From the IMG/VR virus record IMGVR_UViG_3300020057_001229, positions 24,688 to 88,687 of that record: a DNA stretch of 64,000 nt, one strand, 5' to 3'. Positions 1 to 64,000 of the stretch are shown here, one piece after another (positions within the stretch are counted from its first letter, which is position 1; each line of letters opens with the position of its first letter). Under the pieces are notes generated by a model. The model was not told the origin of the DNA. It saw only the letters and a program-made list of their open reading frames with translations, and searched no databases. This DNA comes from a virus. The translations under genes were made by a program, and so were the position numbers.

Positions 1-2
1 AT

Positions 3-872
3 CTACGCAGTAGAACTAAGAGGGCAGAGTTCCTCCTCACAAACTTCCCCAGCATTGGGACTAGAATTTAAGAGGATCTCGAAGGCTCGCCGCGCTTGGA
101 GCGGTACCACTGAATTCCCAAGGGACTTAATTCTGTCCACTTGATTGGGTACCCCATTAACCACTCGCACCAATTTGGGTTCAATTTCCCACGACAAAAT
201 GGTTGCACCTCCGAGCCAGGATTCAAGATCTTCCCCTCCTCGACGATCTGAACGTAGCGACCTAGACTTAAGCTGGTCGTGTGCCCCGTCTGGGTTTCCC
301 GCCGAATGGAGCCTACCTTCGTCACTACATAGCGATCCTTTGCCCCGAGCACCGCCGCTGCCGTAGCGTCTGTCGTTGTTAAGGTGGGCAAGCATAAACC
401 AACGTTTCCTCGGGTGAGGAGCGCCAACGGCTCCAGCCGATATAACGAGCCACCTACAATCATACCGAAGTTTGGCAATCTCTCCTGTAACTTCAAGTAG
501 TCCGTTTTTGGTAATGTTGGACACGTTTTCCAAGAAGACGAAGCTAGGTCGTAGATCATCAATAAGCCTAACGACTTCGTAGAAAAGACCGCTGCGCTGT
601 CCTGCCAAGCCATGTTGACTTCCATGGCTTGAAATGTCCTGGCATGGAAATCCCCCCGTGATGAGATCAATAGAGGACTCAAAGTGATCTTTTGACAAGG
701 TTCGGACATCTCCCCAGATAGGGGCAAGATCAAGGTAACCGTCGTGCATTCTGGAGAGTAAGACACTCTGGCAAAATTTATTGTTTTCACAATATGCGAT
801 TGTTCTGGCGTAGCCTCTGAGGGAGAGGGACAAGCCCCCAATTCCGCTAAAAAGATCCAAGGCATTTAGCAT
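3..872 (-). CDS. DNA cytosine-C5 methyltransferase
   Basis: Motif I DLFSGIGG, motif IV GGFPCQ, motif VI FLENV, motif VIII HPRKR, motif X RIKSLGNSVVP. Confidence 0.93.
   Translation of the reverse strand: MLNALDLFSGIGGLSLSLRGYARTIAYCENNKFCQSVLLSRMHDGYLDLAPIWGDVRTLSKDHFESSIDLITGGFPCQDISSHGSQHGLAGQRSGLFYEVVRLIDDLRPSFVFLENVSNITKNGLLEVTGEIAKLRYDCRWLVISAGAVGAPHPRKRWFMLAHLNNDRRYGSGGARGKGSLCSDEGRLHSAGNPDGAHDQLKSRSLRSDRRGGEDLESWLGGATILSWEIEPKLVRVVNGVPNQVDRIKSLGNSVVPLQARRAFEILLNSSPNAGEVCEEELCPLSSTA
68..865 (-). CDS. Overlapping alternative-frame ORF, putative second subunit of the methyltransferase carrying motif IX
   Basis: 265-codon open frame nested in the MTase gene with LPTLTTTD and LNPNWCEWLMGYPIKWT (motif IX-like); true start uncertain. 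Confidence 0.5.
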   Translation of the reverse strand: MPWIFLAELGACPSPSEATPEQSHIVKTINFARVSYSPECTTVTLILPLSGEMSEPCQKITLSPLLISSRGDFHARTFQAMEVNMAWQDSAAVFSTKSLGLLMIYDLASSSWKTCPTLPKTDYLKLQERLPNFGMIVGGSLYRLEPLALLTRGNVGLCLPTLTTTDATAAAVLGAKDRYVVTKVGSIRRETQTGHTTSLSLGRYVQIVEEGKILNPGSEVQPFCRGKLNPNWCEWLMGYPIKWTELSPLGIQWYRSKRGEPSRSS

Positions 873-974
873 CTACTTTGTGTTTCCAGTGTTTCCAGTT
901 ATTCACTAACATTAAATCACAGCGTCAACTTGAAATAAAGACATAATGGAAGACACGCAAGACTTCAAAGGACT

Positions 975-1388
975 TCATTTTGAAGAACGACGAGACCTAA
1001 CAATCAACTCGTCGAAGAGCTGCTGCCAGTTGGAGCCGTCCGTCTTCGCTTCGTTCAAGTCCGAGTTCATGATGGTGTGCTCGTAGGGATCGTCAGGATG
1101 CATGAGACCTACGGCGCAGTGACCCATCTCGTGGTAGAGCACTTTCCGCTTCTGCCACTTGTTCCCCGTCCGCCAAAACTCAGCATTGAGAAAGATCTCG
1201 TGCGTCCACATATTGCAATAGGCGTGGGCTTTGCGGCATTGCTGATTCACTACATCGTCAACGTCGGGCATGTCGTCGGAGAGCCTGATGGTGACGGGGG
1301 CTTTAGAGATGAACAGACGAAAGTCCGTCAGCTCCTCAGAGAGGTCTAAGGACAACATCAGCGCTGCTACAAACAACAAAGGAGCCAT
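975..1388 (-). CDS. Putative secreted zinc metallopeptidase
   Basis: Hydrophobic N-terminus; HEMGHCAVGLMH followed by IM (Met-turn-like). Confidence 0.65.
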   Translation of the reverse strand: MAPLLFVAALMLSLDLSEELTDFRLFISKAPVTIRLSDDMPDVDDVVNQQCRKAHAYCNMWTHEIFLNAEFWRTGNKWQKRKVLYHEMGHCAVGLMHPDDPYEHTIMNSDLNEAKTDGSNWQQLFDELIVRSRRSSK

Positions 1389-1426
1389 GCAGAGAATCTG
1401 CGCGGCTCATTGGCTGACCAGCCAGT

Positions 1427-2035
1427 TTAGTCTTCGACAGGCAGCTTCATGAACTCGATGCGGTCAGTGATCCCTAGCTCCCACAGCATGGTGCGGATGT
1501 AGCCGAGGTCTAGCTTGTCGTCACCGAGCTTGTGGCGAATCGCCATAATGTCGGCTTTGTCTTTGTAGCGCATAGAGCCAAGCTTCGTCAGGATCAAGTC
1601 TTCCGCTGAGACGATCTTGACGCTTTGACCTAAAAGGGAAGTTGACTTCGCTCTCTTTAGCATCGACGCCGTAAACGTTGCGTCTTTGTAGCCGATGAAA
1701 TCAACTTCACGCCCGCGATACTCCATCTTGTAGATGACGCGGTTTGGCTTGACGTAGGGCAGCTCTTCCTTCAAGACGAAGCCAAGCTTCTTGAAGTGGT
1801 CAGCGAGCTTGTCTAGGTCTGCGGCAGCTACCACGAAGTCCAAGTCTTCGGTGGCACGCGGCTTAGCGTGGACAGAGATCGCAAGACCACCAGCAAGCAC
1901 TGCGTCCTGAGACGAAAGCTCTTTCAAGACGAGGTTCAAGAACTCGCCAAGCTGCATTCGGTTAGGGGCAGCGAAGATGGCTTCTAGTTCTAAGGCATCG
2001 GCGACGGCTTGTTGTTCTGGTTGTTTGACGGTCAT
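1427..2035 (-). CDS. Nucleotidyltransferase-fold protein (DUF6036/AbiEii-like)
   Basis: GGLA...RATEDLDF and C-terminal K...R.KD.AD motifs. Confidence 0.75.
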   Translation of the reverse strand: MTVKQPEQQAVADALELEAIFAAPNRMQLGEFLNLVLKELSSQDAVLAGGLAISVHAKPRATEDLDFVVAAADLDKLADHFKKLGFVLKEELPYVKPNRVIYKMEYRGREVDFIGYKDATFTASMLKRAKSTSLLGQSVKIVSAEDLILTKLGSMRYKDKADIMAIRHKLGDDKLDLGYIRTMLWELGITDRIEFMKLPVED

Positions 2036-2042
2036 AGATTCC

Positions 2043-2069
2043 CTATCGGCTCATCCCTGAAATTCTTTA
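2043..2069 (-). promoter_or_regulatory. sigma28 (FliA)-like promoter
   Basis: TAAAGAAT-N11-GCCGATAG directly upstream of the nucleotidyltransferase ATG. Confidence 0.65.
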
Positions 2070-2279
2070 GACTATAATCTATAACCCCTAGGTTTGCCTA
2101 CGGGTTTCTACCTACTACTGGGACTTCCCAGAACAAACGTATTGATAGGGGCGCGGAGCCCTCGGGCAGCCACCTCGGGAGGGTCTTATGCGAGTCTGGT
2201 CCTTGGTTATGTTCGTCGTCGCCTGCGTCATGTTCTACCTGACGTTAATCGGCAAGCTGCCCGTCTGATTTCACTCAGC

Positions 2280-3419
2280 CTAAATTTGGACTCGGTGACA
2301 TTGTGTTGACATTATAGGATGTTGCTGAGCGTGAGGCTCAAGAACTTCGTTGTCGCCAGTCTCGAAAGGTGGCGTGGTCGTAGCGACCTTACACTCAAGA
2401 AGAACCCGTTCGAGGTCTTCCTCAGTTTCCAACTTGAAGAACCGATCGCCGGTTATCTTGTAGACCTTATCCCAGTCGATTTCCCGTAGCTGATACCTGC
2501 GTGGGACATCGTTTGGCACAGACATGTAGACGAATTCGGCGATGTCGAACGGCTTCTGAATGTTGGGTACAATAATACCTAGCCAGGCAAATCGTTTGAT
2601 GGTTTTCAGTTTATCAGCGTCTTTCTTTTGAACTTCCTTAAAAGCTTCCATGCCGAAAATTGGTTTGTAATGATGAATACCGTTGTACTCTAACACTATG
2701 TAGTAGTCCCCAACCTTAATTACAGAATCGAATTCCCGCTCTCTGTTTCTATCTTTAACAGCTAGCGCCCCGACGAGCGTTGAAAGAGCGATTGTTGCTA
2801 CAAGCTCTGGTCGAGTAGTGGACCTGTTGCGCTTCATATGCGAGCAAATATCATTTAGAATACCAAGCTTACAAGCGGCGCTATATTTGCCGGGACTACC
2901 TTCTTTGAAGGCTAATCTTGTCTCATATTTCAAGGCTTCAGCTTGAAGTGACTCTAAAGTGTGTTCCTTGTAACGAACAATCATATGCGAGCAAATATCA
3001 GGTATAATACCACGCTTATGAGCGCTATAATATTCGCTGCGGCTACCTTCTTTGAAGGCTGCCATTGTCTCATATTTCAAGGCTTCAGCTTGAAGTGACT
3101 CTAAAGTGTGTACCTTGTGCTGAGCAATCATATGCGAGCAAATATCATTTAGAATACCAAGCCTCCGAGCGGCGCTATATTCGGCGGGACTACCTCCTTG
3201 GAAGGCTGCCCTTGTCTCATATTTCAAGGCTTCAGCTTGAAGCGACTCTAAAGTGTGTTCCTTACGCTGAGCAATCATATGCGAGCAAATATCGTCTAGA
3301 ATACCAAGCCTCCGAGCGGTACTATATTCGGCGGGACTACCTTTCGAGAAGCCTATCCTTGTCTCATATTTCAAGGCTTCAGCTTGAAGTGACTCTAAAG
3401 TGTGTTGTTTATTTGCCAC
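2280..3419 (-). CDS. Repeat-containing putative PD-(D/E)xK (homing-type) endonuclease
   Basis: Four 49-aa N-terminal repeats, then EFD...VLEYNGIHHY...KD..K nuclease-like motif. Confidence 0.65.
   Translation of the reverse strand: MANKQHTLESLQAEALKYETRIGFSKGSPAEYSTARRLGILDDICSHMIAQRKEHTLESLQAEALKYETRAAFQGGSPAEYSAARRLGILNDICSHMIAQHKVHTLESLQAEALKYETMAAFKEGSRSEYYSAHKRGIIPDICSHMIVRYKEHTLESLQAEALKYETRLAFKEGSPGKYSAACKLGILNDICSHMKRNRSTTRPELVATIALSTLVGALAVKDRNREREFDSVIKVGDYYIVLEYNGIHHYKPIFGMEAFKEVQKKDADKLKTIKRFAWLGIIVPNIQKPFDIAEFVYMSVPNDVPRRYQLREIDWDKVYKITGDRFFKLETEEDLERVLLECKVATTTPPFETGDNEVLEPHAQQHPIMSTQCHRVQI
2836..3410 (-). repeat. Four tandem ~147-bp coding repeats
   Basis: HTLESLQAEALKYET...DICSHM x4; 147-nt period (e.g. 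3214 vs 3361). Confidence 0.92.
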
Positions 3420-3566
3420 TAATGCGCTCCATAGGATTTCTTAAAATAATGAAGCGGTGAGAGCTGGTTGTCAAATTTGAAGAACTTGGAACACCAAATT
3501 AAAAGTTTGGTGCCCTCAAAATAAAATCAGGCAACAGTTGCCGTATACTTTTGTATTTTTTGAGAT

Positions 3567-3641
3567 TGGCGACCCTGGCAGGAATCCAACCTGCACGAAG
3601 GCGTTAGAAGCGCCTGATGCTATGCATTACATCACAGAGTC
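3567..3641 (-). tRNA. tRNA-Arg(TCT)
   Basis: Cloverleaf GACTCTG...CAGGGTC-GCCA, anticodon loop CTTCTAA; atypical T-loop TTGGATT. Confidence 0.85.
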
Positions 3642-3693
3642 AATTGTTTGCTGAAGAGAGGGGAGTGCGAACGTAAGATGCAAACGCGGAAGG

Positions 3694-3753
3694 TTACACC
3701 CGCCTGCGTTTTGCCTTAGAGAAAGATCTTGAAGATGTAGAGAGAAAGAACAT
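3694..3753 (-). promoter_or_regulatory. Putative Arg-sensing leader peptide MFFLSTSSRSFSKAKRRRV upstream of tRNA-Arg
   Basis: AGA plus CGC-AGG-CGG just before the stop; the Arg run lies in a hairpin arm; C-rich tract follows. Confidence 0.62.
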
Positions 3754-3807
3754 AGTAGTACCTAGATATTCACGTATACAATTTAGTATATTGTCTTCTG
3801 GAAAAAA

Positions 3808-4263
3808 ATGTCAAAGGGAAATTTCATGGATTATCCAATAGCCACCGTCCGCGAGATCAACGGAGAACTTTTTCTCGACGATCCTACGGCGCTTGCCGTC
3901 ATCAAAGCCACCAGCCGCGCCGCTTGCCGTAAGACGTTTGAGATGCAAAGAGACCGCGTAGAGCACTTCGTCACTCGCACCAGTGCGCTCAACCTTTCGA
4001 CGGAAGATGTTGTCATCGTTTTAGCCAACGCCGATGACCCTAACGGCAAACAGCTCGCCGAAGCCCTCATGCCGAACCACGATTGGCAAGCTTACCGCAA
4101 CCTAGGCGAGCTTCCCTTTGCTCGCGGGCTTGCTGAGAGGGAAGGCATCCAGTGGTTCATAGAGGATATGGAGCCTGACATGGCTTCGGTGCTCAAGAAC
4201 CATGCTGGAGTTGCTGTAGTCGTCGTAGACCACGGCGTCATAGAAGTTCTTTCGCCGTCGTAA
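3808..4263 (+). CDS. Hypothetical phage protein
   Basis: 151-aa ORF with protein-like composition. Confidence 0.7.
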   Translation: MSKGNFMDYPIATVREINGELFLDDPTALAVIKATSRAACRKTFEMQRDRVEHFVTRTSALNLSTEDVVIVLANADDPNGKQLAEALMPNHDWQAYRNLGELPFARGLAEREGIQWFIEDMEPDMASVLKNHAGVAVVVVDHGVIEVLSPS

Positions 4264-4303
4264 GAGTAGTGGTAGGCTTTCTGAAATCCCAAAGGAGCGT
4301 CTA

Positions 4304-4576
4304 ATGACTGACACCCGCGCCGAAGTTGATGCGGCATATGCGGCAATTGCAAAGAGCGAAGCGCGTTTAGCTGAGATTCGTGCAGCTTGTCCTCACACCA
4401 ACTGCCGCATCGGAAACTATTCGTACCGCATCGGCAACGTCCAGCCTGTACGGCTTTGTAGCGATTGCGATCGCGTAGTGGGCGCTCTCTCGTATGAAGA
4501 ATACACCGCTTGGGCAGGGAAAGAGCCTGTGTCAGCAGTAAGCACAACAACAACTAAGGTGTCTTATGGGTCGTAA
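4304..4576 (+). CDS. Small Cys-containing hypothetical protein
   Basis: AGGAG RBS; CPH...CSDC. Confidence 0.65.
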   Translation: MTDTRAEVDAAYAAIAKSEARLAEIRAACPHTNCRIGNYSYRIGNVQPVRLCSDCDRVVGALSYEEYTAWAGKEPVSAVSTTTTKVSYGS

Positions 4577-4835
4577 GCGAGTTGTTCATTTCTCAACTTG
4601 GAACGTTTGCGTCAGCTTCGTCCCTGCGTGCAAGCTAGACTGGTGCTACAACCACGGCTTGTTTGAGGCTCCTCACACCGACGACGAAAGCGAAGTCACT
4701 TGCAAGCGTTGCTTGAAGCAACTTGCGGAGTGGGAGTCGATGGACTTTGAGTTCGTTGACCTCCCAGAGCCACAACCAAACGTAGAACTTCTTTCGTGGC
4801 TTGGGCACCCACCTAAAGACGGTAAAACGGCATGA
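4566..4835 (+). CDS. Hypothetical protein
   Basis: Overlaps neighbours in an operon-like way; VTCKRC motif. Confidence 0.6.
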   Translation: MGRKRVVHFSTWNVCVSFVPACKLDWCYNHGLFEAPHTDDESEVTCKRCLKQLAEWESMDFEFVDLPEPQPNVELLSWLGHPPKDGKTA

Positions 4836-5152
4836 AAATTAATGTTGAGCAAGCAATCGCCTCCCGCAAGCTTTTGGCTGAACGACTACATGAGTTCTTC
4901 AAGGACCAACGTGGGAAAATGATCAGCAAGGCGCTTTTAGACCAAATGTACGGCGAACTCTACGTGTTGATCGAATCGATTAAGCAAGCAGACGTAGGCG
5001 GTATCCCGCTTGAGGCTCCTAAGTTCATGCTAAGGTTCGACGCTTTTAACAAAAGCATGTTAGAAGTGCTTCCTACCAATGAGTCTGCCGTATGGATGAC
5101 AATGCTGTGGGAGACACTAGACGGCGAACCACCACACGAAAGGCAGGCATAA
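4832..5152 (+). CDS. Hypothetical protein
   Basis: ATGA overlap with the previous gene. Confidence 0.65.
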   Translation: MKINVEQAIASRKLLAERLHEFFKDQRGKMISKALLDQMYGELYVLIESIKQADVGGIPLEAPKFMLRFDAFNKSMLEVLPTNESAVWMTMLWETLDGEPPHERQA

Positions 5153-5610
5153 GTTTGGACATGGCGACTTGGACACTCGACACAGCCACATTCAAGATTT
5201 TGGATGATGCTGTGGAAGACACTAGACGGCGAACCAGCTACACCATGCGAAAGGCAAGCCTAAGTTTGGACATGGCGACTTTGACACTCGACACAGCCAC
5301 ATTCAAGATTGTGGAAGAGCTGCGGCAGCTTCTGCTAGAGGGGCAACAACAGTTCAAGTTTGAAATGTTCAACGATCCTAAGTGCTACGGCTTTGATCTT
5401 GAAGTTGAAAGCTTTAAAGCGTCCGTCTATCTGTGGCACGAACTCAGCGCGATTGTCGTAGCTGTCTGCGGAGACGGAAGCGTCAAGAATTCAAAACAAG
5501 AGAAATTTCCGTTGATACACTTCTACGGCAAAGACACCGCCGTCGCAGAGTTCGTGCTCAAGAGTCTCGGTGCGCAGACCAAGTTCTCGCGCTGGAGTGA
5601 CGCTCTTTGA
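5092..5610 (+). CDS. Hypothetical protein; start region duplicated, true start uncertain
   Basis: ORF with a duplicated N-terminal segment. Confidence 0.5.
   Translation: MDDNAVGDTRRRTTTRKAGISLDMATWTLDTATFKILDDAVEDTRRRTSYTMRKASLSLDMATLTLDTATFKIVEELRQLLLEGQQQFKFEMFNDPKCYGFDLEVESFKASVYLWHELSAIVVAVCGDGSVKNSKQEKFPLIHFYGKDTAVAEFVLKSLGAQTKFSRWSDAL
5103..5310 (+). repeat. Imperfect ~105-110 bp tandem duplication
   Basis: TGCTGTGG..GACACTAGACGGCGAACCA and AAGTTTGGACATGGCGACTT.GACACTCGACACAGCCACATTCAAGATT each occur twice. Confidence 0.85.
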
Positions 5611-5674
5611 AAGAGGCAGCTTGAGTTGCCCTAAAAATATATACTTTGCAAATCAACTAGTTACAAGCTTTACT

Positions 5675-5701
5675 TAAAGCTTTAAGATTAAATCCCGAGA
5701 A
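5675..5701 (+). promoter_or_regulatory. sigma28-like promoter
   Basis: TAAAGCTT-N11-CCCGAGAA upstream of the 5744 ORF. Confidence 0.45.
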
Positions 5702-5743
5702 GTCTCCTGTTGGTGCCACGCACCACATCACAAAGGAGACCAG

Positions 5744-6475
5744 ATGCCAATCATCACTCGCAAGCAAGACGGCACCGAAGAGCTGACCTTCGTAGGTATG
5801 GTTCTTCAAGTCCACGGTTACGTCTATATGGGTAACGACTGTGAGAAGGCGTTTGCTACGGTCTGGCTCGAAGCTGAGGGTCGCCCTAAGCGCGTCGGCT
5901 ACAGCTCGCTCCACTACGACTACGGTCAAGACCGCAACTCTGCCGTCATCGACGCCTCCCCAGAGATCAAGACCCTCTTCAACAACTGGTGTGCCGCCGA
6001 AGAGGCGCGCCACGACGCAGAGGAAGCTGCTCGCCGCGAGCGCGAGTTCGGTCGCGGTAAGAAGGTCGTCGTCGCTCGCGGACGCAAGGTCCCTAAAGGC
6101 ACCATCGGTGAAATCTTCTGGATCGGTGACAACGGCTACGGCGAGTCGCTGGGGCTCTTCCTAGCTGACGGCACGAAGGTCTTCACGGCATCGAAGAACT
6201 GCGACATCATTCTTAAGAACGGTGTTGCTGAGCGTGCGGAAGGGGCGGCGTCCACTGAGACAGTCAAAGCTGAGTTCGCCAAAGGCGTCGGCGTCGAACT
6301 GAACGGCGAGCAGGGAACCATCTTCTGGATTGGGCAAGCAAAGAACGGCAGCGGCGTTCGTGTAGGCGTCGAATTTGCGGACGGCGACCGCCGCTTCTAC
6401 GCACAGGAGCAGGTCGCAATTCCAGGTGCGCAAGTGCAGAAGAGCCTTGAGGCAAGCACGCAAGCACACCTCTGA
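5744..6475 (+). CDS. Hypothetical phage protein with repeated beta-rich GxIFWIG modules
   Basis: AAGGAG RBS; strong codon bias; RGRKVPKGTIGEIFWIG and a second GTIFWIG. Confidence 0.8.
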   Translation: MPIITRKQDGTEELTFVGMVLQVHGYVYMGNDCEKAFATVWLEAEGRPKRVGYSSLHYDYGQDRNSAVIDASPEIKTLFNNWCAAEEARHDAEEAARREREFGRGKKVVVARGRKVPKGTIGEIFWIGDNGYGESLGLFLADGTKVFTASKNCDIILKNGVAERAEGAASTETVKAEFAKGVGVELNGEQGTIFWIGQAKNGSGVRVGVEFADGDRRFYAQEQVAIPGAQVQKSLEASTQAHL

Positions 6476-6514
6476 AAAGATCAGATGATGATCAGGCAGT
6501 TACCAGTCTTACTC

Positions 6515-6541
6515 TAAAGTCTTTAACCATTCGTCCGATAG
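6515..6541 (+). promoter_or_regulatory. sigma28-like promoter
   Basis: TAAAGTCT-N11-TCCGATAG upstream of the 6572 ORF. Confidence 0.6.
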
Positions 6542-6571
6542 AAGTCGTAACCACTCACAGAAGGCTTACCA

Positions 6572-6772
6572 ATGAAAATCAAATTGGACCTAGACGATCG
6601 GCTCAAGTTAGAAAAGCTAGCGAAGCTAGAGGGCTTCTCGTCTGCATCTGAGTACGCCTGCTTTCTCTTGGATAGTGCTATGAACTCCCTCTTGGAGAAG
6701 GCTGGTGGTGACGAAGACTACGCCGCTCTACTTGGCGCGGAAGAACTCTTCGGGAAGCAACTCCGTCAATAA
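6572..6772 (+). CDS. Small ribbon-helix-helix-like protein
   Basis: Alternating beta pattern KIKLDL then helices (LEKLAKLEG.S.SEY). Confidence 0.5.
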   Translation: MKIKLDLDDRLKLEKLAKLEGFSSASEYACFLLDSAMNSLLEKAGGDEDYAALLGAEELFGKQLRQ

Positions 6773-6786
6773 AGAGAGGCAAGAAA

Positions 6787-7185
6787 GTGAAGATCAAGCT
6801 TCAGGGGAACCTTCACGTTGCCCAAGAAGTCTTGAACGCCGTACAAGCTTTAGGCGTTCTCGACTCGTCGTTGCTGTGGGTGGAAGCCTACTCTAACGGG
6901 CGTGAGCAGGGCTTTGCGATCTTTCGTGCGACATCGAAAACAATGTCCGCCCGCTACATCATGTTCTCGGAATCTCGCGGCTCAGACCGCATCGTCATCT
7001 ACGACAACGGCGACAAGTCTCCCAACATGCAAGGCAACACGCCGTCTGAAGAGGCGTACAAAAAAGCGACGTACTTCGACTGCGGGCACTACACGCTCGC
7101 TGCCCAACACATCATCGGTCTTCTCGAAGAAGTTCCTACGACACGGCTCCAACGCTGGACGCAGAACCTTTCCCTCTCCGACTAA
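6787..7185 (+). CDS. Hypothetical protein
   Basis: GTG start with GAGG RBS, 132 aa. Confidence 0.65.
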   Translation: MKIKLQGNLHVAQEVLNAVQALGVLDSSLLWVEAYSNGREQGFAIFRATSKTMSARYIMFSESRGSDRIVIYDNGDKSPNMQGNTPSEEAYKKATYFDCGHYTLAAQHIIGLLEEVPTTRLQRWTQNLSLSD

Positions 7186-7219
7186 AAAGTCTAGACAAAA
7201 AGACCGCTACGGTTTAAAG

Positions 7220-7252
7220 GTGCAATACCTTCTCCTTCCATCGCTACCGTAA
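7220..7252 (+). promoter_or_regulatory. Second, diverged Leu/Pro-rich leader peptide (GTG start, MQYLLLPSLP)
   Basis: Homologous to 7674-7727; Leu/Pro content kept despite nucleotide divergence. Confidence 0.5.
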
Positions 7253-7254
7253 AG

Positions 7255-7569
7255 GTGCAGAGCAACCCGTCCCTTTCTATTTTTCAAGGCAGAAAGGGAA
7301 ACGAAGTGAGCACCATCTGGATGAAGCTGTTCAATAAGGTCGAAGAGGTAGCCAAGCCCTTCCTCGTCATTTCTGAAACCGCCACCTCGACCTGGCACTA
7401 CCACTTCCGACTGGTAGGTCCCGAGGGCGCGGCAGCGCTATGCGGCGCGAAACTCGGATGGGACACGACGATGCCGCTCTCGACGTGGGGGCTCAAGGAT
7501 CACATCCCGTCCCGCTACTGCGGAACATGCGAAAAGGAAGCGCGTGCTCGCGGTTTGTGGGCGGGGTGA
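7255..7569 (+). CDS. Hypothetical protein (probable start GTG ~7306)
   Basis: ORF with ALCG...YCGTC motifs, lying between the two leader copies. Confidence 0.6.
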   Translation: MQSNPSLSIFQGRKGNEVSTIWMKLFNKVEEVAKPFLVISETATSTWHYHFRLVGPEGAAALCGAKLGWDTTMPLSTWGLKDHIPSRYCGTCEKEARARGLWAG

Positions 7570-7638
7570 AGCTTAAGCTCTGCGTCTGCGAGAAGACCGC
7601 TGACGACTAAAAAATTCTCATCTACGCCTCGAAAAGTA

Positions 7639-7667
7639 TTGACGAAGAGACCGTACTACGATACGGT
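7639..7667 (+). promoter_or_regulatory. sigma70-like promoter of the tRNA-Pro/Leu operon
   Basis: TTGACG-N17-TACGGT; leader ATG starts 7 nt after the -10 box (leaderless). Confidence 0.6.
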
Positions 7668-7673
7668 TAATTT

Positions 7674-7727
7674 ATGCAATACTTTCTCCCTCCATTGCTA
7701 CCCCTCCTGACCAAGCTCTTACCGTAA
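7674..7727 (+). promoter_or_regulatory. Leu/Pro-sensing leader peptide MQYFLPPLLPLLTKLLP
   Basis: 7 Leu (CTC, TTG, CTA, CTG, TTA) and 4 Pro (all four codons) in 17 codons, upstream of tRNA-Pro and four tRNA-Leu. Confidence 0.78.
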
Positions 7728-7804
7728 AGGTAAAAGCAACACCGGTCCTATCTCCGTCTCTATTTTTCACCAGCTAAGTTTTTGAGGACAATCGTCATGT
7801 TAAA

Positions 7805-7957
7805 ATGACTCCATATCAGTGTTCGTGCTGTGGCTCCAAGACGACGCTCCCAACGTTGGTTTGGTTGCCTGAAAAAGCGCCAGAGATAGTTAAGGTAGAA
7901 TGTTTAAGGTGCGGGTTTGTGTGGTTGAAGCCGAAGGGCTTTAGTATCGTTCGATAA
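7805..7957 (+). CDS. Small zinc-ribbon protein (50 aa)
   Basis: CSCC...CLRC; below the ORF-track cutoff. Confidence 0.55.
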   Translation: MTPYQCSCCGSKTTLPTLVWLPEKAPEIVKVECLRCGFVWLKPKGFSIVR

Positions 7958-7958
7958 T

Positions 7959-8036
7959 CGGGCAGTGGGCTAATTGGTAAGCCGCTTGGTTTGGGACCAA
8001 GACATCATGCGAGTTCAAGTCTCGCCTGCCCGACCA
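7959..8036 (+). tRNA. tRNA-Pro(TGG)
   Basis: CGGGCAG...CTGCCCG-ACCA, loop TTTGGGA, T-loop TTCAAGT. Confidence 0.95.
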
Positions 8037-8076
8037 CTTCCTTAGATTCGTTTGGGAACTCAAAAGGAGATCCCAA

Positions 8077-8442
8077 ATGTCTGACGACATAGAGAAAAAA
8101 AGAAAGTATTGGCGTGATTGGTACTACAGAAAGATGGATCAAGATCCTGAGTGGCGTAAAGCAGAATCAGAGCGGAATAGCGTCAAGCGCAAAGTTAAGA
8201 GGGACTGGTTAGTAGGGCTGAAAAAAAGTATGAAGTGCGCCAGATGTGATTTTTCAGATTTTAGGGCGTTGTGCTTCCATCACTCCGATCCTTCGCAGAA
8301 AAAGGGGGAGATCGCAAATATGATAAAAGAAAACTACGGCAAAGAGCGGATTTTGGAGGAGATGGCTAAGTGTGAAGTTCTGTGTCAGAATTGCCACCAT
8401 ATTGAACACTATGAACAGCGTACACAGTCTAAAGTCGCATAA
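8077..8442 (+). CDS. HNH endonuclease
   Basis: CARC...LCFHHSDP...KCEVLCQNCHHIEH. Confidence 0.85.
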   Translation: MSDDIEKKRKYWRDWYYRKMDQDPEWRKAESERNSVKRKVKRDWLVGLKKSMKCARCDFSDFRALCFHHSDPSQKKGEIANMIKENYGKERILEEMAKCEVLCQNCHHIEHYEQRTQSKVA

Positions 8443-8560
8443 ATATCTTTTGAGTCTCGTGTGGTGGTGAAACTGGTTTACTTAGGATTGGGGGGAGAGA
8501 AGTAGGGCATCTATAGGTTCTATAGGACCATTTTCACCTACTTCTCAAAGGGCTTTTTCA

Positions 8561-8665
8561 ATGGCATATTTCAACGGTTTCGTTAGCGGCGTTCTATTTG
8601 GTCTCGGACTTTTCGTCGCTTCTGTGTTAGTACAGGCATTGTTCCATATGCCTTTGCTTGGGTAA
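8561..8665 (+). CDS. Small membrane peptide (34 aa)
   Basis: MAYFNGFVSGVLFGLGLFVASVLVQALFHMPLLG, one hydrophobic helix. Confidence 0.45.
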   Translation: MAYFNGFVSGVLFGLGLFVASVLVQALFHMPLLG

Positions 8666-8672
8666 ATCTTCC

Positions 8673-8757
8673 GCTGGCATGGTGGAATTGGTAGACACAT
8701 CAGTCTGAGAGGCTGACGGGGAAACTTGTGCAGGTTCGAGTCCTGTTGCCAGCACCA
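8673..8757 (+). tRNA. tRNA-Leu(GAG)
   Basis: GCTGGCA...TGCCAGC-ACCA, loop CTGAGAG, long variable arm. Confidence 0.93.
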
Positions 8758-8775
8758 TGTTTAGAAGAGAGTTCT

Positions 8776-9174
8776 GTGGAAATTAAAGGCACGCTAGCGG
8801 GTTGGTTTGAGACTGGTTCTGAAGGTACCTATTGGACCCTTCAAGATGAGAAACACATCGACGACAAAGGCATGTACTCCTACGAAGGGATGCATGTACT
8901 AAAAAGCGGTATGCAGCTAGTTATCCACTATCCAAAGTCAGATAAAGTCTATTGGGAAGGTCAGCTTGTTCTCGTTCCGGGTTACGATCCGAAACTTTTG
9001 AAAAAGCTAGGGTTGCATTACTACGTAAAAAAGCATCCGTCAGGGCTTAAGCAGCTCTCACTCGGCGGCTACTGGATACATAATTTACCGGTCGGGTTTG
9101 ATTTAGCAATTTGGTACCGGATCTTCTTTCTCGACGAAGGTTGGACCGGGACCTTAACCTTAATTAAGGACTAG
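8776..9174 (+). CDS. Hypothetical phage protein
   Basis: GTG start after the tRNA (the track start at 8728 overlaps the tRNA); FETGSEG motif. Confidence 0.7.
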   Translation: MEIKGTLAGWFETGSEGTYWTLQDEKHIDDKGMYSYEGMHVLKSGMQLVIHYPKSDKVYWEGQLVLVPGYDPKLLKKLGLHYYVKKHPSGLKQLSLGGYWIHNLPVGFDLAIWYRIFFLDEGWTGTLTLIKD

Positions 9175-9177
9175 CTG

Positions 9178-9414
9178 ATGCTACGAATGACGTTAGGTGC
9201 CAAAGCATATCTTGCGGGAAAAGCTCTTACGACGCCGCTGCTCAATGATCCCGTAGGTGATGAAGTGATACGCAGGCTCGACAAAGAGGATAGTGACGAT
9301 CAGTTCGATGCTTACATGATGTCTTTAGGCGACGGTGCTTCGCCCGACGACGTAGAGCTTACAGACGAAGAGTTAGACGAGTTGCGAAGAAGCAGTGAAG
9401 AGTACGAAGACTAA
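9178..9414 (+). CDS. Small acidic hypothetical protein
   Basis: Fills the gap between the CDS and the tRNA. Confidence 0.55.
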   Translation: MLRMTLGAKAYLAGKALTTPLLNDPVGDEVIRRLDKEDSDDQFDAYMMSLGDGASPDDVELTDEELDELRRSSEEYED

Positions 9415-9415
9415 A

Positions 9416-9499
9416 GGACCGATGATGGAATGGTAGACATGTCAGTTTCAAAAGCTGATGCTGTAAGGTGTGAGGGTTCAAGTCCCTCTCGGTCCACCA
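9416..9499 (+). tRNA. tRNA-Leu(CAA)
   Basis: GGACCGA...TCGGTCC-ACCA, loop TTCAAAA, long variable arm. Confidence 0.93.
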
Positions 9500-9503
9500 T
9501 AGC

Positions 9504-9527
9504 GGGGACGTGGTGAAATCGATAGAC
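9504..9527 (+). repeat. 5' fragment of tRNA-Leu(TAG); direct repeat of 9883-9906
   Basis: GGGGACGTGGTGAAATcGaTAGAC, 22/24 identical. Confidence 0.85.
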
Positions 9528-9592
9528 GAAAAGGGCAGACTTACCCATAATGAAAACGACTATTCTAACCACTTCTCATAAAGAAGAGTGCC

Positions 9593-9879
9593 ATGCAACA
9601 GCTCATTAACATGTTTGTTGGGAATCTTCCAAAACGAGTGTCTACCATTCGAGAAGCACAAGAAAGTGGGGACCTAGCAGAGGTTCAAAATTTAGCACAT
9701 CAGATGTTGGGATGTGCTGAAGGTTACGGCTTCCCTCAGTTAGGGCAAGTAGCAAGCAAGCAAGCAAGCTCGAAGCACTAATAAAAGACCATGGCAGCGA
9801 GCATAGCATCGAGTTGATGATTAATGCATTCGATGCCCAATGCCACTGCATTATCATCAGGCATGGTAATAGGCACTGA
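9593..9879 (+). pseudogene. Hpt (histidine phosphotransfer) domain gene frameshifted in an (AGCA)4 tract
   Basis: LAHQMLGCAEGYGFPQL Hpt motif; removing 8 nt restores VASKLEALIKD...RHGNRH*. Confidence 0.78.
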
Positions 9880-9882
9880 AAT

Positions 9883-9967
9883 GGGGACGTGGTGAAATTG
9901 GTAGACACACCGCGCTTAGAATGCGGCGATGAAAGTCATGTCGGTTCAAGTCCGACCGTCCCCACCA
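9883..9967 (+). tRNA. tRNA-Leu(TAG)
   Basis: GGGGACG...CGTCCCC-ACCA, loop CTTAGAA, long variable arm. Confidence 0.95.
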
Positions 9968-9996
9968 CTTTAAGTTAGCAAAACACATATCTCTAA

Positions 9997-10072
9997 GTCC
10001 ACGTAATCCAACGGCAGAGATAGAGCGCTTAAAACGCTTCCAGCGTGGGTTCGAATCCCACCGTGGACACCA
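9997..10072 (+). tRNA. tRNA-Leu(TAA) with short variable loop
   Basis: GTCCACG...CGTGGAC-ACCA, loop CTTAAAA, TTCGAAT; no long variable arm. Confidence 0.88.
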
Positions 10073-10153
10073 ATTTTTTATCCGAAGTATCAAGGCGCTC
10101 CGTTTTAGGCTAGACTCTATACGGAATTGCCCTCTCATACAAAGGTTTTAAAA

Positions 10154-10447
10154 ATGGAAACCAACTTCGCTAAACTTAATGATTTAATTGCCGATCATCT
10201 CATGGACGGCGACGTTGCAAACTATTCTAATGATGCTGCTGACGCTATTCTTATTGTTAAGAAGTTCCGCATGGACTTCATAGCTAATTTGACTGTCACC
10301 GACCATATGACCTTTATCACCTTAACGCATCTTTTAGAAACTAACAGAACTGTCACTATTAAAGAGCACAAGGCTGAAATGAGTGACCCCATCGCTACAG
10401 CCATTTGCAAAGCGTACTTAGCTATCCACGAGATCGAGTACGATTAG
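10154..10447 (+). CDS. Phage ABA-sandwich-like small protein
   Basis: YSND..DA..IV...AICKAYL pattern. Confidence 0.55.
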   Translation: METNFAKLNDLIADHLMDGDVANYSNDAADAILIVKKFRMDFIANLTVTDHMTFITLTHLLETNRTVTIKEHKAEMSDPIATAICKAYLAIHEIEYD

Positions 10448-10502
10448 CACTCCCCGATATGCCAAAGCTATTGTTGACACCTCCCATCATTTCGGACGTG
10501 CT

Positions 10503-10648
10503 GGTGACACGTTCGGTTCCCCCATGTAGGTCTTACAAGCACTGTAAATGCCGTTGCGTTGGTTCGAACCCAACCCTCCCGGTAACGGGGGGTAGCTCAG
10601 TTGGTAGAGCACGAAATTTAGCCCTATAACCTTGAACCGAACTTCACC
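10503..10648 (+). ncRNA. Circularly permuted tRNA-like RNA (YrlA/Y-RNA-like), copy 1
   Basis: Order: anticodon-like CTGTAAA, T arm, acceptor stem closed by GTAA, D arm; enclosed by GTTCGGTTC/GAACCGAAC stem. Confidence 0.82.
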
Positions 10649-10686
10649 CACCGCAAGGTGGGTGTCCTCTTTCTGGAGATATTTAT

Positions 10687-10735
10687 CAAAACCCAGCGTA
10701 AAACCCCCTGCTTTAGCCGTGGGGATATAAGCTGG
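10687..10735 (+). mobile_element. IS200/IS605-type left-end hairpin remnant
   Basis: TTTAT then CAAAACCCAGCGTAAAACCCCCTGCTTTAGCCGTGGGGATATAAGCTGG; no transposase follows. Confidence 0.65.
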
Positions 10736-10869
10736 CATTAAAACTAGTGCTAATATATATCATATTTACCTTAGCTGGTGCTGTAGGTGGTGGCATCGTC
10801 TTCGGCAGCAAAAGGTTAGGCAAGTGCTTAGCCATCGTCGAGTTTCCGTCCCGTCGAAAGTCACGCCGT

Positions 10870-11143
10870 CTTAGGCGTCATTCTGCGGTTGGGCTGTCGC
10901 CACTGTCTCAAAAAACAGCGCGGTTTTTATGCGCGCACGAGCAAGGTGTTTGAGGTGACCGTTTCGAGTCGTAATTGTCTCAATTCGGGCTATCTGCGAT
11001 GGACGGGGTACCGCCATTTCTCGATGATTTTGAACGTCCGCGCAACCCCAATGGCAACAAGAGCAAGTGGCACCCGAGCAAATGTTGACAATATCTCAGT
11101 AATATCTATGTGTTGTCATCCCAACCGTAGAATGACGCCTAAG
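10870..11143. mobile_element. 274-bp MITE-like element
   Basis: 24-bp terminal inverted repeats (23/24) flanked by an 8-bp direct repeat CACGCCGT. Confidence 0.8.
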
Positions 11144-11318
11144 CACGCCGTAGTACACCCGCAGGTAGAGCCTTTTACAAAGCGAGTTCGGGGATCGCTT
11201 CGTTCTTTACGTTCTTTCAGATCTTCGTCGTGAACTTCAAGAAGGATCATTGTCCTTCCATTGAATGGGACGACTAAGAGATGTAAGCTGGAACTTCATA
11301 TTCACAAAGGAGTTCTAG

Positions 11319-11633
11319 ATGTCCGAAGTAAAGAACAATGACCTCGCCTCGCATATTCCCGATAGCAAAATTACCTTCGTCGATTTTTGGGCTCCGTGGT
11401 GCGGACCCTGCAAAGGGCTTACGCCTATCCTTGAAGGCTTAGAAAAAGAAAACCCTGACAAGATGAAGCTCGTCAAGGTCAACATCGAAGACAACCAAGA
11501 GCTGTCTGAAAAGTTTGGTATCCGCACCGTCCCTACGATCATTGTCTACAAAGACGGTCAAGAAAAGCAGCGGATCATCGGCTCAAAACCTAAAAAGTTT
11601 TGGGAAGAGATCCTGACCGCTGATGACTTTTAG
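11319..11633 (+). CDS. trxA: Thioredoxin
   Basis: DFWAPWCGPCK and cis-Pro IRTVPT. Confidence 0.95.
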   Translation: MSEVKNNDLASHIPDSKITFVDFWAPWCGPCKGLTPILEGLEKENPDKMKLVKVNIEDNQELSEKFGIRTVPTIIVYKDGQEKQRIIGSKPKKFWEEILTADDF

Positions 11634-12424
11634 TCGATGTAGTAAGTTCCCTGAAACTCTATGGTCTTATTGAACGGAGCCGACGTTGCAATGGCTACGC
11701 CGGAGACTACGGCGGCAGAGTTATCAATTACCTCTGCGATACGAAGACTTGTACTTGCGTTAGCAATAAAAAGATCGGCTTGAATGGTTGTCGCACCGAG
11801 GTCGATGTTCGAGAGGTACGTTGGAATTGGCGATCTGCCGCCTAAGGTAATAGCAGCATAAGGAGCGCCGTTTATTTGAAATGATACCGATCCACCGGTT
11901 GCAGCCGACCACACTACGAGTCCGTAAAGAAAAACGGCTTTTTCGGTGCGGAGGTAGTAGCCGACTTGGGACACGTAGACTACGCCAGTGTAGGCACCTG
12001 AGCTTCCGGTGATGCTCGGCGTCCAAGTTCCAGACTCTACGACCTCTTCCACCCACCAATGCGCTGGCGTGGTGGGGTTGTCTTGCAGAGCTATCACTTG
12101 AACACGCCCTGCTCTAATCGCTGCCAAGCCTCCTGAGCCACCTGCACTAGTAAGTGACGTGCCGTTGCTAGCTTTGATGTCAAGAACGAAGTTAGAGCGG
12201 TTCACAAACTTGAAGCAGCGCCCTTGCTTGACCGTCTTAGTGTCGGGGTCTGTAGAGGGAAGCGTTACGGCACGGTTTGCCGAGATGTTGAAATAATGGA
12301 TATCGTTTGCTGTCGATAAAAGCGTGATGTCGGAATCCGCTTGAAAAGAAGCTTTGTGACCGAGACCTGTATAGCCATCGGGGAACTGAGCTATGGTGCT
12401 TAACGCCCCAGGTATAATTGCCAT
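11630..12424 (-). CDS. Tail fibre / receptor-binding-like protein (IPG..QFPDG family)
   Basis: Paralog of 56023-56811; ESGTWTP fibre motif. Confidence 0.65.
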   Translation of the reverse strand: MAIIPGALSTIAQFPDGYTGLGHKASFQADSDITLLSTANDIHYFNISANRAVTLPSTDPDTKTVKQGRCFKFVNRSNFVLDIKASNGTSLTSAGGSGGLAAIRAGRVQVIALQDNPTTPAHWWVEEVVESGTWTPSITGSSGAYTGVVYVSQVGYYLRTEKAVFLYGLVVWSAATGGSVSFQINGAPYAAITLGGRSPIPTYLSNIDLGATTIQADLFIANASTSLRIAEVIDNSAAVVSGVAIATSAPFNKTIEFQGTYYID

Positions 12425-12470
12425 TTTAAATACTCCTTATATCATTACGAATACAGTCAATTTTCCAGGC

Positions 12471-13643
12471 TTACAATTCGGCTGAATTGCTTATTACAGT
12501 GGTTATGAGGTACAAAGACGCACCACCCGTCAGTCCGTGTGTGGTTTTCGCTGCTTGAATAAGAATTGCGTCCACCCCAAGGGTGTAGGTACTGAATGTA
12601 AAACCTGTTTGCGACACTCCTTGTAAATTCGCAACAGAGATGTCGGTATCTGCAACGCCGTAGTTTACGACTCCAATCGCTCTCATTGGTGCGAACGAGT
12701 AGGAAAAGTAGATGTTGTTAGACGACTGCTCGACCTGACTGATGCGGCGAGATAACCCTGACCCACCCCATACTTGAAAATAACGCTGACAGAGATCGAA
12801 CTCTGCTTGGATACTTACGCCTGTGCGACTAAACGGCACGGCAGCCGCAGGTACCGTAGAGAAGTCTCCAGGGCAAAGAGACATTTGAGCAATTCGGAAC
12901 GTAGCTCCCGTAGTTGCAGCCCAATCAACGCATCCCGTAGGTCCGTTTGCAGAAGACGCTATCCAACTGTTTGTGGTGCTTGCTTGGAAGTTGGTTCCTA
13001 GACTTAAGTTTATCAAGATGTAGAGACCAAGACTGTTGTCAAATATCCATGTACCTGTCGTGTCAAAGGTCAAATCTATCGCTTTTAGTTCCCAGGTGTT
13101 TGCGGCATTGATTGTAAACTTTGTAAGATAAGCCCGTGTCGAACCGTTGCCGAGACCTAAGCTGTAGTCGCCGGTTATAGACGCCTTTACCCAAAAGCTA
13201 AGCCTTGCAGGACGACCATGTAGCTCTTGGAGGTTGTAGCCTTCGAGCCTGTGTTGGACTTGTGTGAAGCCGCCAACGGCGGTGGCAGCTCCGGTTCCGT
13301 TCGTGAACAGGGCACTGTACACGCTTTGGTAGCCTGACTCGGCTAGTGTCGGTACGTCCGTCGAGCGTGTGGCTGTGGTTGTGTGGGCAGAATCCACAAC
13401 TAAACGAAGACGGTCGGCGGTGTAACCGTTCGTGTTTGAGATAGTGAAAGACGTTCCCCGCTGCCAAAAGTCCATGTTTCCGTTGATTAGCTGATTTCGA
13501 CGGGGAGCTTGTGAGACATAAGTGAAGGCTCCGGTCGAAGTCGTACTTACAAGAGATCCGGCAGGTAAAGTTGTTGCCGTCGTAAGCTGCGTGCCTGAGG
13601 GAAGTTGAGCTGGCGCACCTATCGCTCCGGGTATAATTGCCAT
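12471..13643 (-). CDS. Tail fibre-like protein with carbohydrate-binding-type domain
   Basis: RRNQLINGNMDFWQRG, LSFWVKAS, E..LCQRYFQ, terminal AEL motifs. Confidence 0.75.
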   Translation of the reverse strand: MAIIPGAIGAPAQLPSGTQLTTATTLPAGSLVSTTSTGAFTYVSQAPRRNQLINGNMDFWQRGTSFTISNTNGYTADRLRLVVDSAHTTTATRSTDVPTLAESGYQSVYSALFTNGTGAATAVGGFTQVQHRLEGYNLQELHGRPARLSFWVKASITGDYSLGLGNGSTRAYLTKFTINAANTWELKAIDLTFDTTGTWIFDNSLGLYILINLSLGTNFQASTTNSWIASSANGPTGCVDWAATTGATFRIAQMSLCPGDFSTVPAAAVPFSRTGVSIQAEFDLCQRYFQVWGGSGLSRRISQVEQSSNNIYFSYSFAPMRAIGVVNYGVADTDISVANLQGVSQTGFTFSTYTLGVDAILIQAAKTTHGLTGGASLYLITTVISNSAEL

Positions 13644-13732
13644 CTATGATCCTCGTAGTAAAAAATTTAACCTTTAGAAGCTCTCCAACTCCTGAACGGA
13701 CGCTGGACGCCTAGAATAATAATCTGAGGTAA

Positions 13733-14005
13733 GTGCTCGAAAGATTCGTTGGTATGAAGAAGATTGGACAATTTTTTAATGCTCTTTTCCCGCAAGATAA
13801 AGCGATACACTTCATCGTCGGTCTACTGGCTTTCGCCTTAGGGGCATTTTGGTCGCCGTGGTTAGGCAGCGGACTTTGTGTAGGAGCGGCATTTTTGAAG
13901 GAATATTGCGACAAGTACCTCGAAACAGGACATTTCGAGGTTGCCGACTTTATCTACACCGTAGCAGGTGGTGCGGTAGGTCTTTATCTGACGTTGTGTA
14001 CGTGA
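13733..14005 (+). CDS. Small membrane protein
   Basis: DKAIHF...KE..D...DF..T..GG with hydrophobic helices. Confidence 0.65.
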   Translation: MLERFVGMKKIGQFFNALFPQDKAIHFIVGLLAFALGAFWSPWLGSGLCVGAAFLKEYCDKYLETGHFEVADFIYTVAGGAVGLYLTLCT

Positions 14006-14556
14006 TCCATCCAGTCAGGTTTCAAACGCTCTAAGAGCGTGAGCACATCGTTCCACATAAACCCCACGACAGGATTAGTACGGATGAGCTTAGGGTCTAA
14101 AGCCCCGAACTCTTCGTCGTCGTCTAAAATCACGATGTCGTCCACTTGAAACTTCGGCATAAGGCAAGACTGCTCTGAGACTTTGGTGTTCTCGTCGAGC
14201 CAAGCTTGAACTTCTTCCCCTCTGATGACATTCCGATGCATGTCCCCCCACGGCGTTTTCGTGGACGACGACAGGTACGGCGTTTTGTCAAGTACCCGAT
14301 CTGAATAGAGAAATCCGTTGCTTGTCAGTATTTTCCGCAAAGTACATACATCTCGGTTTGTCCTCCAGCTTGACGATATGACGACGTTGAGGTCTGCAAT
14401 CATCTCGCAGACGAAGTTCAAGTTCGAGATCGCAAGCGGGCAGAAAAAGTCAACGGGCATCCCGAACTCGTCGGAACGTCCTAACCCTCTGAGGTGGTAG
14501 ACATCGCTTTGAGCGGAATTGAGGACGCCATCGAAATCAAGGAAGAGCAGTTTCAT
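13984..14556 (-). CDS. HAD-family phosphatase (Swiss-army-knife RNA-repair-like HAD domain)
   Basis: FLDFDGVLN, VVISSSWR, RGEE, VILDD. Confidence 0.85.
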   Translation of the reverse strand: MKLLFLDFDGVLNSAQSDVYHLRGLGRSDEFGMPVDFFCPLAISNLNFVCEMIADLNVVISSSWRTNRDVCTLRKILTSNGFLYSDRVLDKTPYLSSSTKTPWGDMHRNVIRGEEVQAWLDENTKVSEQSCLMPKFQVDDIVILDDDEEFGALDPKLIRTNPVVGFMWNDVLTLLERLKPDWMDHVHNVR

Positions 14557-14567
14557 AACTTAGTATG

Positions 14568-14981
14568 TTACTTGGCTGCCTTCATTTCCACTATGACTTT
14601 TTTGAGGAAAGCTTCTACGTTGGTCATGTCTACGAAGGCGTAGTCAAACCCAGGCTGCTTGTGGAGGTCGATGACTAAAGGAGCTTGGGGGTCTAAGAAG
14701 TCTTTGTGCTCTTCTGGGATCAAGTAAACGATGGCTGCGCCGTCTGTGTACTCCATTACGTCGTCGATCCAAAGACGAGCTACGAAGTGCCCTGCTTTGG
14801 TGACCTCAAAATACTCACCTTTGAACTTGTCGAAGGTCTTCGCTGTGGCGACGTAGCCGAGCTTCTTGAAGCCGTCGAAGACGGCGTGGTAAAGCGAAGC
14901 TGGCTCCGACTTCGGCAGCTCGTCGGTGCCTTCAGAAGGCTTTGCCGAAACTTGGTATTTGTTGTGGAGCCACTTAAGCAT
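14568..14981 (-). CDS. Hypothetical protein with N-terminal KYQVSA motif
   Basis: GAGGA RBS; shared N-terminal motif. Confidence 0.65.
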   Translation of the reverse strand: MLKWLHNKYQVSAKPSEGTDELPKSEPASLYHAVFDGFKKLGYVATAKTFDKFKGEYFEVTKAGHFVARLWIDDVMEYTDGAAIVYLIPEEHKDFLDPQAPLVIDLHKQPGFDYAFVDMTNVEAFLKKVIVEMKAAK

Positions 14982-15067
14982 TGGAGTCCTCGGATTTTCT
15001 ATTAAAGAATCTCCGAAGGCAGGCAGCTATCCATCTAATTCGGACGGTTAAGAGCCTAAAGCTGCGC

Positions 15068-15580
15068 TTAAGCGGCTTCTTTGACGGATAAGAGTTTCAA
15101 AGCTTTAAGCATCATGGCTATATCTTTGAGATCAACGATGCCTTTATAGATCCACTTCAAACCATCGAATTGAAAAAGAACAGGCACGTCAGCTTCGTCG
15201 TCGAAGTTCTCTTTGTCGGAGTCCTGAAGACGAACGATGAGATCCGGGATCATAGGTGCAAGCGCCTCGGCGACACCTTGCTTCAACGATCTTTCGGTGT
15301 CATCGGTATCGTCGATAAATTTCCCTGACGGAAGTTGGGTCATATATTGGTATGTGAAACCTACATGCAGCGGAATCTTAGCTGGGGTTTCATCAGCATC
15401 GTCATCTACTTCACTATCACGGGCTCTGATATCAGAGGTGTAAGACTTTTTTGGAGGAGCTTTTCTCCAATTCTTGTCCAAATACACAACGATAGAACCG
15501 TAGTCGGCGCGGTGTGATTCGCAGATCTGAATTTGAACTAGGCAGTAAGTGCCTTGCTCCGTTACGAGTTCTTCTGACAT
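15068..15580 (-). CDS. Hypothetical acidic protein
   Basis: GGAGG RBS, 170 aa. Confidence 0.7.
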   Translation of the reverse strand: MSEELVTEQGTYCLVQIQICESHRADYGSIVVYLDKNWRKAPPKKSYTSDIRARDSEVDDDADETPAKIPLHVGFTYQYMTQLPSGKFIDDTDDTERSLKQGVAEALAPMIPDLIVRLQDSDKENFDDEADVPVLFQFDGLKWIYKGIVDLKDIAMMLKALKLLSVKEAA

Positions 15581-15665
15581 TTTTTTGTCCTCCAGCAGAA
15601 AAAACTACCAGAGGTAAGGTGAAACATCAAACTTTAAAGTAAAGCAACCGTAATTTATTTGTCTC

Positions 15666-16331
15666 TTAGTCGGGTATCGCCGCCGAGCTGATGGCGTGTT
15701 CAGTTTTCAAATCTAGCAAACCTATGTAGAGCAAGTACATCACTACAGCATTAAAAATGTGCCACATGAAGTGGGTGCCTAGCGGGAAAGACTTGCAAAG
15801 TGGCAAGTCCAAAGCCCTCAACGTCAAAGAGGCTATAAACAGTACAGTTGCGCCTACGAACTTTTTGGTTGCTACCGAGCCTTTAACCCACACTTGGTAA
15901 GTAGCGATGGCGCTGAGCAGTAGAGTTCCGAAGTAGTAGTTGGAGTTGGCGACTAGGGAGTGATCGACGTAGGTCAAGAAGCCAAAGTTGATAGCGAAGA
16001 AGAGGGCGTAAATTGAAAGAACTATCCAAGGTCCCAACGCCAACGCACTGTAGAAGGCTCCTATAAAGACTATGATCCAAGAAACCAACGGAAAGACATC
16101 AAGCCACCTCCCCCACGGCTCGCCGTAGACGTGCAGTAAAGCACTGCCTAAGCCCGTTACGAAGGTAAAGAAGGTCAAAAGAACTTTCGATAGAGACCAG
16201 TTCTTTGTCTCTAGTATCATGAACAGACCAGCAATCAGGAAGGCGACGTTTGACCATGTATTGAGAGGCTCGTAGAAGACTCTAGTGCCCGTTAAGCGTT
16301 CGCAGTAGGACGTAAGTGTGTTGTAGTCCAT
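15666..16331 (-). CDS. Ceramidase-like (CREST superfamily) membrane hydrolase
   Basis: YCER, EPLNTWSN, GS.LLH, HFMWH, about 7 TM segments. Confidence 0.85.
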   Translation of the reverse strand: MDYNTLTSYCERLTGTRVFYEPLNTWSNVAFLIAGLFMILETKNWSLSKVLLTFFTFVTGLGSALLHVYGEPWGRWLDVFPLVSWIIVFIGAFYSALALGPWIVLSIYALFFAINFGFLTYVDHSLVANSNYYFGTLLLSAIATYQVWVKGSVATKKFVGATVLFIASLTLRALDLPLCKSFPLGTHFMWHIFNAVVMYLLYIGLLDLKTEHAISSAAIPD

Positions 16332-16347
16332 AGGTTCTCCAATCAGG

Positions 16348-17142
16348 TCATCCGCTCGATAGACCCGTCGAAGATGAATCTTGAGCCCTGCGAATGACTG
16401 GAATTTGGGATCTTAAGAAATCCCTGTTTTGGGTAAACACTGGAATATTATTATCAAGCACAAACCCCTCATCTTTAGGGGACTTAACAACCATTCGCCC
16501 CCTTTTCTGATAGATTGGCAGATCGTTCCAGTTGATCCCCTTTGCCATTAGCATGTCGTGCATATTAGAGCAGTTCTTACCTTCTAGCTCTTTATGAGAA
16601 TAAAGGCTTCTAGCCATCATCTGAAGGCTGTTGCGGGAGGCGTCTTGCTGCCGCCAAATGAAGTAGTTTTCTACCTCGATGGGGTCCGCAATTGTGAAGA
16701 CTCTAGAATCGAAAAGAGCTATTTTGAATGTATCTTGAGAGCTTCGGAACCGGTTAGGAGCAAACGGAAAATCGTGGACCGATCCCTCACTTTGGAAACG
16801 GTTGTTAAAAGCCGCCGTAGCTACAGACGCACTTATTGAACAGATCTTCTGTATGTTGCCGTCAAAATAAGCGTCGGTGTTGTCGTTGCCGAAGTCTGTC
16901 ATGAGAACCGAGATTTCGTCGCTTTGTGTATACGAAAAGACCGCTCCGCTTAATGTCGTGCAAAGCAGATCGGCAGCGGCGTCCATGGAGCAAACAAGGC
17001 TGTCATCAATGGGGAAGTTCATTCCCTTCGTGAACGTATGGAAGGCTTTGCCGTCGATCCTGACCACCGTATACGTCCGCCGTGGCAAAAAGTAACGGGT
17101 GCGGTTTTCGTAGTTGCCTTTCATCCGGTCGCCGAGTTCCAT
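16348..17142 (-). CDS. tRNA-His guanylyltransferase Thg1-like protein
   Basis: RIDGKAFH, YTQSDEIS, FDSR, YFIWRQQD. Confidence 0.93.
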   Translation of the reverse strand: MELGDRMKGNYENRTRYFLPRRTYTVVRIDGKAFHTFTKGMNFPIDDSLVCSMDAAADLLCTTLSGAVFSYTQSDEISVLMTDFGNDNTDAYFDGNIQKICSISASVATAAFNNRFQSEGSVHDFPFAPNRFRSSQDTFKIALFDSRVFTIADPIEVENYFIWRQQDASRNSLQMMARSLYSHKELEGKNCSNMHDMLMAKGINWNDLPIYQKRGRMVVKSPKDEGFVLDNNIPVFTQNRDFLRSQIPVIRRAQDSSSTGLSSG

Positions 17143-18011
17143 CGTCGAGGTCGCCTTTCTTTTACTTCGCTTACGTTACCCAAAGACCAGACGAGGTTCT
17201 CATCTATGTGGAGAAGCTGCAAGATATTTACGAGATGGTCTTCCTTCGGCACGTCTTTGTCGGAGTGAATGCAAATGCTGAAAAGCTTCTTGTCTGGAGT
17301 TCTTACCTTTACGGTGCCAAAGTACGGAATGACGTAGTAACCACGGACGCCTTGGAAGCCGACGAACTTTCTAACTACGAAGCGTTTGTAGTCCGCCTCC
17401 GAGATCATGTCCCGCAACGACAGTCGTGCTCTGAGGTCTGCACCGGGAAGCTTGACCTTCTTTGCCTTGCTTTCGTAGAGAGCCCGCATCTTCATTATCA
17501 CATCGTCGTCGTCAAAATATTTGGCGGGCTTGTGCTTGCGGACTAAGCGGTCCTTCAAACTTTTAAGCGGGTTGCGGTAAAACTTGCCGTTTTCAACCAA
17601 AACTACGTAGCGTTCTAGCGACTGCAAAACCGTGTTCATGTTGGGGTGTATGAGGGGAGCAGATTGGGTCTCGTCAAGCTTTTGAAAGCTCGTGATGTAG
17701 CCTTCCTCGATTCCAAAGTTGAGGTCTTCGGACAGGATGCGGAAGCACTGCGTACCTTCGACCATGAATGTGCAAGCCTCGAAAGCTAAGCCAGCGATGC
17801 TCGTAACCGTACCGTCAGCATTTTTGATGTAGTCTTCGTGGACGAACTCGGGGTTGGTGACGTGAAGCTCGATGTCGGTACGACGCAAGATGTCTTCAAG
17901 ACGAAGCCCGATGTCACATGCTGGTTGCATAATAGCTGCTGGTTGTGTACTGGTAGGCATAGACTTTCCCGTGCAAATTTTAGGCTGAATGGTGTACAAT
18001 AGTACATCCAC
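17121..18011 (-). CDS. Hypothetical protein
   Basis: 296-aa ORF upstream of and co-oriented with Thg1. Confidence 0.7.
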   Translation of the reverse strand: MDVLLYTIQPKICTGKSMPTSTQPAAIMQPACDIGLRLEDILRRTDIELHVTNPEFVHEDYIKNADGTVTSIAGLAFEACTFMVEGTQCFRILSEDLNFGIEEGYITSFQKLDETQSAPLIHPNMNTVLQSLERYVVLVENGKFYRNPLKSLKDRLVRKHKPAKYFDDDDVIMKMRALYESKAKKVKLPGADLRARLSLRDMISEADYKRFVVRKFVGFQGVRGYYVIPYFGTVKVRTPDKKLFSICIHSDKDVPKEDHLVNILQLLHIDENLVWSLGNVSEVKERRPRRWNSATG

Positions 18012-18056
18012 GCCTCGAACACTAAGTCAAAGATAAACCAAAGGAGTCGCCAACTT

Positions 18057-18296
18057 ATGCCAATTGCAAAACGACTTTTAGCGAAAGCTGCCGCCCTCAG
18101 TCAGCTCGTAAGCATCGAGGCTGAGAGCCTCTTTAGGATGTTCGAGAGACGCAACTACCGTGAGCAAGAAGTCGAGCGGATTCTTACGTGCTTCAAAGAT
18201 ATGGGAGCTAACCCTGAGAACCTAGAAGGCGAACGCAGGCGTCTATTGGAAGATGATCTCTACTTAGAGTCATGGCAGGAAGCGACATCTGCGTAA
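18057..18296 (+). CDS. Hypothetical protein
   Basis: AAGGAG RBS. Confidence 0.6.
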   Translation: MPIAKRLLAKAAALSQLVSIEAESLFRMFERRNYREQEVERILTCFKDMGANPENLEGERRRLLEDDLYLESWQEATSA

Positions 18297-18372
18297 AAAA
18301 TACGCAAAAGAAAAAAGCGAACGACACCGAAAAAGCTCTTGCACTCTTCGAGTGGTTCACTTAAAACCTTCC

Positions 18373-19022
18373 TTGTCGGAAGCACTGAAGCAAACGTCGC
18401 AAGACAAGCCTGCTTCGGGGACTGAGAAGAGATAAGGCTTTAAATCGTGCTTTCTCAAAATCGAGCCGACACTCGGTTGAGTTAGGGTTTAACTCAATGA
18501 AAAGCATTGGTGACAATGCAAGTCGAACTTGTGACAAGACAAGCCTTAAAATTTGTCAGAGATCAGGTTCAACTAAAAACTCCCTCGAAGATATCAAATT
18601 CGAGGCAAGCCGACTCTTGAACTGTAGAGGTTCAAGGCGTAACTGGAGATAGACAGCTTGCGGCTCTCCATGGGGAGAAAGAGTTTGACATCGTTCAAGC
18701 TCCCGGATCTTGAAAATCCGGACCTCTGAAACCCGTCCAGACATGACGTAAAAATGTACGCTTCTCGCTCAAAGGGTTAAACCTACGAGCAAACTATAAG
18801 GTTCCCTGTAAGGGACGTTAAAGGAGAAGGGCGATGGCGGAGAAAAGTTGGGATTGTAATTCTAGACCGATCATCTGGAATATCTAAACGCCCCCAACAG
18901 AGAGACAACTCTTCAAACAATCGGAACTGCAACAGGGATTAATTATCCCGCCTTCGGCTAAGAGGATTAGTGCTCATCTTAGGGTGAGCCGAGTTAGCCA
19001 GGAGTGTAACGGTCCTAGTTCC
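18373..19022 (+). ncRNA. Large structured non-coding RNA candidate (GOLLD/ROOL-like size class)
   Basis: No credible ORF; more than 12 short hairpins, several with GNRA/UUCG loops; upstream TTGCAC-N17-TAAAAC promoter-like element; boundaries approximate. Confidence 0.68.
18989..19022 (+). repeat. 34-bp direct repeat, copy 1 (att-like)
   Basis: 31/34 identical to 20634-20667. Confidence 0.88.
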
Positions 19023-19029
19023 GCGTCCG

Positions 19030-19067
19030 AGGAAGCCCGCTTAGGTTTACAGACCTAAGCGGGCTTC
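19030..19067. terminator. Strong palindromic hairpin
   Basis: GGAAGCCCGCTTAGGT-TTACAG-ACCTAAGCGGGCTTCC. Confidence 0.55.
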
Positions 19068-19151
19068 CAACATTTAATTTGGCTTGCTTGAGCATCGTGC
19101 TGACACTACTCTCAGGCGTCTGAAGACATATCCGAGTAGAGGGTTGCCGAC

Positions 19152-20642
19152 ATGCTGAAGGCAGTGCTGCGCATAGGAGGTGGTTTAGTCGCCGTGTTCG
19201 GTGTCGTGCTGGTGACGTACACACTTAAGAGGATAGACTCTTACCTCGCGGACACACCCCTGCTTCTAGGCATATCTTCGCTTACGCTGATCGCGTTTTT
19301 CTTCGGCTGGTGGTCCGCCGTCATCTCCGCGCTTGCTTTTATTACCCTCATTAAGCTCTACGTTTCGCCAGAAATCCACACGGTGTCTTTCAGTCTTTTT
19401 GTCGCTCAGACTGCGATCATTGCGGGGCTCATCGAGAAGCTAGGTAACGCACGCCGTAGCTGCTCAGACGAAGCTACCAAATGCCAAGAGACCGAACACG
19501 AGCTTCGAGCCGCAAAAGAGCACGCAGAAAGATCTAACCAGACTAAGGGAGAATTTCTAGCCAACATGAGCCACGAGCTTCGCACTCCTCTCGGTGTCAT
19601 TCTAGGCTACAGCGAAATCATAGCGAACGACACGCCTTCAAAGGAAGAGAAGATAGAATATGCTGACGCTATTAAGCGCAATGGTGAAACGTTAGCCAGA
19701 TTGATAGATGACATACTTGACCTAAGTCTTGCAGAAGCACAAAAGATAAGTATTGAAATACTACCTACATGCCTTAAAGATCTATGTACAGTTTTAGAAA
19801 AAGAGATGACGCCTCTAGCTGTACTAAAAAATATACGATTAAAGGTACACTGCGCCGATGTTCCTAATAACATACGCACTGACCCAATTCGTCTTAGACA
19901 AATACTTAGCAATCTAGTTAACAACGGTATTAAATTCACCCCTTACGGAGGTGAAGTAAGCGTGTATGTGGAAAAATATGAAGAGACGCTATGCTTCGTC
20001 GTTCGGGACAATGGTAAGGGAATTTCTACTGAAGAAGCTAAGAAGCTTTTCAAGCCCTTCTCACAAGCCGACAGCTCTACGACGCGGAAATATGGGGGGA
20101 CAGGCTTAGGCTTAGCGCTTTCTAAAAAGCTTGCTCAAAGCCTTGGCGGGGATGTTTTTTTGCGGGAAAGCGTTCCCGGCAAAGGGAGCACATTCGTTGT
20201 TCAAATCCACTTGACGCCGACATCCTTGCACGAGACCAAGAGCAAGCATAAACATTTTGACGGCGCTCTCGACGGTGTCCGAGTCCTTCTTGCCGACGAT
20301 GCCTTCGATAACAGACTGCTTTTGAAAGCGCTTTTGAAGCCAACGGGTGCGCTGCTTCGACTAGTGGAAGACGGCGAGCAAGCGCTTCAAGCTGTGCAAC
20401 AGCACGACTTTGACGTTGTTTTCTTAGATCTTCAAATGCCTATAATGGACGGCTACGAAGCTTGCCGTGCGCTGAGAAGTCAAGGCTACACAAAACCTAT
20501 CATCGCTTTGACCGCGCACGCTATGCAGGAAGAAAGAACCAAAACGAAGACTGCTGGGTTCGATGCCCATGTCACTAAGCCGGTCAACGTCGGAAACCTC
20601 GTGAGCGCAATTCGTGCCTCGCTCGACGCCAAACCGAGTTAG
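19152..20642 (+). CDS. Membrane hybrid sensor histidine kinase (HisKA-HATPase-REC)
   Basis: FLANMSHELRTPL, NGIKFT, DNGKGI, GGTGLGL, receiver LADD...DLQMP...KP. Confidence 0.96.
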   Translation: MLKAVLRIGGGLVAVFGVVLVTYTLKRIDSYLADTPLLLGISSLTLIAFFFGWWSAVISALAFITLIKLYVSPEIHTVSFSLFVAQTAIIAGLIEKLGNARRSCSDEATKCQETEHELRAAKEHAERSNQTKGEFLANMSHELRTPLGVILGYSEIIANDTPSKEEKIEYADAIKRNGETLARLIDDILDLSLAEAQKISIEILPTCLKDLCTVLEKEMTPLAVLKNIRLKVHCADVPNNIRTDPIRLRQILSNLVNNGIKFTPYGGEVSVYVEKYEETLCFVVRDNGKGISTEEAKKLFKPFSQADSSTTRKYGGTGLGLALSKKLAQSLGGDVFLRESVPGKGSTFVVQIHLTPTSLHETKSKHKHFDGALDGVRVLLADDAFDNRLLLKALLKPTGALLRLVEDGEQALQAVQQHDFDVVFLDLQMPIMDGYEACRALRSQGYTKPIIALTAHAMQEERTKTKTAGFDAHVTKPVNVGNLVSAIRASLDAKPS

Positions 20643-20667
20643 TCAGGAGTGTGACGGTCCTATTTCC
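20634..20667 (+). repeat. 34-bp direct repeat, copy 2 (contains the kinase stop codon)
   Basis: CCGAGTTAGTCAGGAGTGTGACGGTCCTATTTCC. Confidence 0.88.
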
Positions 20668-20698
20668 AACCAGGGGTTCTGGGATAAAATTGAGGTAC

Positions 20699-20726
20699 AA
20701 AAAAAGGAGGCATAGCCTCCTTTTTC
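20699..20726. terminator. Bidirectional intrinsic terminator
   Basis: AAAAAAAGGAGGC-ATA-GCCTCCTTTTT between convergent genes. Confidence 0.8.
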
Positions 20727-20743
20727 TTCGCGCCTCTAATGAC

Positions 20744-21214
20744 TTACTCCGTAAAGAGCATGACGTTGATGCGGCGGTTGAGTTCCTCGAAGAGCAGTTG
20801 CGTCTTAGCGAGATGCAATGCTAGGTCAGCGTAGCGACCAGCGAACGGACGAAGCTGCGTGCGTGTGTGCAGCCACTCAGAGCGAAGCTCGTAGAACGAG
20901 TCGCCGATATCGTAGGTCCCGTAACCATCTTGCGCACCGTTCAGCGCCTTCGAAAGGTAACGACCGTGGCTCTTCACCGACTGCACTTCGTCCGTGAAAT
21001 GGACGATGCGGTTGTTGTTCGAGACAACATTGAAAAGCTTTTGAACTTCGCGATTGAAGTTCTGACTCGCCGTGATGGCGTCTTGGGACGTGAGCTGAAC
21101 GCTTTGGACCGATGATTGGTCCTGCGTACCGGTCTCGGCTACGCCGTAAGCGGCTGGGAGGGCGAGAGCGAACGCAAAGGCAACTTTCAACAACTTCATG
21201 ACAAGAACCTCCAA
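20744..21214 (-). CDS. Putative secreted helical protein
   Basis: Signal peptide MKLLKVAFAFALALPAAYGVA. Confidence 0.7.
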   Translation of the reverse strand: MEVLVMKLLKVAFAFALALPAAYGVAETGTQDQSSVQSVQLTSQDAITASQNFNREVQKLFNVVSNNNRIVHFTDEVQSVKSHGRYLSKALNGAQDGYGTYDIGDSFYELRSEWLHTRTQLRPFAGRYADLALHLAKTQLLFEELNRRINVMLFTE

Positions 21215-21302
21215 AGAAACGTTTAAGGGAGTTCGGGTTTACGCCCGCTACCCCTCACCGTCAATGGAATTTCCCTATACGAGTCTGCCTACTTGCTGAG
21301 CA

Positions 21303-21566
21303 TTATCGCCGTTGAAGACCTTCGATATCTGAAGGTCTCACTAGCGCCGCAACAGCTACGGCGTCTTTGAGGCTCGTCGGCTGACCTGCGAGGACAGCGC
21401 GAAGTTTTTGGCAGTCCATGGCTGCCATGCCACAATCTTGAGCAGACCGTCCCCAACTTACGGCATGGACCGTGTTCGTTTTATGGTCACGAGCGAAGAC
21501 GATGATCTGATCCAAGCCGTAGCTGTCAGCAAGCGCCTTTGCCGCGTCTACAGGTAGATCAGTCAC
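21303..21566 (-). CDS. Hypothetical protein
   Basis: GTGA overlap with the upstream gene. Confidence 0.6.
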   Translation of the reverse strand: MTDLPVDAAKALADSYGLDQIIVFARDHKTNTVHAVSWGRSAQDCGMAAMDCQKLRAVLAGQPTSLKDAVAVAALVRPSDIEGLQRR

Positions 21567-22024
21567 TTTCGGAACCCCACAGTGGCTTCCAAATTGAGAA
21601 TGAAGTTTCCTAAAGGAAAGTATTCAGCATTGACCATGAGGTCGTGCGGACCCTCCCCAGGGAACGCCCCACAACTTACCAAAAACTTGTAGTAGCAGCT
21701 TCTGAAGTCTCCGCTGCCTACGCAGTTCTCTTCAGCTTCGAGCCTGTCTGTGGTCGGCAGGTCGCAGGAGACAGGGTACGCCTTCTCGACGACGCCAACA
21801 AAACGAACAAGGCGAGCGTCTTGAAGGATCAAGGTTGCTAGACGTGGATCGACGGGCTCAGCTCTGAGGTTCGTCGGGAGGCTTGTAGCCAACAAGGTCG
21901 CAAACACCTTCAAATTAGGAAGCATTTTCAATGACCCTACTTGTTTGGTAAATGGTGAGCAACTAGCATTGAAATTTCTCAGGCGTACAGACTGTCCAAG
22001 TGCGGAGGTCTTGGATCTTTTCAA
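21563..22024 (-). CDS. Putative secreted Cys-containing protein (true start probably internal MLPNLK)
   Basis: Signal-like segment, paired cysteines. Confidence 0.55.
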   Translation of the reverse strand: MKRSKTSALGQSVRLRNFNASCSPFTKQVGSLKMLPNLKVFATLLATSLPTNLRAEPVDPRLATLILQDARLVRFVGVVEKAYPVSCDLPTTDRLEAEENCVGSGDFRSCYYKFLVSCGAFPGEGPHDLMVNAEYFPLGNFILNLEATVGFRK

Positions 22025-22424
22025 TAAGAGCTTTGGACTGCTCCCAAGGCACGTAGAAAAGTCCGCTGTTGAAGCGGTTGCTGTAGATCTCTAGCTCTTT
22101 AGGAGCTTTCATCATGAGGTCCATCAAAGCAAGAACGGTTGCGGTGAGGATCTTTGAGGGAGAGTCAACTTGAGCGCCGTAAGCCACTGAGGTCATCAGA
22201 CAGCCGATGAAGTAGCCGCTGTCTTTAACTATGACGGCTCTTCCTAAGAGGTCTGCGCCGTGCTTTTCACAGGAGGCTCTATATTGTTCGTAGCCGACTG
22301 GGAAGCGTTCGCGAAAGGATTTGGCGATACCACTACCCCAGACGCCCTTAGTGTTGCAGGCATGAACAAGAAGGCTACCTGGAGCTGCTTCAAAGAGATC
22401 GTCCGAGGTCTCGACTACCTTCAT
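21963..22424 (-). CDS. Macro-domain protein (Poa1-like ADP-ribose processing)
   Basis: DLF...VHACNTKGVWGSGIA...RFP...NSGLF.VPW. Confidence 0.88.
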   Translation of the reverse strand: MKVVETSDDLFEAAPGSLLVHACNTKGVWGSGIAKSFRERFPVGYEQYRASCEKHGADLLGRAVIVKDSGYFIGCLMTSVAYGAQVDSPSKILTATVLALMDLMMKAPKELEIYSNRFNSGLFYVPWEQSKALIEKIQDLRTWTVCTPEKFQC

Positions 22425-22770
22425 ATGAAATCGAACCTTTCTTCACGCCTCTTTGACTGAGAAGCTTTGCGTTGTGTTTGTGGTAGGCGTGGGGACGACT
22501 TAATTTATACAAGCCTACCGCTAAAAGCAAAGTTAAAACAGTAGAGAATAGTTCGGTATGCAATGGTGGTCGATAGCCTTGCGCAGCAATCTCAAAACAG
22601 ACTAACGCCCGACGAAGCGTCGAGAAGCTAAAGGCTAAAGTGATGAAAAACCAACCTTTGTTGTACTTGAAACCTAACCTCGTATTGAGGGTCACCGACA
22701 TCACGGCGCTGTAGGCTTGAAAGATCAAGGTCAGGAGCGACAAAACTATGAGAACGTGCAAGGTGGTCAC
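22390..22770 (-). CDS. Small membrane protein
   Basis: Three hydrophobic segments; GTG start with AGGAG. Confidence 0.6.
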   Translation of the reverse strand: MTTLHVLIVLSLLTLIFQAYSAVMSVTLNTRLGFKYNKGWFFITLAFSFSTLRRALVCFEIAAQGYRPPLHTELFSTVLTLLLAVGLYKLSRPHAYHKHNAKLLSQRGVKKGSISYEGSRDLGRSL

Positions 22771-22874
22771 GCTGGTACTTCTCCTTTCTTGAGTAGTTTC
22801 ACTTAATCTGCGCCCGTAGAAGACCTACTAGAACGTCAGATTAAATCATAAACTTACGCCTGGAGCGCTCCTCT

Positions 22875-25800
22875 ATGTCCTATTTGAAACGAGTCAACGA
22901 AGTTCTTGCTTGGGGTAACAACTGGTATTTTCACGAGCCTACTGATCCAGATGAAAAGAAGGATCAAACAGACGAGTGGACCAAGGAGCCTTTGCAGTCG
23001 ATTAAACGTCCTTTAGGTAAGTACGCGAAGACGGGCAAGCTCTTCGACGAAGACGCCAACTACACTAGGTGGGACCACGACAAAAACGACAGCGAACGTA
23101 AGGCAATGATGGTCGAAGCTCCTAACTCGGCTGCCGTAGAAGAGGCTCATAAGAAAGCAGCCACTAAGTCTCGTAAGCGTAGTGACCGCTATATCGCTAT
23201 CAAGAAAATCCAAGATCAGAAATTCTTGAAGGACATGGTGCTTGATAGTAGCGTCCACGAAGATCTTCGGTCTGCTGCTGCCACACGCATCAAAGACGAG
23301 AAAGACATCGAAGATCTCTTCCTTAAGCGCGTAGAGGGTGACTCAAGCTTTCCTGTTTCGACGCTTGTAGATTTCTTAAAGAACGAAGCTTTCATCATCA
23401 AGAATTTCGACAAGATCAAGAAGGCAGATGCTCTTCTTCATGTCAACGACGAGAAGCTTTTGACTGAACTACTGCTCGCAAATGCTGACCTCAGAGAGCA
23501 CTCCTCCGACGTTCGTAGAATTCTCGACAAGATCAACGACCAGAAGCTTATCTCCAAACTGGCTTTAGACACTAAGAACGGCGACGACCAACAGTACCGC
23601 GAGTTTCTCGCCGTAAAAAGCGACGACAAGAAAGCCTTAGAGCATCTCGCCGAACTAAAGATCGAGCGTGATCCAGCTCGCCACTACTACCACAGTGAGC
23701 CAGTTAACCATGCTGCGTCAGTAGCCTTGTTTAAGCTCAAAGACAAGAATCTCGCCAAGAAAGCCTTAGACGACTCTAACACTACCTACTTAGAAAAGCA
23801 GGTAGCGCTCTCCGTTCTTGAAGATGAAAACGAGTTCAAGAAAGTTGTCACTGACGCTGTCAAAGACGCCAGAAGGAAAAAAGCTGCCCGCGATAACGAC
23901 AGCGGCAATGACGAAGACGAAAACATCGACGATGCAGGAATCGAATTTGACGATGAAGACAACTTAGACATGCCTTCGTTCAAAACAGGTTATAACCACT
24001 ACAGAGGTGGTGAGCGTAACGAGCTTGTCAATTTTGCTTTGAGCAACATTAAAGACCAAGACTTCCTCAAGAAGGTTCTCCCTACGAGCCCTGACTTTTG
24101 GGATCTGGTTAAAGACCAAAAGTGGAAAGAAGAAATTTTCAAGACGAAAAAGGCAGAAGACGGCTCAGCGCCTGTCGAATATTTGAGCAAAGTAGGCGAC
24201 GAAAAATTCATCATGAAAGAGATTATCGACGCTCTAAAACGTGGCTCTAGCCGTTGGATTATCGACGCCATCAAAGAAGTCCACGATCAACCCTTCTTGA
24301 AAATCCTCTATGGGAAAATGGATCCTAAGAAAGAAGGCAGCTCCCTTCGTAAGGTCATCGTCGAAAACATCACAGACTCTGAATTTCTACTCAAGATCTA
24401 CAAAAGCGACAAGTCTACTGACGTTCGGGAAGCTGCCTTCAAGCACTTAGAAGATCCAGAAGCACTCTTCAAAATGTTGATGAAAGAGCGCAGCAAGAGT
24501 AACCGCCACACACTCATTTGGAAGCTTAGAAAGAACCCTGAGTGGATTGCCAAATATCTAGCTGAAGACTTCGACGACTCAGACACGCACTCTTACGGTA
24601 CTGGTAAATTAGACGCAGCTACAGCCAAAAAGATCTTGAGCGGCGATATCAAAGGTCCCCACATTAGTAGTCTTGATATGAAGAAGTTTACTGAAATTTT
24701 CAAAGACGATCAGCCAACTCTTATCAAGATGCACAACCGCAACGACCGTTTTTCTGGAAGCGCCGTAGACTACATCACCGACGAAGACTTCATTATGGAG
24801 AATGTCGGCGCAGAGAATATGGCTTGGGAAATTGTCGAGAAGCTAAAGAAGCCCGCTAACATTGCCAAGATTGCTATAGAAAATAGAGATTCTACTGTTG
24901 CAATGCGCGCGTTCCACAATCTTAAGAATCCCCCTATCGAAATTTACAACGAGATCGCCGTCAAAGCGAAAGCTGCTGACGTCCGTAAGGCAGCCGTGCC
25001 TTATGTCACCGACGACAAAGTGCTGAAGAACATTCTACTTTTCGACAAAGATATCGGTACCGTCGTACTTCCCCACTTCAAAGGTGACCTCAAGACCTTG
25101 CAAGAAGCTCTTCTTAAGGCAAAAGATCCTGGAGTGCTCAAAGCCCTCGCAGGGCGTATCAAAGACGACGCGACGTTGAAAGCCTTCGTCCTGAAGGCAA
25201 CCAACCCCGAAGTTGGAAGCCTCGCTCTCAAAAGAGTCAAGGACAAAGAATTCCTGAAAACTGTCGCTGAGAAAGGCGTTGAACCGACGTTGGTTCGAAC
25301 TGCTCTTACGACGCTAGCTGAAGACGAAGGCAATAAGGCGTTTCTAAGAACGATCTACTTCGAGCGCGACTGGCAGCCGATCTTCGATAAATCGGGTTGG
25401 AGATCGCCGTTCGGTCCCGAAAACCTCAATACTTTGATCGCTCCCTTTCTTAACGCAGACGATATGAAAAGTATCGTCATGAATCCGTCACTACTCAACA
25501 ACTTCCCTCCTGAAAAGTTGGATCTAGACGAGAAGATTGCTGCCGAGGCTCTGTCGCAAAAGCCAGAGATTGTTAAAGGCTATAACAACAACCAGCTTCA
25601 AGTTCTCTTCGACTTAGCTCCAGAGAAAGCAAAAGCGTTCTTCAGTATGAGTTTAGAGAAAATGCTCTTGTACCCGAGCATTCTCTTCGTGGCTGTGCTC
25701 CATCTTGAGCCTGAAGACCTGAACGAAGAAAACATCAGCAGCGTATACGACTGTATAAAGAAGTCGCCGCTGCAAAACCGTATTCCACAAAAAATCATCG

Positions 25801-26024
25801 ACAAGAGTTACGAGCTTGGTGATGAAGTGCAGAAGGCAGCTCTCGCTAACCGAGCTTCTGAAGGCGTCCTGACTCCAGAGCACAAAGACAAAATTGGACG
25901 TGAGCGCTTTAAGTACCGGTCGCCTACTAACCGTAACAAGCACAACCTTCCGACGAAGATCAAAGAGGCGGTCAAACATCCTAAAGAAGAGTTGTTGCGT
26001 CTTCTCGTTCAACTCGCACGCTGA
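22875..26024 (+). CDS. Large helical-repeat (HEAT-like) protein, possibly virion-internal
   Basis: 1049 aa, recurring VR.AA...I.D..FL repeats; N-terminal EVLA motif. Confidence 0.8.
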   Translation: MSYLKRVNEVLAWGNNWYFHEPTDPDEKKDQTDEWTKEPLQSIKRPLGKYAKTGKLFDEDANYTRWDHDKNDSERKAMMVEAPNSAAVEEAHKKAATKSRKRSDRYIAIKKIQDQKFLKDMVLDSSVHEDLRSAAATRIKDEKDIEDLFLKRVEGDSSFPVSTLVDFLKNEAFIIKNFDKIKKADALLHVNDEKLLTELLLANADLREHSSDVRRILDKINDQKLISKLALDTKNGDDQQYREFLAVKSDDKKALEHLAELKIERDPARHYYHSEPVNHAASVALFKLKDKNLAKKALDDSNTTYLEKQVALSVLEDENEFKKVVTDAVKDARRKKAARDNDSGNDEDENIDDAGIEFDDEDNLDMPSFKTGYNHYRGGERNELVNFALSNIKDQDFLKKVLPTSPDFWDLVKDQKWKEEIFKTKKAEDGSAPVEYLSKVGDEKFIMKEIIDALKRGSSRWIIDAIKEVHDQPFLKILYGKMDPKKEGSSLRKVIVENITDSEFLLKIYKSDKSTDVREAAFKHLEDPEALFKMLMKERSKSNRHTLIWKLRKNPEWIAKYLAEDFDDSDTHSYGTGKLDAATAKKILSGDIKGPHISSLDMKKFTEIFKDDQPTLIKMHNRNDRFSGSAVDYITDEDFIMENVGAENMAWEIVEKLKKPANIAKIAIENRDSTVAMRAFHNLKNPPIEIYNEIAVKAKAADVRKAAVPYVTDDKVLKNILLFDKDIGTVVLPHFKGDLKTLQEALLKAKDPGVLKALAGRIKDDATLKAFVLKATNPEVGSLALKRVKDKEFLKTVAEKGVEPTLVRTALTTLAEDEGNKAFLRTIYFERDWQPIFDKSGWRSPFGPENLNTLIAPFLNADDMKSIVMNPSLLNNFPPEKLDLDEKIAAEALSQKPEIVKGYNNNQLQVLFDLAPEKAKAFFSMSLEKMLLYPSILFVAVLHLEPEDLNEENISSVYDCIKKSPLQNRIPQKIIDKSYELGDEVQKAALANRASEGVLTPEHKDKIGRERFKYRSPTNRNKHNLPTKIKEAVKHPKEELLRLLVQLAR

Positions 26025-26036
26025 AAAGGATCTCAA

Positions 26037-26981
26037 ATGTTTTTCACTATCACGGCTGACCCCATTAAGGTCACAGAAGTAAAGAAGGCTCCAAGCCTTC
26101 CTATCAAGCAGATCCTCCTCGACGAGAAAGGCGATAAGGTCTTAGAGAACATCTCAGACGAAGCAGAAGTCTTTTGGGCAGACGTAAAGAAAGCCTTCCC
26201 AGCTCTCGAAGCGCAGCTCAAAGCGATCTTCGGTGGTAAAGACCGTCTCTCTGTTGGCGATCTCAAAAAGAAGATGGGGACTGTAGAAGACGACGAAGCA
26301 GCTCTCTGGCTCTCGCACGTTGACTACAACGACGCATGGCGTATTCAGCGGGAGCTTCCTGAAAACGGCGACGACGATGAAGAAGGCAACAGGGTCGAGT
26401 ATAAACAGATCGCGATCCAGCTCAACATCGGACCTTCACTTGTGAAAGCTATCGACGCTGACCCCATTGCGCAAAAGTTCTTCGAGGCTTACTCAAAAAT
26501 GACTGAAGGTGATCACCTTCACCCTAACCACACCCAGTCGATTGCTTGGGCGCGTGTCTACACCTTGAAAGACAAATGGATCATCGAAGAGCTTCAAAGC
26601 GATATTTGGGGCGCTAGTCTTAAAGCTAATGAAATTCCAGACGATGCTAAAGCCTACGACATCATCAATAAGATGCCGAAAGAGGAACAGTCTGACCTCG
26701 AACGCTTCTTTCATAAGCACTTCATGGATTGGGACAAGAAGCTCATTGCATCCGTCATCAACATGGCGCGTAAGGCAGGTGTCAAAGACATCTATATGTG
26801 GGACGAGTCGATCAAGCAGAAGGTGACACGCTCCAAAAGCAAGCTCGACAAATACTACAAGATCGTACCGCGTGACTTAGGCTTCAAGAAAGATACGCTC
26901 AACATCGCAAACAAAGATCGTCAGGTGTGGCACCGCATTGTCGCCACCTTCAAAGACAGAATTACAGCGAGTCTCAAATGA
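26037..26981 (+). CDS. Polyvalent-protein-type (GNAT-like) domain protein
   Basis: WAR....IIEELQSD motif. Confidence 0.55.
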   Translation: MFFTITADPIKVTEVKKAPSLPIKQILLDEKGDKVLENISDEAEVFWADVKKAFPALEAQLKAIFGGKDRLSVGDLKKKMGTVEDDEAALWLSHVDYNDAWRIQRELPENGDDDEEGNRVEYKQIAIQLNIGPSLVKAIDADPIAQKFFEAYSKMTEGDHLHPNHTQSIAWARVYTLKDKWIIEELQSDIWGASLKANEIPDDAKAYDIINKMPKEEQSDLERFFHKHFMDWDKKLIASVINMARKAGVKDIYMWDESIKQKVTRSKSKLDKYYKIVPRDLGFKKDTLNIANKDRQVWHRIVATFKDRITASLK

Positions 26982-27454
26982 AAATCGTAAAAGAGAAATA
27001 TCAAATTGTAGCCAAAGATTGGTCTAACGAAACATATTGGGCTTGCTTCGCTTTCGAAGACGAGATCCCCGACGACCTCCACTGCACGCACAAGTTCTTC
27101 GGTGAACAAAGCGACGAAAGCCGGGACAAGATCTTGGAGACGATGGATTCTTACTTCGCCAAGAAACCTTACGAGACCATCCAAGCCAAGTTTGACCACG
27201 AAGAGTTCTTCGGGGCTGATAAAGACGTTCGGGTTCTTCGGCTTGAGGACGGCGCTAGCCTCGATCCGTTTCTTCTCGATCTCCGCAAGAAGCTTGACGC
27301 TTTCGCCGACGACAGCTTCCCCGGCTACAAGCCGCACGTCACGACGGACCTCCCCGTAGTCGAGAAGCCTCTGACACGCTACTGTCTTTGTCAGGGTGAC
27401 AAGATTATCAAGGAGTGGAAAGCAATGGAGAAAAAAGCAGCAGCAGCAGCTTAG
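26978..27454 (+). CDS. 2H phosphoesterase (Acb1/gp57B-like)
   Basis: Two HxT motifs LHCTH and YKPHVT; ATGA-coupled start MKIVKEKYQIVA. Confidence 0.82.
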   Translation: MKIVKEKYQIVAKDWSNETYWACFAFEDEIPDDLHCTHKFFGEQSDESRDKILETMDSYFAKKPYETIQAKFDHEEFFGADKDVRVLRLEDGASLDPFLLDLRKKLDAFADDSFPGYKPHVTTDLPVVEKPLTRYCLCQGDKIIKEWKAMEKKAAAAA

Positions 27455-27456
27455 GG

Positions 27457-27485
27457 TTGACGAGTTCTGTGAGAGCTGCTAGGAT
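27457..27485 (+). promoter_or_regulatory. sigma70-like promoter of the tRNA-Asn/Glu operon
   Basis: TTGACG-N17-TAGGAT. Confidence 0.75.
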
Positions 27486-27507
27486 TTGGGTAATGGGAGT
27501 TCACAAA

Positions 27508-27549
27508 ATGTTCCGTTCCGTAAATAACAATAATGAAGAAACAAGCTAG
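27508..27549 (+). promoter_or_regulatory. Asn(/Glu)-sensing leader peptide MFRSVNNNNEETS
   Basis: GGAG RBS; AAT AAC AAT AAT GAA GAA; alternative in-frame ATG at 27493. Confidence 0.85.
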
Positions 27550-27603
27550 GGTCGAAAGTCCTTTCTGGCTTACGACCCGTTTGGTAACCCAAGCGGGTTT
27601 TTT
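27549..27603 (+). terminator. Attenuator: overlapping antiterminator and intrinsic terminator
   Basis: GGGTCG(27549)/CGACCC(27573) competes with ACCCGTTTGG-TAAC-CCAAGCGGGT-TTTTT. Confidence 0.82.
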
Positions 27604-27620
27604 ATTTGTATCGAATTTAT

Positions 27621-27698
27621 TCCGGTGTGGGGGAAGTTGGTAATCCCGCCTCGCTGTTACCGAGGAGCATGTACGTTCGATCCGTACCACCGGAGCCA
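27621..27698 (+). tRNA. tRNA-Asn(GTT)
   Basis: TCCGGTG...CACCGGA-GCCA, loop CTGTTAC. Confidence 0.93.
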
Positions 27699-27946
27699 AC
27701 TTTTTTAAAGGACACCATGAGAACTTTGAACACGCATCCGAATTGTCCGCCGACTGTCAGCAAAAACTCTGACGGTACCTTTACTGCACACGACATCGGC
27801 GAGATGTTGGATTGGCTTGCGGGAAGTCATGGGGACAGCGGTGTCCTGAAAATGTTGGCTCCAATGAAAGCAGTTGATACAGGTCGAGTCAGTGGTGTTG
27901 AGCCTGATGTTAGCGTTAGTTTAGGAAGTTACGAAGTGTGTGTAGT

Positions 27947-28450
27947 TTAAGCAGTTTCTAGCCTTATTTCTTGGTGTATTTCACGGTGGCAGTTAGCGCA
28001 GACCATAACACATTTGTCTAATTCTTGTTTTGTACGTTCCCAAGATCTAGTGTGTCCTCCTTGAGAGGGATTGAAATCTTTCACGTTAGGGTCGAGATGG
28101 TGAAACTCAAGGGCGCTTACGCATTTACTGTAGCCGCAACGAGCACAGGAGCCTCCTTTATATGCAATAGATAGCTGCTTTAACTCTCGTCTTCTGTTCG
28201 TTACTTTGTCTTTACTGTTACAGTTTATCGAGCAGAAACGTGTTTGGGTTCCAGTTAGAGGTTTTTGGCATACGTGCCATGTGCAATAGTTTCCGTTAGG
28301 TAGAGGGTTGCGTTCGTTTAGTGAGCGGGTATTGTGTAAGCCAAAGGGCGAGCAAGTAAGACAAAATTTGCGGTTACACAAATTTCTTTTTTTACCGTCA
28401 ATTACAGTGTTTATTGAGAAATGTGTGTTGCACTTTAGACAAGTAGGCAT
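27947..28450 (-). CDS. HNH endonuclease with N-terminal zinc fingers
   Basis: YKGGSCARCGY...ALEFHHLDP...ELDKCVMVCANCHREIH. Confidence 0.88.
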   Translation of the reverse strand: MPTCLKCNTHFSINTVIDGKKRNLCNRKFCLTCSPFGLHNTRSLNERNPLPNGNYCTWHVCQKPLTGTQTRFCSINCNSKDKVTNRRRELKQLSIAYKGGSCARCGYSKCVSALEFHHLDPNVKDFNPSQGGHTRSWERTKQELDKCVMVCANCHREIHQEIRLETA

Positions 28451-28515
28451 AAGTGTTTTCCGTAGCTAAGAGTTGGGTAACCAAATGGTGTTACTTAATC
28501 TAAGCGACGGTCATG

Positions 28516-28603
28516 GGGAGAGTAGCCTATCGGCACGAGGCAGCGGCTTGTTAAGCCGCCAGTGGACGTAAGTCCGAAGTGGGTTCGATTCCCACCTCTC
28601 CCT
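28516..28603 (+). tRNA. Atypical tRNA with GTT (Asn) anticodon and long variable arm
   Basis: GGGAGAG/CTCTCCC acceptor, GCGGC-TTGTTAA-GCCGC, GGAC-GTAA-GTCC variable arm, TTCGATT; no encoded CCA. Confidence 0.8.
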
Positions 28604-28629
28604 CTTTTTTTCTATAAGGAATTTTCGAT

Positions 28630-28671
28630 ATGCTGTTTCGACTAGAAGAAGAACAAATTAATTCGGGCTGA
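28630..28671 (+). promoter_or_regulatory. Glu-sensing leader peptide MLFRLEEEQINSG
   Basis: AAGGA RBS; GAA GAA GAA; 3' end TCGGGC is complementary to the terminator 5' arm. Confidence 0.85.
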
Positions 28672-28698
28672 GAGAGTCGGTAACGACAACTCTTTTAT

Positions 28699-28725
28699 GC
28701 CCGATCTTTGGATCGGGCTTTTTTT
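28699..28725 (+). terminator. Attenuator terminator directly before the tRNA-Glu genes
   Basis: GCCCGATC-TTTG-GATCGGGC-TTTTTTT. Confidence 0.88.
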
Positions 28726-28729
28726 ATGT

Positions 28730-28804
28730 GGCGTGCTCGTCTAGTGGTTAGGACGCTTGGTTCTCAGCCAGGAAAGAGGGGTTCAATTCCCCTGCACGCC
28801 TCCA
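28730..28804 (+). tRNA. tRNA-Glu(CTC)
   Basis: GGCGTGC...GCACGCC-TCCA, loop TTCTCAG. Confidence 0.92.
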
Positions 28805-28809
28805 AGTTC

Positions 28810-28883
28810 GGCGCATTCGTCTATTGGTAGGATTTCAGAATTTCAATCTGAAGAAAGGGGTTCAATTCCCCTATGCGTCACCA
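28810..28883 (+). tRNA. tRNA-Glu(TTC)
   Basis: GGCGCAT...ATGCGTC-ACCA, loop ATTTCAA. Confidence 0.92.
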
Positions 28884-28937
28884 CTTTACACATTAAAGAT
28901 TCAGTGTCAGCCCAGCACCCGCAAGGAGCTTTGACGC

Positions 28938-29693
28938 ATGAATCGCACTCTCTCCGGTTGGTTATCTGCTCACGAAGCGATATGTCCTTCGTGGAGAGAG
29001 TTTGTGCATCACGACCTACCCTTCGATCACTTAGCACTTAGAACCTTTGCTCACTACGGCGTCGGACAAGACCTCGGTCTAGATGCTCTCAGCTCCATGA
29101 TCTGCCAAGACATGGGTTACAAAGTAGCAGCCGAGTACAACCTAACTGAAAAAAAGGTACGAGCTTACTACCTCGAACGTCAAGACTACCCCAAGATCTT
29201 TATCAGCGAGCTTCTTTGGAGGGAGTTCACTGAAGATGTCCAAAAGGTTTTAGAACGTGTTTTGTCCCACAATGCACCTGTAAGGCTTGCGCCGTGGCTC
29301 TTCAAAGGAACTAGACCTTGGATCAACGCAAGTAAAGAGGACTACGACGCGGTAGCTAAGGAGTCTAGCTACGGCGCTTGGCTGATTGCTTGGGGTTATG
29401 TCGCCAACCACTTCGCCGTTCACCTCAGCATGGACAAGTCGATAGCTCTCTGCAAAAGTCTCAACTTGTCGATGAATGGTGACGGCAAAGTGCAAGGCTC
29501 TAAGAGTGTAGGTTTAGAACAGTGCTCCACGAAGGCGGATCAAATTGTCCACCCACTCTTCGGAGCCTATCTCGACGGCGGCTTCGTTGAGTTCGTTCAG
29601 CGTTGGCAAGACCCCCAAGATCCATTCAAGCTCTACTCCGGCTTCGTAGAGAAGTCGGCAAGCAAAGTCATGGAGTCTACGGGGGAGCGTTGA
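28938..29693 (+). CDS. DUF1338-family (2-oxoadipate dioxygenase/decarboxylase-like, VOC fold) protein
   Basis: DHLALRT, PKIFISEL, S.YGAW, NHF, LEQ.ST.AD, FVEF..R, GF...A..VMEST. Confidence 0.8.
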   Translation: MNRTLSGWLSAHEAICPSWREFVHHDLPFDHLALRTFAHYGVGQDLGLDALSSMICQDMGYKVAAEYNLTEKKVRAYYLERQDYPKIFISELLWREFTEDVQKVLERVLSHNAPVRLAPWLFKGTRPWINASKEDYDAVAKESSYGAWLIAWGYVANHFAVHLSMDKSIALCKSLNLSMNGDGKVQGSKSVGLEQCSTKADQIVHPLFGAYLDGGFVEFVQRWQDPQDPFKLYSGFVEKSASKVMESTGER

Positions 29694-29821
29694 AAAAAGC
29701 TCCCGGTCGATCTCGTCACATTCCCTGTTTATCTCCTGAGTTACGGTCCAATACTCTAAAAGATCTTCGATCACAATTCCCATAAAAAAGCCCCCCTTGG
29801 TAAAGAGAGGCTTTTAGTAGT

Positions 29822-30190
29822 TTACGGCGGCAGATGTCGAGCGACATCAAAGGTCCGCCACGGACATCCGTGAGCTTTAAACCATGACACTAGCTCCGCA
29901 CGCTCGCTGTCGGACGGCTGCGTAGGAAACCTAGAAGGGGGCATCTTTTTCTCTTCGGCTTCGTGAGCAGCTTTGCGAGCAAACGCTGCGGCGTGCTCCG
30001 TCGTGTCGAGGACGACGTTTGCCTTCGGTTCGGGACCGCTATGACATCTAGCACAGTAGGTGGTCAGAAGCTCTTGAGCCCTTGCGTCAGTAACCGCAGC
30101 AGGTGCAGGAGTGTCGTCGTGGTTAGACCCTTTGTCGTCACCACAGCCAGTCAGAAGCAGTGCAAGAGCAAGGCTTGAACGTAATAGTAT
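29822..30190 (-). CDS. c-type cytochrome lipoprotein with ATA start (missing from the ORF track)
   Basis: Lipobox LLTGC, haem motif CARCH, distal MPP and W; G-rich RBS before ATA. Confidence 0.75.
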   Translation of the reverse strand: MLLRSSLALALLLTGCGDDKGSNHDDTPAPAAVTDARAQELLTTYCARCHSGPEPKANVVLDTTEHAAAFARKAAHEAEEKKMPPSRFPTQPSDSERAELVSWFKAHGCPWRTFDVARHLPP

Positions 30191-30274
30191 GGAAATCCCC
30201 CCAATCTAAATTTATAGACAATCGGTTGATTGTAGAGCCCAAAGGTATGGCTATCAAGCTGTCATAATGGCGGG

Positions 30275-30547
30275 TTAAAAACCGCTCACGAGGACGCCGT
30301 TATTTATGTTGAGGAAGTCGAAGAGTTCTGAGTAGGGATAATACCATTCTCTAGTCCCTTCCACTCGGTACTCTTTTAAGTGCTCGTGGTAGAAACGCTC
30401 GTCTTCGATATCACCGTTGTCGATGCGTAAGACTAAAAGTTGCTGCGGGAGGGTAGCTGCGAGGACGGCTATGCGTTTATCAGCATCTTTACTAAAGCCG
30501 ATTTTAACACGGTGAGGTGCCTCTTTTTCTTGAATCACGTAGACCAT
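30275..30547 (-). CDS. GIY-YIG / T5orf172-like protein
   Basis: VYVIQ...VKIGFS...E..H......REWY. Confidence 0.8.
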   Translation of the reverse strand: MVYVIQEKEAPHRVKIGFSKDADKRIAVLAATLPQQLLVLRIDNGDIEDERFYHEHLKEYRVEGTREWYYPYSELFDFLNINNGVLVSGF

Positions 30548-30691
30548 GACTCAAGTCTATCTGGTATTGAATACCAGTACAACTGGGTTTCTTAATTGTC
30601 GTGTTCGCTATTTTGGTGCCCACACTTGTTACAGGTCTCACCTTTGACTAGAAGTCGGTAAAACCAAACACCGATACCTGCACCAACTATA

Positions 30692-30739
30692 TTGACATCC
30701 TCCCCACGGCTAAAGCAGGGGGTTTTACGCTGAGTTTCG
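30692..30739 (-). mobile_element. 48-bp miniature IS200/IS605-type element
   Basis: TTTAT target, palindrome CCCCCTGCTTTAGCCGTGGGG, ends GAGGATGTCAA; near-identical to 59584-59631. Confidence 0.75.
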
Positions 30740-30844
30740 ATAAAAAAGCCGCTTAAGGCGGCTTCTTTTGTAGAGCTTCTTGCTCTCGACTATTTTGATG
30801 GGCACTCATAGCACTCTGTTGTCGGAGCCTTCCTCGGTTTGTAC

Positions 30845-31201
30845 TTAGGGTGTTTTTCGCAACGGTTCATAGACTCTTTTTCCCATGAAGTAGCTCGGCT
30901 GCAAATCGTCGTAAAACAAGTAGGGCTTGTTGACAACGATGTCAACGTAATCTTGTAACTCTAAAGCCCTCACCACCTTCTCTGCCCACTGACTACCACC
31001 CTGCGACCAAACGACAATTACATACTCATCAAGCTCCTTGTGATCTTTGAGAAGTGCGATGTGGTTCGTTGCTTTGAGAAATCTAGTGCCGTCTACGGTG
31101 ACGATATCTCTTTCAGGAGTGTCGTCTTGGATACGGTCGTACAAGATGAGCGTGTCGTCGATATCAAAAAAAATAGTTGGCTTATCTGGTAGAACATTCA
31201 T
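30845..31201 (-). CDS. HAD-like phosphatase
   Basis: FFDIDDTL, VWSQGG, KP...YDD. Confidence 0.8.
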   Translation of the reverse strand: MNVLPDKPTIFFDIDDTLILYDRIQDDTPERDIVTVDGTRFLKATNHIALLKDHKELDEYVIVVWSQGGSQWAEKVVRALELQDYVDIVVNKPYLFYDDLQPSYFMGKRVYEPLRKTP

Positions 31202-31522
31202 ACTGGTGATTGTAGGGTAACCCCGAGGTTTTTACACCTCGCTTTTCGCCGTAGGGAACAAAAAGAACAAGCCCATCCTAGGCAAGCTGGGAACTCGGTT
31301 TAAAGTGAGGCAATCGTGAAGAAGACAGCCAGTAAGCAAAGCACCACGAGACGTGTCAAGGACATCTATACACCCTCTACAAAATTTGCAGCCCAACCTT
31401 TAGTAAACTTGAAAGATGCTCTTGCAATTAATCTTTGCTAAATAATCCCGTATCAATACATAAGTTTTAACAATGGCTGGTAACATTCCCGCTTATGTGT
31501 AGCCCAGCTAAAGGTTTAGAAA

Positions 31523-32818
31523 ATGATCGACTTACATGCCTTAATCACTGATCAAATAGCCGAATTGAAAGGCAACCAGTTCTTTCATGGTGGTTTCATA
31601 CTCGGCGTGTTGGGTGCGATAGCGGCGATCTTTAGGCAAGTTCCACATAAGATCTGGGGTCTTTTTCTCCGCTACATTCTGACGACGGTGGAGTTTACGA
31701 GTCAGGACGATTTCTATGTATGGTTCAGTCTTTGGTTGAACAAGCAAACGTTCATCAAAGACAAAAACCGTCTACGCATTCAAACCAAAGTGCATCGTGA
31801 CGGCGACCACGGTCCACGCTTTGGGGGAGGAGCCGACCAACAGCGAAAGATCGACGTGATTTACACTTTAGGCAACGGCACCCACATCGTCCGCTTCGGC
31901 TCTCTGTTTATGCGTGCGACGAAAGAGAAAGAGCCGCAGACGCAGGGTTCCGCCCACGGCAATATGGCGGCACGAGACATGTTCGTACTCACCATCTTAA
32001 GCTTCCAACGCCGCAGACTAGAACGACTTATTACGTCTATCAGTGACGAGTTCCAGAAAGAGCACACCAACAAAACCACCATTTTGCACTTCAACGTAGG
32101 CTACGACGAGTGGGTGCCGTTGTCGGTGCAGTCCAAGCGGGACATTTCGTGCGTCGTCCTCAAAGAAGGTCAGATGGAAGAAATTTTAATTGACTACGAA
32201 AACTTTCAAAAGGACAAACCGCTTTATGATTCTTTAGGCATCCCCTACCAAAGGGGTTACCTCTTGCAGGGACCGCCAGGTACAGGCAAGACGAGCTTGA
32301 TCTTTGCCTTTGCGAGCTACTACGACTTAGCCGTATGTACGTTGAGCCTCAGTGACTTCGAATCTGACCGTCAGTTTCAAAAAGCGGTCATGGGTATGCC
32401 GGACAAAGCAGCACTCGTCATCGAAGACATCGACTCGTTCTTCAAAGGTAGAGAAACCGTCTCTGAGAAGCCTGCGTTTTTATCGTTCTCAGGCTTGTTG
32501 AATGCCCTCGGCGGACTCGCCGTCAAAGAGGGTAGGGTTCTCTTCGTTACCACCAACAAGCCTGAAGACATCGACCCTGCGTTGACTAGAGCAGGTCGTC
32601 TAGATAAGAGCTTCCTATTGTCCTACGCCGATGCCTACCAAGTCCGCCGTTTGTTCCTGCAAGTCTTTCCAAATGCCGTAAGCCAAGCAGATTCATTTGC
32701 TGAGACGGTCGCCGAGATGAACCTGTCCCCGGCTAAACTTGTGGACTACCTTTTCACAAACAAAAGCAGTCTCTCGGACACACTCCGACTTACGCATAGG
32801 CTCAGCGCTGGAGGATAA
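31523..32818 (+). CDS. BCS1-like AAA+ ATPase
   Basis: N-terminal TM, GIPYQRGYLLQGPPGTGKTS, IEDID, SGLLNAL, TTN, DPALTRAGR. Confidence 0.9.
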   Translation: MIDLHALITDQIAELKGNQFFHGGFILGVLGAIAAIFRQVPHKIWGLFLRYILTTVEFTSQDDFYVWFSLWLNKQTFIKDKNRLRIQTKVHRDGDHGPRFGGGADQQRKIDVIYTLGNGTHIVRFGSLFMRATKEKEPQTQGSAHGNMAARDMFVLTILSFQRRRLERLITSISDEFQKEHTNKTTILHFNVGYDEWVPLSVQSKRDISCVVLKEGQMEEILIDYENFQKDKPLYDSLGIPYQRGYLLQGPPGTGKTSLIFAFASYYDLAVCTLSLSDFESDRQFQKAVMGMPDKAALVIEDIDSFFKGRETVSEKPAFLSFSGLLNALGGLAVKEGRVLFVTTNKPEDIDPALTRAGRLDKSFLLSYADAYQVRRLFLQVFPNAVSQADSFAETVAEMNLSPAKLVDYLFTNKSSLSDTLRLTHRLSAGG

Positions 32819-32841
32819 CGACAACATCGGCGACACCTACT

Positions 32842-33954
32842 TTAAAGGGCTTCCAGAAGTCTTGAAGCATTGTCGTGACATGTTGTAGCTCGTTCGCTGC
32901 AACTACCGCTATCCGGTTCTGGGAGTCGGGGTGGTTGGTGAGGGAGTAACTTACATGGTACATAATCATGCGTGATGCCCTTGCGCTGAGCTGCGAGTAG
33001 AGCCCGCTTTCGGCGACCTCTCTCGCACTCGAAGTTCCTGTTCAACATATAGTACATTTTACGGTAGTGCTTTTCGCACATCCCCTTACAGTGCCCTAGC
33101 TCTGTACAGTTTTCAACTCTACACTCCGTCTTGTTGTGCCGTTTTACGACAACTTCCTTTCCAAGACGTTGCCGTGTGTAGTGATTCTTACACATAAGCA
33201 GAGCATGTGCAGGCTGCTTGCACTTGAAGACCGAACAGGTTTTGCCGACGTTGTAGTTGGCGATCTTTCTAAGTGGGACGCCACGGTCATCTATGAAGCC
33301 CATCTCCCACTGCTTGTAGTGGCGAACGCAGAAGCATCGTGACTTCGGTCGCATCTTACACCCACGAGCACGGCACTGCTCGTTAGCGCCGTATGTTTTA
33401 CGGTTGCGTCGAAGCTCGCCGCCGTCGTTGTCGATCAAGCCGTAGCGGTGTTCTTGTTGGTAGTGTTTGTGGCACAGTCCCCGGAGGAGGTCACCACCTG
33501 CTGTACAAAGGCGACAGGTTTTCAGTGTGTGGCTTTTACCTTCCCGCTTTTCTCCTAGATGGATCTTGCAGAGCTTCTCGTCAACGCTGCGGTATTGGCA
33601 GTTGAGGACGTAGCAGAAGGCACGACCCTTCTGCCTCGGCTGGCGTATGATTTTCCCTTCGAGGTCACAGTCACCCTTCAAGAACCAATTGTAGTGACGT
33701 TTGCAAAAGCGACCGCCATGTATCAGCGGCTTGTATTCTTTGCAGCCCTCGATAAGACATTTTCTTTTACGCAATTCTTCGTCTAAGACGACGGCGTAAA
33801 TCTCGGTGCGTAAGCCGTCTTCCGTGATGTGGTTTTCCTTGAACTTGCGGTAGTGATAGCCGCAAAACCTTTTGGCGTAGAACGCCTTACCGCAATGTTC
33901 GAAAATGCAAGTCGGCTTTCCAACAGCAACAACAGCCTCAACCAACATCCGCAC
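32842..33954 (-). CDS. Multi-zinc-finger repeat protein
   Basis: Several C-x4-C...C-x2-H(Y) repeats. Confidence 0.7.
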   Translation of the reverse strand: MRMLVEAVVAVGKPTCIFEHCGKAFYAKRFCGYHYRKFKENHITEDGLRTEIYAVVLDEELRKRKCLIEGCKEYKPLIHGGRFCKRHYNWFLKGDCDLEGKIIRQPRQKGRAFCYVLNCQYRSVDEKLCKIHLGEKREGKSHTLKTCRLCTAGGDLLRGLCHKHYQQEHRYGLIDNDGGELRRNRKTYGANEQCRARGCKMRPKSRCFCVRHYKQWEMGFIDDRGVPLRKIANYNVGKTCSVFKCKQPAHALLMCKNHYTRQRLGKEVVVKRHNKTECRVENCTELGHCKGMCEKHYRKMYYMLNRNFECERGRRKRALLAAQRKGITHDYVPCKLLPHQPPRLPEPDSGSCSERATTCHDNASRLLEAL

Positions 33955-34221
33955 GTCTCCATCGCTTCACGTACAAACCAGGATTCCTCCGCTCGAAGGA
34001 AGCAAAGAGCTTCTCTTTCGTGGAGAGAACGGTGCCTAAGTAGCAACCATTTTTTAGGGTGCGATTTGTCCAGCCCGCAGAGCAGCTCCGATCACCGTAG
34101 CGACCGCGAACGCAGTAAATGCATGGTACAAATTTTATATAGTTGGAATTAGCTTCCCGCACTTTATTTTCCGAATCCGCAAAAAGTCTTGAAATTTGAT
34201 TGGCGGATAACTCAAGAGAAG

Positions 34222-34365
34222 AGTGAGTCGGTCCAAGATGCCAATGCGTATTTTCCGTGCTCTACCAACTGAGCTACCTCCCGGTAAAGTCGGGAGGGTT
34301 GGACTTGAACCAACGACAGCGGGCTTTAATAGCGTGTAAGCACTGACTGAGGGGACCGACTCACT
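34222..34365 (-). ncRNA. Circularly permuted tRNA-like RNA (YrlA/Y-RNA-like), copy 2
   Basis: 13-bp terminal stem AGTGAGTCGGTCC/GGACCGACTCACT; T arm, looped acceptor stem, then D arm; TTGCGT-N17-TACCAT promoter upstream. Confidence 0.85.
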
Positions 34366-34408
34366 GGTGTATGGTAGATGAGACTGGATACTGACGCAAG
34401 CGTAAAAT

Positions 34409-34888
34409 TTGAGTGGACATGTTCTTGCAGTCGCCTCGACGACAACCAATCATGGAAGATGTATAAAAAAAGCGCAGGAGGCACCTTTGCGTATTTTAAC
34501 AGTAGACGATAGCCATGACAGTGTAGTCCTTCTAGCGAAGGTGTTAGGCGACCATAACGTCATCTATTGCACGACGGAGCAAGAGATCCATGACGAGCTA
34601 AAAAGGTTTAAACCCGAGTTGATTATTTTTGACTACTTGATACATGAGACGAACGCAATAGAGATTTACGACAGGCTTTCCGAACAAATGGAGCTGCCGA
34701 CCTGCTTTTGCGTCTCGGGCTACTCCCCGAAGAATCTAGGGCTTTGCCTTGCCGCCACGCCGTTCTCGGCTTGGTTTCAGAAGCCTTTTAATTGGCGGGA
34801 TCTCAGGGAGGCGATCACTCGATTGGAACTTGGAGTATTCGCAGAGGGGACTTTTTCAGCTTCTCAATCAGCATCCTCAGCGTTCTGA
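34409..34888 (+). CDS. Single-domain response regulator (REC)
   Basis: ILTVDD, PELIIFD, VSGY, FQKP; true start probably near LRILTV. Confidence 0.8.
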   Translation: MSGHVLAVASTTTNHGRCIKKAQEAPLRILTVDDSHDSVVLLAKVLGDHNVIYCTTEQEIHDELKRFKPELIIFDYLIHETNAIEIYDRLSEQMELPTCFCVSGYSPKNLGLCLAATPFSAWFQKPFNWRDLREAITRLELGVFAEGTFSASQSASSAF

Positions 34889-35513
34889 CTTCTTCTACCA
34901 AAGACGGCACCCAAGAGGCAGCGTTGCGAGCAAATTCGTCTACGGCGTATTGCTCGCTTTTGGTATAGCCGCCGAGGCAAGTTCCGGCGTGTTCGGCAAT
35001 TTCCTGCATATGGACTAAAAACGATTCAGTTAAAAGATGTTGGTTTGTTTTAGTCACCGACGACATACCTTTTGTTTTGCAGGGCTCTGTACTCTTCGTG
35101 ATCTACATGCCCATTTTCTGTCATGTAGCCCCAAGGAAAGCGACTCTTTCCCACAAAGCAAAGACCCCACACTTCGTCCGACAGGAGGCGAAGCTTGTGG
35201 TATTGGGTCGTCGGCATCCAAAAGCATGACAGAAAACTGTTGCACCGCAAGCCGTCGTCGTAAGCACCACGTAAGATCAATCCGACAAAGTTCCAGGGGT
35301 GGTTATGGGGAGGATGTCAACACTTTCTAATAGATGAAGCAGATAGACATCGCCCCAAGGAGTCGATAGCAGTAGCCAACGACGAAAATGTAAGGCACTA
35401 GCATTAGTGCAGATCTCTCTTAGCATTTTCATAAACTGCTTACCAACTTAAGTACCACCCCAATGATCTACTGAAACGGGTATCTTACGGCGTCCAAGCT
35501 GAGGGTTCCCTAA

Positions 35514-35873
35514 TTAGCTCTTTCGCCAATAAAAGTTGGTATCTAAGGCGCTGCCGCTTAGCGTAGTTTGCGTACAAAGCCATTCGTCATCAGCTTCGAT
35601 CATAATTTTAAGAACCATGAGACCGAGTAAAAAAGCGGCAGTAGGCTCGTCTTCAGCGATGTCGTAGACGTAGATGAGGGGTGTGTTCCACTCCTTAGGA
35701 ACAAGGCTGCCTATGGCAAATTTGGTCTCGCCTTTGAGCCGTGCTTGGAGGTGCGAGCAAACTTTTCCGTAGGCACCTGGGGGAAACATCGAAATCCAAC
35801 GATCAAAGTTCCGACCAAAAGGGATAGTTTTAAGCTCGCAAAAGCCCCCGCTTTCGCCTATCGTACTCAACAT
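35514..35873 (-). CDS. Hypothetical protein
   Basis: GGAG RBS, 119 aa. Confidence 0.6.
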   Translation of the reverse strand: MLSTIGESGGFCELKTIPFGRNFDRWISMFPPGAYGKVCSHLQARLKGETKFAIGSLVPKEWNTPLIYVYDIAEDEPTAAFLLGLMVLKIMIEADDEWLCTQTTLSGSALDTNFYWRKS

Positions 35874-35888
35874 TAGCCACTCCGTTTA

Positions 35889-36623
35889 TTGGAACTGAAT
35901 GAGAGCACCGTAGCAAACGGCTATCTTCTTTTCAAGAGCTTAAAACTTTTTATTTATTTATCAGATCAGGTGTTTATGAAAGAGCTGCCTAAAACTAGAG
36001 ACGAGCAAAAGCAAGCCATTTTAGACCTAGCCAAGCTCAAGCTGACCTTCGGGCGGGAGCAGCCTGTTTCCTTCTTTTTCTTCAAAGGTCCCACCTGTCT
36101 AGTTATCAACAATGAGGCAGGCTTTTCACGAAACACCCTTTTATTGCTTGCACAGACGGTTGTACTTTGGTTGAGCCCAGACGAGTACGTAACTGTGTCG
36201 GAAGCTGTCATGACAACTTTTCCAATGGACGAAGATAAAACCCCAGAAGAAATTCAGAAAAATTTCGATGAGAGAGCTAAAGAGGTGCAAGCCAAGTTGG
36301 AGGCAGGTGAAGGCACACGTATAGAATGTCTGCTTTTCGCCGAAGCAACGAAGACTAGTCGCAAGCTTGTGACTTACGAAATAAAACGTACCGGCGAGTT
36401 CGTAGACTTTGTAAAAGCCATCGCACCTACAAGCCCTGAAGTGGAATTGCGCGGAGACTTCTTCTCTCTGTTCGACTACACAGCAGAAGTGAAGGATGGT
36501 CACGACATCAATAAGGTATTTGAGCCCTTATTCGAACAGGGAATTTTGATGACGTTTAAGGACTACTGGAAGCGCTGCCAAGATCTGCTTAAACAAGACA
36601 AACAGGACGTTATTTGGAACTGA
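35889..36623 (+). CDS. Hypothetical protein (probable start MKELPK)
   Basis: Long ORF. Confidence 0.65.
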   Translation: MELNESTVANGYLLFKSLKLFIYLSDQVFMKELPKTRDEQKQAILDLAKLKLTFGREQPVSFFFFKGPTCLVINNEAGFSRNTLLLLAQTVVLWLSPDEYVTVSEAVMTTFPMDEDKTPEEIQKNFDERAKEVQAKLEAGEGTRIECLLFAEATKTSRKLVTYEIKRTGEFVDFVKAIAPTSPEVELRGDFFSLFDYTAEVKDGHDINKVFEPLFEQGILMTFKDYWKRCQDLLKQDKQDVIWN

Positions 36624-37326
36624 TTCCTTTGGGGAGATCAAGTTGGAACGTCACAGGCTTATTGACCATGCGGTAGTCACGATTTACGACTGAGGCATTA
36701 ATCATCTTGATCCCTTCAAGATCCCCACGTCCGTCGAAAACTCCGTAGCCCTCATGGATATGCCCGAAGATGTGAGCTTGCGGCTTCACACGACGGATTG
36801 CGTCTAGAAGCTCGTGGCAGCCGACGTATTCGTGCTTGACGACGCTGCGCTCAGACAGGTCAGGACTACGACGCCAATAGACTCTATCCACTCTGTCGCC
36901 GTAGCCGTGCGGTGGACCATGTGTGATTAAGATGTCGGTATCGTCGGGGATCTGGTCCCAATGGATAAATAAATCACCACGGGGAACATTGAACGCCCAA
37001 TCGCAGAACTCAGGCTGTTGCGGTGCGCCGTAGATCTTGAAGCCGTCAATGATGACTTCGTTTTCTTGGAGGTAGATCAAGCGGTCGGACAGGTGTTCCT
37101 TTATGAACATGTCTCGTTGGTCTTTACGCTCGAACGTCAGCTCGTGGTTACCTGCAATGAAGACGATGTGACGGTAGATGGCGAGCTGCTTTTTGAAATA
37201 ATCAATGGTCGCCATGACCTCTTCACGTCGTCCCTTCCACGTAAAGTCACCTGCATGTAGGAGGAGATCGCCACCAGGAAGTTCAGGAAATTGACAATGG
37301 GTATCGCTGATGGCGGTTACTAACAT
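36610..37326 (-). CDS. Calcineurin-like metallophosphoesterase
   Basis: SDTH, HAGD, GNHE, THGPP, FGHIHE. Confidence 0.93.
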   Translation of the reverse strand: MLVTAISDTHCQFPELPGGDLLLHAGDFTWKGRREEVMATIDYFKKQLAIYRHIVFIAGNHELTFERKDQRDMFIKEHLSDRLIYLQENEVIIDGFKIYGAPQQPEFCDWAFNVPRGDLFIHWDQIPDDTDILITHGPPHGYGDRVDRVYWRRSPDLSERSVVKHEYVGCHELLDAIRRVKPQAHIFGHIHEGYGVFDGRGDLEGIKMINASVVNRDYRMVNKPVTFQLDLPKGISSK

Positions 37327-37337
37327 GGGGTCTCTCT

Positions 37338-37580
37338 TTACGGTTCCTTAGCTGGAATTATTATGGTGTCCACAACGTCGTCGGCTTGCGTGTAGGTTCC
37401 TTCGCCACGAGGACGAACTGATTTAGCTGCCTCAAAAGCAGCCATGAACCAGTGGATGAGTTCTATACGTTGAGGTTCGGAATACTTCTGCCACATCGTT
37501 TGTGCTTTTATGTGCCAGGAGCGGTCAAGTGTCGTGCCGTACTCGGTGCCTAAACGTTCAATCTCTGCTTGAAGACTCAT
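37338..37580 (-). CDS. Hypothetical protein
   Basis: Coupled operon ORF. Confidence 0.55.
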   Translation of the reverse strand: MSLQAEIERLGTEYGTTLDRSWHIKAQTMWQKYSEPQRIELIHWFMAAFEAAKSVRPRGEGTYTQADDVVDTIIIPAKEP

Positions 37581-37897
37581 CGAGTTATCTCTCCTAGTTT
37601 GGTTGTAATTTGTGTTCTGAAGGCATTTGACAGCATAAGTTTTAAGATCTCAGGAGCGCCCTGCAAAACGAACCCACCAAGAACTTCGTGGATGTTCTTT
37701 TCAAGACCGTACTTAGAGCCTCTTGCTGCCGGAACATCAAACTCGCCCGAAGAGGTTTCAAGAGCTTGGTAAATAACCTTTTCATCTCGTTCTAGCTTGT
37801 TGGTGCGTTTGTTTTTAAAATCTACACCCTCTTCGATGACACAACGAATCCAAGCGAGAGCTAGAACTTGTTTTATGAGCATTTCAACCTGAGTCAT
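37577..37897 (-). CDS. Hypothetical protein
   Basis: Coupled operon ORF. Confidence 0.55.
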   Translation of the reverse strand: MTQVEMLIKQVLALAWIRCVIEEGVDFKNKRTNKLERDEKVIYQALETSSGEFDVPAARGSKYGLEKNIHEVLGGFVLQGAPEILKLMLSNAFRTQITTKLGEITR

Positions 37898-37899
37898 TA

Positions 37900-38181
37900 C
37901 TATCTCCCACCGAAGTAGCCGTAGGTTTCATAACTGTCGTCGGAGTCGTGAGCATTGTTGTTTGCGACTACAGGACATTCTTCTTTTAACTGTGGCGGAT
38001 CTTTCACCAACTTTAGCAGATGGAGAAGATACTCACCAGGATCTTCTGCATCACTCACCGCTTTTTCCTTTTCAGGATAAAGGGGATGTCCGCTGGCTTT
38101 TTTAACCAGTTTGATGTCTTCGAAGAGGTTGTCTACAACCGTCTCGTCGGTATCTAAATTGCGTATGATGACTTTGAACAT
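37900..38181 (-). CDS. Hypothetical protein
   Basis: Operon ORF. Confidence 0.55.
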   Translation of the reverse strand: MFKVIIRNLDTDETVVDNLFEDIKLVKKASGHPLYPEKEKAVSDAEDPGEYLLHLLKLVKDPPQLKEECPVVANNNAHDSDDSYETYGYFGGR

Positions 38182-38254
38182 AGGGAGGTAATCTCAGGGC
38201 GCAAAAAAGCCTTCTTGGTTCCCCTACGGCGACAAGAAGGCTTTAATGCAAAGC

Positions 38255-38632
38255 TTAGAACGTAACGATAGCTTTACACTTATCGAGGATAAGTTTTTCG
38301 CCTTCAGCACCGATAGCACCACCCGTACAACCCCATTCGGTTGGAAGAGCAGAAACACCCATACCGACGACAAACTTGCTGACCTGACCGCAGACGAGAT
38401 CGCCGACGAGCCCTTGAGCACCTTCAGCACACATCTTAAGGTCGGTGACTGGCTTGGTTAGTGTTGCTTTGACTGCGGCAACATTGGAACAAGCAAGTGC
38501 TTCAGCTACACCTTGAGCAGCACCGTCAAGAGCACGGACGGCAGTGTCACAGAGGGGATCTGTAACGGCGGTCTTTGTGCAGCCTGAAAGAGCGATGACC
38601 GCAAAAAGCGGTAGAACTAGAAAACGTTTCAT
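38255..38632 (-). CDS. Lipoprotein
   Basis: Lipobox ALSGC; GGAGG RBS; adjacent to the endolysin. Confidence 0.75.
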   Translation of the reverse strand: MKRFLVLPLFAVIALSGCTKTAVTDPLCDTAVRALDGAAQGVAEALACSNVAAVKATLTKPVTDLKMCAEGAQGLVGDLVCGQVSKFVVGMGVSALPTEWGCTGGAIGAEGEKLILDKCKAIVTF

Positions 38633-38703
38633 AAGGAGCCTCCAAAAAGTGAATCATGATTAGTCTGAAGTCTATGGAAAAAACCAGACGAAGGCAAGCC
38701 TTC

Positions 38704-39381
38704 TCACACCTTTTTCTTAGCTGGTGCCTTTTTCTTAGTCTTAGGTTTCGGCGTCAAAGGTGTAACGAGAGGAGCTGGTGCCTTTACTTTTTTAACAGCG
38801 GGCTTTTTCTTTGCTGCTGGCTTCTTAACCGTTGACAGAAGCTCCCAAGCTCCAGCTAAGCCTTTAGCAGCTTTGGCTGCCTTCAGCTCGTGGACGGTTA
38901 CAGCAGTCTTCCATTGGACGTGGGGGTACTCTGGAAAGGAAGTCCAATCACCTGCCCAACTTAACTTGTCTGAAAACTGCGCCTTGATAATTTTCCCAAG
39001 TAGACCGTAGTTACCATTCCAAGTCCACTGATAACCCGGCTTCGCGGCGTCGTTGTCGAAAACGAGGTCTACGGCAAGTCCGTAGTTGTGGAAGCTTAAA
39101 CCGGCGTCGGCGTTTGTTACTTTGATCCCAGGAGTTGTTCGACCTTGAGCGTAGAGCTGAGCTTGACGCTCGTCGGAGCGGTTTGCTTCAAAGGCGTAAA
39201 TTAAAAGACCCTCTTTGTGGCACTCCGTAAGTAGCGCTGCGATTGCGTCAGCGAACGGCTTGTAGACGGAAGGATCTGCCATGTCTCTATTGATAGGGAA
39301 CGCAACAGCAGCAGCTACCACTTCTTCAGAGGGCACTTTTCTTTTTCTGAACGCACCTTTAAACCAATCAAACATAAACAC
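38704..39381 (-). CDS. M15-family peptidase endolysin with basic C-terminal tail
   Basis: RS..RQ..LYAQGRT.PG..VTNA, SFHNYGLAVD, EYPHVQ. Confidence 0.9.
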   Translation of the reverse strand: MFMFDWFKGAFRKRKVPSEEVVAAAVAFPINRDMADPSVYKPFADAIAALLTECHKEGLLIYAFEANRSDERQAQLYAQGRTTPGIKVTNADAGLSFHNYGLAVDLVFDNDAAKPGYQWTWNGNYGLLGKIIKAQFSDKLSWAGDWTSFPEYPHVQWKTAVTVHELKAAKAAKGLAGAWELLSTVKKPAAKKKPAVKKVKAPAPLVTPLTPKPKTKKKAPAKKKV

Positions 39382-39536
39382 CTCCTACATTGAACGTTGA
39401 TAACGTCTAGATGTTCGCAGTTCATGCAAATGTCTAGGCGTCTCTTACTCTCCTCAAGCGAAGCTGGTTTGTAGAAAATCAGATATCTCAGAAAACGAAA
39501 CGGTGCTGAAACGTAACGCCACAACACCGTCAACAT
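39315..39536 (-). CDS. Small Cys-rich protein
   Basis: RRLDIC..C...C..C.C....K......CP..KW. Confidence 0.6.
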   Translation of the reverse strand: MLTVLWRYVSAPFRFLRYLIFYKPASLEESKRRLDICMNCEHLDVINVQCRRCLCLIGLKVRSEKEKCPLKKW

Positions 39537-39540
39537 TTAG

Positions 39541-40566
39541 TCACCCTTTCGACAAAGCATCTACGAAGGCGACGGCATTGAGTCCGCCGAACCCGTAAAT
39601 ATCGTCTCGACCGGCTGCACCGAGATCTTTGGCTGTTCTAAGCAAAGTCTCCATAGCAATCTTTTTGATGTCTTTCCTGTCGAGACCTGGGTGTCTCAAT
39701 TTTAGGAAGGACATGCCGAGCGTCAAAAGACCTGTAACTATAGGTGTCGCCATCGACGTGCCCGAAAGTTTTCTGAACTTGCCTTCAAGGTATGTGCTGT
39801 AACAGCTCACGCCGGGGGCACTGATGTCTACGTAACCACCATAATTTGAGAACTCAGCTTTCGTTTCTCGTTTGTCGAAAGCGGAGACCGCAAGGAGAGG
39901 TTCAAAGGAAGCAGGATAAAATGGGAGGTTTGAATTAGAATTACCGGCAGCCGCACAAATCAAGACACCTTCGGCTGCAAGCTGCTTTACGATACGTTCT
40001 TGAGCTGCCGACTTCTGAAAACTACCTAATGACATATTAACAAGGTTAGCGTCTTTGTCTGCGAGGACATGTTTCAGAGCCGCCGTCGAAGCGTCCGCTG
40101 TCCCTGTTCCCGCATCATCGAGCGTTCTTAACGAATAAAGATCACACTTTGGAGCAATGCCAATCCCTGCACCGCCGATTTTACCGCAAACCCACGTCCC
40201 GTGACCGTTACCGTCTTTAGGGTTTGGCTCCGCTTCGATAAAGGAAAGCATTTTCCCTTTTTGATGGGCGAAGGCAGGGTGCGAATTGTCGATGCCGGTG
40301 TCAATGACGTAGACTTTAACCCCTTGACCACGGATGCCGTACTGAGTCCAAAGGCGTTGAAGCTCCAAATATTCAAAGTCGAAAAGACTATCAGGTGCCG
40401 ACGTTACCGCCGCACCTTCCCAAATAGGCTCCACTCTTTGAATGACTAAATCCTGCTTTAAGCGGGCTAAGTTTTCTAGATGCTCTAAGTGATACTTACG
40501 ATCAAGCTCGGAAGCCTTCTTCGCCGCTTCAGCTACGTCGTTGTTATCCACTTTTTGTGTGGTCAT
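39541..40566 (-). CDS. Subtilisin-like serine protease (S8)
   Basis: IDTG, HGT, AAAGN, GTSMATP. Confidence 0.95.
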   Translation of the reverse strand: MTTQKVDNNDVAEAAKKASELDRKYHLEHLENLARLKQDLVIQRVEPIWEGAAVTSAPDSLFDFEYLELQRLWTQYGIRGQGVKVYVIDTGIDNSHPAFAHQKGKMLSFIEAEPNPKDGNGHGTWVCGKIGGAGIGIAPKCDLYSLRTLDDAGTGTADASTAALKHVLADKDANLVNMSLGSFQKSAAQERIVKQLAAEGVLICAAAGNSNSNLPFYPASFEPLLAVSAFDKRETKAEFSNYGGYVDISAPGVSCYSTYLEGKFRKLSGTSMATPIVTGLLTLGMSFLKLRHPGLDRKDIKKIAMETLLRTAKDLGAAGRDDIYGFGGLNAVAFVDALSKG

Positions 40567-41024
40567 AAACGATCCTTGAAAGGGACTTGGTAGGATTTAG
40601 TTCCTACTACTTTACCTTCTATATTTGTAAAAACAAGCTCTAGCTTGTTCTTCTCTGGTGTTTTTTCTAAGGCGCTTGTTCTGACAAAATCCTCAGCTAA
40701 AAACCAGCCGTAGTATTCGCCGTTGACAGTCAGCTTGTAAGCAACTGCGTTAGGCATCATGCCCTCAGGGCTTAACTTGATGATGCTGTGGGTTGGGTAA
40801 AAAAGGACGAGGAGTACCTTCGACCCTTGGACCTCTCCAGCAGGAGGGTCTACTTTACCGATAGGGGTCTCTTCTTTCTTCTGGATGCAGGCACATGCCG
40901 AAGATAGAAATAGGAGAAGAATAGCAATAGAATGTTTTCTAATCATGTAATTCTCGCTGAGTCGCCGGATTTTCTCCCAAAGAATCTTGACCGTCAGATC
41001 CATTCGTGTAGAATCTACCTTCAA
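40563..41024 (-). CDS. Putative lipoprotein/secreted protein
   Basis: Internal start MIRKH with hydrophobic leader and Cys. Confidence 0.55.
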   Translation of the reverse strand: MKVDSTRMDLTVKILWEKIRRLSENYMIRKHSIAILLLFLSSACACIQKKEETPIGKVDPPAGEVQGSKVLLVLFYPTHSIIKLSPEGMMPNAVAYKLTVNGEYYGWFLAEDFVRTSALEKTPEKNKLELVFTNIEGKVVGTKSYQVPFKDRL

Positions 41025-41038
41025 GCGAAGGAGCCTAA

Positions 41039-41578
41039 ATGACTACAAAAGTTACTGGATACAAACTTCAGGCAAATGCCAAGAGGCTCAAGCTACAGAT
41101 CGAGCTTTTGCGGAAGCAATTTGAAGAGAGTATTTTTCAATTTGATGGTGAAGCTAAGCAAGATCTAGCCACCGTTGGTCAAGCTTTAAAAAAAGCCGAG
41201 ACTGAGCAAGCTCAAGTAAATCATTACCAATCGGCTTATAATCACAACGTCAACGTCGTGGTCCTAGGCACCACTATGACCTTAGACGAAGCCATTAAAA
41301 GGGTCGGTTCCGCAGGACGCCTTCAAAAGCTTTGGACTAAAGCACTTCTTGGCGGCGACGGTTCGGATACGCCGAGGTGGTCAAGGATTTCCAACATGCA
41401 GACGGCTCGTGACAAAGATAAAGAATATGCCCAGCGGTCTATGTCCATAGAAGACTGTCAGCTTGCAGTTGAGCAAGCAAGCCGCTACAACTCGGCTCTT
41501 CGGGAGGCGATCCAAGTCGGCAACGGCAACGAGATCGAACTTGCGGAACAAAGCCTTGTCGGGCTGCTCAAAGATTGA
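41039..41578 (+). CDS. Coiled-coil protein (DIP1984-like pattern, tentative)
   Basis: AAGGAG RBS; helical; MTLDEAI..., EAIQ..N. Confidence 0.65.
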   Translation: MTTKVTGYKLQANAKRLKLQIELLRKQFEESIFQFDGEAKQDLATVGQALKKAETEQAQVNHYQSAYNHNVNVVVLGTTMTLDEAIKRVGSAGRLQKLWTKALLGGDGSDTPRWSRISNMQTARDKDKEYAQRSMSIEDCQLAVEQASRYNSALREAIQVGNGNEIELAEQSLVGLLKD

Positions 41579-41606
41579 ACTCGTCGCTGAGGGAAACCTC
41601 AGTTTC

Positions 41607-41812
41607 GGGGGCAGAGAGAAGTGATATCAAAGCTACAGATTTGGGTTGAGTGTACCTCAGCCGATCTAAAGAAAATGCAGCAGTCCACTTCCTATCCTTA
41701 GGGCTATTTGCGGCGCTCCAATAGAAACCGCTTCCTTCGCCTTAAACTTAGTTGATGATGTTACGTTTTCAGCTCACGCTACTACTTTTTTCACTTCTTC
41801 TCTGCTTACCCC
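41607..41812 (+). ncRNA. Candidate structured RNA closed by a long terminal stem
   Basis: GGGG-GCAGAGAGAAGTGA pairs with TCACTTCTTCTCTGC-TTA-CCCC; internal hairpins; no ORF. Confidence 0.5.
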
Positions 41813-41851
41813 ATCTTAAAAGATTCTCTGCTAACCCAGAGGATCTTTTTT

Positions 41852-42325
41852 ATGTCCAAGCTCCGCCGCAAAATAGAAACTCGTTACGTCATTGCCGAAG
41901 TTTTGCCTGCTGAGATCGACGCCGGTATGCTTGAGACCTTGAAGAAGATTGGCAAGAAAGGGTTAGGCGTCATGATTGGATTAGGCATCATGTCTACGTC
42001 AGCTAACGCCATGCACTTCACGAAGCCTTCACTTGACTCCTACATCAAGACCGTCAATCAGATCTCCGAAGAAGAGGGTGGCGGTTTCAAAGCCGAAGGC
42101 AAGTTGAAGGAGACCAACGGCGTACAAGTCGTAGAGATCAAGTACACCGGAGCTGACGGCAGTGGTAAAATCATCCACTACGTAAAAGATGCAAGGGGTG
42201 GGGAGCACGTAGAAGTTAGAGAGAAGCGGGTAGACGGCGGTGTCGATAGCAACGTTGAATGGATCTCGAAGGTTTTCTACGACGCTATGAAAAAAGACAT
42301 CTTCGACAACATGGGTAAGAACTAA
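41852..42325 (+). CDS. Hypothetical protein with RYVIA motif and hydrophobic segment
   Basis: GAGGA RBS. Confidence 0.65.
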   Translation: MSKLRRKIETRYVIAEVLPAEIDAGMLETLKKIGKKGLGVMIGLGIMSTSANAMHFTKPSLDSYIKTVNQISEEEGGGFKAEGKLKETNGVQVVEIKYTGADGSGKIIHYVKDARGGEHVEVREKRVDGGVDSNVEWISKVFYDAMKKDIFDNMGKN

Positions 42326-42385
42326 ACATGATGCCGGACGTGTGTACCCACGACCTCAAAGTTCTAGAAAAGAGACGGAGAGTTA

Positions 42386-43051
42386 ATGTCGATTAAAGCC
42401 CAAATCTATTCTGCCTACAACGTAGTTACCGCAGACGCCTCACATCCATTCCCGTCCTCCACGCTGAAAGATCCGGTTTACCACGGGACTTCGGTTTCTT
42501 TTAATGAGTTTCAAAAGAAGAAGTCCACACGTTATGTCTTGTTCGATGAAATTCATGTGGACGTACAAGGCTTCTTCTTTGCGGAAGACATACATGAAGC
42601 TAAGAGTTATGTCGGAGGTAAAGGCTGGGTAGTGGAGTGCTACGTAGATCTCAAAAAGCCGCTGTTAGATCCACGTAAACACAAACACCTAGGCGTAGAC
42701 AAACTGCCTGAGGCGTTGGAGAAGGATGTTATTGAAATCCTCTCGGAGGCTATTGAGGGCACAGAAGACGACCGTAAGATCCCTTTGATGCTCACCACTG
42801 TCTATCCCGACAACCCTAAATACGAAGATAACGATTGGATATATGAAATGATCTCCTCCGGGGGTCTCATTTGGGATGTTATGGACAATCCTAAGGTCGT
42901 GAAAAAGATGCAAGCACTTGGTTACGATGGAACCTTTGTGCATGAGCCAGATCAAAAAATAGATCGCTCCATCTTCGTACCTAGCGAGAAGCAAATCAAA
43001 ATGGTGCGCTGGATGGATGTTGGGCACATTGAAGAGGAAGAGGATGATTGA
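42386..43051 (+). CDS. ADP-ribosyltransferase-like (ART-PolyVal) domain protein
   Basis: VYHGT..F..F, GFFFAE, YV.LKKPL, GYDG, QIK. Confidence 0.75.
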   Translation: MSIKAQIYSAYNVVTADASHPFPSSTLKDPVYHGTSVSFNEFQKKKSTRYVLFDEIHVDVQGFFFAEDIHEAKSYVGGKGWVVECYVDLKKPLLDPRKHKHLGVDKLPEALEKDVIEILSEAIEGTEDDRKIPLMLTTVYPDNPKYEDNDWIYEMISSGGLIWDVMDNPKVVKKMQALGYDGTFVHEPDQKIDRSIFVPSEKQIKMVRWMDVGHIEEEEDD

Positions 43052-43114
43052 AAATTTTCAAAAAGAAAACCTCCCCCAACTAATGGTAAAATACTCAAGA
43101 TCTTCGGAGAGTTA

Positions 43115-44209
43115 ATGTCGATTAGATCCCAAATCTATTCTGCCTACAACGTAGTTACCGCAGACTTCAAGACGGTGAAGACTAAGTTTTCTAAGCTTGG
43201 GATCGAAGACGACGTCATCGACAGCTACCTGCAACAGTTCAAAGACTTGAATTCCAAAAACAAGATCAAAGAAGCTTCCAAAAAGAACATAGACTTCTGG
43301 GGCAAAAAGACTTGGAAGGAATTTCAAGAGTTTGTAGACAGTCTCTCAAAAGAGAAAACTAAGAGCGCTGAACGAAAGTCCCTAAAGATGGAGGGAGCTA
43401 AGCTTGTAGCTCAAAACGAAGACTGGAAGGTCTTTAAGATTGAGGACAAGAAAGCATGTGATCTCTACGGGTCTGGTACCAAGTGGTGCATTACAAACCC
43501 CGACGCCAAACAATGGGAGTCTTATAGTGACAAAAACAACTTCTATTTTTTCATTTCTAAGAAGCTAGATGCTTCGAACCCTCACTACAAAATTGCTATG
43601 TCTGTTTCTAGTGAAGGCAAGAAGGAGTATTGGGATGCGGAAGACAGTAAGCTATCTAGCCTTCCTTCCGCGCTTAAATTACCTAAATTTGAGATAGAAA
43701 AGGCGACAGAAAGCATCTTTATTGAAGGTAAAAAATATGACCTACACAACTTGCCTTCAGATCTCAAAGTTAGCGGCAACCTATATCTCTCCGATACTAA
43801 CATCACTGAATTGCCTTCAGGTCTCCAAGTTGGCGGCAGCCTATATCTCTACTATAGTAGCATCAAAAAATTACCTTCAGGTCTAATAGTTGGTGGCGAC
43901 CTAGATCTCAGGGATACTAAGATCACTGAATTGCCTTCAGGTCTCCAAGTTGGCGGCAGCCTATATCTCTACTATAGTAGCATCAAAAAATTACCTTCAG
44001 GTCTAATAGTTGGTGGCGACCTAGATCTCAGGGATACTAAGATCACTGAATTGCCTTCAGGTCTCCAAGTTGGCGGCAACCTATATCTCAACGGTACTCA
44101 GATCACTGAATTACCTTCAGATCTCAAAGTTGTAGGCAACCTATATCTCTATGCTGATATAAAAGTACCATCAGGTATCCAAGTTGGCGGTAGAATAATA
44201 AGACGCTAG
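43115..44209 (+). CDS. PcfJ-like domain plus 20-aa leucine-rich repeats
   Basis: [13 protein letters not shown]; C-terminal ([14 protein letters not shown]) repeats. Confidence 0.75.
43748..44190 (+). repeat. About seven tandem 60-bp coding repeats
   Basis: Near-perfect 120-bp duplication 43801-44040. Confidence 0.9.
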
Positions 44210-45012
44210 ACAGCTACGGGAGCCTTAATAGCTGGATGGTGTTGGTAGTCTTGGATACGAATATCTTCGTACTTGAATTCGAAGATATCTTTGACCTCAG
44301 GATTTAAGTGTAGTGTCGGCAGAGGGTAAGGCTCCCTCTTAAGCTGAAGCTTCACTTGCTCGACATGGTTCACATAGATGTGTGCATCGCCTAAGGTGTG
44401 GACAAACTCCCCTACTTGCAAACCTACAACTTGTGCAATCATGTGTGTAAGCAAAGCGTAGCTCGCAATGTTAAAGGGCACGCCTAAGAAGAGATCTGCG
44501 CTCCGTTGGTAAAGCTGACACGAGAGTTTGTTGTTAGCTACGTAAAATTGAAAGAAGCTGTGGCAAGGTGGTAAAGTCGTAAGCTCAACTTCACCTGGGT
44601 TATAGGCGACGACGAGGTGTCTGCGGCTGTCGGGGTTGGTTTTCAGGCTTTCTACGACGGTAGCTATTTGATCTAGCTTAGTACCGTCCGGCTTCTGCCA
44701 CTCACGCCACTGCTTGCTGTAGTTGCGCCCCGCTGTACCATCTTCGAGCTTCCACGCCGACCAAATCTTGACAGCATCTCTCTCAAGATCGTCGATGCTG
44801 TTGTTCCCAGCTAAGAACCAAAGAAGTTCATGGATCAAAGAATGAACATGTACTTTCTTTGTTGTAACAAGCGGAAAACCTTCTGTGAGGTCAAAGCGCA
44901 TTTGGTAGCCGAAGACGCTGAGAGTCCCTGTGCCAGTGCGGTCAGCTTTCAGCGCACCGTTAGTTAGAACGTGCTTGAGAAGCTCTAAATAATTCTGCAC
45001 TCTTAACTCCAC
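44206..45012 (-). CDS. thyA: Thymidylate synthase
   Basis: [38 protein letters not shown]. Confidence 0.97.
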
Positions 45013-45021
45013 TCCGCGAGG

Positions 45022-45507
45022 TTAACCTCTGTCGGCATCTGACTGTGGGGGCTTTTGCCCGTAGGCTTCTAGTTCGAGTGGAATGCATCTGATAACGAAG
45101 TCGTCCCCTGTTTTCTCCGTGTTTCTAACCGTGAAAACTGTTTCACCACCTTCGGTCTCGTGACCGCTTTCTTCGATAGACTGCAAAGTAACTTTTACGA
45201 CTGACCCAGCTTTGAGACCGCCAAGTTTAGCCGTCAGCTCGTCGTCTTCGTCCGTCAAGCCTTCGAGAAGGTGTGGGAAGAAAAGCGACTTGACTGTGAC
45301 GTAGCCCATAGGCGATTCTGCTGGCTCAAAATGGCTACCCTTAGTGCCGCCGTAATATGGACGAAAGTCTGTCTCTAGCACTTCGCAGTCGTAAGCTGAC
45401 ATGTCCACTTCGACGGCGGCTTGAACGATCTTGTATTTTTGGGCAATCTCGCATCCGACCTTACCGAACTCGGCAAGTCGCATGACTTGTGTGCAAACCT
45501 TTTTCAT
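45022..45507 (-). CDS. Hypothetical protein with KYKIVQA motif
   Basis: Coupled operon ORF. Confidence 0.6.
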   Translation of the reverse strand: MKKVCTQVMRLAEFGKVGCEIAQKYKIVQAAVEVDMSAYDCEVLETDFRPYYGGTKGSHFEPAESPMGYVTVKSLFFPHLLEGLTDEDDELTAKLGGLKAGSVVKVTLQSIEESGHETEGGETVFTVRNTEKTGDDFVIRCIPLELEAYGQKPPQSDADRG

Positions 45508-46574
45508 ACCGACACCTCAATGTCTGGAAACTTTCCACTCTTGTACCAATGTCTCATGTACTTATCGAGAGCTTTGGCGATGTCAGCTTCGTTGTCTTTC
45601 TGCGTCAGAAGACTCGCCTGCTGAAAGGTCAAATACTGCTTGACGAATACTACCACGGAATCACCGTCTGCTCGAACAAGATCTAGCTCCGTCATACCGC
45701 CGAGCTTGTCTTTGGTTGCGAGCTTGTCTTTGCCTTCGTGGAAGGCAGTTTTTTTGCCCATCTCACGCAAGATGAACCCTGTAAACTGCTTCCAAGGGAT
45801 CTCCTTCTGAAGAGTCCAGTCGATGGTGTGAACTAGAACAAACTGATTACTTGCGGCGTGCTTAATAACATCGTCGTACTTTTGGTTGCTAGCACGGCGC
45901 AAGATACCCGCATGAGAGAGGTGAGTCTCAAGTTGGTCGATGAGCTTTTGAGCACTCTCTTCACCTTGGATAATTTGACCTTTGAGCGTCCACCGTGCGT
46001 CGGTGAGCTTCTCAGTGGTCGTATGTGCCCACGGGTTACGACCCTCGTTTTGGCAGGCAATCTCATAGGTGTTAGCGTAGATCATCTCCATAACTTCGTA
46101 CTTGCCAGCGTAGCCATGCGTCTTAGAAAGCTTTAAGATCTCTTTCCAGTCGTCGCTAGCTTTGACAGCGAACCAAATGTCATGGTTTGTGGTTGGGCAA
46201 TGGATAGGCGGCTGGTAACGTTTTGCTGCCGTAACTTCTTCGTCGCCAAAGACAGGCTCGGTATTCTTATCGCCGAAGTCTTCCATCGCCGAAAGGTTAT
46301 GTTGCTCAGCGAACTCCATAAGCTTCGCACGGCGAGCATCTACGTCGAGGTCTAACCATTCCGTTAAGTCAGCTCGTTCGACCTTGCTGACAAACTCGTC
46401 AAGCTCTTTGCCGGGACCGACTACAATGATTGGCTTTCTGTTTTCGAACTTCACCGTGCGTAAGATCGTATCGACAGCGCTTGGGGCGTCGAAGGCAGGG
46501 TCGATCACGCAAAGAAGATCTTTCTTCTCTGCCTTAGGATCAAACAAAAAGAGTTGGTATTTTATTCCGATCAC
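45504..46574 (-). CDS. Hypothetical protein
   Basis: 356-aa ORF, GAGG RBS. Confidence 0.75.
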   Translation of the reverse strand: MIGIKYQLFLFDPKAEKKDLLCVIDPAFDAPSAVDTILRTVKFENRKPIIVVGPGKELDEFVSKVERADLTEWLDLDVDARRAKLMEFAEQHNLSAMEDFGDKNTEPVFGDEEVTAAKRYQPPIHCPTTNHDIWFAVKASDDWKEILKLSKTHGYAGKYEVMEMIYANTYEIACQNEGRNPWAHTTTEKLTDARWTLKGQIIQGEESAQKLIDQLETHLSHAGILRRASNQKYDDVIKHAASNQFVLVHTIDWTLQKEIPWKQFTGFILREMGKKTAFHEGKDKLATKDKLGGMTELDLVRADGDSVVVFVKQYLTFQQASLLTQKDNEADIAKALDKYMRHWYKSGKFPDIEVSV

Positions 46575-46640
46575 GTTTCACCTCTAGGGCACAGGCACCA
46601 TAATGTGTTTTAAAAAACTCGCTATAAGTAAAATTTCTTT

Positions 46641-47231
46641 TCAACACTCAACAACGATTTCATAGCGACTAGTTACGAGAGCTAAAGTATGGGATGGGTT
46701 AAGGCTTGCTTTCGCCTCTTCGGGCTTTTTTTTATTCGGAGGGATCACTACGTTGTGGTCCTTAACCAAATAATCTGCCGCTTTTTTACACCATCTTGCA
46801 TCATCTAAAGCGTTGTGGGCACCCTTCTTATCTTGATCCGGCAAGCGCTTGATACCTAGCTCCTCCATCTTCTGTTTTACGTCCCATGAATACTTAGGGA
46901 AGTGCGACGGAAGATCCGACATTGCTCCGAAAATGATGCACAACACTACATGGTCATAACTTGCCACATAGGCGATGAACCTTGGTAAATCACCACCAAT
47001 AAAATCTAAAAGCTCTTTCTTGATCTCAACTAGAGTCTTGCGGGACTCTTTAGGTCCGAGCTTTGGAAGCACTTCTTTTTTTACGAAGTCGTTGCAGGTC
47101 GATTCGTCGAACTCGCTGCTTTCGGCGTAGAACTCCCTACCGTCGTCCGTTACGATACCTATCGAGATCAACTGAATGACTTCGCCGTTAGCGTTGAACT
47201 CTGTATCGTAATAGAGGTTTAGGGATTTCAT
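46641..47231 (-). CDS. DEDDh 3'-5' exoribonuclease (Rv2179c/RNase AS-like)
   Basis: YDTEF, ISIGIV..DGREFYA, YDHV, HNALDDA. Confidence 0.88.
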   Translation of the reverse strand: MKSLNLYYDTEFNANGEVIQLISIGIVTDDGREFYAESSEFDESTCNDFVKKEVLPKLGPKESRKTLVEIKKELLDFIGGDLPRFIAYVASYDHVVLCIIFGAMSDLPSHFPKYSWDVKQKMEELGIKRLPDQDKKGAHNALDDARWCKKAADYLVKDHNVVIPPNKKKPEEAKASLNPSHTLALVTSRYEIVVEC

Positions 47232-48802
47232 TGCGGTTTGTCCTTTGGCTTAAGCACGAAGTATTTCAAGCGGCTAGAGCCAGAGGTCGGAGAGTAACTC
47301 CTAATTTCGAGGTCCATCGTGCCGTTTAGAAAACTGTCGGATATAGGTAAGTCGAAAGTCATCGGGAGGACGCTTTCAGTTTCAGGCTGATTTGGAATCT
47401 TCTTGTAGAGCTTCAACGGCTGACCACTAGACCATTTGATCTTGTAGTTACCTGCGGTTGTGATGTCGCTCGAAAGATAAGGGGTCAGATCAAAAGCTGG
47501 ATCTGAACTGTAGGAGCTGTCTAAAAAGCCGCCGTCTACTCGTAGGAGGAAACCCCCACCTGTGAACTTAAGAGCCCAAGAGAAAGGCTGCCCGACGACT
47601 TCTTGCTCACTTTCAATGCGGAGGTAGGCTTCTCCAAATTGGAATTTGCTACCACCAAAGCCGCTGACCGTCAGAAGGTCCGCCGTGTTCACTGCGTTTG
47701 TTGGAATGTAGCTGTGTGGCGATTGGTACTGTGAAGCCATTGCACCAAAGAGCGTTACATATTGCTCGTCGGCTTTAGGACTCGTTTGATTCCATAGGAT
47801 TTTTACCGAGCCTGCATCGACGCCGACGTTAAGCCGTAAGACGATGGGACCGCTCAACGTATACACGGGAGAGAGCGCCAAGCCGGTAGCGCTCTTGAGC
47901 TGAATCGTACCTGGAGAATTTGTCCGCGCTGGAATTGCTATTACTTGAAACGTATGAAAAGCAGGCACAACCTCTGTCGATATCGTGACGGGGGCTTGGT
48001 TCGAAAAGTCTACGAAGCCAGGACGTGGGTACCAATGCACTTCTACGTGTGGGATCTTAACGGTATCGTCGGGATTTACCTTCGTCCTTATGAGGTTGTC
48101 GGGATCACTCAAAGTGATATTCCAACCTTGAGGGAAGAGGTCTAGCTGCGACGGCGGTATGTAAGTTAAGGCGAAGTCGGAGTTAGGTAGAACGTTAGTG
48201 TAACCACCTTCGAGACGTGTCGTTGCATTGACTTTGTACGGTGCTGCGTTTACGGCTGACTGAAGGATCTTCGAGTCAAGGGCTCGACCTGCGACACCAC
48301 CTTGATACGAAAGGAGGCTGCCCGAAAGACCTGTTCCGAAGCTGAGGGGATTTGCTTTAGCGAAGTTGAGGTCGAACCAAAACGGCGGCAGATCCGGCTG
48401 TTTCATTTCGTCAGGTTTATACAGTGAGTGAGCAGGATACTCGACAGCATCCGGCTTCTCGATGGTCTCAGTCTTTTGCTCGGCGAGCTTCTCTTCGTTA
48501 CGGTACTCTTGACGGACCTGCTTCAGGCTCGTGTCGAACTTCGTAAGGTCGGGGAAGGTAACCGTCACCGATTCCGGCAACGGATACCATCCCGTAAAGT
48601 AAACTTTAGCTTCGCCGTCTACAATTTGCTCGGCGTCGATGTCGAACTTGGCTTGGAACTGTATCTGTGGAAAGGCATCAACAAGATAACGACCTACTTG
48701 AACCGGTGATTCAGGCAGGCTTAGAAGCGTGTCCGCTTGCTCGGTGAGCAAGCGGACAAGGATCTTTGCTGTATCTTGAATGTATTCGACAGCAACTCGC
48801 AC
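47228..48802 (-). CDS. Putative virion structural protein (beta-rich)
   Basis: 524 aa; LEG..TN.LPNS.F and SYIPT motifs seen in tail/spike proteins. Confidence 0.6.
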   Translation of the reverse strand: MRVAVEYIQDTAKILVRLLTEQADTLLSLPESPVQVGRYLVDAFPQIQFQAKFDIDAEQIVDGEAKVYFTGWYPLPESVTVTFPDLTKFDTSLKQVRQEYRNEEKLAEQKTETIEKPDAVEYPAHSLYKPDEMKQPDLPPFWFDLNFAKANPLSFGTGLSGSLLSYQGGVAGRALDSKILQSAVNAAPYKVNATTRLEGGYTNVLPNSDFALTYIPPSQLDLFPQGWNITLSDPDNLIRTKVNPDDTVKIPHVEVHWYPRPGFVDFSNQAPVTISTEVVPAFHTFQVIAIPARTNSPGTIQLKSATGLALSPVYTLSGPIVLRLNVGVDAGSVKILWNQTSPKADEQYVTLFGAMASQYQSPHSYIPTNAVNTADLLTVSGFGGSKFQFGEAYLRIESEQEVVGQPFSWALKFTGGGFLLRVDGGFLDSSYSSDPAFDLTPYLSSDITTAGNYKIKWSSGQPLKLYKKIPNQPETESVLPMTFDLPISDSFLNGTMDLEIRSYSPTSGSSRLKYFVLKPKDKPQ

Positions 48803-48811
48803 CGTCCATCC

Positions 48812-49588
48812 TTAGTTCTTTTCTGGTACCGTCAAATAGCACGGGACTAACATCAGTTCGGCAATTTTTGCCTTAATTTCTTGTTTGGTGCTAGCGTCCC
48901 ACACACCAGTCGTTTTGTAAACGACATTCATGTGACAATCAATAAGGTAAGCACTTGGAAATCCAGTCGTTCCTAGTTGGTTGGTAAGGACTCTAGAGTC
49001 GTCTTTTAGAACTGGATGGACCGGCGAATGCCTAGAGATCCATTGTTCGTATTGGCGGTCAGTACGGTCAATACCTACGTCGAGAAACTGAACTTGTCCG
49101 TATTGGGCGTATTCCGCTTGCATCGCATGGACGTTCGGAGCGTTGTCGTTGCAGTAAGGGCAGTTGATGAAGTAGTTTTCAACGACGAAGATGCCGTTGA
49201 TGAAGTCAGCCGAACGGTAGATCGTGCCTGAAGCGTTCATATTAGGCAGCTCGAAAGGCTGCACCGTCTGTGCGGATACCTCGGAATGGTCGTCGCAAGC
49301 ACCGTCAGCAGGGCAAGCTTCACCTTCGCATTGGCAATCTTCACACTGACAGTCGTCGCCGCAGCAACCTGCATCACAAGCACCATCAGCACAGTCACAG
49401 TTGTCGCCGCACTGGCAGTCGTCCCCACAAGGGCAATTGTCACCGCAGTCCGTACATGCTCCGCCATCTTCATGGTCGTGGCAGCACGCCTTCGCTTCCT
49501 CTTTCTTATCATCTTTGTCGTCGCCGCAGCCCGTGAAAGCCGTAAGTGCCAACACCGACATCATCGCCATTAGAAATCTTCTCATCAT
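48812..49588 (-). CDS. Lipoprotein with Cys/Asp-rich metallothionein-like segment and TlpA-like thioredoxin domain
   Basis: Lipobox FTGC; CGDxCxC repeats; CPYC, FPSAYLID. Confidence 0.8.
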   Translation of the reverse strand: MMRRFLMAMMSVLALTAFTGCGDDKDDKKEEAKACCHDHEDGGACTDCGDNCPCGDDCQCGDNCDCADGACDAGCCGDDCQCEDCQCEGEACPADGACDDHSEVSAQTVQPFELPNMNASGTIYRSADFINGIFVVENYFINCPYCNDNAPNVHAMQAEYAQYGQVQFLDVGIDRTDRQYEQWISRHSPVHPVLKDDSRVLTNQLGTTGFPSAYLIDCHMNVVYKTTGVWDASTKQEIKAKIAELMLVPCYLTVPEKN

Positions 49589-50076
49589 AACCTCCTCGTT
49601 GTTTCGTCCGTGAAACCTAGATTTTTGAGATCGCTCGCCACTTCTTGCATCTTCTTATGAACACCTTTCAAAACGTCCTGTTTTGAAATGAGTGCATCTA
49701 CTACGGTAAAAAATCTGTTGAGCTGTTCCGACGTAACACTTTCACGTAATGAACCGTCTCGGTAAAGCCTTTGCACGGTTTTCTTTGCTGCGGGGAGGAG
49801 GGATATGAACTGCAAATAAAAACTAATGACGCCAGATGGAGATCTGGTTTGGGCGGTGGAGCTGTGCATGTTTGACAGCTTAAACAGAAGCTTTGTGTCT
49901 TTGCCGTTCTCTTTGAACTCTTCGATGAGATCTTTGATGGCAGCAGCAAGAAAGTCGGCGTTCTCTACAAGACCCTTACCTACTTTTTCAGTAAAGGTTT
50001 TAGTGCCTCGTTTGACGCCCGTCTTAGCTTGGCGTCCCCGTGGGTGAATAGCTTCAACTTTCAAAATATAACTCAT
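49585..50076 (-). CDS. Hypothetical protein
   Basis: Coupled operon ORF. Confidence 0.6.
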   Translation of the reverse strand: MSYILKVEAIHPRGRQAKTGVKRGTKTFTEKVGKGLVENADFLAAAIKDLIEEFKENGKDTKLLFKLSNMHSSTAQTRSPSGVISFYLQFISLLPAAKKTVQRLYRDGSLRESVTSEQLNRFFTVVDALISKQDVLKGVHKKMQEVASDLKNLGFTDETTRRL

Positions 50077-50624
50077 TTTAAGTCGTACCCGTACATCGTC
50101 GCTAGCTCTTTATGCCTGCGGTCGATTACGTCCCAATTAAGATCGTGCCAGAACTGAGTCAGGTATTCATGGAACTGGATGCCGTAGTCAGTGATATAAG
50201 AATGCTCCCAACAGTCGATGACGAGAAGCGGCGTAATGCCCAAAGGAACGTTCTCGTCGTGGCTCTTAATAGGAAAGGCTACGAAGGTCTTAAGAGTATG
50301 ACTCCAACCCCAAACAACCCATCCGTGCGGGCTAGCTGCGTGGGCGAACTCACCGAGCCAGTCCTGAAACGTAGACAGGTCAGATTCACGACGGGCTAAG
50401 ATCTCTTCTAGGAGCGGAGCCTTCGTGTCTTCTTTGGTATCTTCAAGCTGCTCGAACCAAAGCTCGTGGAGCAAAATAGCGTTGTGCAAAAAAGACCTCT
50501 CAAAAGGGGTCTCTTTTTCCTCTTGGTTTTCTTTGAAGTCTTCGAGCTGACCTAAACGGTTCTTGTAATTTTCAAGAAGCGTTAGGTGAGTTTCGGCAGT
50601 CTCTTTAGTGTGTAGTCTCATCAA
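50073..50624 (-). CDS. Fe/Mn superoxide dismutase-like protein
   Basis: H..L..NY, LHELWF, GW, PLLVIDCWEHSY..DY. Confidence 0.82.
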   Translation of the reverse strand: MMRLHTKETAETHLTLLENYKNRLGQLEDFKENQEEKETPFERSFLHNAILLHELWFEQLEDTKEDTKAPLLEEILARRESDLSTFQDWLGEFAHAASPHGWVVWGWSHTLKTFVAFPIKSHDENVPLGITPLLVIDCWEHSYITDYGIQFHEYLTQFWHDLNWDVIDRRHKELATMYGYDLK

Positions 50625-51111
50625 ATCCTCTAGGAGGAGTAAAGTTCGTGTAACAGATGCTTTCGCAGGCGCTTGAGTAGACTCTCCTACAGTTAGTCAG
50701 TGAAACACCTCTGGCAACGTCAAGATTGTTGCTGGAAGTTTTGAAGCCCCCAACACGGTTAGGACCGCCTGTGCGACCGGCTAAACAACTGTATCTGTAC
50801 GGGTTCTCTTCGTAGCACTGAATCACCTCACAGCTTCCATGTTCGTCGTTACACTGGCTCCGTGCGCTGTTCTTGGATGCTTCGAGGGTGTCCCCCCGAC
50901 GCAAGACGGTGGCAGCGTCGATATGGCTCTTAGCAAAGCAGTAAAATCCGCAAACGGCGGTTTCCTCAACCACACCTTGTTTTCCTAATGCGATCTTTGG
51001 ACTAGTTAAAAACATTAAAACAATTGAAAGGGTAATTCTAAAAAACATAATAAAACTCCTCGTATTCTTCACACTGCGAATTATTATTTTTGGACTATGG
51101 TCACATCCCAA
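50605..51111 (-). CDS. Secreted Cys-rich protein, paralog of 61091-61498 (start probably MFFRI)
   Basis: CEV.QC.EE..YR.SC.A...GG....SNN.D.A...CYTN shared. Confidence 0.7.
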   Translation of the reverse strand: MGCDHSPKIIIRSVKNTRSFIMFFRITLSIVLMFLTSPKIALGKQGVVEETAVCGFYCFAKSHIDAATVLRRGDTLEASKNSARSQCNDEHGSCEVIQCYEENPYRYSCLAGRTGGPNRVGGFKTSSNNLDVARGVSLTNCRRVYSSACESICYTNFTPPRGFDETTH

Positions 51112-51315
51112 GTGTCAACATCGGCTGCTGTGTCGCCAGACAGCCCGCCGTTACCGATCATTTCTTCAAGGCTCTTCTTTACCAAGCTCTCTAAGTTGTC
51201 GAGAGACTCACCGAGCAAGTCGTAAACAACTTCAAGAGTGACAACTAGTCTGCGTTTATCGTCGGCACGGACTTCGTATTTCTTGGAAAGTTTATCTAGT
51301 ATCTAGTATCTTCAC
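51084..51315 (-). pseudogene. Small KYEVRA-motif gene frameshifted by a 7-bp duplication
   Basis: GGAG RBS, GTG; removing one GATACTA gives 74-aa MKILDKLSKKYEVRADD... Confidence 0.6.
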
Positions 51316-51324
51316 CGGTTCTCC

Positions 51325-52023
51325 TTAATATGCAGGTAATCCGATACCAAGAAGAGCAGCTAAAGTGGTGCTCATCAACACGGCATGAACTTCATCTTTG
51401 ATGTAAAGGTTGAGAGAGACCGGCTGCTTTGCGTGCCGATGGATCGTAAAGATAGGGTGTAAGGCTTGCGTGACATAGCTCAACGAAACCTTCTCACCGA
51501 CCTCCCCTAGTGGAAAGGTCACTTCACCGGCAGCTCCATCAACTAACGTTGGAACAATCGTATTTGGTTCAACCGCTAGACTTGCATCTTCAAACGGTAC
51601 GCCCAAACTTACGAGACCGCCAACGCCTACGGCGGTTACGGTCATGCGGCGTTCTTGTTCTGGTCCGATGCGAGACAGCAGGCGACCGAAGCGGTCTTCC
51701 GGGACTAGGAAGTCGTCGGTGAGTCGTGTTTCTTTAATGAAGGGGACCACACCGGGGAAGGCAGTCTTCGCGCTCTCGAAGTAGTCGGAACCTATGAGGA
51801 CACCTTTGAGGATGTTTTGCTGCTGAAGCCGTCCGCCGTTCTTTTTTTGTGCTTTGTCCACAACGGCGAGCGAAAGCATGTTGTGGATCTGATCCGCTTT
51901 GAGCGTATCGAGAGCACGCATAAGACCGTTGTTGTTAAGCTCGCTGGTACGGATGACACGAGTTACGTTGAACTTCGTGAACATGCCGGAAGCACTTGCG
52001 ACGGGTATTTGTTTCATTGTCAA
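51325..52023 (-). CDS. Putative virion protein
   Basis: 232-aa ORF in the structural gene run. Confidence 0.6.
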   Translation of the reverse strand: MTMKQIPVASASGMFTKFNVTRVIRTSELNNNGLMRALDTLKADQIHNMLSLAVVDKAQKKNGGRLQQQNILKGVLIGSDYFESAKTAFPGVVPFIKETRLTDDFLVPEDRFGRLLSRIGPEQERRMTVTAVGVGGLVSLGVPFEDASLAVEPNTIVPTLVDGAAGEVTFPLGEVGEKVSLSYVTQALHPIFTIHRHAKQPVSLNLYIKDEVHAVLMSTTLAALLGIGLPAY

Positions 52024-52034
52024 CTTTCCTCAGT

Positions 52035-52727
52035 TCATGCAGGAGGTGTTACAACCTGGCGATATTTTCTATGAAGTTTGCCACCATTGAAGATCGGGGG
52101 ATTACTGTTAAACACAACAAAGGAAGCACCCCAACCCGTAATCATGTTTGGTGTGTCGGCACTCTCCGTCCACTGCACACCTTCCTGCGAGAAAAACCCT
52201 TCGAGATGGATCTCTGGAAATAAATTAGATGAATAATCAATAACTACATAATTAGGACGACCCGCACTGTATGTGTTCGTCTTATTAAGAATCTCAATAA
52301 AGTCATAGAGGTTTCCAATACCTTGAGGCATTCGGATTTTTTGCTGCTGGAGAGGGTCAGTTTCGGTGGCGTTTACCTTGATTAAACCCGTCTGAAACGT
52401 AAAGTTAATGACAGGTTGGTCGATCTTTTGGGTCGCCTGCGAGCCAATACCAATGGAACGCCATTCGTGGTGAACAGCTCCGCCATTGATTTGCTCAATC
52501 GACGTTCTAGTAGCAATACGCCACTGCGTCTCAGAGGGGTTGATCCAAAAGATGATGGGGTTTGCGGGATCTGACAACGTGTGCATACGCATCGGAGCAT
52601 GGTGAGCAGCTTTACCTCGGTAACTTTTATCGTAAGAATAGTTGTTACCTGAAGAGTTAGGGAGACGGTCGGTGTCCCTATTCTGCTGCGCTGCTTTGGT
52701 TACGTTAAGTACATTGTTGTCAGCCAC
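52035..52727 (-). CDS. Putative baseplate/tail-tube-associated protein
   Basis: INPSE...EW...I.F..QTG...GFF pattern of contractile-tail proteins. Confidence 0.55.
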   Translation of the reverse strand: MADNNVLNVTKAAQQNRDTDRLPNSSGNNYSYDKSYRGKAAHHAPMRMHTLSDPANPIIFWINPSETQWRIATRTSIEQINGGAVHHEWRSIGIGSQATQKIDQPVINFTFQTGLIKVNATETDPLQQQKIRMPQGIGNLYDFIEILNKTNTYSAGRPNYVVIDYSSNLFPEIHLEGFFSQEGVQWTESADTPNMITGWGASFVVFNSNPPIFNGGKLHRKYRQVVTPPA

Positions 52728-52754
52728 GCTTTAAAAACCCCACCACTTAAAAGG

Positions 52755-53510
52755 TTATTCGTAGTCCGGCTCGTAGTTAGCACCTGGAGCCTTCGTAGAA
52801 GCCGCAGTTGTAACTGTAACAGGTGCAGCCTTGAACTTACCAGCACTCAAATTTGCCGAAGCAAACTCTTTAGCTTCCTTTGGAAACTGAGCAGCTAGAA
52901 TAAACTCAAGGTCGATTTTGCTAAGCTCTCTTTCGTGAATGGTCAACTCGTGCATGACCGCTTCGCCGTCAAGTTCGCCTACGACCACACGGCTTTCAAG
53001 ACCACGCATTTTCGGGTGAAGCTCGATTTGGTTGTAGTCAATGGAAGGGTTCTGAAGCGAAATGCCCGACATCAGACCTTGGGAGTGAGCTGCTGAGTCG
53101 ATCAAAGCTTGACCGGCTTCGCCCTTCACGGCTCCCTTCGAGAACTCGGAGGTCATCAAACGTTGGTATTCTTTACGTCCACGTTCCGACGACAAGATCG
53201 ACATAGCTTCTTCTTGCGTAAGGACTTTAAGGAGACCTTTACGAATGAAGTTACGAACCTGAAGGCTTTGAGCAAACACCTCACGAGGTACCATGTCGGT
53301 TAGACAATACGGCACGAAGGTACGGTGGAACTCCAAGTTGTAGGGCTTGCCGGAGACGGGATCTTGGATCGTAAGAAGGAGAAGACTTAGTGGCTCCGAG
53401 TTGTTAAGGACCCAAATTGGTTGGTCCCCACGGAGAAGCTCATCGAGGCTGCTGTGGTTGCCGTAAAGCGTTGCGTGCTTGTACAAGCCTGGGTTTGACA
53501 TCTGTTTCAT
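52755..53510 (-). CDS. Hypothetical protein (probably structural/morphogenesis)
   Basis: GGAG RBS, 251 aa. Confidence 0.7.
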   Translation of the reverse strand: MKQMSNPGLYKHATLYGNHSSLDELLRGDQPIWVLNNSEPLSLLLLTIQDPVSGKPYNLEFHRTFVPYCLTDMVPREVFAQSLQVRNFIRKGLLKVLTQEEAMSILSSERGRKEYQRLMTSEFSKGAVKGEAGQALIDSAAHSQGLMSGISLQNPSIDYNQIELHPKMRGLESRVVVGELDGEAVMHELTIHERELSKIDLEFILAAQFPKEAKEFASANLSAGKFKAAPVTVTTAASTKAPGANYEPDYE

Positions 53511-53601
53511 TGATTACTCCTAATAGATGGATAAAAGCTCCCCAACACCGTGTTGAAGAGCGGGGATCTCAAGTTAATCTGTGCTGGAGGAGACTTTTTG
53601 C

Positions 53602-53958
53602 TTAGATGGTGGGAGCTTGTTGCATGAACTTCGTGCAGATTTCGGCTAGCATCATAAGCTTTTCACGGCTCATGCCCTTGAGAAGAATAGGGGAAAACAT
53701 CTCAAAATTCTTGCCGCCATTCATGTTGAGCTTCTTGAAAGCATCGTTGGCTTCTAGGGCTTGTGTCTGCCAACCTGCGACAAACGCATGGAGCGAATGA
53801 GCGAGCGTTTTTAACTCGTCGGCGTTCAACCCGGTTTGAAGCTGCGTTACCCAATTCATCGGGTGAGACGCACCAGGACGAAGGTCAGATGCGTTTGGAC
53901 CGTCCGACGCTTGGACTTTGCGAGCTTCAACAAGTTCTTTGATGGTGAACGTCTTCAT
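53602..53958 (-). CDS. Hypothetical protein with KVQA motif
   Basis: AGGA RBS. Confidence 0.6.
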   Translation of the reverse strand: MKTFTIKELVEARKVQASDGPNASDLRPGASHPMNWVTQLQTGLNADELKTLAHSLHAFVAGWQTQALEANDAFKKLNMNGGKNFEMFSPILLKGMSREKLMMLAEICTKFMQQAPTI

Positions 53959-53961
53959 TGG

Positions 53962-54207
53962 TTAGTCCTTCGTTTCATCTTTTTTGGAACACTTAGCGCA
54001 ATCGCAATCACAGTCTTTTTCTTCGTGGGCTTCGTAGCCACCGTTTCGGGGTTCTACGTTTCCTAAGTCACGAGGCTCAAGGAAGAAGTCTCTAGGATCT
54101 TCGGTGTCTCTCAGAGCTACGACTTGGTACTTGGCAGTAATGCGGTGCTTGATGTTCATAATAAAGAATCTTTCCCCGGTCTTTAGTTCTTTATAGCTCG
54201 GATTCAA
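53962..54207 (-). CDS. Small protein with KYQVVA motif and C-terminal Cys cluster
   Basis: Probable start MNIKHRITAKYQVVA. Confidence 0.55.
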   Translation of the reverse strand: MNPSYKELKTGERFFIMNIKHRITAKYQVVALRDTEDPRDFFLEPRDLGNVEPRNGGYEAHEEKDCDCDCAKCSKKDETKD

Positions 54208-55283
54208 GGTAGAGCGTGGGGTTTGTCACGTTACCTCGGACCATGGCTGCTTCTCCCCCTACTGCACCGGACGCTACGTTGAAGTTGAGCCCTACGATTT
54301 GAGGTCCGGCTTGATCTAGAGTGACGCTGGTTACGGCGAGAGAAGTTCCGTTGGTGTTTAAAACCACGAAATCTCCAGGGGTAGCTGAAAGAGACTGAGG
54401 AGAACTACGCATGGGGACAGGCAGATGTAAAGCCACTCCCGTAATGGTCGCACTGAACATTTTACCTGAGCCGATGTAGCTCTGTGAGCCCGCTTGAGCG
54501 TTCCAATAAGGGTTAAAGCAGTAGCGTTGAGCAAGACTAAGTTCGCCGCCGTAGGTGTCTGCTGCACGGCGGTACGTATTCTGATTGAAATCTGTCGTAA
54601 GCATGATCTGCGAGAGGTAAAAGGTGGCATTTAAGGTCTGAAAAAGCTGAGTTTGGTTTGAGGTGACAATGGCAGAGCTTTGCCAAACGTTAGGAGTAGC
54701 CGGGGTTGCCGTACTTCCCGTGTTCCAAAAGATGACCAAACCCGCTGCGGAGTCGAAGCCGTAACTAGCGTCAACATTGTCGAGCACTACGTCTATCTTC
54801 TTATTTTCCCAAGTATTGGCAGAGTTGATAGTATATTCAACGATGTAGCACCGTGTTGAGGCTAGGTTCGAAAAGGCAATGGTGTATGTGCCCGCAATGG
54901 ACGACTTTACCCAAAAAGACAGACGTACTGGCTTTGAGTGAAATCTTGAGTAGTTGTATCCCTCCATGATTGATGATGCCGTTAGCGCCTTGGTCGGTAC
55001 TGATCGTGCCTAATGACACCCAATGAGAAGATGTAGTAGGACCGCTTTGCGCTGGCAAAAACTGCCCTGACGTTCCTCCGGCGAGAATCCGAACGCTTGT
55101 CCCGTCAGCGGCTTTAAGCGAAAGGTTCGCCGTACCATAGTTGTATATGGAGACAATCGTATTGAGAGTGTACGTAGCCGGAAGTGTGTAGTTTGTGTCA
55201 GTCAAAGGACTGAAAGAAAGTACGTCGGGAGTTCCACCGCTGAACTGAGGCGAGCTTCCAATTGCTTCAGGGATTAAAGCCAT
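54191..55283 (-). pseudogene. Tail fibre-like gene split by an internal deletion and frameshift
   Basis: N-part MALIPEAIGSSPQF...NGIIN joins out of frame to EGYN..LSFWVKSS..; the paralog at 12471 has about 80 extra aa between these motifs. Confidence 0.65.
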
Positions 55284-55741
55284 TACGTGGTCTCCTTTTT
55301 GCGGCTAACCTTTGCAACGAAAGCCGTAGTTTCCTTTGATGTGTCTTCTATGATGCGCTTGAGATGAGGTAATAGGCTTGGAATGCCGAAGTGCAACGGG
55401 GTTGGCAGCGTTTCCAGCGTACACCACACAAATTTAGTGTGTTCCCAATTGATATCTGGTTTAAATTCCTTAGGAACTATGGCGGCGAAGCTGTGGTACT
55501 CAAGCGTCGAGCTGCGGTAGACATTCAAAGGTATGAGCTTCATAGCACTTGTGTAGCCTGCTTCTTCCTGAGCTTCTCTCGCAACAGTGTCTTGAGGTGC
55601 TTCGTCGGGGTCCATCTCACCGCCCCAAGACGACCACGTTCCTGAGTCTTGGCAGTAACGGCTTCGCAAGCCTAAGCAAATCCTGCCAGTATCTTCGGCA
55701 AGGAATATGCAACCGGCTCCACGAAACTTCGTCATAGACAA
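55283..55741 (-). CDS. Nudix hydrolase
   Basis: GG.MDPDE.PQDTVAREAQEEAG Nudix box. Confidence 0.88.
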   Translation of the reverse strand: MSMTKFRGAGCIFLAEDTGRICLGLRSRYCQDSGTWSSWGGEMDPDEAPQDTVAREAQEEAGYTSAMKLIPLNVYRSSTLEYHSFAAIVPKEFKPDINWEHTKFVWCTLETLPTPLHFGIPSLLPHLKRIIEDTSKETTAFVAKVSRKKETT

Positions 55742-55792
55742 TTCCCTTAACTGGTCTAGAATTTAAAGCTCAGGTTTTTAATCTTAAAGGAG

Positions 55793-56026
55793 GTGACTTT
55801 GAAGAAGATTTTTGTGTTCAATAAGGACGAAAATTACGAGGCGTTGCTTTACGAAAGTGGACCGAGCCTCTATACGGCAGCTAAAGACTTCGCCGACGTA
55901 TTGAGAAACTACGTCAAGTACGACAATACGTTGTCAGGCGAGCAAAGGCACTTCGCTGAACTTCTCAAGGAAAAGTTTTACGAACACTACGGCGACGTTT
56001 TGCAGCGGATTGAAGACGAAGGTTAA
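55793..56026 (+). CDS. Hypothetical protein
   Basis: GGAGG RBS. Confidence 0.55.
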   Translation: MTLKKIFVFNKDENYEALLYESGPSLYTAAKDFADVLRNYVKYDNTLSGEQRHFAELLKEKFYEHYGDVLQRIEDEG

Positions 56027-56811
56027 GCAGGCTCGTAAAAGCCTTCAGCCGCTATCGTTCTGTCTACCGCACCGCTGTTGTCAGAAGCTAGTGCGTCGAA
56101 ACCTGCGGCGTTGTTTTGCGCTCCGGCGATGATGAAATATGTCGTCGTGCTTTTAATTTCACCAGCGCAATGGGTTTTGCTCGTGCCGTAGTTGATGTTT
56201 GAAGGTGCGACGTGAGCCCAATACCTTGCACCCGACTTAACGGTACGGGGAAGACCCTCTACCCTAAGAGCACCTGCGGGAGCACCTGTTGTGTTGTTCC
56301 AGCGGACTGACATCGCAAAAAAGATACTGTTATTGATTCGTTCCCAACGTCCGAACTGTTCGATGTAGGTGACCGTTGTAAAGGTCGTGGTGCCCATAAT
56401 AGTAGGAGTAAACGAACCACGCTCCACTACATATTCAACCCACCAATGGGTGGCTAATGTTGGCGAATCTTGCAAAGCTCTTATGATAACCCCACCGGTT
56501 TTAATCGTAGCCAGTAAGTTACAGTTGTTAGTAGCGTTTAGGACTTGACCGCCGCTCGCTGCTAGAATCAGATCAGATGTTCCCCTGTTTACAAAGGAGA
56601 ACATTTGACCTGCTTTAACCGTTTTTCCGTCGTTATCGGTGGAGGGCAACGTGATCGTCCGGTTTGTGGCGACGTTGTAGTACAAGACGCCGTTCTCAGT
56701 TGAGAGGAGCGTGGCGTCGGCATCAGCCTTAAAGGTGGCTTTTTGGCTCGCACCCGTGAATCCATCTGGAAACTGAGATGGTGAGCCGGTCAAACCTGGA
56801 ATGAAACTCAT
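56023..56811 (-). CDS. Tail fibre / receptor-binding-like protein (IPG..QFPDG family)
   Basis: Paralog of 11630-12424 with a divergent C-terminus. Confidence 0.7.
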   Translation of the reverse strand: MSFIPGLTGSPSQFPDGFTGASQKATFKADADATLLSTENGVLYYNVATNRTITLPSTDNDGKTVKAGQMFSFVNRGTSDLILAASGGQVLNATNNCNLLATIKTGGVIIRALQDSPTLATHWWVEYVVERGSFTPTIMGTTTFTTVTYIEQFGRWERINNSIFFAMSVRWNNTTGAPAGALRVEGLPRTVKSGARYWAHVAPSNINYGTSKTHCAGEIKSTTTYFIIAGAQNNAAGFDALASDNSGAVDRTIAAEGFYEPA

Positions 56812-56834
56812 AAGGGGGAGCCTCTATTTGTGCG

Positions 56835-56975
56835 TCAATCACATAGTTGAAAATACAAATGTGTAGACAGCATCGTTTTGTTAGTATCACCAACGAAACC
56901 TGGGATAACACCTAAACCAGTAAAACCATCGGGGAATTGAGCAGCAGAGTTTGAAGCACCAGGAATGAATGACAT
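56835..56975 (-). pseudogene. Truncated IPG..QFPDG-family gene (46 aa)
   Basis: MSFIPGASNSAAQFPDGFTGLG..., GAGGGG RBS, early stop. Confidence 0.65.
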
Positions 56976-57043
56976 TATATCCCCTCAGAGTTGATATTAC
57001 TAGGTAATTTTAAATCTCTTCATGGCAAGTTTCGCCCACTACA

Positions 57044-59407
57044 TTATAGATAGTAGAGTCCCATTACTTGGAAATCTGTTGATCCTGTGGCAATTGACTG
57101 AAAATAAACAACTCCGCTTGTGACGTTACCTGTAGCATCGAAAAGTGACGATGACTGTGCAGTGGACGGGTATAAAACTGTTGCCGTCCCAAATACCATG
57201 TCAGTGCCGTTTGTTTGATTCACCGGGTATGTAAATTGGAAGTTTGTTACCGTCGTCGCTGCGGTCACGGATAAGCCGAGCACCCTAAACGAGAACGAAA
57301 CCTTATTGTTTAAGATCTCATATTTACCAACACTAACAACAGCCGTACCTGTCAGGTTTGTCAAGGTTGAGATAGTAGGAGTCCACACACCTTCTACGTA
57401 TCTAGTTAAAACCGAGCCGCTATTCAACATAATACCAGCAAAGCCGTTGGTATTAGTGAAGGTGTTAGGCTGGTCCAAGACAGGGCTCTTCACCAACGAG
57501 TCAACGATTGTGCCGTCACCCGAAAGCGTACCCGCACCTGTGACTCCACCTGCGGCAACAAGCGTACCTCCTGAGGAGACGTTGTAGGTTTGACCACTTG
57601 GAATATCTAGTTGTGGGTGCCATGCGGTGTTACCGGGCTGTACCGTATAAGTTAGAGCGTCAAGCGTGTTTTTTGTTACGACCGAAGGGCTGTTAGGAAC
57701 TACAACCGCAGAGTCGCCGCAAGTAGCGATGATCCGACCACGGTTTGAGGCACTAAATGTGTAGCTGCTTAAGTCAAAGATCAACTGTGAGCTAGTAGCT
57801 GAGAAAATACCTTGGGTATTCTGCGGCTCAAACTCGTTGGTGGCAACTTCGTAAAGGAACGTATAGTTCGTAGGAATATCGGAAAGCTGATGCGTCACAG
57901 GGCTTGTCGGAGATGCCGAGAAGTAGCCTGAGTCGTAGCGTTTTACCGATACGGCAGTGCCGCTGATACCGTCGTCTTTAAGCGTCAGCTCAATTTGCTC
58001 CGTAGGGAGATAATTGCTGAAGTCGGCGAAAAGAGCGTTGGTGTCGCTTTTGTTAAAGATCCAACCATCAGCTAAAGGACCTGCCGTCGCCGTTCTATAA
58101 AGAGATCCGCTCCAGTCTTGGCTCTCAGAGAGAGTGTTGGTGTTGTGGTCGATCCGAGTTGTGTAAAGCTTTCTGAGATCTAGCGTGGTCGCACTTCCGC
58201 TTAGGAAGAAATACGGTCCAACTTGACCGGTCAAAAAGCCGCTGCCATTGCTACCAATTGTAAAGCGACGGTTGCCGGAGGTAGCAGGGAAAAGGTTACC
58301 TGCTGCTACGTGAGTAATTTCAAGAGATCCATCGACAAATAGGTCGAAAGTATTCGAAGAAGCTGTGTACCTTAGCGCAAAGAAATGCCAGGTGTTGTCA
58401 ACAAAACTAGGAGTGTAGGTGGTAGACGTTTGTGCCGAACCGTCAGTAGAGCTGAAAATAGAAATGCTTCCGGTTGTCTCAACCCGTACTTGGAACGAAC
58501 GTTCGCTTACGTCAAATCTCCACTGACCGAAAAGTGACATCGTAGTTGCGGGAGTCCAGTCTGGAAGGCGGAACCATCCACCGCAAGCGAAGTCGGTATC
58601 ACCTGGGTTAAAAAGAGCCGCTGTGCTTCTTAGATCCTGCGAAGAGGCAGTTGTAAAGCTCGGAGCATTAGAGCCGCCGAAGATAGTTTGTCCGGTTAAA
58701 GGGGTAGCGTTTGTGTTCGTGAAGTCTCTGGCGTTAGCTGAGCCGTCAGTGATAGATCCGGCAAAATTCCACCACGAGATGTTTGCCGCCGAAAGAGCAG
58801 AGGAGAACGAGGTGCTTGCGAAGTTATGACCGGCTGCGCTTTGACCCGCAGTGCCTACGTCGCCGACCTCTCTTCGTGAGAGCCTGTAGACTACGGGACT
58901 GATCGTAGCAGGTGCCGTATCGTGGCTTCTGATCGAGTAAGGCGTGACTACGGCAGCCGTCCAAGTCGCACCCACGGTGCGGATCGAAGCAAGGGCTAGG
59001 TAGCGACCACGGTTTACGTTTTCCGGCAAAGTCGTGAGGACTTTGAAACTCGTCGCCGTAACCGGGAATACCTTTCGACCGGTGTCGGTCTGAGTAATCG
59101 CCGAGTCAGCCGAGAGGGTTGCTAGGTCAATATAAAGGTAGTAGTTGGTCGTCGCAGCAGGTGAGGCACCTAAGGCGGTCGTCAAGCTTACCGTAAGGTT
59201 AGCGTTGGAGCCGAAGGTAGCCGACGTTGACCCCGAGCCGGAGTAAGTCGCTATCTCCCGCTGCTCGCTTAGTTGGCGGTATCCACCCACTACAGTAGCG
59301 TTCGGGTTGGTGATACTCAGAATCGTAAAACCAGTCAGTTCGTTGATGTCTGCCGCTGTACGCTTTAGACGATTGGCGGAGTTGAAACTTAAAATTTTAT
59401 CTGGCAT
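57044..59407 (-). CDS. Long tail fibre/spike protein with LamG (concanavalin-like) domain
   Basis: 787 aa S/T-rich; DFACGGWFR, NTWHFFALRY, LFVDG, EGVWTP. Confidence 0.8.
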   Translation of the reverse strand: MPDKILSFNSANRLKRTAADINELTGFTILSITNPNATVVGGYRQLSEQREIATYSGSGSTSATFGSNANLTVSLTTALGASPAATTNYYLYIDLATLSADSAITQTDTGRKVFPVTATSFKVLTTLPENVNRGRYLALASIRTVGATWTAAVVTPYSIRSHDTAPATISPVVYRLSRREVGDVGTAGQSAAGHNFASTSFSSALSAANISWWNFAGSITDGSANARDFTNTNATPLTGQTIFGGSNAPSFTTASSQDLRSTAALFNPGDTDFACGGWFRLPDWTPATTMSLFGQWRFDVSERSFQVRVETTGSISIFSSTDGSAQTSTTYTPSFVDNTWHFFALRYTASSNTFDLFVDGSLEITHVAAGNLFPATSGNRRFTIGSNGSGFLTGQVGPYFFLSGSATTLDLRKLYTTRIDHNTNTLSESQDWSGSLYRTATAGPLADGWIFNKSDTNALFADFSNYLPTEQIELTLKDDGISGTAVSVKRYDSGYFSASPTSPVTHQLSDIPTNYTFLYEVATNEFEPQNTQGIFSATSSQLIFDLSSYTFSASNRGRIIATCGDSAVVVPNSPSVVTKNTLDALTYTVQPGNTAWHPQLDIPSGQTYNVSSGGTLVAAGGVTGAGTLSGDGTIVDSLVKSPVLDQPNTFTNTNGFAGIMLNSGSVLTRYVEGVWTPTISTLTNLTGTAVVSVGKYEILNNKVSFSFRVLGLSVTAATTVTNFQFTYPVNQTNGTDMVFGTATVLYPSTAQSSSLFDATGNVTSGVVYFQSIATGSTDFQVMGLYYL

Positions 59408-59583
59408 GGTTTTCCCTACTAACTAGAAGTGTTCGTAACAAAATCTTGCCTTTGGCATGTAATCTCAAAAGCTCAAGGAGCAAGGGATGTGCTGCCGGGG
59501 TCTGCTAGCACAATTGACCTTCGTTTCATGCTCAAATAATCTGCGAGTTGAATTGAAAGAAGCATGATTCAGAAATAGGGGTA

Positions 59584-59631
59584 TTGACATCCTCCCCACG
59601 GCTAAAGCAGGGGGTTTTACGCTGGGTCTTG
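59584..59631 (-). mobile_element. 48-bp miniature IS200/IS605-type element
   Basis: Near-identical to 30692-30739; sits in the U-tract of the capsid gene terminator. Confidence 0.75.
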
Positions 59632-59633
59632 AT

Positions 59634-59669
59634 AAAAAAAGAGGCAGGTTTCCCTGCCTCTTCTCTTTT
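59634..59669 (-). terminator. Intrinsic terminator after the major capsid gene
   Basis: AGAGGCAGG/CCTGCCTCT stem plus T-run on the minus strand. Confidence 0.8.
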
Positions 59670-59682
59670 AAGCTCAGTAAGC

Positions 59683-60792
59683 TTAGGCGATGCGCTGACC
59701 ACGGACAACAGCGCGGCTGTTGACGATGGCGTGAGCAACTTGCGACTCAAAGAACCAGCCGCGTGTCGGCTGACCGATGACGGCACCAACGGTGCTCTCA
59801 ACGGTGAGTGGCTTGCGCTCCATGAGCACGCCGAGGGCTTTCGGGGTACCAAGGAAGTAAACTTCGCCTGGGTTAAGAACTTGGAGGTTTTCTTCACGGA
59901 AACCGTCCGTAAGAAGCTGGATACCGAAGAAGGAACCGAGGTTACCTTCCATGATGATCTGATGCTTCGATACTGGATCGTAATAACTTGCGAACTCAGA
60001 GTCCGTAAGGAAGTCGTTCCAGAGGTCAACGGAGAGCAAACAGTGAGCTACAGGGATCGTCCAACGAGCGATCTGTGTACGCATCGCTTGGAACACCGAA
60101 GGGGTGAAAGCGTTGAAGAACACGAGTTCGTTGTAGGTTGCCGCTGCGGCGTCAAGAAGAACCTTGGTACGCTTGTCTTCTTCACGAAGAACTTGCTCAA
60201 GACCGTCATTGTACTTGTGCTCAAGAAGGTCGGTGTCCGCCATCTCAAGTTCCAAGTTGTCAATCACGATGCGTGCAAGAATGTAAGCGTCTGGCGGATG
60301 CACGTAGCTCTGACGAACCGACGTAGCAACGACCGTTGGGTTGGTGTTGGCGATGTAGTACGCGATCACGTCTTTTTTACGGACGGCGATACGAGCAATG
60401 TCACCACGCTTCAAAGGTTTGAAGCCGAGAATCTTACGTGTGAAGCCTTCGCGACCAAGTGCTTCGTAGATCTCTTCAGCTACGGTTTCGCCGAGAGCTG
60501 CCCACTTTTGTCCACTCTTGTCTTCAAGAGCTTCGACGAGAGTGTTGTGACGCTCTGCGGTGATTTCACGGCGAGCTTCGAGTGACAACACTTCGTCGTC
60601 ATTACGAGCGATTTCGCCGCTGCGGATGCCGTCTGCAAGAACGGCGATGTTACGGATAAGGTCAGCTTTGTCGTTAGCGTTGATGTCACCGCTAGCTCCG
60701 ACAAGGCGTTCCGAGCGTCCCTTTGCACGGTATTCCGTGGCTGGGAGCTTCTGACGGAAAGATGCCGTCACTCTGCCTTTGTTGATACGCAT
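59683..60792 (-). CDS. Major capsid protein (HK97-like fold, jumbo-phage type)
   Basis: 369 aa, strong codon bias; REGFTRK.L, EED, G.LG..FG..L.TD, C-terminal RGWFFE...AIVN.RAV. Confidence 0.75.
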   Translation of the reverse strand: MRINKGRVTASFRQKLPATEYRAKGRSERLVGASGDINANDKADLIRNIAVLADGIRSGEIARNDDEVLSLEARREITAERHNTLVEALEDKSGQKWAALGETVAEEIYEALGREGFTRKILGFKPLKRGDIARIAVRKKDVIAYYIANTNPTVVATSVRQSYVHPPDAYILARIVIDNLELEMADTDLLEHKYNDGLEQVLREEDKRTKVLLDAAAATYNELVFFNAFTPSVFQAMRTQIARWTIPVAHCLLSVDLWNDFLTDSEFASYYDPVSKHQIIMEGNLGSFFGIQLLTDGFREENLQVLNPGEVYFLGTPKALGVLMERKPLTVESTVGAVIGQPTRGWFFESQVAHAIVNSRAVVRGQRIA

Positions 60793-61090
60793 TTAGAACT
60801 CCTAGATGTGTTTTTATAGAAACCCGAACGTCGAAGACGACTTGTCTTCAACTTAGTTTTTGTCCGCTTCTCGCTGGGGTAGGTGTTTTTCAACCTTAAT
60901 TATTTGGGTTTCAAAGCCATCTAGGATTTGATTTTTAATTAGCGAGTGGAGAAGCATCCAACTCAAGAGAACTGATATAATTACTTTACGCACATAATCT
61001 TATTACGAAGAATTTTTTTGGAGGAATGTCGGGAGGGTATGAAAAAAGCGACCAGTTGGTCGCCTTTATTAGAAGAGAAGAACCGATACT

Positions 61091-61498
61091 TCAGTCTACG
61101 GGAACCGCCACATTTACACGGGGAGAGTTCGTGTAGCAAAGCCATGAACACGCACCCAAGCCGTTATTTCGCTCGCAGTCGTAGACAACACGACGAGCCG
61201 CTTGGTCAACATTGTTGCTTTGGATTCGATAGCCACCGGGTCTCAGCTCGTTGTATCCTCGGCGGGCAGCATGACAGCTAAAGCGGTAGAGCGACTCTTC
61301 CCAACATTGGACTACTTCGCAGCGAGCGTAACGGTCAGAGCAAGCAATGCGAGCTTTGCCCTTCGCTTCTTCTACGGTTACACCTGAACGGTTAAACACT
61401 TCGCTGCTATAAGGTGACCGAGCCGAACACCAAAAGACACTTTGAGCTTCGGCTATTGTAGCAATGAACATCCCTACGATAAGAACTGCTAATTTCAT
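61091..61498 (-). CDS. Secreted Cys-rich protein, paralog of 50605-51111
   Basis: Signal peptide ending AEA; shared Cys pattern. Confidence 0.75.
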   Translation of the reverse strand: MKLAVLIVGMFIATIAEAQSVFWCSARSPYSSEVFNRSGVTVEEAKGKARIACSDRYARCEVVQCWEESLYRFSCHAARRGYNELRPGGYRIQSNNVDQAARRVVYDCERNNGLGACSWLCYTNSPRVNVAVPVD

Positions 61499-61533
61499 AC
61501 TGCACCCCTTTCAAAGTTTATAATTGAGTCCGA

Positions 61534-63468
61534 TCAACGGCACGTCGAACAAGAACCCAAATCTTCTTCATCTTCTTCAGCCATAGCTTTCTCAGCAAGT
61601 GACTTAGCAAGAATGGACTGATCCGTAAGAGATAGTGTTTTGCTTTTGTCTTGAGCGTTCTGTAAACGCTTGACGTAGCGAGCTTTGATAGCTTCTTTGT
61701 TCTCTTCGATCTTGGTTAAGGGGTAGTCCTTTATCCAAGTGTAGCCAGCCTTTTCAAAAGACTTGGCGTGTTCAAAAAGATCTGGGTGCTTTTCAAGTAG
61801 CCCTACCCACTCTACCCGACGCTGGAAATAGCAGTTACCTGTCGCCAAAACCTTACCTTTACTGCGGATGAGGAAAGCACTAGTTGGGACCGTAACGCAG
61901 TAAACGTTGCCTTCGAACAGCACTCGTCCGTGGTGGTTACGCTCAGATACCATCGTGTAGTTTTTCGAGGTCTGAATATTCACGGCATGGACGGGCTTAT
62001 GCTCTTCACCTGACTTCTTCACGCCGTTACTACGGCTAAAGCGGGAGCCTATGTAACCCGTTACGTGTGCAGCAGCTTGAATTACTTCTGCGTTGTTCAA
62101 AGAGGTCGTCAAATAGGTGTAGCTACCCTCTTTGGTCACGTTTTGACTGTCCCAATATTTCAACTCGTCTAAGAGCACTTCCCTACAACGGCTAGAAAGA
62201 CCTAGCACGTCCTGCGTCCATTCTTTGTTTTGAATGTCGAAATAGCTATGTTCGTTCCAATAGCCGAGATCCACCGAGAGCCGAGCTTTAGCGGTCGGAC
62301 CTGGCTTAAGGGCTCGAAGCTCGACGTTCGCTCTGTCGGCTAGGTCAAGCAACCTGTCTATCTTGCGCTGCTTGGAAAAACTCAAATAAGCCCTCCGACC
62401 CGAAATCCAGCCGTCTGCTTGGATGGCTACCGCTAGACGAATAAGATCTTCGTTGAACTCTCGTCCGTCGTTGTTTTCGAGACGACCGCTGACAGGCGTG
62501 AAGAACTGAAGCGGCAACTCTTCCGCCGTAGAAAATTCCCACGGTCCTGCGAGCTTTCTTTTGTTTTTCTGAATCCAACGGTGGTCAGGTGTCGTAATGA
62601 GATCCACAAGACGACTGCGGACATGGATCATTTCCCCAGAGTATGAAAGCTTATGAAGCTTAGAAGGTACTACAAAACTTACAGTCTCCTTTGCAGGATC
62701 GTACTGAAGTACCTCACCTTTACCATCATATTGGTCAAATCGTACCCAGCCATGGTTGCGTACAAAGACTTCTACGTCGCCTTGAACACAGTAGGTGCAA
62801 CCTGACCGGGTACGCCACTCGTAGTAGCTAGGAAGCCCAATTTCGTCCCCTACAAGCTTGAAGACGGCAGCTAGGTCCATACCCTCGTCGGCGAGCGGCA
62901 TGACTGTAAAAACCTTCAGGGCGTATTGTCCGCACGGCACATACCCAGTCCGAGTAGGCTCGTCCGCCCTTATCCCCACAAGGTTGAAGACCACATCGTG
63001 GGTCGCAGCTAGACCGTCCATGTAGTCACGGAAAGGAACGATTTTTGACATGCGGGTGCAGTAGCGCGAGCGCGGAGAGGGCAAGAAACCGTTGAATTTG
63101 ATCTTGATGATGTCCTCTAAGGGACCTAATTTACTCATCAAATGAGTGATTTTGCGACCGAAGAAGGTCTCTAGTTTGGCGAGGTATTCGTAGGTCTCAG
63201 GGAGTTCGGAACCGGTGTCAGCGAAGACGAAATGCACGCTTTCTAGCAGTTCTGGGTAGACATTTTTGAATAAAAGACCTACAGCGGTGCTGTCTTTCCC
63301 TGCGGAAAGACCGATGACGATGGCGACTTTCTTATTTTCAGCGAGGGCTTCATTGATGAGACGACGCCAAGAAGGAATATGCTCCTGGGTAAGTGGCGAT
63401 ACCGTGGTGGGGTCCGCCTGAGGTAGTTGACTGGTCATTTGTCGATAATAGGCTTTCTCCCCAGGCAC
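61534..63468 (-). CDS. PAPS-reductase-family (PP-loop) protein containing an intein
   Basis: SAGKDS, ADTGSE.PETY, RYCT..K, GIRADE; after splicing RSGCTY|CYFQR. Confidence 0.9.
   Translation of the reverse strand: MPGEKAYYRQMTSQLPQADPTTVSPLTQEHIPSWRRLINEALAENKKVAIVIGLSAGKDSTAVGLLFKNVYPELLESVHFVFADTGSELPETYEYLAKLETFFGRKITHLMSKLGPLEDIIKIKFNGFLPSPRSRYCTRMSKIVPFRDYMDGLAATHDVVFNLVGIRADEPTRTGYVPCGQYALKVFTVMPLADEGMDLAAVFKLVGDEIGLPSYYEWRTRSGCTYCVQGDVEVFVRNHGWVRFDQYDGKGEVLQYDPAKETVSFVVPSKLHKLSYSGEMIHVRSRLVDLITTPDHRWIQKNKRKLAGPWEFSTAEELPLQFFTPVSGRLENNDGREFNEDLIRLAVAIQADGWISGRRAYLSFSKQRKIDRLLDLADRANVELRALKPGPTAKARLSVDLGYWNEHSYFDIQNKEWTQDVLGLSSRCREVLLDELKYWDSQNVTKEGSYTYLTTSLNNAEVIQAAAHVTGYIGSRFSRSNGVKKSGEEHKPVHAVNIQTSKNYTMVSERNHHGRVLFEGNVYCVTVPTSAFLIRSKGKVLATGNCYFQRRVEWVGLLEKHPDLFEHAKSFEKAGYTWIKDYPLTKIEENKEAIKARYVKRLQNAQDKSKTLSLTDQSILAKSLAEKAMAEEDEEDLGSCSTCR
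61834..62790 (-). mobile_element. Intein (319 aa) with LAGLIDADG-like endonuclease
   Basis: Starts CVQGD, TPDHR block B, IQADG and LKYWD blocks, VYCVTVP block F, ends TGN before Cys. Confidence 0.9.
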
Positions 63469-63494
63469 TTAGGGCAGCTAAGAGTTCTTTTTAC

Positions 63495-63521
63495 TAAAGT
63501 TTTTCCGAGTTTGGACGATAA
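63495..63521 (+). promoter_or_regulatory. sigma28-like promoter
   Basis: TAAAGTTT-N11-GACGATAA upstream of the basic protein. Confidence 0.65.
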
Positions 63522-63553
63522 GAAAGAGTAACAACTAACAGGAGCTACTGCCA

Positions 63554-64000
63554 ATGAAAAAAGCAAGCACCAGCAAAAAAGCCGCAGCTAAGTCGTCCAC
63601 CGCCAAGTTTCGTCGCCGTCCGATGAAAGACTGGCATGATGTCGCCATGCTTAAGGGCGAAAGAAACCGAGGTATCTCTGTAGCTGAGCTGATGAAAAAA
63701 TACGGGATCAAGTCAGCGACCACCGTCTACAGCATCATCAAGGGCACGCTTCAACCCAATGTGGGAGCTGCGACTTACGACGAGAAAAACCGTAAGTGGA
63801 AGTTTGGCGCTGCGAAGCCGACCGAGAAGAAAGCTAAAGCGCTGAAAGCCAAAACAAAGAAAGCGCCTAAAGCCAAGAAAGCACCGAAGGCTGCCGCTGC
63901 TCCTAAGAAGAAGAAGAAGAAGAAGAAGTCCACCGCCAAGCGCAACCGGAAGGTGAAGACTTTGAGCAAAGCTGTTGATGCCCACGCGAAAGCTGCTTGA
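63554..64000 (+). CDS. Highly basic histone H1-like / HTH DNA-binding protein
   Basis: AGGAG RBS; HTH-like SVAELMKKYGIKSATTVYSII; KKAPKA repeats. Confidence 0.75.
   Translation: MKKASTSKKAAAKSSTAKFRRRPMKDWHDVAMLKGERNRGISVAELMKKYGIKSATTVYSIIKGTLQPNVGAATYDEKNRKWKFGAAKPTEKKAKALKAKTKKAPKAKKAPKAAAAPKKKKKKKKSTAKRNRKVKTLSKAVDAHAKAA

Follow-up and report, generated by a model that had tools for sequence, protein, structure and literature searches.

The window analysed here, 64,000 nt of the 88,687-b record of an uncultured giant phage, carries four groups of tRNA genes, each preceded by a short upstream ORF (uORF) (Table 1). ARAGORN located ten tRNAs in this 64-kb window where a preliminary description of the DNA had placed them, and the four uORFs claimed there for the tRNA groups were all found in place and on the correct strand. 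The tRNA-Asn(GTT) gene gave no match to the Rfam tRNA model, either at the gathering score or at E<=1. A fifth leader, MKNFVSTTSSCSTSSTTEGG, lies upstream of the window in the same 88.7-kb record; it has a terminator, contains 11 Ser or Thr among its 20 residues and stands ahead of a Ser(CGA)-Ser(TGA)-Ser(GGA)-Thr(TGT) tRNA block. A tRNA-Met gene lacks a leader and is served by a promoter of its own.

Table 1. Leaders, regulatory features and tRNA genes in the window (energies are accompanied by z-scores and by the fraction of shuffles that fold equally well)
Feature	Position	Strand	Remarks
tRNA-Arg(TCT)	3567..3641	-	ARAGORN, Rfam
Arg hairpin, CGC-AGG-CGG inside 5' arm, poor U tract	3680..3714	-	folding; -15.3 kcal/mol, z -2.17, 6/200
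Arg uORF MFFLSTSSRSFSKAKRRRV-stop	3694..3753	-	53 nt 5' of tRNA-Arg(TCT)
Sigma-70-like promoter TTGACA-18-TATACT	3785..3814	-	5' of Arg uORF; 11/12 consensus matches
Weak promoter-like site TTGACG-17-TACGGT	7639..7667	+	picked by eye; failed consensus scan
Leu/Pro leader MQYFLPPLLPLLTKLLP-stop	7674..7727	+	231 nt 5' of tRNA-Pro; four tRNA-Leu thereafter
Hairpin across final Leu/Pro leader codons and stop, no U tract	7709..7748	+	folding; -11.9 kcal/mol, z -3.85, 0/200
50-aa Cys-rich, zinc-ribbon-like ORF	7805..7957	+	between Leu/Pro leader and tRNA-Pro; ends 1 nt 5' of tRNA
tRNA-Pro(TGG), tRNA-Leu(GAG), tRNA-Leu(CAA), tRNA-Leu(TAG), tRNA-Leu(TAA)	7959..10072	+	small ORFs interspersed
Promoter TTGACG-17-TAGGAT, TG ahead of second hexamer	27457..27485	+	promoter scan
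Asn leader MFRSVNNNNEETS-stop	27508..27549	+	ATG 27508 behind GGAG; 71 nt 5' of tRNA-Asn
Asn antiterminator	27542..27584	+	5' arm begins at stop codon; 3' arm is terminator 5' arm; -19.4 kcal/mol, z -4.33, 0/200
Asn intrinsic terminator, 11-bp stem and T run	27574..27605	+	~15 nt 5' of tRNA; -16.8 kcal/mol, z -5.72, 0/200
tRNA-Asn(GTT), CCA encoded	27621..27698	+	ARAGORN only
Second GTT-anticodon tRNA, long variable arm	28516..28604	+	directly 5' of Glu leader
Shine-Dalgarno-like AAGGA	28616..28620	+	9 nt 5' of Glu leader ATG
Glu leader MLFRLEEEQINSG-stop, GAA x3 as codons 6-8	28630..28671	+	58 nt 5' of two tRNA-Glu
Glu antiterminator	28663..28704	+	TCGGGC (last two sense codons) pairs with GCCCGA (terminator 5' arm); -22.1 kcal/mol, z -5.56, 0/200
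Glu intrinsic terminator, 8-bp stem, T7	28699..28725	+	ends 4 nt 5' of tRNA-Glu; -14.6 kcal/mol, z -5.43, 0/200
tRNA-Glu(CTC), tRNA-Glu(TTC)	28730..28883	+	ARAGORN, Rfam

Signals for expression of the leaders differ among the groups. The Asn leader has a promoter, a GGAG motif and an ATG 7 nt past the -10 box, the Glu leader has its AAGGA motif, and the Arg uORF, whose Arg codons are AGA, CGC, AGG and CGG, has a strong promoter without a clear Shine-Dalgarno sequence. The ATG at exactly 7 nt past the -10 box of the Asn promoter is an in-frame upstream one, at 27493, so that a leaderless start at this position is possible. Likewise, the Leu/Pro leader mRNA may be leaderless, since the promoter-like site ends 6 nt short of its ATG, and the ATG of the Ser/Thr leader stands 6-7 nt past a promoter-like -10 box that was picked by eye. 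The Leu/Pro leader spells its 7 Leu with 5 different codons and its 4 Pro with all 4 codons.

Folding of the leader transcripts

The preliminary description had seen mutually exclusive antiterminator and terminator hairpins at two leaders, which folding bears out for Asn and Glu, and a comparable pair is present at the Ser/Thr leader (antiterminator, -24.6 kcal/mol, z -4.2; terminator, z -4.7; 0/200 shuffles equally good for either). In all three cases the antiterminator begins at the last leader codons, and the distance from the stop codon to the terminator arm is 24, 27 and 27 nt. When nascent transcripts were folded with the ribosome masked up to A site +12 nt, the 5' arm of each of these terminators was captured with the A site on cognate codons and released at the stop codon. 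For Asn, whose Asn codons are codons 6-9, 10/11 bases of the arm were held with the A site at codons 5-8 and 8/11 at codon 9, the residual pairing with the ribosome at the stop codon being weak (-1.8 kcal/mol); for Glu, 6/8 bases were held at codons 6-8, 2/8 at codon 9 and 0 at the stop codon; for Ser/Thr, 14 of the 15 were held at the cognate codons and the arm was free at the stop codon. Sequence and modelled folds together establish the anatomy and geometry of an attenuator at the Asn, Glu and Ser/Thr leaders.

When the complete transcript was folded, the terminator was the structure of lowest energy even with a stalled ribosome, and the switch must therefore be kinetic. In the absence of a ribosome the antiterminator forms by default at the three leaders, so that untranslated leaders would read through, unlike in trp-type superattenuation; no 1:2 pause hairpin was evident at these leaders in the nascent folds. 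Since the gap after the T run is only ~15 nt (Asn) or 4 nt (Glu), there is no room for a promoter between the terminator and the tRNA, and the Asn and Glu tRNAs would be made solely by read-through.

The other two leaders are built differently. The terminator scan found no intrinsic terminator between the Leu/Pro leader and tRNA-Pro and no canonical one between the Arg leader and tRNA-Arg, and folding revealed no ribosome-dependent mutually exclusive antiterminator for either. A C-rich, G-poor tract follows the Arg hairpin, and the C-G skew over the next 60 nt falls in the top 0.7% of windows. Ribosome-stalling attenuation with tRNAs as its output, as originally proposed for all four groups, is supported by the anatomy at Asn and Glu and also at Ser/Thr, and the design recurs in other phages (see below); at Leu/Pro and Arg it lacks the intrinsic terminator. 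The Leu/Pro leader nevertheless very probably belongs to the same class of sensor as the Asn, Glu and Ser/Thr leaders but stops transcription by other means, and its C-rich, G-poor RNA suggests that this termination may be Rho dependent.

These features raise two alternative explanations. (i) The leaders could be generic translation-coupling devices, in which any ribosome, stalled or not, blocks Rho or the terminator, the tRNA output tracks overall translation capacity and the amino-acid bias is secondary. The Arg and Leu/Pro hairpins overlap the ends of the ORFs and would be melted by any ribosome there, the C-rich, G-poor composition of both regions resembles that of Rho loading sites, and the default antiterminators at Asn, Glu and Ser/Thr fit this reading too. 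We regard this explanation as unlikely: at those three leaders a ribosome at the stop codon favours the terminator and not read-through, and coupling of this type needs no amino-acid bias, yet the leaders are enriched for the amino acids of their own blocks. (ii) The main targets of the leaders could be the downstream protein genes, regulated through translational coupling or exposure of a ribosome-binding site, with the tRNAs as passengers. An ORF does lie between leader and first tRNA in 2/5 cases, namely, the zinc-ribbon-like ORF of the Leu/Pro group (its Zn_ribbon_TFIIS match in the profile search, E 0.015, is below the cut-off) and an 87-aa ORF downstream of the Ser/Thr leader; the Leu/Pro leader has no terminator; and mycobacterial leaderless polycysteine short ORFs are reported to control access to a ribosome-binding site (bioRxiv 10.1101/834739). 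On the other hand, the Asn and Glu leaders adjoin their tRNAs with no protein gene in between, a genuine intrinsic terminator follows the Ser/Thr leader, and it is the tRNAs whose amino acids each leader names, which makes control of protein genes a quite improbable main function.

Amino-acid match and recurrence in other phages

The uORFs had been described as rich in the amino acids that the downstream tRNAs carry, and for comparison we used the ATG ORFs 8-30 codons long in the entire 88,687-b record, 861 over the two strands. The enrichment stands for the Leu/Pro and Asn leaders, each of which, like the Ser/Thr leader, is the sole best ORF for its own amino-acid set (1/861), and for the Glu leader, which is equalled by 7/861 ORFs on Glu count and by 3/861 on run length; it is not distinctive for the Arg uORF, equalled in Arg content by 36/861. 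A distance of 71-384 nt separates the Leu/Pro, Asn and Ser/Thr leaders from the downstream tRNA blocks that they match, and there is one leader per block, naming all of the amino acids of that block (Leu and Pro; Ser and Thr).

In a blind scan, each tRNA block was scored by the best uORF in the 500 nt preceding it, relative to every 500-nt window in the record; p was 0.0023 for both Leu/Pro and Asn/Glu, 0.0028 for Ser/Thr and 0.116 for Arg. Values of 0.0023-0.0028 correspond to 4-5 of the 1,764 windows, roughly as many as include the leader itself. When the blocks were split further, the values were 0.0011 (Asn alone), 0.011 (Glu alone) and 0.064 (Arg), and the inner tRNA sub-blocks of the Pro/Leu cluster (p 0.06-0.41) have no leader each of their own. 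The Arg uORF is the weakest case of the five and is not statistically distinctive, and it may be fortuitous.

Shuffling of the pairings, the control put forward with the original proposal, left the true leader-to-tRNA pairing as the best among 120 permutations at the amino-acid level. The idea that leader codons match the anticodons of the downstream tRNAs, however, was not borne out: the leader codons readable by these tRNAs (Ser, 4/6; Thr, 3/5; Arg, 2/4) are no more than the codon usage of the phage predicts. The match between leaders and tRNAs is one of amino acids, not of codons.

The same design occurs elsewhere, and the first two of the following cases were met by routes not aimed at finding it. 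The sole tRNA-bearing locus (L029; Leu x4, Ser x4, Tyr) among 23 fetched via an unrelated neighbour gene has a leader beginning MKPQSLSLLSYSSYLLSS and a terminator with the same ribosome-masking geometry, and megaphage LR756502 carries MTTSFQQQQQQQINRTD and a terminator, again with this masking geometry, ahead of four tRNA-Gln genes. In the cultured Cellulophaga phage phi38:1, the best uORFs of the three plus-strand tRNA blocks scored p values of 0.006, 0.0014 and 0.022. The leader design is shared by two unrelated uncultured phages and phi38:1. It is not universal among phages: in the blind scan of the cultured phages Mx1, RSP15 and Kaldavass, 0/32 tRNA blocks reached p<0.01. A 236-kb relative (major head protein 70% identical) has three tRNAs, each with its own promoter-like site and no leader seen by eye; its best uORF in the blind scan was Ser rich (p 0.015).

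These results bear on another explanation, that the small ORFs are chance frames and the hairpins belong to neighbouring units, as ordinary terminators or as stems for processing. Small ORFs are indeed common in the record, as the size of the reference set and the many equals of the Arg uORF illustrate, and it is not unusual for upstream sequence to capture the 5' arm of a terminator, 4/22 other terminator-like rows in the record reaching 80% pairing. Chance frames would nevertheless have to account for three leaders that each top the record for exactly those amino acids that the following tRNA block carries, for a pairing that no permutation bettered, and for a design found again in three other phages; the method returned nothing at p<0.01 in another three. 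Moreover, a further leader-tRNA case was predicted for the rest of the record and then found, as the Ser/Thr block outside the window. We consider chance very improbable, and for the Leu/Pro, Asn, Glu and Ser/Thr leaders nearly refuted.

Proposed mechanism and known systems

We think it likely that the phage gates its tRNA-gene blocks by leader-peptide transcription attenuators responsive to how much of the matching aminoacyl-tRNAs is available, and that it probably makes these tRNAs when the matching codons are read slowly. In the proposed mechanism, (i) the transcript would open with a 13-20-codon ORF having its run of regulatory codons from about codon 6; (ii) the final codons of the ORF would form the 5' arm of the antiterminator, the 3' arm of which is also the 5' arm of the intrinsic terminator before the tRNAs; (iii) a ribosome reaching the stop codon would cover the antiterminator arm, allowing the terminator to form, and no tRNAs would be made; (iv) when the cognate aminoacyl-tRNA is scarce, the ribosome would stall, the antiterminator would form first, and RNA polymerase would read through into the tRNAs; and (v) the new tRNAs would restore decoding, a negative feedback on tRNA supply. 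Translation of the leaders, ribosome stalling on them and regulated read-through are steps that we infer from the sequence. Induction of the tRNAs might, in turn, be tied to anticodon-nuclease defence.

Our literature search found no paper describing leader-peptide attenuation of tRNA genes, and comparison has to be made with systems of other output. T-box riboswitches bind tRNA directly, without a ribosome or an ORF; the phage leaders would likewise respond to the state of particular tRNAs through a terminator/antiterminator switch, using an ORF and a ribosome instead. The tnaC leader is an example of Rho-dependent attenuation, which the Leu/Pro and Arg loci resemble in having short ORFs followed by C-rich, G-poor RNA without an intrinsic terminator, and a tnaC-like Rho-dependent model is conceivable for both by analogy. 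The mycobacterial leaderless polycysteine short ORFs, each with a run of one amino acid, are reported to sense the supply of that aminoacyl-tRNA via ribosome pausing (Canestrari et al., bioRxiv 10.1101/834739). The phage ATGs 6-7 nt past a -10 box (Leu/Pro, Ser/Thr and Asn) recall that arrangement; unlike the phage leaders, the mycobacterial ORFs are reported to gate ribosome-binding sites of protein genes and not terminators before tRNA genes.

Closer in output is the attenuation of phenylalanyl-tRNA synthetase (pheST, with its pheM leader) in E. coli, where a leader-peptide attenuator also controls a translation component specific to the amino acid sensed; this system is cellular, senses a single amino acid and yields a synthetase protein rather than a tRNA. 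In design the phage leaders are akin to the enterobacterial leader-peptide attenuators trpL, hisL, leuL and pheL and the multivalent thrL (Thr and Ile) and ilvL (Ile, Leu and Val). The Rfam leader families Thr_leader, Leu_leader, His_leader, Trp_leader and Phe_leader represent such elements, and neither a leader-family nor a T-box match was obtained at the gathering score over the whole window or at E<=1 over 27400-28760 and 3560-8000. Leader-peptide transcription attenuators of amino-acid operons are treated in PMC1183508. The phage leaders share with them the short ORF and the run of regulatory codons and, at Asn, Glu and Ser/Thr, the intrinsic terminator and the overlapping antiterminator gated by ribosome position; in both, one leader could sense several amino acids. 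They differ in having no sequence relation to the Rfam families and no evident region-1 protector or pause hairpin, in an untranslated state that would read through, in being phage encoded and in having as outputs tRNAs, not biosynthetic enzymes, so that the loop would close on tRNA supply.

Putative leader peptides and their tRNA blocks

The window covers bases 24688-88687 of an 88,687-b IMG/VR virus record that originates from microbial-mat metagenomes and has a CheckV completeness of 32%. With genes for a major head protein, a tail-fibre-like protein and HNH endonucleases, the record represents part of the genome of a large, so far uncultured phage. ARAGORN counted 10 tRNAs in the window and 15 in the whole record, where two further groups, a Ser/Thr block and a tRNA-Met, lie upstream of the window. 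The four short uORFs of the preliminary description are all present in the window, and a scan of the remaining record revealed that the Ser/Thr block, too, has a leader followed by a strong terminator. The tRNA-Met(CAT) has a promoter directly ahead and no leader in the upstream sequence inspected; thus, a leader-like uORF is found at 5/6 tRNA groups of the record.

Leaders and neighboring features (window positions unless stated otherwise; peptides are given up to the stop codon)
Feature	Position	Strand	Peptide or remark
Arg uORF	3753..3694	-	MFFLSTSSRSFSKAKRRRV
Leu/Pro leader	7674..7727	+	MQYFLPPLLPLLTKLLP
Asn leader	27508..27549	+	MFRSVNNNNEETS
Glu leader	28630..28671	+	MLFRLEEEQINSG
Ser/Thr leader	record 10606-10668, outside window		MKNFVSTTSSCSTSSTTEGG; ahead of Ser(CGA)-Ser(TGA)-Ser(GGA)-Thr(TGT)
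Promoter before Asn leader	27457-27485		consensus scan
Asn terminator	27574-27599		intrinsic; consensus scan
Glu terminator	28699-28718		intrinsic; consensus scan
tRNA-Asn(GTT)	27621-27698	+	directly after Asn attenuator
tRNA, anticodon GTT (Asn codons)	28516-28604	+	long variable arm
MLK mini-ORF	7797-7808	+	three codons
Zinc-ribbon-like ORF	7805-7957	+	50 aa; abuts tRNA-Pro
Hydrophobic ORF	8561-8665	+	34 aa (7 Leu)
Hpt-domain ORF	9593-9781	+	62 aa; within Leu tRNA operon
Hybrid histidine kinase	19152-20642	+	receiver domain
H-x-T gene	26927-27454	+	just upstream of Asn attenuator
HNH endonuclease gene	27947-28450	-	between Asn and Glu modules
HNH endonuclease gene	32842-33954	-

Among 861 ATG ORFs of 8-30 codons from both strands of the whole record, the Leu/Pro, Asn and Ser/Thr leaders (the last with 6 Ser and 5 Thr among 20 residues) each ranked first for their own amino acids, while the Glu leader was matched by 7/861 small ORFs and the Arg leader by 36/861. 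In a blind scan, tRNAs were grouped into blocks and the best-scoring uORF ≤500 nt upstream was compared with every 500-nt window of the record, giving p values of 0.0023 (Leu/Pro), 0.0023 (Asn/Glu), 0.0028 (Ser/Thr) and 0.116 (Arg); the first three correspond to 4-5/1,764 windows, approximately the number that contain the leader itself. The amino acid enrichment originally proposed for all four uORFs in the window thus stands for Leu/Pro and Asn, is shared with a few other ORFs in the case of Glu, and is unremarkable for Arg. With finer blocks, Asn alone reached p 0.0011 and Glu alone p 0.011, and no separate leader was evident for tRNAs inside the Leu and Ser blocks (p 0.06-0.66), which fits one leader per operon, naming every amino acid of that operon. 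When pairings were shuffled, the true leader-to-block pairing was the best of 120 permutations. The expected codon-to-anticodon matching was not borne out, as the leader codons readable by the downstream tRNAs (Ser, 4/6; Thr, 3/5; Arg, 2/4) equal the codon-usage expectation; the leaders agree with their tRNAs in amino acid rather than in codon. All five leaders carry Phe at residue 2, 3 or 4, compared with 118/861 small ORFs, and the regulatory run begins at about codon 5-6 in 4/5 leaders.

As for start signals, AAGGA precedes the Glu leader by 9 nt, within a transcript that already includes another tRNA upstream. For the Asn leader, there is GGAG together with an in-frame ATG at a spacing of exactly 7 nt from the scanned -10 box, and the Leu/Pro and Ser/Thr ATGs are located 6-7 nt downstream of promoter-like -10 boxes that were picked by eye, the Leu/Pro box failing the consensus scan. 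Judged by these positions, leaderless translation of the Asn, Leu/Pro and Ser/Thr leaders is plausible.

Several neighbors of the tRNA genes deserve mention. ARAGORN draws the tRNA-Asn(GTT) that follows the Asn attenuator as a regular cloverleaf and finds its CCA encoded; this tRNA has no match to the Rfam tRNA model, even at E<=1. The second tRNA with anticodon GTT scores 52.6 bits against this model, has no encoded CCA and bears a long class-II-type variable arm, a feature usually restricted to tRNAs for Leu, Ser and Tyr. Two HNH endonuclease genes are inserted in or near the tRNA blocks, one of them lying between the Asn and Glu modules and oriented against them. The Hpt-domain ORF and, 10 kb from it, the hybrid histidine kinase constitute phosphorelay parts in a phage. 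The 34-aa hydrophobic ORF follows a long hairpin and ends 7 nt before tRNA-Leu(GAG); its Leu richness is not significant (p 0.06). The gene that precedes the Asn attenuator comes from a family in which two H-x-T motifs are invariant and which resembles the 2H phosphoesterases or 2'-5' RNA ligases; its Pfam match to PF13563 is only E 0.041, though two homologues carry PF13563, and it might conceivably act in the healing of tRNA ends. Contigs of sequencing run X3 connect 28899 to 29821, immediately downstream of the tRNA-Glu pair, skipping 921 nt; some strains therefore lack this segment, which contains a 251-aa gene resembling 2-oxoadipate dioxygenase/decarboxylase (Pfam HGLS), with no relative among the viral contigs searched.

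Predicted switch anatomy of the leaders

Mutually exclusive antiterminator and terminator hairpins, initially noticed at two leaders, are seen for Asn and Glu and also for Ser/Thr, whose terminator folds at -24.3 kcal/mol. In all three, a second hairpin extends from the last leader codons to the 5' arm of the terminator, with energies of -19.4 (Asn), -22.1 (Glu) and -24.6 kcal/mol (Ser/Thr) and z scores of -4.33, -5.56 and -4.17, respectively, and 0/200 shuffles were equally good. The nascent transcript was folded up to emergence of the terminator 3' arm, with the RNA masked as far as 12 nt beyond the codon in the A site, a ribosome footprint assumed from general knowledge. With the A site on cognate codons, the antiterminator holds 14/15 (Ser/Thr), 10/11 (Asn) and 6/8 (Glu) arm bases; it breaks down within 1-3 codons of the end of the cognate run and has disappeared once the stop codon is reached. 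The stop codon lies 24 nt (Asn) or 27 nt (Glu and Ser/Thr) from the terminator arm. The Asn leader had also been read as acting onward to Glu, an extension that the folding does not favor: its two Glu codons lie at the margin of the antiterminator window. Since only 4 nt (Glu) and approximately 15 nt (Asn) separate the T run from the tRNA, these tRNAs are expressible only by read-through.

When the full transcript is folded, the terminator has the lowest energy even if the ribosome is stalled; under this folding model the choice between the two structures must therefore be kinetic, as in classical attenuators. Because the antiterminator forms without any ribosome and no region-1 hairpin was seen in the leaders, an untranslated leader should, by the same model, read through. 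Capture of the terminator arm was discarded as a stand-alone statistic, as 4/22 other terminator-like sites of the record reach 80% upstream pairing; the case for the switch rests on the combination of features.

The sequencing runs listed for this DNA include no RNA run. Strain variation was followed in contigs of four DNA sequencing runs, one of which (X5) contains a relative roughly 90% identical. The X5 piece over the Glu leader ORF has 2 differing letters in 225 nt, and the next piece has 24 differing letters and 8 gaps in 212 nt; among the differences listed (58 more lie beyond these), the altered positions 28698, 28705 and 28707 correspond to a bulge, terminator-stem pair seven and the terminator loop, respectively. 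The Asn leader region (27349-27542) is unaligned in X5, and the alignment restarts at the antiterminator, where one base is inserted in an inner loop.

At the Leu/Pro and Arg leaders, the scan found no canonical terminator and folding yielded no convincing switch. The composition signal is strongest for the Leu/Pro leader, and the hairpin over its stop codon is significant (z -3.85). Downstream, the mini-ORF behind GAGGA shares an ATGA overlap with the start of the zinc-ribbon-like ORF, which may represent translational coupling. The Arg hairpin is marginal (z -2.17) and makes little regulatory sense, as it would remain free if a ribosome stalled at the sole early AGA codon of the uORF. Both regions are rich in C and poor in G: the stretch of 60 nt that follows the Arg uORF ranks in the top 0.7% of windows, and 36 C versus 12 G were counted over the Leu/Pro ORF and its next 50 nt; from this base composition, we infer that termination at both leaders could be Rho dependent.

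Occurrence in other phages

The major head protein was found at three loci among viral contigs. One related record of 236 kb (G001) has only three tRNAs, each with its own promoter-like site by eye; no leaders were apparent at them by eye, and the best blind-scan uORF reached only p 0.015. A 24-nt stretch of the Asn tRNA had no match in viral contigs, and a search of genome contigs with the head protein returned one weak partial match and no host.

Of 23 loci collected through the 2H-phosphoesterase-like neighbor gene, the only tRNA-bearing one (L029, from an uncultured phage) encodes Leu x4, Ser x4 and Tyr. Residues 5-18 of its leader, MKPQSLSLLSYSSYLLSSRLRTSPRNRNRR, are exclusively Ser, Leu or Tyr, and a terminator follows with the masking geometry of the record's switches. 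A blind survey of megaphage LR756502 identified MTTSFQQQQQQQINRTD and a terminator before four tRNA-Gln (p 0.005), at one of its 4 testable blocks (6 in all). No block at p<0.01 was found in Myxococcus phage Mx1 (0/14), Ralstonia phage RSP15 (0/8) or Erwinia phage Kaldavass (0/10), demonstrating that only some phages have the design and that chance seldom triggers the blind test. Judged by its blind-scan uORFs, the cultured Cellulophaga phage phi38:1 shares the design: its three plus-strand tRNA blocks gave best-uORF p values of 0.006, 0.0014 and 0.022, and two single tRNA-Glu genes gave 0.0145 and 1.0. Infection RNA-seq has been published for this phage (PMC5335546).

Possible conditional tRNA supply and known attenuators

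Why phages carry tRNA genes, and when these are used, is still debated, the usual explanations being codon-usage compensation and the replacement of tRNAs destroyed by host defences. Of the attenuation proposed for all four tRNA groups in the window, the modelled anatomy leaves the Asn and Glu leaders, joined by Ser/Thr, well supported, the Leu/Pro leader probable in spite of its missing canonical terminator, and the Arg leader doubtful. The trigger could be (i) amino acid starvation, (ii) codon demand or (iii) a tRNA-targeting defence. We tentatively entertain, as an unlikely scheme, that the per-amino-acid stalling sensors form a tRNA homeostat: the phage would notice that one host tRNA family is cut, depleted or uncharged, for instance by anticodon nucleases or other tRNA-targeting defences, and would switch on replacement tRNAs for the affected family alone. 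A broader module for tRNA repair and replacement would accommodate the 2H-phosphoesterase-like gene beside the Asn attenuator.

If the leaders do function as attenuators, tRNA production by the phage depends on conditions, with ribosome decoding determining the output of each family; the debate over phage tRNAs then becomes testable, and annotators gain a simple signature for regulated tRNA operons. To our knowledge, this would be the first case of a classic trp-type switch controlling the sensed molecule itself.

The leaders in the window belong to none of the Rfam leader families, nor to T-box. Our literature search returned no description of leader-peptide attenuation controlling tRNA genes, and the design is not described in the available portions of PMC3082878, bioRxiv 10.1101/834739 or PMC5335546. 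The closest published system found, as far as the accessible part of its report goes, is that of the leaderless polycysteine short ORFs of mycobacteria (bioRxiv 10.1101/834739). The leader-peptide attenuators of amino acid operons, including multivalent ones, work in the same way as the phage leaders proposed here, which, however, regulate tRNA genes, are phage-borne, lack a protector hairpin and have likely leaderless starts.

What the first reader, a model, noticed from the sequence alone, without database searches (positions are those of the whole stretch)
7639..10072. Leaderless Leu/Pro leader peptide that samples almost every Leu and Pro codon ahead of the Pro/Leu tRNA operon
MQYFLPPLLPLLTKLLP uses all four Pro codons and five of six Leu codons (CTC, TTG, CTA, CTG, TTA), matching the four Leu isoacceptors and tRNA-Pro downstream. 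The ATG lies 7 nt after a putative -10 box. There is no intrinsic terminator; instead a small hairpin covers the stop (TTACC-GTAAA-GGTAA) and a C-rich, G-poor tract follows, suggesting Rho-dependent attenuation (inference).
Basis: partly seen in the sequence, partly recalled or inferred. Interest (0 to 1): 0.85.

Follow-up and report, generated by a model that had tools for sequence, protein, structure and literature searches.

The report
Leu/Pro test-ORF heading phage tRNA genes
A large uncultured phage begins its proline and leucine tRNA gene block with a tiny reading frame made mostly of proline and leucine codons, probably a ribosome-based gauge of how well those codons are read, although this copy has no ordinary transcription stop and how it acts is not shown.

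Summary
A 17-codon ORF (ATG 7674, TAA 7725-7727; MQYFLPPLLPLLTKLLP) starts 7 nt after a TTGACG-N17-TACGGT promoter-like site. It lies 231 nt before tRNA-Pro and four tRNA-Leu genes.

The Leu/Pro richness exceeds what composition gives (shuffles P 0.0008-0.009). It ranks 1 of 756 small ORFs in the 88.7-kb phage record.

The strongest support is context. Five of the record's six tRNA blocks are headed by a mini-ORF rich in that block's own amino acids: Ser/Thr, Arg (weak), Leu/Pro, Asn and Glu. Three of these carry terminator/antiterminator switches.

The Leu/Pro unit has no intrinsic terminator, and folding predicts no ribosome-dependent switch. Its own coding tract is the C-rich, G-poor stretch (99.8th percentile), so Rho-type control is possible but untested.

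I found no homologues, no RNA data and no paper on this control of tRNA genes. Earlier notes of this scan report the same design on other phage DNA.

Verdict: probably a real codon-matched leader ORF, mechanism open.

The parts
7639..7644 (+). -35-like hexamer TTGACG
   Evidence: Read. The same hexamer forms the -35 of the Asn-leader promoter. With the -10-like hexamer it matches 8 of 12 consensus positions, below the threshold of the scan.
7650..7667 (+). Inverted repeat ACCGTA / TACGGT. Its 3' arm (7662-7667) is the -10-like hexamer, 17 nt after the -35.
   Evidence: Copy A has a shorter version of this stretch (indels in the spacer stretch; alignment), which cuts its spacer to 10 nt.
7674..7727 (+). 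17-codon Leu/Pro mini-ORF MQYFLPPLLPLLTKLLP*, with no Shine-Dalgarno. The A of the ATG is the 7th base after the -10-like hexamer (leaderless geometry).
   Evidence: translation, shuffles, rank 1 of 756; the other two frames give 2 of 11 and 5 of 18 L+P. All four G of the ORF body sit at third codon positions (G 0.00 / 0.00 / 0.25 by codon position).
7715..7737 (+). Small AU-rich hairpin with the stop codon in its loop (TTACC / GTAAA / GGTAA core)
   Evidence: MFE folds. The 12 bases TACCGTAAAGGT are identical in copy A. No U run follows, so it is not a terminator.
7680..7759 (+). C-rich, G-poor stretch (C 30, G 10 in 80 nt): compositional candidate for a Rho loading (rut) site, mostly inside the mini-ORF
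   Evidence: 99.8th percentile of all 80-nt windows on both strands of the record. This is composition only.
7784..7808 (+). Shine-Dalgarno GAGGA (7784-7788), then 8 nt, then a 3-codon uORF ATG TTA AAA TGA (7797-7808) whose stop overlaps the ATG (7805) of the next ORF
   Evidence: Read. The SD is mostly paired in every modelled state (P unpaired 0.10-0.17).
7805..7957 (+). 50-aa CxxC...CxxC zinc-ribbon-like ORF between the leader and tRNA-Pro; its stop ends 1 nt before the tRNA
   Evidence: Pfam gives only a sub-threshold Zn_ribbon_TFIIS match (E 0.015). All 13 hits in 1.84 billion representatives are weak (best E 2e-8; 10 of 13 match proteins of 348 aa or more).
7959..8036 (+). tRNA-Pro(tgg)
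8673..8757 (+). tRNA-Leu(gag)
9416..9499 (+). tRNA-Leu(caa)
9883..9967 (+). tRNA-Leu(tag)
9997..10072 (+). tRNA-Leu(taa), followed by a T run that may end the unit
7183..7292 (+). Paralogous copy A of the element. It has TAGACA (7192-7197), TACGGT (7208-7213, only a 10-nt spacer), then 6 nt, then GTG 7220 to TAA 7250-7252 = (M)QYLLLPSLP*. A hairpin CCCTTTCT / AGAAAGGG (7271-7298) buries the SD of ORF 7306-7569.
   Evidence: The indel inside the ORF is 21 nt (in frame), with the same stop and 6 of 9 L+P.
27493..27606 (+). Context: Asn leader (MFRSVNNNNEETS*, possibly starting at ATG 27493, 7 nt after TAGGAT) with antiterminator and terminator before tRNA-Asn
   Evidence: (rank 1 of 861 for Asn)
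28630..28728 (+). Context: Glu leader (MLFRLEEEQINSG*) with antiterminator and terminator before two tRNA-Glu genes
3642..3753 (-). Context: weak Arg leader (MFFLSTSSRSFSKAKRRRV*) before tRNA-Arg(tct). It also has no terminator and has C>G (34 to 17).

Best explanation
The 17-codon ORF is a translated, codon-matched leader mini-gene at the head of the phage's Pro/Leu tRNA unit. It is one of five such leaders in this phage record. Inferred working: transcription starts at or next to the ATG, so a 70S ribosome begins on the 5' end (leaderless). The ribosome then reads 4 Pro and 7 Leu codons, and these include at least one codon for each of the five tRNAs behind it. How fast it passes these codons reports the supply of usable Pro- and Leu-tRNA. 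That report is coupled to how much transcription or translation reaches the zinc-ribbon ORF, tRNA-Pro and the Leu tRNAs. Unlike the Asn, Glu and Ser/Thr units of the same phage, the output here is not an intrinsic terminator. The most likely output (inference, about 0.3 on its own) is Rho-type. The CUN/CCN coding tract is itself a C-rich, G-poor loading site. A ribosome stalled on it hides the site and lets RNA polymerase run on, whereas fast translation and release leave it bare. Shown here: the sequence features, their statistics and the genome-wide pattern. Inferred: translation, the transcription start, sensing and output.
For: (1) The Leu/Pro content exceeds composition. At least 11 of 16 L+P occurs in 0.08% (mono) and 0.86% (dinucleotide) of 50,000 shuffles each. 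The ORF ranks 1 of 756 small ORFs. The four G of the ORF body sit only at third codon positions, and the other two frames are not L/P-rich.
(2) Genome-wide pattern. The record has 15 tRNAs in 6 blocks. Among 89 intergenic ATG ORFs of 8-30 codons, the first one ahead of each of five blocks is rich in that block's amino acids. These are S6/T5 before Ser, Ser, Ser, Thr; L7/P4 before Pro, Leu x4; N4 before Asn (rank 1 of 861); E3 before Glu x2; and, weakly, R4 (with S5) before Arg. The tRNA-Met block has a promoter but no leader.
(3) For Asn, Glu and Ser/Thr a strong terminator follows the leader. In truncated-transcript folds the terminator's 5' arm is pre-paired with the leader's 3' end when a ribosome is placed on the cognate codons (0.81, 0.38, 0.67). 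It is much less so when the ribosome is on the stop (0.14, 0.25, 0.20). The phage therefore does use ribosome-operated leaders before tRNAs.
(4) The -10-to-ATG spacing of 6-7 nt recurs at the Ser/Thr leader and at an in-frame ATG of the Asn leader.
(5) Paralogue copy A keeps the frame (21-nt indel), the stop and the Leu/Pro bias (6 of 9). The 5' part of the ORF is the only 28-nt block that blastn-short pairs between the copies (89%).
(6) Window 7680-7759 has C 30 and G 10, the 99.8th percentile. The two terminator-less leaders have C>G (C/G 2.85 and 1.94), while the three with terminators do not (0.92, 0.72, and 34 C to 33 G).
(7) Precedents. A stalled ribosome shields a Rut site in tnaC and cruR (passages of PMC12360218). 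Leaderless poly-Cys short ORFs act as attenuators in mycobacteria (abstract of bioRxiv 10.1101/834739).
Against: There is no direct evidence of transcription start, translation or regulation.
The -10-like hexamer matches 3 of 6 positions and the promoter scan did not list the site.
The loose pattern TTGNNN-N16-18-TANNNT-N5-8-ATG is as frequent as in shuffles (9 found against 9.5 +/- 3.1).
There is no terminator. Equilibrium folds with a ribosome masked at five positions show no change in SD exposure (0.10-0.17). The fold of 7668-7830 is not unusually stable (z -1.59).
Copy A sits before a protein gene, has GTG instead of ATG and a 10-nt promoter spacer. All 3 substitutions inside the shared ORF part are non-synonymous C/T changes, which a selected pyrimidine tract would also give.
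A 50-aa ORF lies between the leader and tRNA-Pro. The Leu tRNAs lie 0.95-2.3 kb downstream, behind further ORFs (one HNH-like by eye) and a promoter-like site at 9523-9551.
The codon-sampling claim reaches only P = 0.026.
I found no homologue, so the test for frame conservation in relatives could not be run.
The host, and hence the presence of Rho, is unknown.
Confidence: 0.6

Rival explanations
1. The mini-ORF is incidental. The element is a repeated phage regulatory cassette (promoter, stem-loop and a pyrimidine-rich 5' UTR ending in an SD-burying hairpin), duplicated in a region of small ORFan genes, in the manner of the PeSL cassettes of T4-like phages. The Leu/Pro reading follows from a selected C/U-rich tract.
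For: Two copies lie 450 nt apart. Copy A stands before protein ORF 7306-7569, not before a tRNA. It has GTG for ATG and a different -35/-10 spacing. The substitutions inside the shared ORF part are all C/T transitions that change the amino acid. In both copies the segment just 5' of the shared TATTTTTCA is complementary to the SD of the next ORF (CCCTTTCT/AGAAAGGG in A; GTCCT/AGGAC in B, by eye). No ribosome-dependent switch is predicted. The neighbouring genes are ORFans. PeSLs are composite promoter/terminator motifs that mediate shuffling in such regions (abstract of PMC4122927).
Against: A plain pyrimidine tract would not place every G at third codon positions, nor reach 11 of 16 L+P in one frame only. 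The indel between the copies is in frame and adds five Leu/Pro codons out of seven. The ORF is the top L+P ORF of the record and sits exactly before the only Pro/Leu tRNA block, while four other tRNA blocks have their own matched leaders. Only 2 copies exist in 88.7 kb, unlike a dispersed cassette family.
Confidence: 0.25
2. The ORF is a real leader, but its output is translational, as in the mycobacterial leaderless poly-Cys short ORFs. The C/U-rich coding tract or the segment after it pairs with the SD GAGGA (7784-7788). A ribosome stalled on Leu/Pro codons frees the SD, so the MLK uORF and zinc-ribbon ORF are translated, and the transcript is protected as far as tRNA-Pro.
For: The MFE of 7668-7830 pairs CCUC of the leader with GAGG of the SD. 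The SD is mostly paired (P unpaired 0.10-0.17). Copy A buries its SD completely (0.00). Precedent: abstract of bioRxiv 10.1101/834739.
Against: Masking a ribosome footprint at four positions in copy B (three in copy A) does not raise the predicted SD exposure. The pairing is only 4-5 bp and the fold is not better than shuffles (z -1.59). tRNAs need transcription, not translation.
Confidence: 0.12
3. The ORF encodes a small functional Leu/Pro-rich peptide, unrelated to tRNA control.
For: Only that it is an open frame next to a promoter-like site.
Against: It has 17 residues, four of them prolines. The copy A version is 7 residues shorter and all three substitutions in the shared part change the residue. 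No homologue was found.
Confidence: 0.03

Closest known systems
Classical leader-peptide transcription attenuators of amino-acid operons (trpL, hisL, leuL, thrL, ilvL type; recalled textbook knowledge, and Turnbough 2019 seen only in the reference list of PMC12360218)
   Same: A short ORF at the 5' end of a unit, enriched in the codons whose decoding reports the supply of the product. It is multivalent (two amino acids), like the thr and ilv leaders.
   Different: The controlled genes are tRNA genes rather than biosynthetic enzymes. There is no Shine-Dalgarno (leaderless geometry), no intrinsic terminator and no antiterminator.
uORF-dependent Rho attenuators: tnaC of tnaCAB, cruR of Bordetella, mgtL/corL of Salmonella (passages of the review PMC12360218)
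   Same: A leader ORF without an intrinsic terminator and a C-rich, G-poor tract next to or inside it. In tnaC and cruR a stalled ribosome shields the Rut site and allows read-through.
   Different: In those systems stalling is set by a ligand or ion at the stop codon or by leader restructuring. Here it would be hungry Leu/Pro codons inside the Rut-like tract. Rho dependence is untested and the host is unknown.
Leaderless poly-Cys short ORFs of mycobacteria (bioRxiv 10.1101/834739; abstract read)
   Same: [quoted passage not shown] Several units in one genome respond to the same signal through ribosome pausing.
   Different: Those control translation of cysteine-metabolism genes by unmasking a ribosome-binding site. 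Here no such switch is predicted and the cargo is tRNA genes of a phage.
Codon-matched leader ORFs before phage tRNA blocks, noted by this scan in other phage genomes (AI notes, e.g. e1-5402871, e1-5362210, e1-5668515). Four literature searches found no paper on this.
   Same: The first ORF of a tRNA block is spelled in the amino acids of the tRNAs behind it, and this recurs at several blocks of one genome. Leaderless and terminator-less versions are also noted there.
   Different: Those notes concern unrelated DNA and I did not check them. This unit also has a decayed paralogue and a protein ORF between the leader and the first tRNA.
PeSL promoter/stem-loop cassettes of T4-like phages (PMC4122927, abstract read; PMC2839356, search listing only)
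   Same: A repeated intergenic promoter-plus-stem-loop sequence in a region of small variable genes and tRNAs.
   Different: Only two adjacent copies exist. The best-conserved block is an open, Leu/Pro-periodic frame, and the stem-loop lies inside the promoter spacer rather than acting as a terminator.

Membership tests
Classical leader-peptide (Rho-independent) attenuator | Short upstream ORF enriched in codons cognate to the controlled product | tested here: met
   11 of 16 codons are Leu/Pro. Shuffle P 0.0008-0.0086; rank 1 of 756. All five downstream tRNAs have a cognate codon.
Classical leader-peptide (Rho-independent) attenuator | Intrinsic terminator between the leader and the first controlled gene | tested here: not met
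   The scan lists no terminator-like site between 7728 and 7804, and only a weak 5-bp candidate inside the next ORF (7842-7858). No hairpin abuts the two U runs in the folds.
Classical leader-peptide (Rho-independent) attenuator | Antiterminator that overlaps the leader's 3' part and competes with the terminator | tested here: not met
   There is no terminator to compete with. By contrast the Asn, Glu and Ser/Thr units of the same record show this feature.
uORF-dependent Rho attenuator (tnaC / cruR / mgtL type) | C-rich, G-poor unstructured tract of about 70-80 nt at or next to the uORF | tested here: met
   7680-7759 has C 30 and G 10, the 99.8th percentile of the record. This is composition only.
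uORF-dependent Rho attenuator (tnaC / cruR / mgtL type) | Termination depends on Rho and is relieved by a ribosome stalled on the uORF | not testable with these tools
   This needs bicyclomycin or Rho depletion, or in vitro transcription. The host is unresolved (the kinase gene's best genome hits are 40-46% identical, to Bdellovibrio and Planctomycetota MAGs).
Leaderless short-ORF attenuator (mycobacterial Cys type) | Transcript begins with the AUG/GUG of the short ORF | tested here: inconclusive
   The geometry fits (A of the ATG is the 7th base after TACGGT, with no SD) and recurs at two other leaders. The TSS is not mapped, no RNA run was listed and the loose pattern is not enriched over shuffles.
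Leaderless short-ORF attenuator (mycobacterial Cys type) | RNA duplex that sequesters the RBS of the next gene and is blocked by the stalled ribosome | tested here: not met
   The SD is mostly paired, but its exposure is unchanged by any of four masked ribosome positions (0.10-0.17). This is an equilibrium model only.
Codon-matched leader ORFs heading phage tRNA blocks (unpublished; notes of this scan) | First ORF of the block is spelled in the amino acids of the tRNAs behind it, and this recurs at other blocks of the same genome | tested here: met
   5 of 6 blocks, one of them weak (Arg).
Codon-matched leader ORFs heading phage tRNA blocks (unpublished; notes of this scan) | Conservation of the frame and codon classes in relatives | tested here: inconclusive
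   No relative carries the element. The only relative of useful length found through the capsid protein (236 kb; the two other matching contigs are 6 and 21 kb) has just Ser, Ser and Tyr tRNAs, without leaders. The one paralogue keeps the frame.
PeSL-like mobile regulatory cassette | Many dispersed copies of a promoter/terminator stem-loop motif flanking variable genes | tested here: not met
   Only 2 adjacent copies in 88.7 kb. The stem-loop is not followed by a U run.

The most novel reading that the evidence does not exclude
This is a terminator-less, leaderless member of an unpublished class of phage sensors that switch on tRNA genes when their own codons are read slowly. The Leu (CUN) and Pro (CCN) codons of the test ORF serve two purposes. 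They are the sensed codons and, being C-rich and G-poor, they are also the Rho loading site. A ribosome starved of Leu- or Pro-tRNA (for example after a host anticodon nuclease attack) physically hides the site, and RNA polymerase runs on into the tRNA-Pro and tRNA-Leu genes.
Probability: 0.25. Interest if true: 0.85.

Novelty: new variant of a known kind. Interest (0 to 1): 0.66.

Why it matters
Phage tRNA genes are usually discussed as fixed codon-usage helpers or as spares against host tRNA-cutting defences. If phages gate each tRNA block with a tiny ORF written in that block's codons, they measure decoding speed directly and make tRNAs on demand. That would be a feedback loop on tRNA supply, which four literature searches did not find described.

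This unit adds three things to the textbook-like Asn, Glu and Ser/Thr units of the same phage. The design can work, or at least persist, without an intrinsic terminator. It can start on a leaderless mRNA. It also evolves by local duplication and in-frame expansion of the codon tract.

The unit offers a compact, testable construct of about 300 nt for asking whether ribosome stalling on ordinary sense codons can control Rho or polarity ahead of RNA genes.

Tried and rejected
**Homologues**
- IUPAC patterns of the conserved core found 0 stretches in viral contigs and 0 in metagenome contigs.
- A 36-nt stretch of tRNA-Pro found 0 in viral contigs.
- blastn against 50,697 phage records matched only the tRNAs (40 records, none covering 80% or more).
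- The neighbouring proteins are ORFans. The 132-aa protein 6787-7185 and the 132-aa protein 8776-9174 each matched only themselves. The 87-aa protein had no relative in viral contigs. The zinc-ribbon ORF had 13 weak hits, best E 2e-8.
- The HNH-like ORF found 2 loci at 45-47% identity, which I did not pursue because such genes are mobile.
- Through the major head protein (phrog_2522) I reached 3 loci at 70-71% identity. The 236-kb record holds 3 tRNAs (Ser, Ser, Tyr), with no leader seen by eye in 700 nt upstream. It is uninformative.

**Known RNA families**
- No known RNA family matches: Rfam at E up to 1 over 6500-11500 gave only the five tRNAs and two sub-threshold hits.

**Sequencing runs**
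- 7 runs were listed, all microbial-mat DNA. No RNA holder was listed.
- I laid 4 of those 7 runs (X3-X6). No differing letters were reported in the leader where it was covered; cover there is thin.

**Folding models**
- Equilibrium folding with masked ribosomes shows no switch for the Leu/Pro unit.
- The same full-length model also failed to show the switch in the Asn and Ser/Thr units, where the terminator stays dominant at 0.85-1.0. It is therefore a weak negative. Only the truncated-transcript model separated the states there, and that model cannot be applied to a unit without a terminator.

**Promoter geometry and host**
- The promoter geometry is not evidence on its own: 9 matches against 9.5 +/- 3.1 in shuffles.
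- Host inference from the kinase gene: the best of 80 kept loci are 36-46% identical and spread over Bdellovibrionota, Planctomycetota and others. No call is possible.

- Supplements of the papers were not opened. They could hold lists of leader ORFs that bear on the claim that this is not in print.

Full report
**What is there**

The window is bases 24688-88687 of an 88.7-kb IMG/VR virus record, classed as 'provirus' and 32% complete by CheckV. Its major head protein matches phrog_2522, and most of its genes have no family.

At 7674-7727 the + strand reads ATG CAA TAC TTT CTC CCT CCA TTG CTA CCC CTC CTG ACC AAG CTC TTA CCG TAA, which is MQYFLPPLLPLLTKLLP*. All four Pro codons and five of six Leu codons occur. 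The start is at 7674, not 7675 as I first counted.

Upstream lie TTGACG (7639-7644), a 17-nt spacer and TACGGT (7662-7667). The A of the ATG is the 7th base after that hexamer, and there is no Shine-Dalgarno.

Downstream, in order, lie these features:
- an SD (GAGGA, 7784-7788);
- a 3-codon uORF whose stop overlaps the next start;
- a 50-aa zinc-ribbon-like ORF (7805-7957);
- tRNA-Pro(tgg), 1 nt after that ORF's stop;
- an HNH-like ORF (by eye; no Pfam match), several small ORFs and a broken Hpt gene, interleaved with tRNA-Leu(gag), (caa), (tag) and (taa), ending at 10072.

The one exception is that the C-rich, G-poor tract is the ORF itself (C 0.39, G 0.09) rather than what follows it (C 0.23, G 0.17).

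**Is it more than composition?**

Yes, moderately.
- Shuffling the 48 nt between start and stop gives at least 11 Leu+Pro codons in 0.08% (mononucleotide) and 0.86% (dinucleotide) of 50,000 shuffles each.
- The other two frames of the same stretch give 2 of 11 and 5 of 18 L+P.
- The four G of the ORF body all sit at third codon positions (G 0.00, 0.00, 0.25 by codon position). This is a three-base periodicity that a plain pyrimidine tract would not show.
- Among 756 ATG ORFs of 10-30 codons on both strands of the record, this one ranks first for L+P fraction (0.65, next 0.47).
- The claim that it 'samples almost every codon' is weaker. With the phage's own codon usage, 7 Leu and 4 Pro codons reach at least 5 and 4 types together with P = 0.026. 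All four Leu tRNAs get a cognate codon with P = 0.28.

**Genome context, the main argument**

ARAGORN on the whole record finds 15 tRNAs in six blocks. I listed all 89 intergenic ATG ORFs of 8-30 codons. The first one ahead of each of five blocks is rich in that block's own amino acids.
- MKNFVSTTSSCSTSSTTEGG (6 Ser, 5 Thr) stands before Ser(cga), Ser(tga), Ser(gga) and Thr(tgt). It lies outside the window, on the minus strand of the record at 10606-10668.
- MQYFLPPLLPLLTKLLP stands before Pro and four Leu.
- MFRSVNNNNEETS stands before Asn. It ranks 1 of 861 for Asn fraction; its run of four Asn compares with two at most in any ORF elsewhere in the record.
- MLFRLEEEQINSG stands before two Glu.
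- MFFLSTSSRSFSKAKRRRV stands, weakly, before Arg(tct).

The tRNA-Met block has a promoter-like site and no leader. Other small ORFs within 400 nt upstream of a tRNA do not match. One of them overlaps the Arg promoter, three lie in the remnant of the Hpt gene and one is the tail of a gene.

For Ser/Thr, Asn and Glu a strong terminator with a U run follows the leader, and the leader's last codons are complementary to the terminator's 5' arm. I folded transcripts truncated before the 3' arm. That 5' arm is already paired upstream when a ribosome footprint is placed on the cognate codons (0.81, 0.38, 0.67). It is far less so when the footprint is on the stop codon (0.14, 0.25, 0.20). This phage therefore does place ribosome-operated leaders before tRNA genes. 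The Leu/Pro ORF occupies the same position and obeys the same matching rule.

**The leaderless geometry recurs**

The Ser/Thr leader has TTGCGT-N17-GATTAT-N7-ATG. An in-frame ATG of the Asn leader (27493) lies 7 nt after TAGGAT.

On its own this geometry proves little. The loose pattern occurs 9 times in the record, against 9.5 +/- 3.1 in shuffles. The Leu/Pro site matches only 8 of 12 consensus positions, and the scan missed it.

**The paralogue**

There it stands in front of an 87-aa ORF (7306-7569).

Copy A has the same TACGGT, then 6 nt, then a start codon. The start is GTG, the -35-like TAGACA is only 10 nt from TACGGT, and the ORF is (M)QYLLLPSLP*. The difference inside the ORF is a 21-nt indel, which is in frame. 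In copy B this indel adds seven codons, five of them Leu or Pro. The last two codons, the stop and the next five bases are identical (12 of 12).

The 5' part of the ORF is the only 28-nt block that blastn-short pairs between the copies (89%). The three substitutions inside it are all C/T changes that alter the residue but stay within Leu, Pro, Ser and Phe.

I read copy A as a decayed duplicate, or one served only by read-through. It keeps the rival reading of a repeated promoter/5'-UTR cassette alive. The kept frame and periodicity fit a coding constraint slightly better.

**Mechanism**

There is no intrinsic terminator between the ORF and tRNA-Pro. No hairpin abuts either U run. The fold of 7668-7830 is not unusual (z -1.59).

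A translational switch of the mycobacterial kind is not predicted. The SD at 7784-7788 is mostly paired with no ribosome and with a ribosome masked at four positions (P unpaired 0.10-0.17). In copy A the SD is buried in all four modelled states (0.00). This model is a weak negative, because the same equilibrium approach also missed the switch in two of the three control units.

What remains is composition. Window 7680-7759 has 30 C and 10 G, the 99.8th percentile of all 80-nt windows. The two terminator-less leaders, Leu/Pro and Arg, have C>G (C/G 2.85 and 1.94). The three with terminators do not (0.92, 0.72, and 34 C to 33 G).

A review of Rho-dependent termination describes uORFs in which a stalled ribosome shields a Rut site (tnaC; cruR, where the site is intragenic). 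[quoted passage not shown]

The coherent inference is that the Leu/Pro codons are both the sensed codons and the Rho loading site. I put this at about 0.3. Nothing here tests it, and the host is unknown.

**What could not be done**

Only DNA runs from microbial mats hold the stretch.

**Comparison and novelty**

The unit works like a multivalent leader peptide. It fails two defining features of the classical attenuator family, the terminator and the antiterminator. It fits the Rho-uORF family by composition only.

Four full-text searches found no paper on leader peptides controlling tRNA genes; 159 papers held at least 3 of the 4 terms, and none of the 12 listed is on this subject. Earlier AI notes of this scan report the same design in many other phage genomes, including leaderless and terminator-less versions. 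I did not check those notes and do not count them as evidence.

**Verdict**

This is probably (0.6) a real codon-matched leader ORF of an unpublished kind of tRNA-gene control. In this unit the output step is unknown.

Noticed in passing
Outside the window: record G000:C1:10606-10668 (minus strand) and the 130 nt after it: Ser/Thr leader MKNFVSTTSSCSTSSTTEGG* with TTGCGT-N17-GATTAT-N7-ATG. It has a four-segment layout (leader codons pair with the next segment, which is complementary to the 5' arm of a strong terminator with a U run). An ORF and then tRNA-Ser x3 and tRNA-Thr follow.
   Followed up: partly
window 27493-27549: The Asn leader has an in-frame ATG at 27493, 7 nt after the -10 TAGGAT, so it may also start leaderless as MGVHKMFRSVNNNNEETS, in addition to the SD-led ATG at 27508.
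   Followed up: partly
window 7784-7808: A three-codon uORF (ATG TTA AAA TGA) sits 8 nt after the SD GAGGA and overlaps the ATG of the zinc-ribbon ORF (ATGA). Both starts lie in a small hairpin. This suggests termination-reinitiation coupling.
   Followed up: no
window 9593-9781 (repeat at about 9749-9768): The Hpt-domain ORF (Pfam Hpt, E 8.4e-8) is cut to 62 aa by an (AGCA)n tetranucleotide repeat. One contig of run X3 lacks 8 letters at 9751, and that allele reads through to 92 aa. The gene is therefore switched on and off by repeat length among mat populations.
   Followed up: partly
window 8497-8546: By eye, a perfect 10-bp inverted repeat (GAGAAGTAGG ... CCTACTTCTC) between the HNH-like ORF and a 34-aa hydrophobic ORF that ends 7 nt before tRNA-Leu(gag). 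It was not folded.
   Followed up: no
window 30690-30747 and 59582-59639: A 58-nt repeat, 95% identical, starting with TATTGACA and holding a CCCC...GGGGG inverted repeat. The ORF list suggests a related stretch on the minus strand near 10690-10740.
   Followed up: no
window 10557-10610: Sub-threshold Rfam match to YrlA (Y RNA-like): 28.8 bits against a gathering score of 69. It lies where another note of this scan describes a permuted tRNA-like RNA.
   Followed up: no
window 19152-20642: A phage-borne hybrid histidine kinase (HisKA, HATPase_c, receiver). The best genome matches are only 36-46% identical, to Bdellovibrio, Oligoflexus and Planctomycetota MAGs, so the host cannot be named.
   Followed up: partly
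window 7594-7618: The stretch AGACCGCT...GACTAAAAAAT just upstream of copy B repeats pieces of copy A's 5' edge (GACTAAAAAGT, AGACCGCT). This hints at repeated recombination at this junction.
   Followed up: no

What the first reader, a model, noticed from the sequence alone, without database searches (positions are those of the whole stretch)
27457..27698. Complete Asn attenuator before tRNA-Asn
Order on the sequence: promoter TTGACG-N17-TAGGAT, GGAG RBS, leader MFRSVNNNNEETS*, antiterminator arm GGGTCG starting at the stop codon and pairing with CGACCC, which overlaps the terminator ACCCGTTTGG/CCAAGCGGGT-U run, then tRNA-Asn 18 nt later. A ribosome at the stop would mask the antiterminator arm (termination); one stalled at NNNN would leave it free (read-through). 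The EE codons match the Glu tRNAs further down the same strand.
Basis: partly seen in the sequence, partly recalled or inferred. Interest (0 to 1): 0.9.

Follow-up and report, generated by a model that had tools for sequence, protein, structure and literature searches.

The report
Codon-sensing switches gating phage tRNA genes
In this uncultured phage, a tiny gene made of four asparagine codons sits in front of a switchable transcription stop and a tRNA-Asn gene, and a twin with glutamate codons guards two tRNA-Glu genes, so the phage probably makes these tRNAs only when ribosomes read those codons slowly.

Summary
Observation confirmed. Window 27457-27698 holds, in order:
- a sigma-70-like promoter with an extended -10;
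- a GGGAG ribosome-binding site;
- a 13-codon ORF, MFRSVNNNNEETS (27508-27549);
- an antiterminator hairpin (27549-27578, extendable to 27542-27583) whose 5' arm begins in the stop codon;
- an overlapping intrinsic terminator (27574-27599 plus U-run);
- 21 nt further on, a clean-cloverleaf tRNA-Asn(GTT).

A second cassette has the same plan (13 codons, run from codon 6: MLFRLEEEQINSG) and gates two tRNA-Glu genes 1 kb downstream. A Leu/Pro-rich mini-ORF heads the tRNA-Pro/Leu unit.

In the 88.7-kb record, these two are the only short ORFs with a homo-amino-acid run that are followed by a strong terminator. In folding models, a ribosome at the stop codon abolishes the antiterminator, and one stalled in the run leaves it free.

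Best reading (about 0.62): these are trp-type ribosome-mediated attenuators that tie phage tRNA transcription to slow decoding of the cognate codons.

Limits:
- There is no experiment and no RNA data.
- The energetic margins are small.
- The one diverged relative keeps both hairpins, but its leader could not be read.

This scan's earlier AI notes report the same design in other phages, and I re-checked phiCbK myself. Ten literature searches found no published account.

The parts
27457..27485 (+). Sigma-70-like promoter: TTGACG, 17-nt spacer, TAGGAT, with TG at 27477-78 (extended -10). Expected start near 27492.
   Evidence: TTGACN-N16-18-TANNNT occurs 12 times in the 88.7-kb record; 3 lie within 200 nt upstream of tRNA genes and a fourth heads the Pro/Leu unit.
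27495..27499 (+). Shine-Dalgarno GGGAG, 8 nt before the ATG.
   Evidence: Read from the sequence.
27508..27549 (+). Leader ORF MFRSVNNNNEETS*. Regulatory Asn codons AAT AAC AAT AAT at 27523-27534, GAA GAA at 27535-27540, TAG at 27547-49.
   Evidence: Three of the four Asn codons are AAT, the rarer Asn codon in this phage's genes (AAT 247, AAC 647).
27543..27572 (+). Alternative hairpin A (AAGCUAG/CUGGCUU, -9.2 kcal/mol). Candidate anti-antiterminator, the '1:2' equivalent.
27549..27578 (+). Antiterminator B: GGGUCG.AAGUC / GGCUU.CGACCC, -14.8 kcal/mol. Extendable to 27542-27583 (-19.7), which covers 10 of the 11 nt of the terminator's 5' arm.
   Evidence: z -2.5; 2 of 300 shuffles as good.
27574..27607 (+). 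Intrinsic terminator C: 11-bp stem 27574-27599 with loop UAAC (-16.8 kcal/mol), then U6-A-U3.
27621..27698 (+). tRNA-Asn(GTT), 78 nt, CCA encoded, U1-A72 and G73. The gated gene.
   Evidence: ARAGORN cloverleaf; cloverleaf energy -24.4 against an MFE of -26.1. Not reported by Rfam RF00005.
27717..27950 (+). 77-aa ORF of no known family, same strand, downstream of tRNA-Asn. Probably in the same transcription unit.
27947..28450 (-). HNH endonuclease gene. A mobile insertion that splits the tRNA operon.
   Evidence: PHROG/Pfam HNH hits. Absent from the related strain in run X5, which joins 27914 to 28455.
28516..28604 (+). Class-II-bodied tRNA (long variable arm) with a GTT anticodon, directly upstream of the Glu leader.
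   Evidence: (52.6 bits).
28616..28671 (+). Second cassette: SD AAGGA 28616-20 and leader ORF 28630-28671, MLFRLEEEQINSG*. GAA x3 at 28645-53; TGA at 28669-71.
28663..28704 (+). Glu antiterminator B' (-22.3 kcal/mol). The leader's last two codons, UCGGGC, copy the terminator's 3' arm and pair with its 5' arm GCCCGA.
   Evidence: z -4.1; 0 of 300 shuffles.
28699..28725 (+). Glu terminator C': GCCCGAUC-UUUG-GAUCGGGC (-14.6 kcal/mol) plus U7.
   Evidence: In run X5, 28705 T>G together with 28712 A>C keeps the pair, and all four loop bases differ.
28730..28883 (+). tRNA-Glu(CTC) 28730-28804 and tRNA-Glu(TTC) 28810-28883. The gated genes of the second cassette.
7639..7727 (+). Related unit: promoter-like TTGACG..TACGGT 7639-67 and ORF 7674-7727, MQYFLPPLLPLLTKLLP*, ahead of tRNA-Pro (7959) and four tRNA-Leu genes. 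No canonical terminator.
   Evidence: L+P make up 11 of 16 residues, binomial 6e-7.

Best explanation
These are two ribosome-mediated (leader-peptide) transcription attenuators of the trp/his type, but the genes they gate are the phage's own tRNA genes.

Asn unit:
1. Transcription starts at the sigma-70-like promoter (27457-85), and a ribosome loads on the 13-codon leader.
2. If Asn-tRNA is plentiful, the ribosome reaches TAG (27547-49) while RNA polymerase is still making the terminator.
3. The ribosome then covers GGGUCG (27549-54), so the antiterminator cannot form.
4. The terminator (27574-99 plus U-run) folds and releases a transcript of about 113 nt before tRNA-Asn.
5. If the ribosome lingers on the four AAY codons (or the GAA GAA behind them), the antiterminator (27549-78, extendable to 27542-83) folds first.
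6. It ties up the G+C-rich foot of the terminator, and polymerase reads into tRNA-Asn(GTT) and whatever follows.

Glu unit (28616-28729): the logic is the same. The leader's last two codons, UCGGGC, are a copy of the terminator's 3' arm.

The net effect is a negative-feedback loop: each tRNA is made when decoding of its own codons is slow.

Shown: the sequence anatomy, the alternative folds, their dependence on modelled ribosome position, and the non-random association with cognate tRNAs.

Inferred: translation of the leaders, termination, and the response to charged tRNA.
For: 1. Anatomy is complete and correctly ordered in both cassettes.

2. Specificity. Of 1100 short ATG ORFs, 118 carry a homo-run of 3 or more. 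Only these 2 loci are followed by one of the 9 strict terminators in the record. Each terminator ends 11-22 nt before a tRNA of the same amino acid as the run. The per-position chance of NNNN is 2.6e-6 and of EEE 2.3e-4.

3. Shared plan without sequence homology. Both leaders are 13 codons long, and the run starts at codon 6 in each.

4. Folds.
- The antiterminator is the best fold of the nascent RNA until the terminator's 3' arm is finished.
- A modelled ribosome at the stop codon leaves only the terminator.
- A ribosome on the run codons leaves the antiterminator.
- At equilibrium, P(antiterminator) for Asn is 0.00 at the stop codon and 0.67 with the ribosome front near 27547.

5. Sequestration of the terminator's 5' arm exceeds shuffled controls. 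Asn: 10 of 11 nt, z -2.5, 2 of 300 shuffles. Glu: 8 of 8 nt, z -4.1, 0 of 300.

6. Variation in a related strain (run X5).
- The Glu terminator keeps its stem through a compensatory pair change, while all 4 loop bases and the flanks change.
- No paired base of B' changes.
- The Asn block 27542-27629 is near-identical (one A inserted in a hairpin loop), while the 192 nt before it are replaced by unlike sequence.

7. There is no promoter-like site between either terminator and its tRNA. The promoter motif is concentrated at the heads of tRNA units: 4 of 12 genome-wide matches.

8. A third mini-ORF, MQYFLPPLLPLLTKLLP, precedes tRNA-Pro and four tRNA-Leu genes.

9. The same architecture occurs three times in the unrelated phage phiCbK: promoter, mini-ORF, terminator, tRNA block, with a leader-embedded copy of the terminator's 3' arm.

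10. The leader uses AAT in 3 of its 4 Asn codons, although the phage's genes prefer AAC 647 to 247.
Against: - Nothing is experimental.
- At equilibrium on the full-length RNA the terminator wins in most states. Asn P(terminator) is 0.85 with no ribosome or with the A site at N6-N8. Glu P(antiterminator) never exceeds 0.28. Read-through therefore needs kinetic trapping.
- The findpath barriers from antiterminator to terminator are low: 2.4 and 4.6 kcal/mol.
- The core Asn antiterminator shares only 5 nt with the terminator.
- In the one diverged relative (X5), the stretch holding the promoter and leader codons 1-11 (27350-27541) does not align at 80% and could not be read. Conservation of the Asn run is therefore unknown.
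- No other relatives could be fetched.
- A generic scan for 'four AAY, then a T-run, then an Asn anticodon loop' gave 0 of 117 loci with a tRNA-Asn at the match.
- The Glu run is only three codons; its composition test alone gives P=0.033.
- Rfam's tRNA model does not report the tRNA-Asn.
Confidence: 0.62

Rival explanations
1. The leaders are translated and do control the terminators, but they report general translation capacity rather than one amino acid. Any shortage of ribosomes or any elongation block lets the antiterminator form and switches the tRNA genes on. Alternatively, the output runs partly through something other than hairpin competition, such as RNA processing or stability, or Rho.
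For: - With no ribosome, the nascent-RNA fold is the antiterminator in both cassettes. An untranslated leader would therefore read through kinetically.
- The Pro/Leu and Arg units have cognate-rich mini-ORFs but no canonical terminator, so some other output must exist there.
- In Anabaena, a tRNA operon is induced by general translational stress (abstract of PMC10272220).
Against: - The codon runs match the downstream tRNA in both cassettes and in the Pro/Leu unit. A general sensor would not need that.
- At equilibrium the no-ribosome state favours termination (0.85 Asn, 0.72 Glu).
Confidence: 0.2
2. The terminators are ordinary, constitutive ends or insulators of upstream transcription. The tRNAs are made by leaky read-through. 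The short ORFs are untranslated chance frames.
For: - Terminator hairpins are conserved whether or not they are conditional. The X5 compensatory change proves only the hairpin.
- The terminator is thermodynamically favoured in most modelled states, and the refolding barriers are low.
- The leader region of the relative is not conserved at 80%.
Against: - It requires two independent coincidences of a cognate codon run, a ribosome-binding site at the right spacing, and a stop codon sitting on the 5' arm of a hairpin that sequesters the terminator.
- There is also a third cognate-rich ORF.
- A strong terminator 11-22 nt before a tRNA with no promoter in between would otherwise simply silence the tRNA.
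Confidence: 0.12
3. An RNA-only switch senses tRNA directly, like a T-box, with the codon run acting as a specifier.
For: The element lies before translation-related genes and has terminator/antiterminator alternatives.
Against: - There is no T-box or other riboswitch match in Rfam at the gathering score or at E<=1 to 10.
- The leader RNA is only about 113 nt. From memory, that is too short for the tRNA-binding Stem I, and no conserved T-box sequence is apparent.
- The runs lie inside a ribosome-binding-site-led ORF.
Confidence: 0.02

Closest known systems
Leader-peptide attenuators of amino-acid biosynthesis operons (trpL, hisL, leuL, pheL, thrL, ilvL). Textbook knowledge, recalled. The abstract of Elf & Ehrenberg 2005 (PMC1183508) was seen in the listing.
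   Same: A short ORF led by a ribosome-binding site, with a run of regulatory codons. An intrinsic terminator overlapped by an antiterminator. The ribosome's position decides which one folds. For the Asn unit there is a possible third hairpin playing the part of '1:2'.
   Different: The regulated genes are tRNA genes, not biosynthetic enzymes, so the loop controls the supply of the adaptor itself. The setting is a phage. The leaders are very compact (13 codons, about 113-nt transcript). The Glu unit has no 1:2 equivalent.
The pheST (pheM leader) attenuator, which controls phenylalanyl-tRNA synthetase in E. coli. Recalled, not checked here.
   Same: Leader-peptide attenuation applied to a component of the translation apparatus for the same amino acid.
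   Different: It controls a synthetase (a protein), not a tRNA, and is cellular rather than viral. The E. coli tRNA-Phe gene pheV itself has a promoter directly in front and no leader.
T-box riboswitches
   Same: They link the state of one tRNA species to read-through of a terminator before translation-related genes.
   Different: A T-box binds uncharged tRNA directly and needs no ribosome. There is no Rfam match here, and here the codons lie in a translatable ORF.
The Anabaena PCC 7120 trn operon, a silent 26-gene tRNA array induced by translational stress (PMC8421152, PMC10272220). I saw the abstracts and the term searches.
   Same: An accessory set of tRNA genes is switched on when translation is impaired.
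   Different: By its title and abstract, control there is by the transcriptional repressor TrcR. Neither paper contains 'attenuat', 'leader' or 'terminator'.
The promoter / mini-ORF / annotated terminator / tRNA-block cassettes of Caulobacter phage phiCbK (JX100813), and the same design in this scan's earlier AI notes on other phages.
   Same: The order of parts is the same. The mini-ORFs are enriched in the amino acids of the tRNAs behind them. A leader-embedded copy of the terminator's 3' arm acts as antiterminator, as in the Glu unit here.
   Different: The phiCbK leaders are 20-45 codons long, mix several amino acids and gate blocks of 2-10 tRNAs. Here each leader carries a run of one amino acid and gates one or two tRNAs of that amino acid. 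There is no sequence similarity. The phiCbK genome paper does not mention attenuation (0 hits for 'attenuat'); its supplementary tables were not seen.

Membership tests
Leader-peptide (ribosome-mediated) transcription attenuator | A short translatable ORF with a ribosome-binding site in the 5' leader | tested here: met
   GGGAG lies 8 nt before ATG 27508, and AAGGA 9 nt before ATG 28630. Both ORFs are 13 codons. Translation itself is not shown.
Leader-peptide (ribosome-mediated) transcription attenuator | A run of regulatory codons for the amino acid tied to the regulated genes | tested here: met
   AAT AAC AAT AAT before tRNA-Asn(GTT), and GAA GAA GAA before tRNA-Glu(CTC) and tRNA-Glu(TTC). 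These are the only 2 run-ORF-plus-terminator loci in the record.
Leader-peptide (ribosome-mediated) transcription attenuator | An intrinsic terminator between the leader ORF and the regulated gene | tested here: met
   An 11-bp stem plus U6 at 27574-27603, and an 8-bp stem plus U7 at 28699-28725.
Leader-peptide (ribosome-mediated) transcription attenuator | An antiterminator that excludes the terminator | tested here: met
   B at 27549-78 (-14.8 kcal/mol) shares 27574-78 with the terminator. B' at 28663-28704 (-22.3) shares 28699-28704. Both exceed shuffled controls.
Leader-peptide (ribosome-mediated) transcription attenuator | A ribosome at the stop codon masks the antiterminator; a ribosome at the regulatory codons does not | tested here: met
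   Tested with modelled footprints (18 nt upstream to 12 or 15 nt downstream of the A-site codon's first base). The footprint size is taken from general knowledge.
Leader-peptide (ribosome-mediated) transcription attenuator | The antiterminator can pre-empt the terminator long enough to matter | tested here: inconclusive
   It is the best fold of the nascent RNA. But the terminator is favoured at equilibrium in most states, and the findpath barriers are only 2.4 and 4.6 kcal/mol.
Leader-peptide (ribosome-mediated) transcription attenuator | A 1:2 (pause / anti-antiterminator) hairpin | tested here: inconclusive
   Asn has a candidate, hairpin A at 27543-72 (-9.2 kcal/mol). Glu has none.
Leader-peptide (ribosome-mediated) transcription attenuator | The regulated genes encode amino-acid biosynthesis enzymes (or a synthetase) | tested here: not met
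   The downstream genes are tRNAs. This is why I class the element as a new variant rather than a plain member.
Leader-peptide (ribosome-mediated) transcription attenuator | Read-through responds to the level of charged cognate tRNA | not testable with these tools
   This needs transcription-translation assays or reporters.
Leader-peptide (ribosome-mediated) transcription attenuator | The leader and alternative hairpins are kept in relatives, with covariation | tested here: inconclusive
   There is only one diverged strain (X5). Both terminators and antiterminators are kept, with one compensatory pair change. The Glu leader is unchanged over the part covered. The Asn leader was not readable.
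T-box riboswitch | Match to the T-box covariance model (tRNA-binding Stem I, specifier loop, T-box sequence) | tested here: not met
   No match at the gathering score or at E<=1 to 10.
PyrR-binding attenuator | Match to Rfam RF00515 at its gathering score | tested here: not met
   18.5 bits against a gathering score of 54, E 2.5. This reflects only the generic hairpin-terminator shape.
Phage tRNA-block leader cassettes (phiCbK type; unpublished as attenuators) | Promoter, mini-ORF enriched in the amino acids of the tRNAs behind it, a terminator directly before the tRNAs, and a leader segment able to pair with the terminator's 5' arm | tested here: met
   Here. In phiCbK. The likeness is one of design only, with no sequence similarity.

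The most novel reading that the evidence does not exclude
The phage carries a modular, one-sensor-per-amino-acid surveillance system for the host's decoding capacity. Each tRNA unit (Asn, Glu, Pro/Leu, perhaps Arg) has its own codon-matched mini-ORF. When a particular host tRNA is depleted, for instance by an anticodon-nuclease defence, or is out-competed by the phage's codon usage, exactly the matching replacement tRNA is switched on. The Asn sensor would be bivalent (Asn plus Glu codons in its effective window). It would also bring on an odd class-II-bodied tRNA with an Asn anticodon. A 2H-phosphoesterase-like RNA-repair-type gene sits immediately upstream. Together this would make the locus a self-regulating counter-defence island.
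Probability: 0.3. Interest if true: 0.9.

Novelty: new variant of a known kind. Interest (0 to 1): 0.8.

Why it matters
As far as I could find, leader-peptide attenuation has been described for amino-acid biosynthesis operons and for a synthetase, but never for tRNA genes (ten searches).

If the reading is right, a virus measures how fast host ribosomes read particular codons and tops up exactly the tRNA that is short. That would answer an open question about why and when phages express their tRNA genes. It would link phage tRNAs to tRNA-targeting host defences. It would also supply very small (about 110 nt) natural parts that sense the decoding of a single codon.

These two cassettes are the cleanest form of the design I have seen: one amino acid, one or two tRNAs, 13 codons. 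That makes them the easiest to test in a cell-free system.

Tried and rejected
Relatives
- Near and protein searches of the phage collection found nothing.
- Single-protein scans of IMG/VR found nothing.
- The upstream 2H-like protein has 11 homologues. The loci reachable through an alignment (L002-L005) have no tRNA and no synteny. The genome collection gave nothing.
- Pattern scans for the Asn terminator found nothing. Scans for the Glu leader (2 chance hits in coding DNA) and for the tRNA-Glu T-arm behind a T-run (1 chance hit) gave no relative.
- Homologues of the 251-aa downstream protein led to two distant loci without nearby tRNAs. One of those records holds a lone tRNA-Ser with no leader.
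- A search with the 82-aa reverse-strand frame across the leader, hoping a gene caller had recorded the relative's version, found nothing.
- Earlier-findings look-ups by place and by sequence found no look-alikes.

Generic test
Eight had any tRNA. None had a tRNA-Asn at the match. The result is uninformative, because AT-rich chance matches saturate it.

RNA evidence
- No RNA holder is listed. All six runs are DNA contigs of microbial-mat or unlabelled metagenomes, so nothing can be said about expression.

Other ideas rejected
- T-box or other known riboswitch: no Rfam match.
- A promoter between terminator and tRNA: none found.
- The two cassettes as sequence paralogues: not evident.
- The tRNA-Arg unit as a third terminator-type attenuator: it has a hairpin but no U-run.
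- My vague memory that E. coli tRNA-Phe genes have an attenuator: pheV has none.
- Covariation among phiCbK relatives: the Rogue and Ccr10 leaders are 94% identical to phiCbK's and still rich in the same residues, so the comparison says nothing.

Tools not used or closed
- Complex prediction, structure prediction, the atlas search and the representative-protein search were not used. No protein question needed them.
- Supplementary files of papers are closed. The supplementary gene tables of the phiCbK paper might comment on its mini-ORFs.
Full report
**What the window is.** The window is bases 24688-88687 of an 88,687-b IMG/VR virus record. The record is labelled provirus and is about 32% complete by CheckV. 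It is 48% G+C.

ARAGORN finds 15 tRNA genes in the record, 10 of them in the window. Few proteins match phage families, and nothing like it is in the phage collection. DNA runs that hold it are microbial-mat metagenomes.

**The observation.**
- TTGACG (27457-62), 17 nt, TAGGAT (27480-85) preceded by TG. This is the only + strand promoter-like site in 25000-31000.
- GGGAG at 27495-99.
- ATG at 27508 opening MFRSVNNNNEETS*. The codons AAT AAC AAT AAT lie at 27523-34 and TAG at 27547-49.
- GGGTCG at 27549-54, whose first base is the last base of the stop codon, complementary to CGACCC at 27573-78.
- A terminator of 11 pairs at 27574-27599 followed by TTTTTTATTT.
- tRNA-Asn(GTT) at 27621-27698.

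ARAGORN's cloverleaf is canonical: stems of 7, 4, 5 and 5 pairs, U8, GG in the D loop, U33, T loop TTCGATC, G73 and an encoded CCA. Its energy is -24.4 kcal/mol against an MFE of -26.1.

Unexplained: Rfam's tRNA model reports neither this gene nor the tRNA-Met, even at E<=10. It does find the other 13.

**A second and a third unit.** About 1 kb downstream on the same strand, directly after an odd 89-nt tRNA (long variable arm, GTT anticodon; 28516-28604), the plan repeats.
- AAGGA at 28616-20.
- ATG at 28630 opening MLFRLEEEQINSG*, with GAA GAA GAA at 28645-53 and TGA at 28669-71.
- A terminator GCCCGATC-TTTG-GATCGGGC plus T7 at 28699-28725.
- Four nt later, tRNA-Glu(CTC), then tRNA-Glu(TTC).

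The leader's last two codons, TCGGGC, are a copy of the terminator's 3' arm and pair with its 5' arm. Both leaders have 13 codons, and in both the run begins at codon 6. The two cassettes are not recognisably alike in sequence.

A third mini-ORF, MQYFLPPLLPLLTKLLP* (7674-7727), follows a promoter-like site (7639-67). It precedes tRNA-Pro and four tRNA-Leu genes but has no canonical terminator. A fourth, MFFLSTSSRSFSKAKRRRV*, precedes tRNA-Arg(TCT) with a hairpin but no U-run.

**Is it more than chance?**
- In the whole record, 1100 ATG ORFs have 6-35 codons, and 118 of them hold a run of three or more identical residues.
- My strict terminator finder gives 9 sites on both strands. It misses stems that run into the U-tract, such as the one before tRNA-Met.
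- Only two loci combine a run-ORF with a terminator within 70 nt. These are the Asn and Glu cassettes, each ending 11-22 nt before a tRNA of the run's own amino acid.
- From the phage's own codon frequencies, NNNN has probability 2.6e-6 per position and EEE 2.3e-4.
- Composition tests give P=0.001 (Asn), 0.033 (Glu), 6e-7 (Leu+Pro) and 0.011 (Arg).
- The motif TTGACN-N16-18-TANNNT occurs 12 times in the record. Three lie within 200 nt upstream of tRNA genes (Met, Arg, Asn) and a fourth heads the Pro/Leu unit.

**Folds: the Asn unit.** Three hairpins compete.
- A: 27543-72, -9.2 kcal/mol.
- B, the antiterminator: 27549-78, -14.8 kcal/mol. It can extend to 27542-83 (-19.7), which ties up 10 of the 11 bases of the terminator's 5' arm.
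- C, the terminator: 27574-99, -16.8 kcal/mol.

In growing transcripts, B is the best fold from the moment its 3' arm exists until the terminator's 3' arm is nearly complete. With B in place, only a 6-bp remnant of the terminator can form, separated from the U-run. A ribosome modelled at the stop codon leaves no B at all, only C.

Equilibrium on the full-length RNA:

| Ribosome position | P(antiterminator B) |
|---|---|
| No ribosome, or A site at N6-N8 | 0.10 (hairpin A forms) |
| Front edge near 27547 (A site at N9 or E10) | 0.67 |
| A site at E11 | 0.43 |
| Last two codons or stop codon | 0.00 |

The unit therefore behaves like a classical 1:2 / 2:3 / 3:4 attenuator.

**Folds: the Glu unit.** B' (28663-28704) is a long stem of -22.3 kcal/mol, against -14.6 for the terminator. 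B' is the best nascent fold. It is abolished by a ribosome at the stop codon and untouched by one at the first two GAA codons. At equilibrium its probability is at most 0.28.

**Controls and cautions on the folds.**
- Sequestration of the terminator arm beats shuffles of the upstream 60 nt. Asn: z -2.5, 2 of 300 shuffles. Glu: z -4.1, 0 of 300. Among the other 7 strict terminators, one (31960-31933, minus strand, inside a long ORF) reaches a similar figure.
- The computed refolding barriers are low, 2.4 and 4.6 kcal/mol. Whether the antiterminators hold long enough is therefore not settled by computation.

**Variation in nature.** Four other metagenome runs were laid on 27300-29000. Three carry essentially the same sequence. 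One (X5) carries a diverged strain.
- The HNH endonuclease gene (27947-28450, minus strand) is missing: 27914 joins 28455. It is therefore a mobile insertion, and the Asn unit, the 77-aa ORF, the class-II tRNA and the Glu unit were originally contiguous.
- In the Glu terminator, 28705 T>G and 28712 A>C convert a U-A pair to G-C. All four loop bases change, the bulged base 28698 changes, and the flanks and the start of the tRNA change.
- No paired base of B' changes, and 28651-28697 is unchanged.
- For the Asn unit, 27542-27629 is almost identical, with one A inserted in the loop of B. 27542 is exactly the 5' end of the extended antiterminator.
- The 192 nt before that (the end of the upstream gene, the promoter and leader codons 1-11) are replaced by 184 unlike letters that the tool does not show.

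So the hairpins are under selection.

**Elsewhere.** No further relatives could be fetched (see Tried and rejected).

This scan's earlier AI notes describe 'leader-peptide attenuators of phage tRNA arrays' in several other phages, including Caulobacter phages. These are leads, not evidence, so I checked phiCbK (JX100813) myself.
- Its GenBank record annotates rho-independent terminators directly before three tRNA blocks.
- Each terminator is preceded by a small ORF, two of them behind TTGACA-type promoters.
  - The 45-aa gp083 is rich in S, L, P, K and A. It precedes Pro, Pro, Lys, Lys, Leu x3, Ala and Ser x2.
  - A 32-aa ORF containing F, V, I and Q precedes Phe, Val, Ile, Ile, Val, Gln, Gln.
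  - A 20-aa ORF precedes Glu and Asp.
- In the 32-aa unit, a leader segment that copies the terminator's 3' arm pairs with its 5' arm in the nascent fold. The terminator forms in the full fold.

The design therefore recurs in an unrelated, cultured phage. The phiCbK genome paper has no occurrence of 'attenuat' (passages seen, supplements not).

**Literature.** Ten full-text searches found no description of attenuation of tRNA genes. The nearest is the Anabaena trn operon, induced by translational stress through the repressor TrcR. For that I saw the abstracts and term searches of PMC8421152 and PMC10272220.

E. coli pheV has a promoter directly before the tRNA and no leader.

**Verdict.** The anatomy is real and non-random. 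The most likely mechanism is trp-style ribosome-mediated attenuation applied to tRNA genes (confidence 0.62).

The main alternatives:
- a less specific translation-status sensor, or a different output (0.20);
- constitutive terminators with fortuitous ORFs (0.12).

It is a new variant of a known kind. It has been seen before by this scan on other DNA, but not, as far as I could find, in print.

Noticed in passing
window 28516-28604: An 89-nt tRNA with a long variable arm (class-II body) but the Asn anticodon GTT, a U at the discriminator position and no encoded CCA. Rfam scores it at 52.6 bits. It lies between the Asn and Glu units, so it would be under the Asn switch. Its charging identity is unknown.
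   Followed up: partly
window 27947-28450 (minus strand): An HNH endonuclease gene is inserted in the middle of the tRNA operon. A related strain (run X5) lacks exactly 27915-28454, so it is a recent mobile insertion.
   Followed up: partly
window 7639-7727: A promoter-like site is followed 7 nt later by ATG (no Shine-Dalgarno) opening MQYFLPPLLPLLTKLLP*. This lies ahead of a small zinc-ribbon-like ORF, tRNA-Pro and four tRNA-Leu genes. The composition match is strong (11 of 16 residues L or P), but there is no canonical terminator.
   Followed up: partly
window 3814-3567 (minus strand): Promoter TTGACA-18-TATACT, then the ORF MFFLSTSSRSFSKAKRRRV* (3753-3694), then a hairpin overlapping the Arg codons but no U-run, then tRNA-Arg(TCT).
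   Followed up: partly
window 27621-27698, and genome 15729-15805 (outside the window): Rfam's tRNA model reports neither the tRNA-Asn nor the tRNA-Met that ARAGORN calls, even at E<=10. The Asn cloverleaf looks canonical. The Met one has an A1/A72 mismatch and an extra base. Unexplained.
   Followed up: partly
window 26978-27454: The gene just upstream of the promoter has two H-x-T motifs (HCTH, HVTT). It has 11 homologues, one of which carries PF13563 (2'-5' RNA ligase / 2H phosphoesterase superfamily). It is a possible RNA-repair enzyme next to the tRNA genes.
   Followed up: partly
window 27700-27705, 28605-28611 and 10075-10080: Runs of six or seven T follow directly after several tRNA genes (tRNA-Asn, the class-II tRNA, tRNA-Leu(TAA)) without a separate hairpin. 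The tRNA acceptor stem may double as a terminator stem.
   Followed up: no
   Followed up: no
L126 (phiCbK JX100813, 47000-53000): Three promoter / mini-ORF / annotated terminator / tRNA-block cassettes. ARAGORN also calls an unannotated, atypical tRNA-Ala(TGC) and tRNA-Ile(AAT) in the gaps of the blocks.
   Followed up: partly
window 31933-31960 (minus strand): A terminator-like hairpin inside the 431-aa ORF. Its 5' arm is also strongly sequestered by upstream sequence (9 of 10 nt, z -2.4). This is probably a coding-region coincidence.
   Followed up: no
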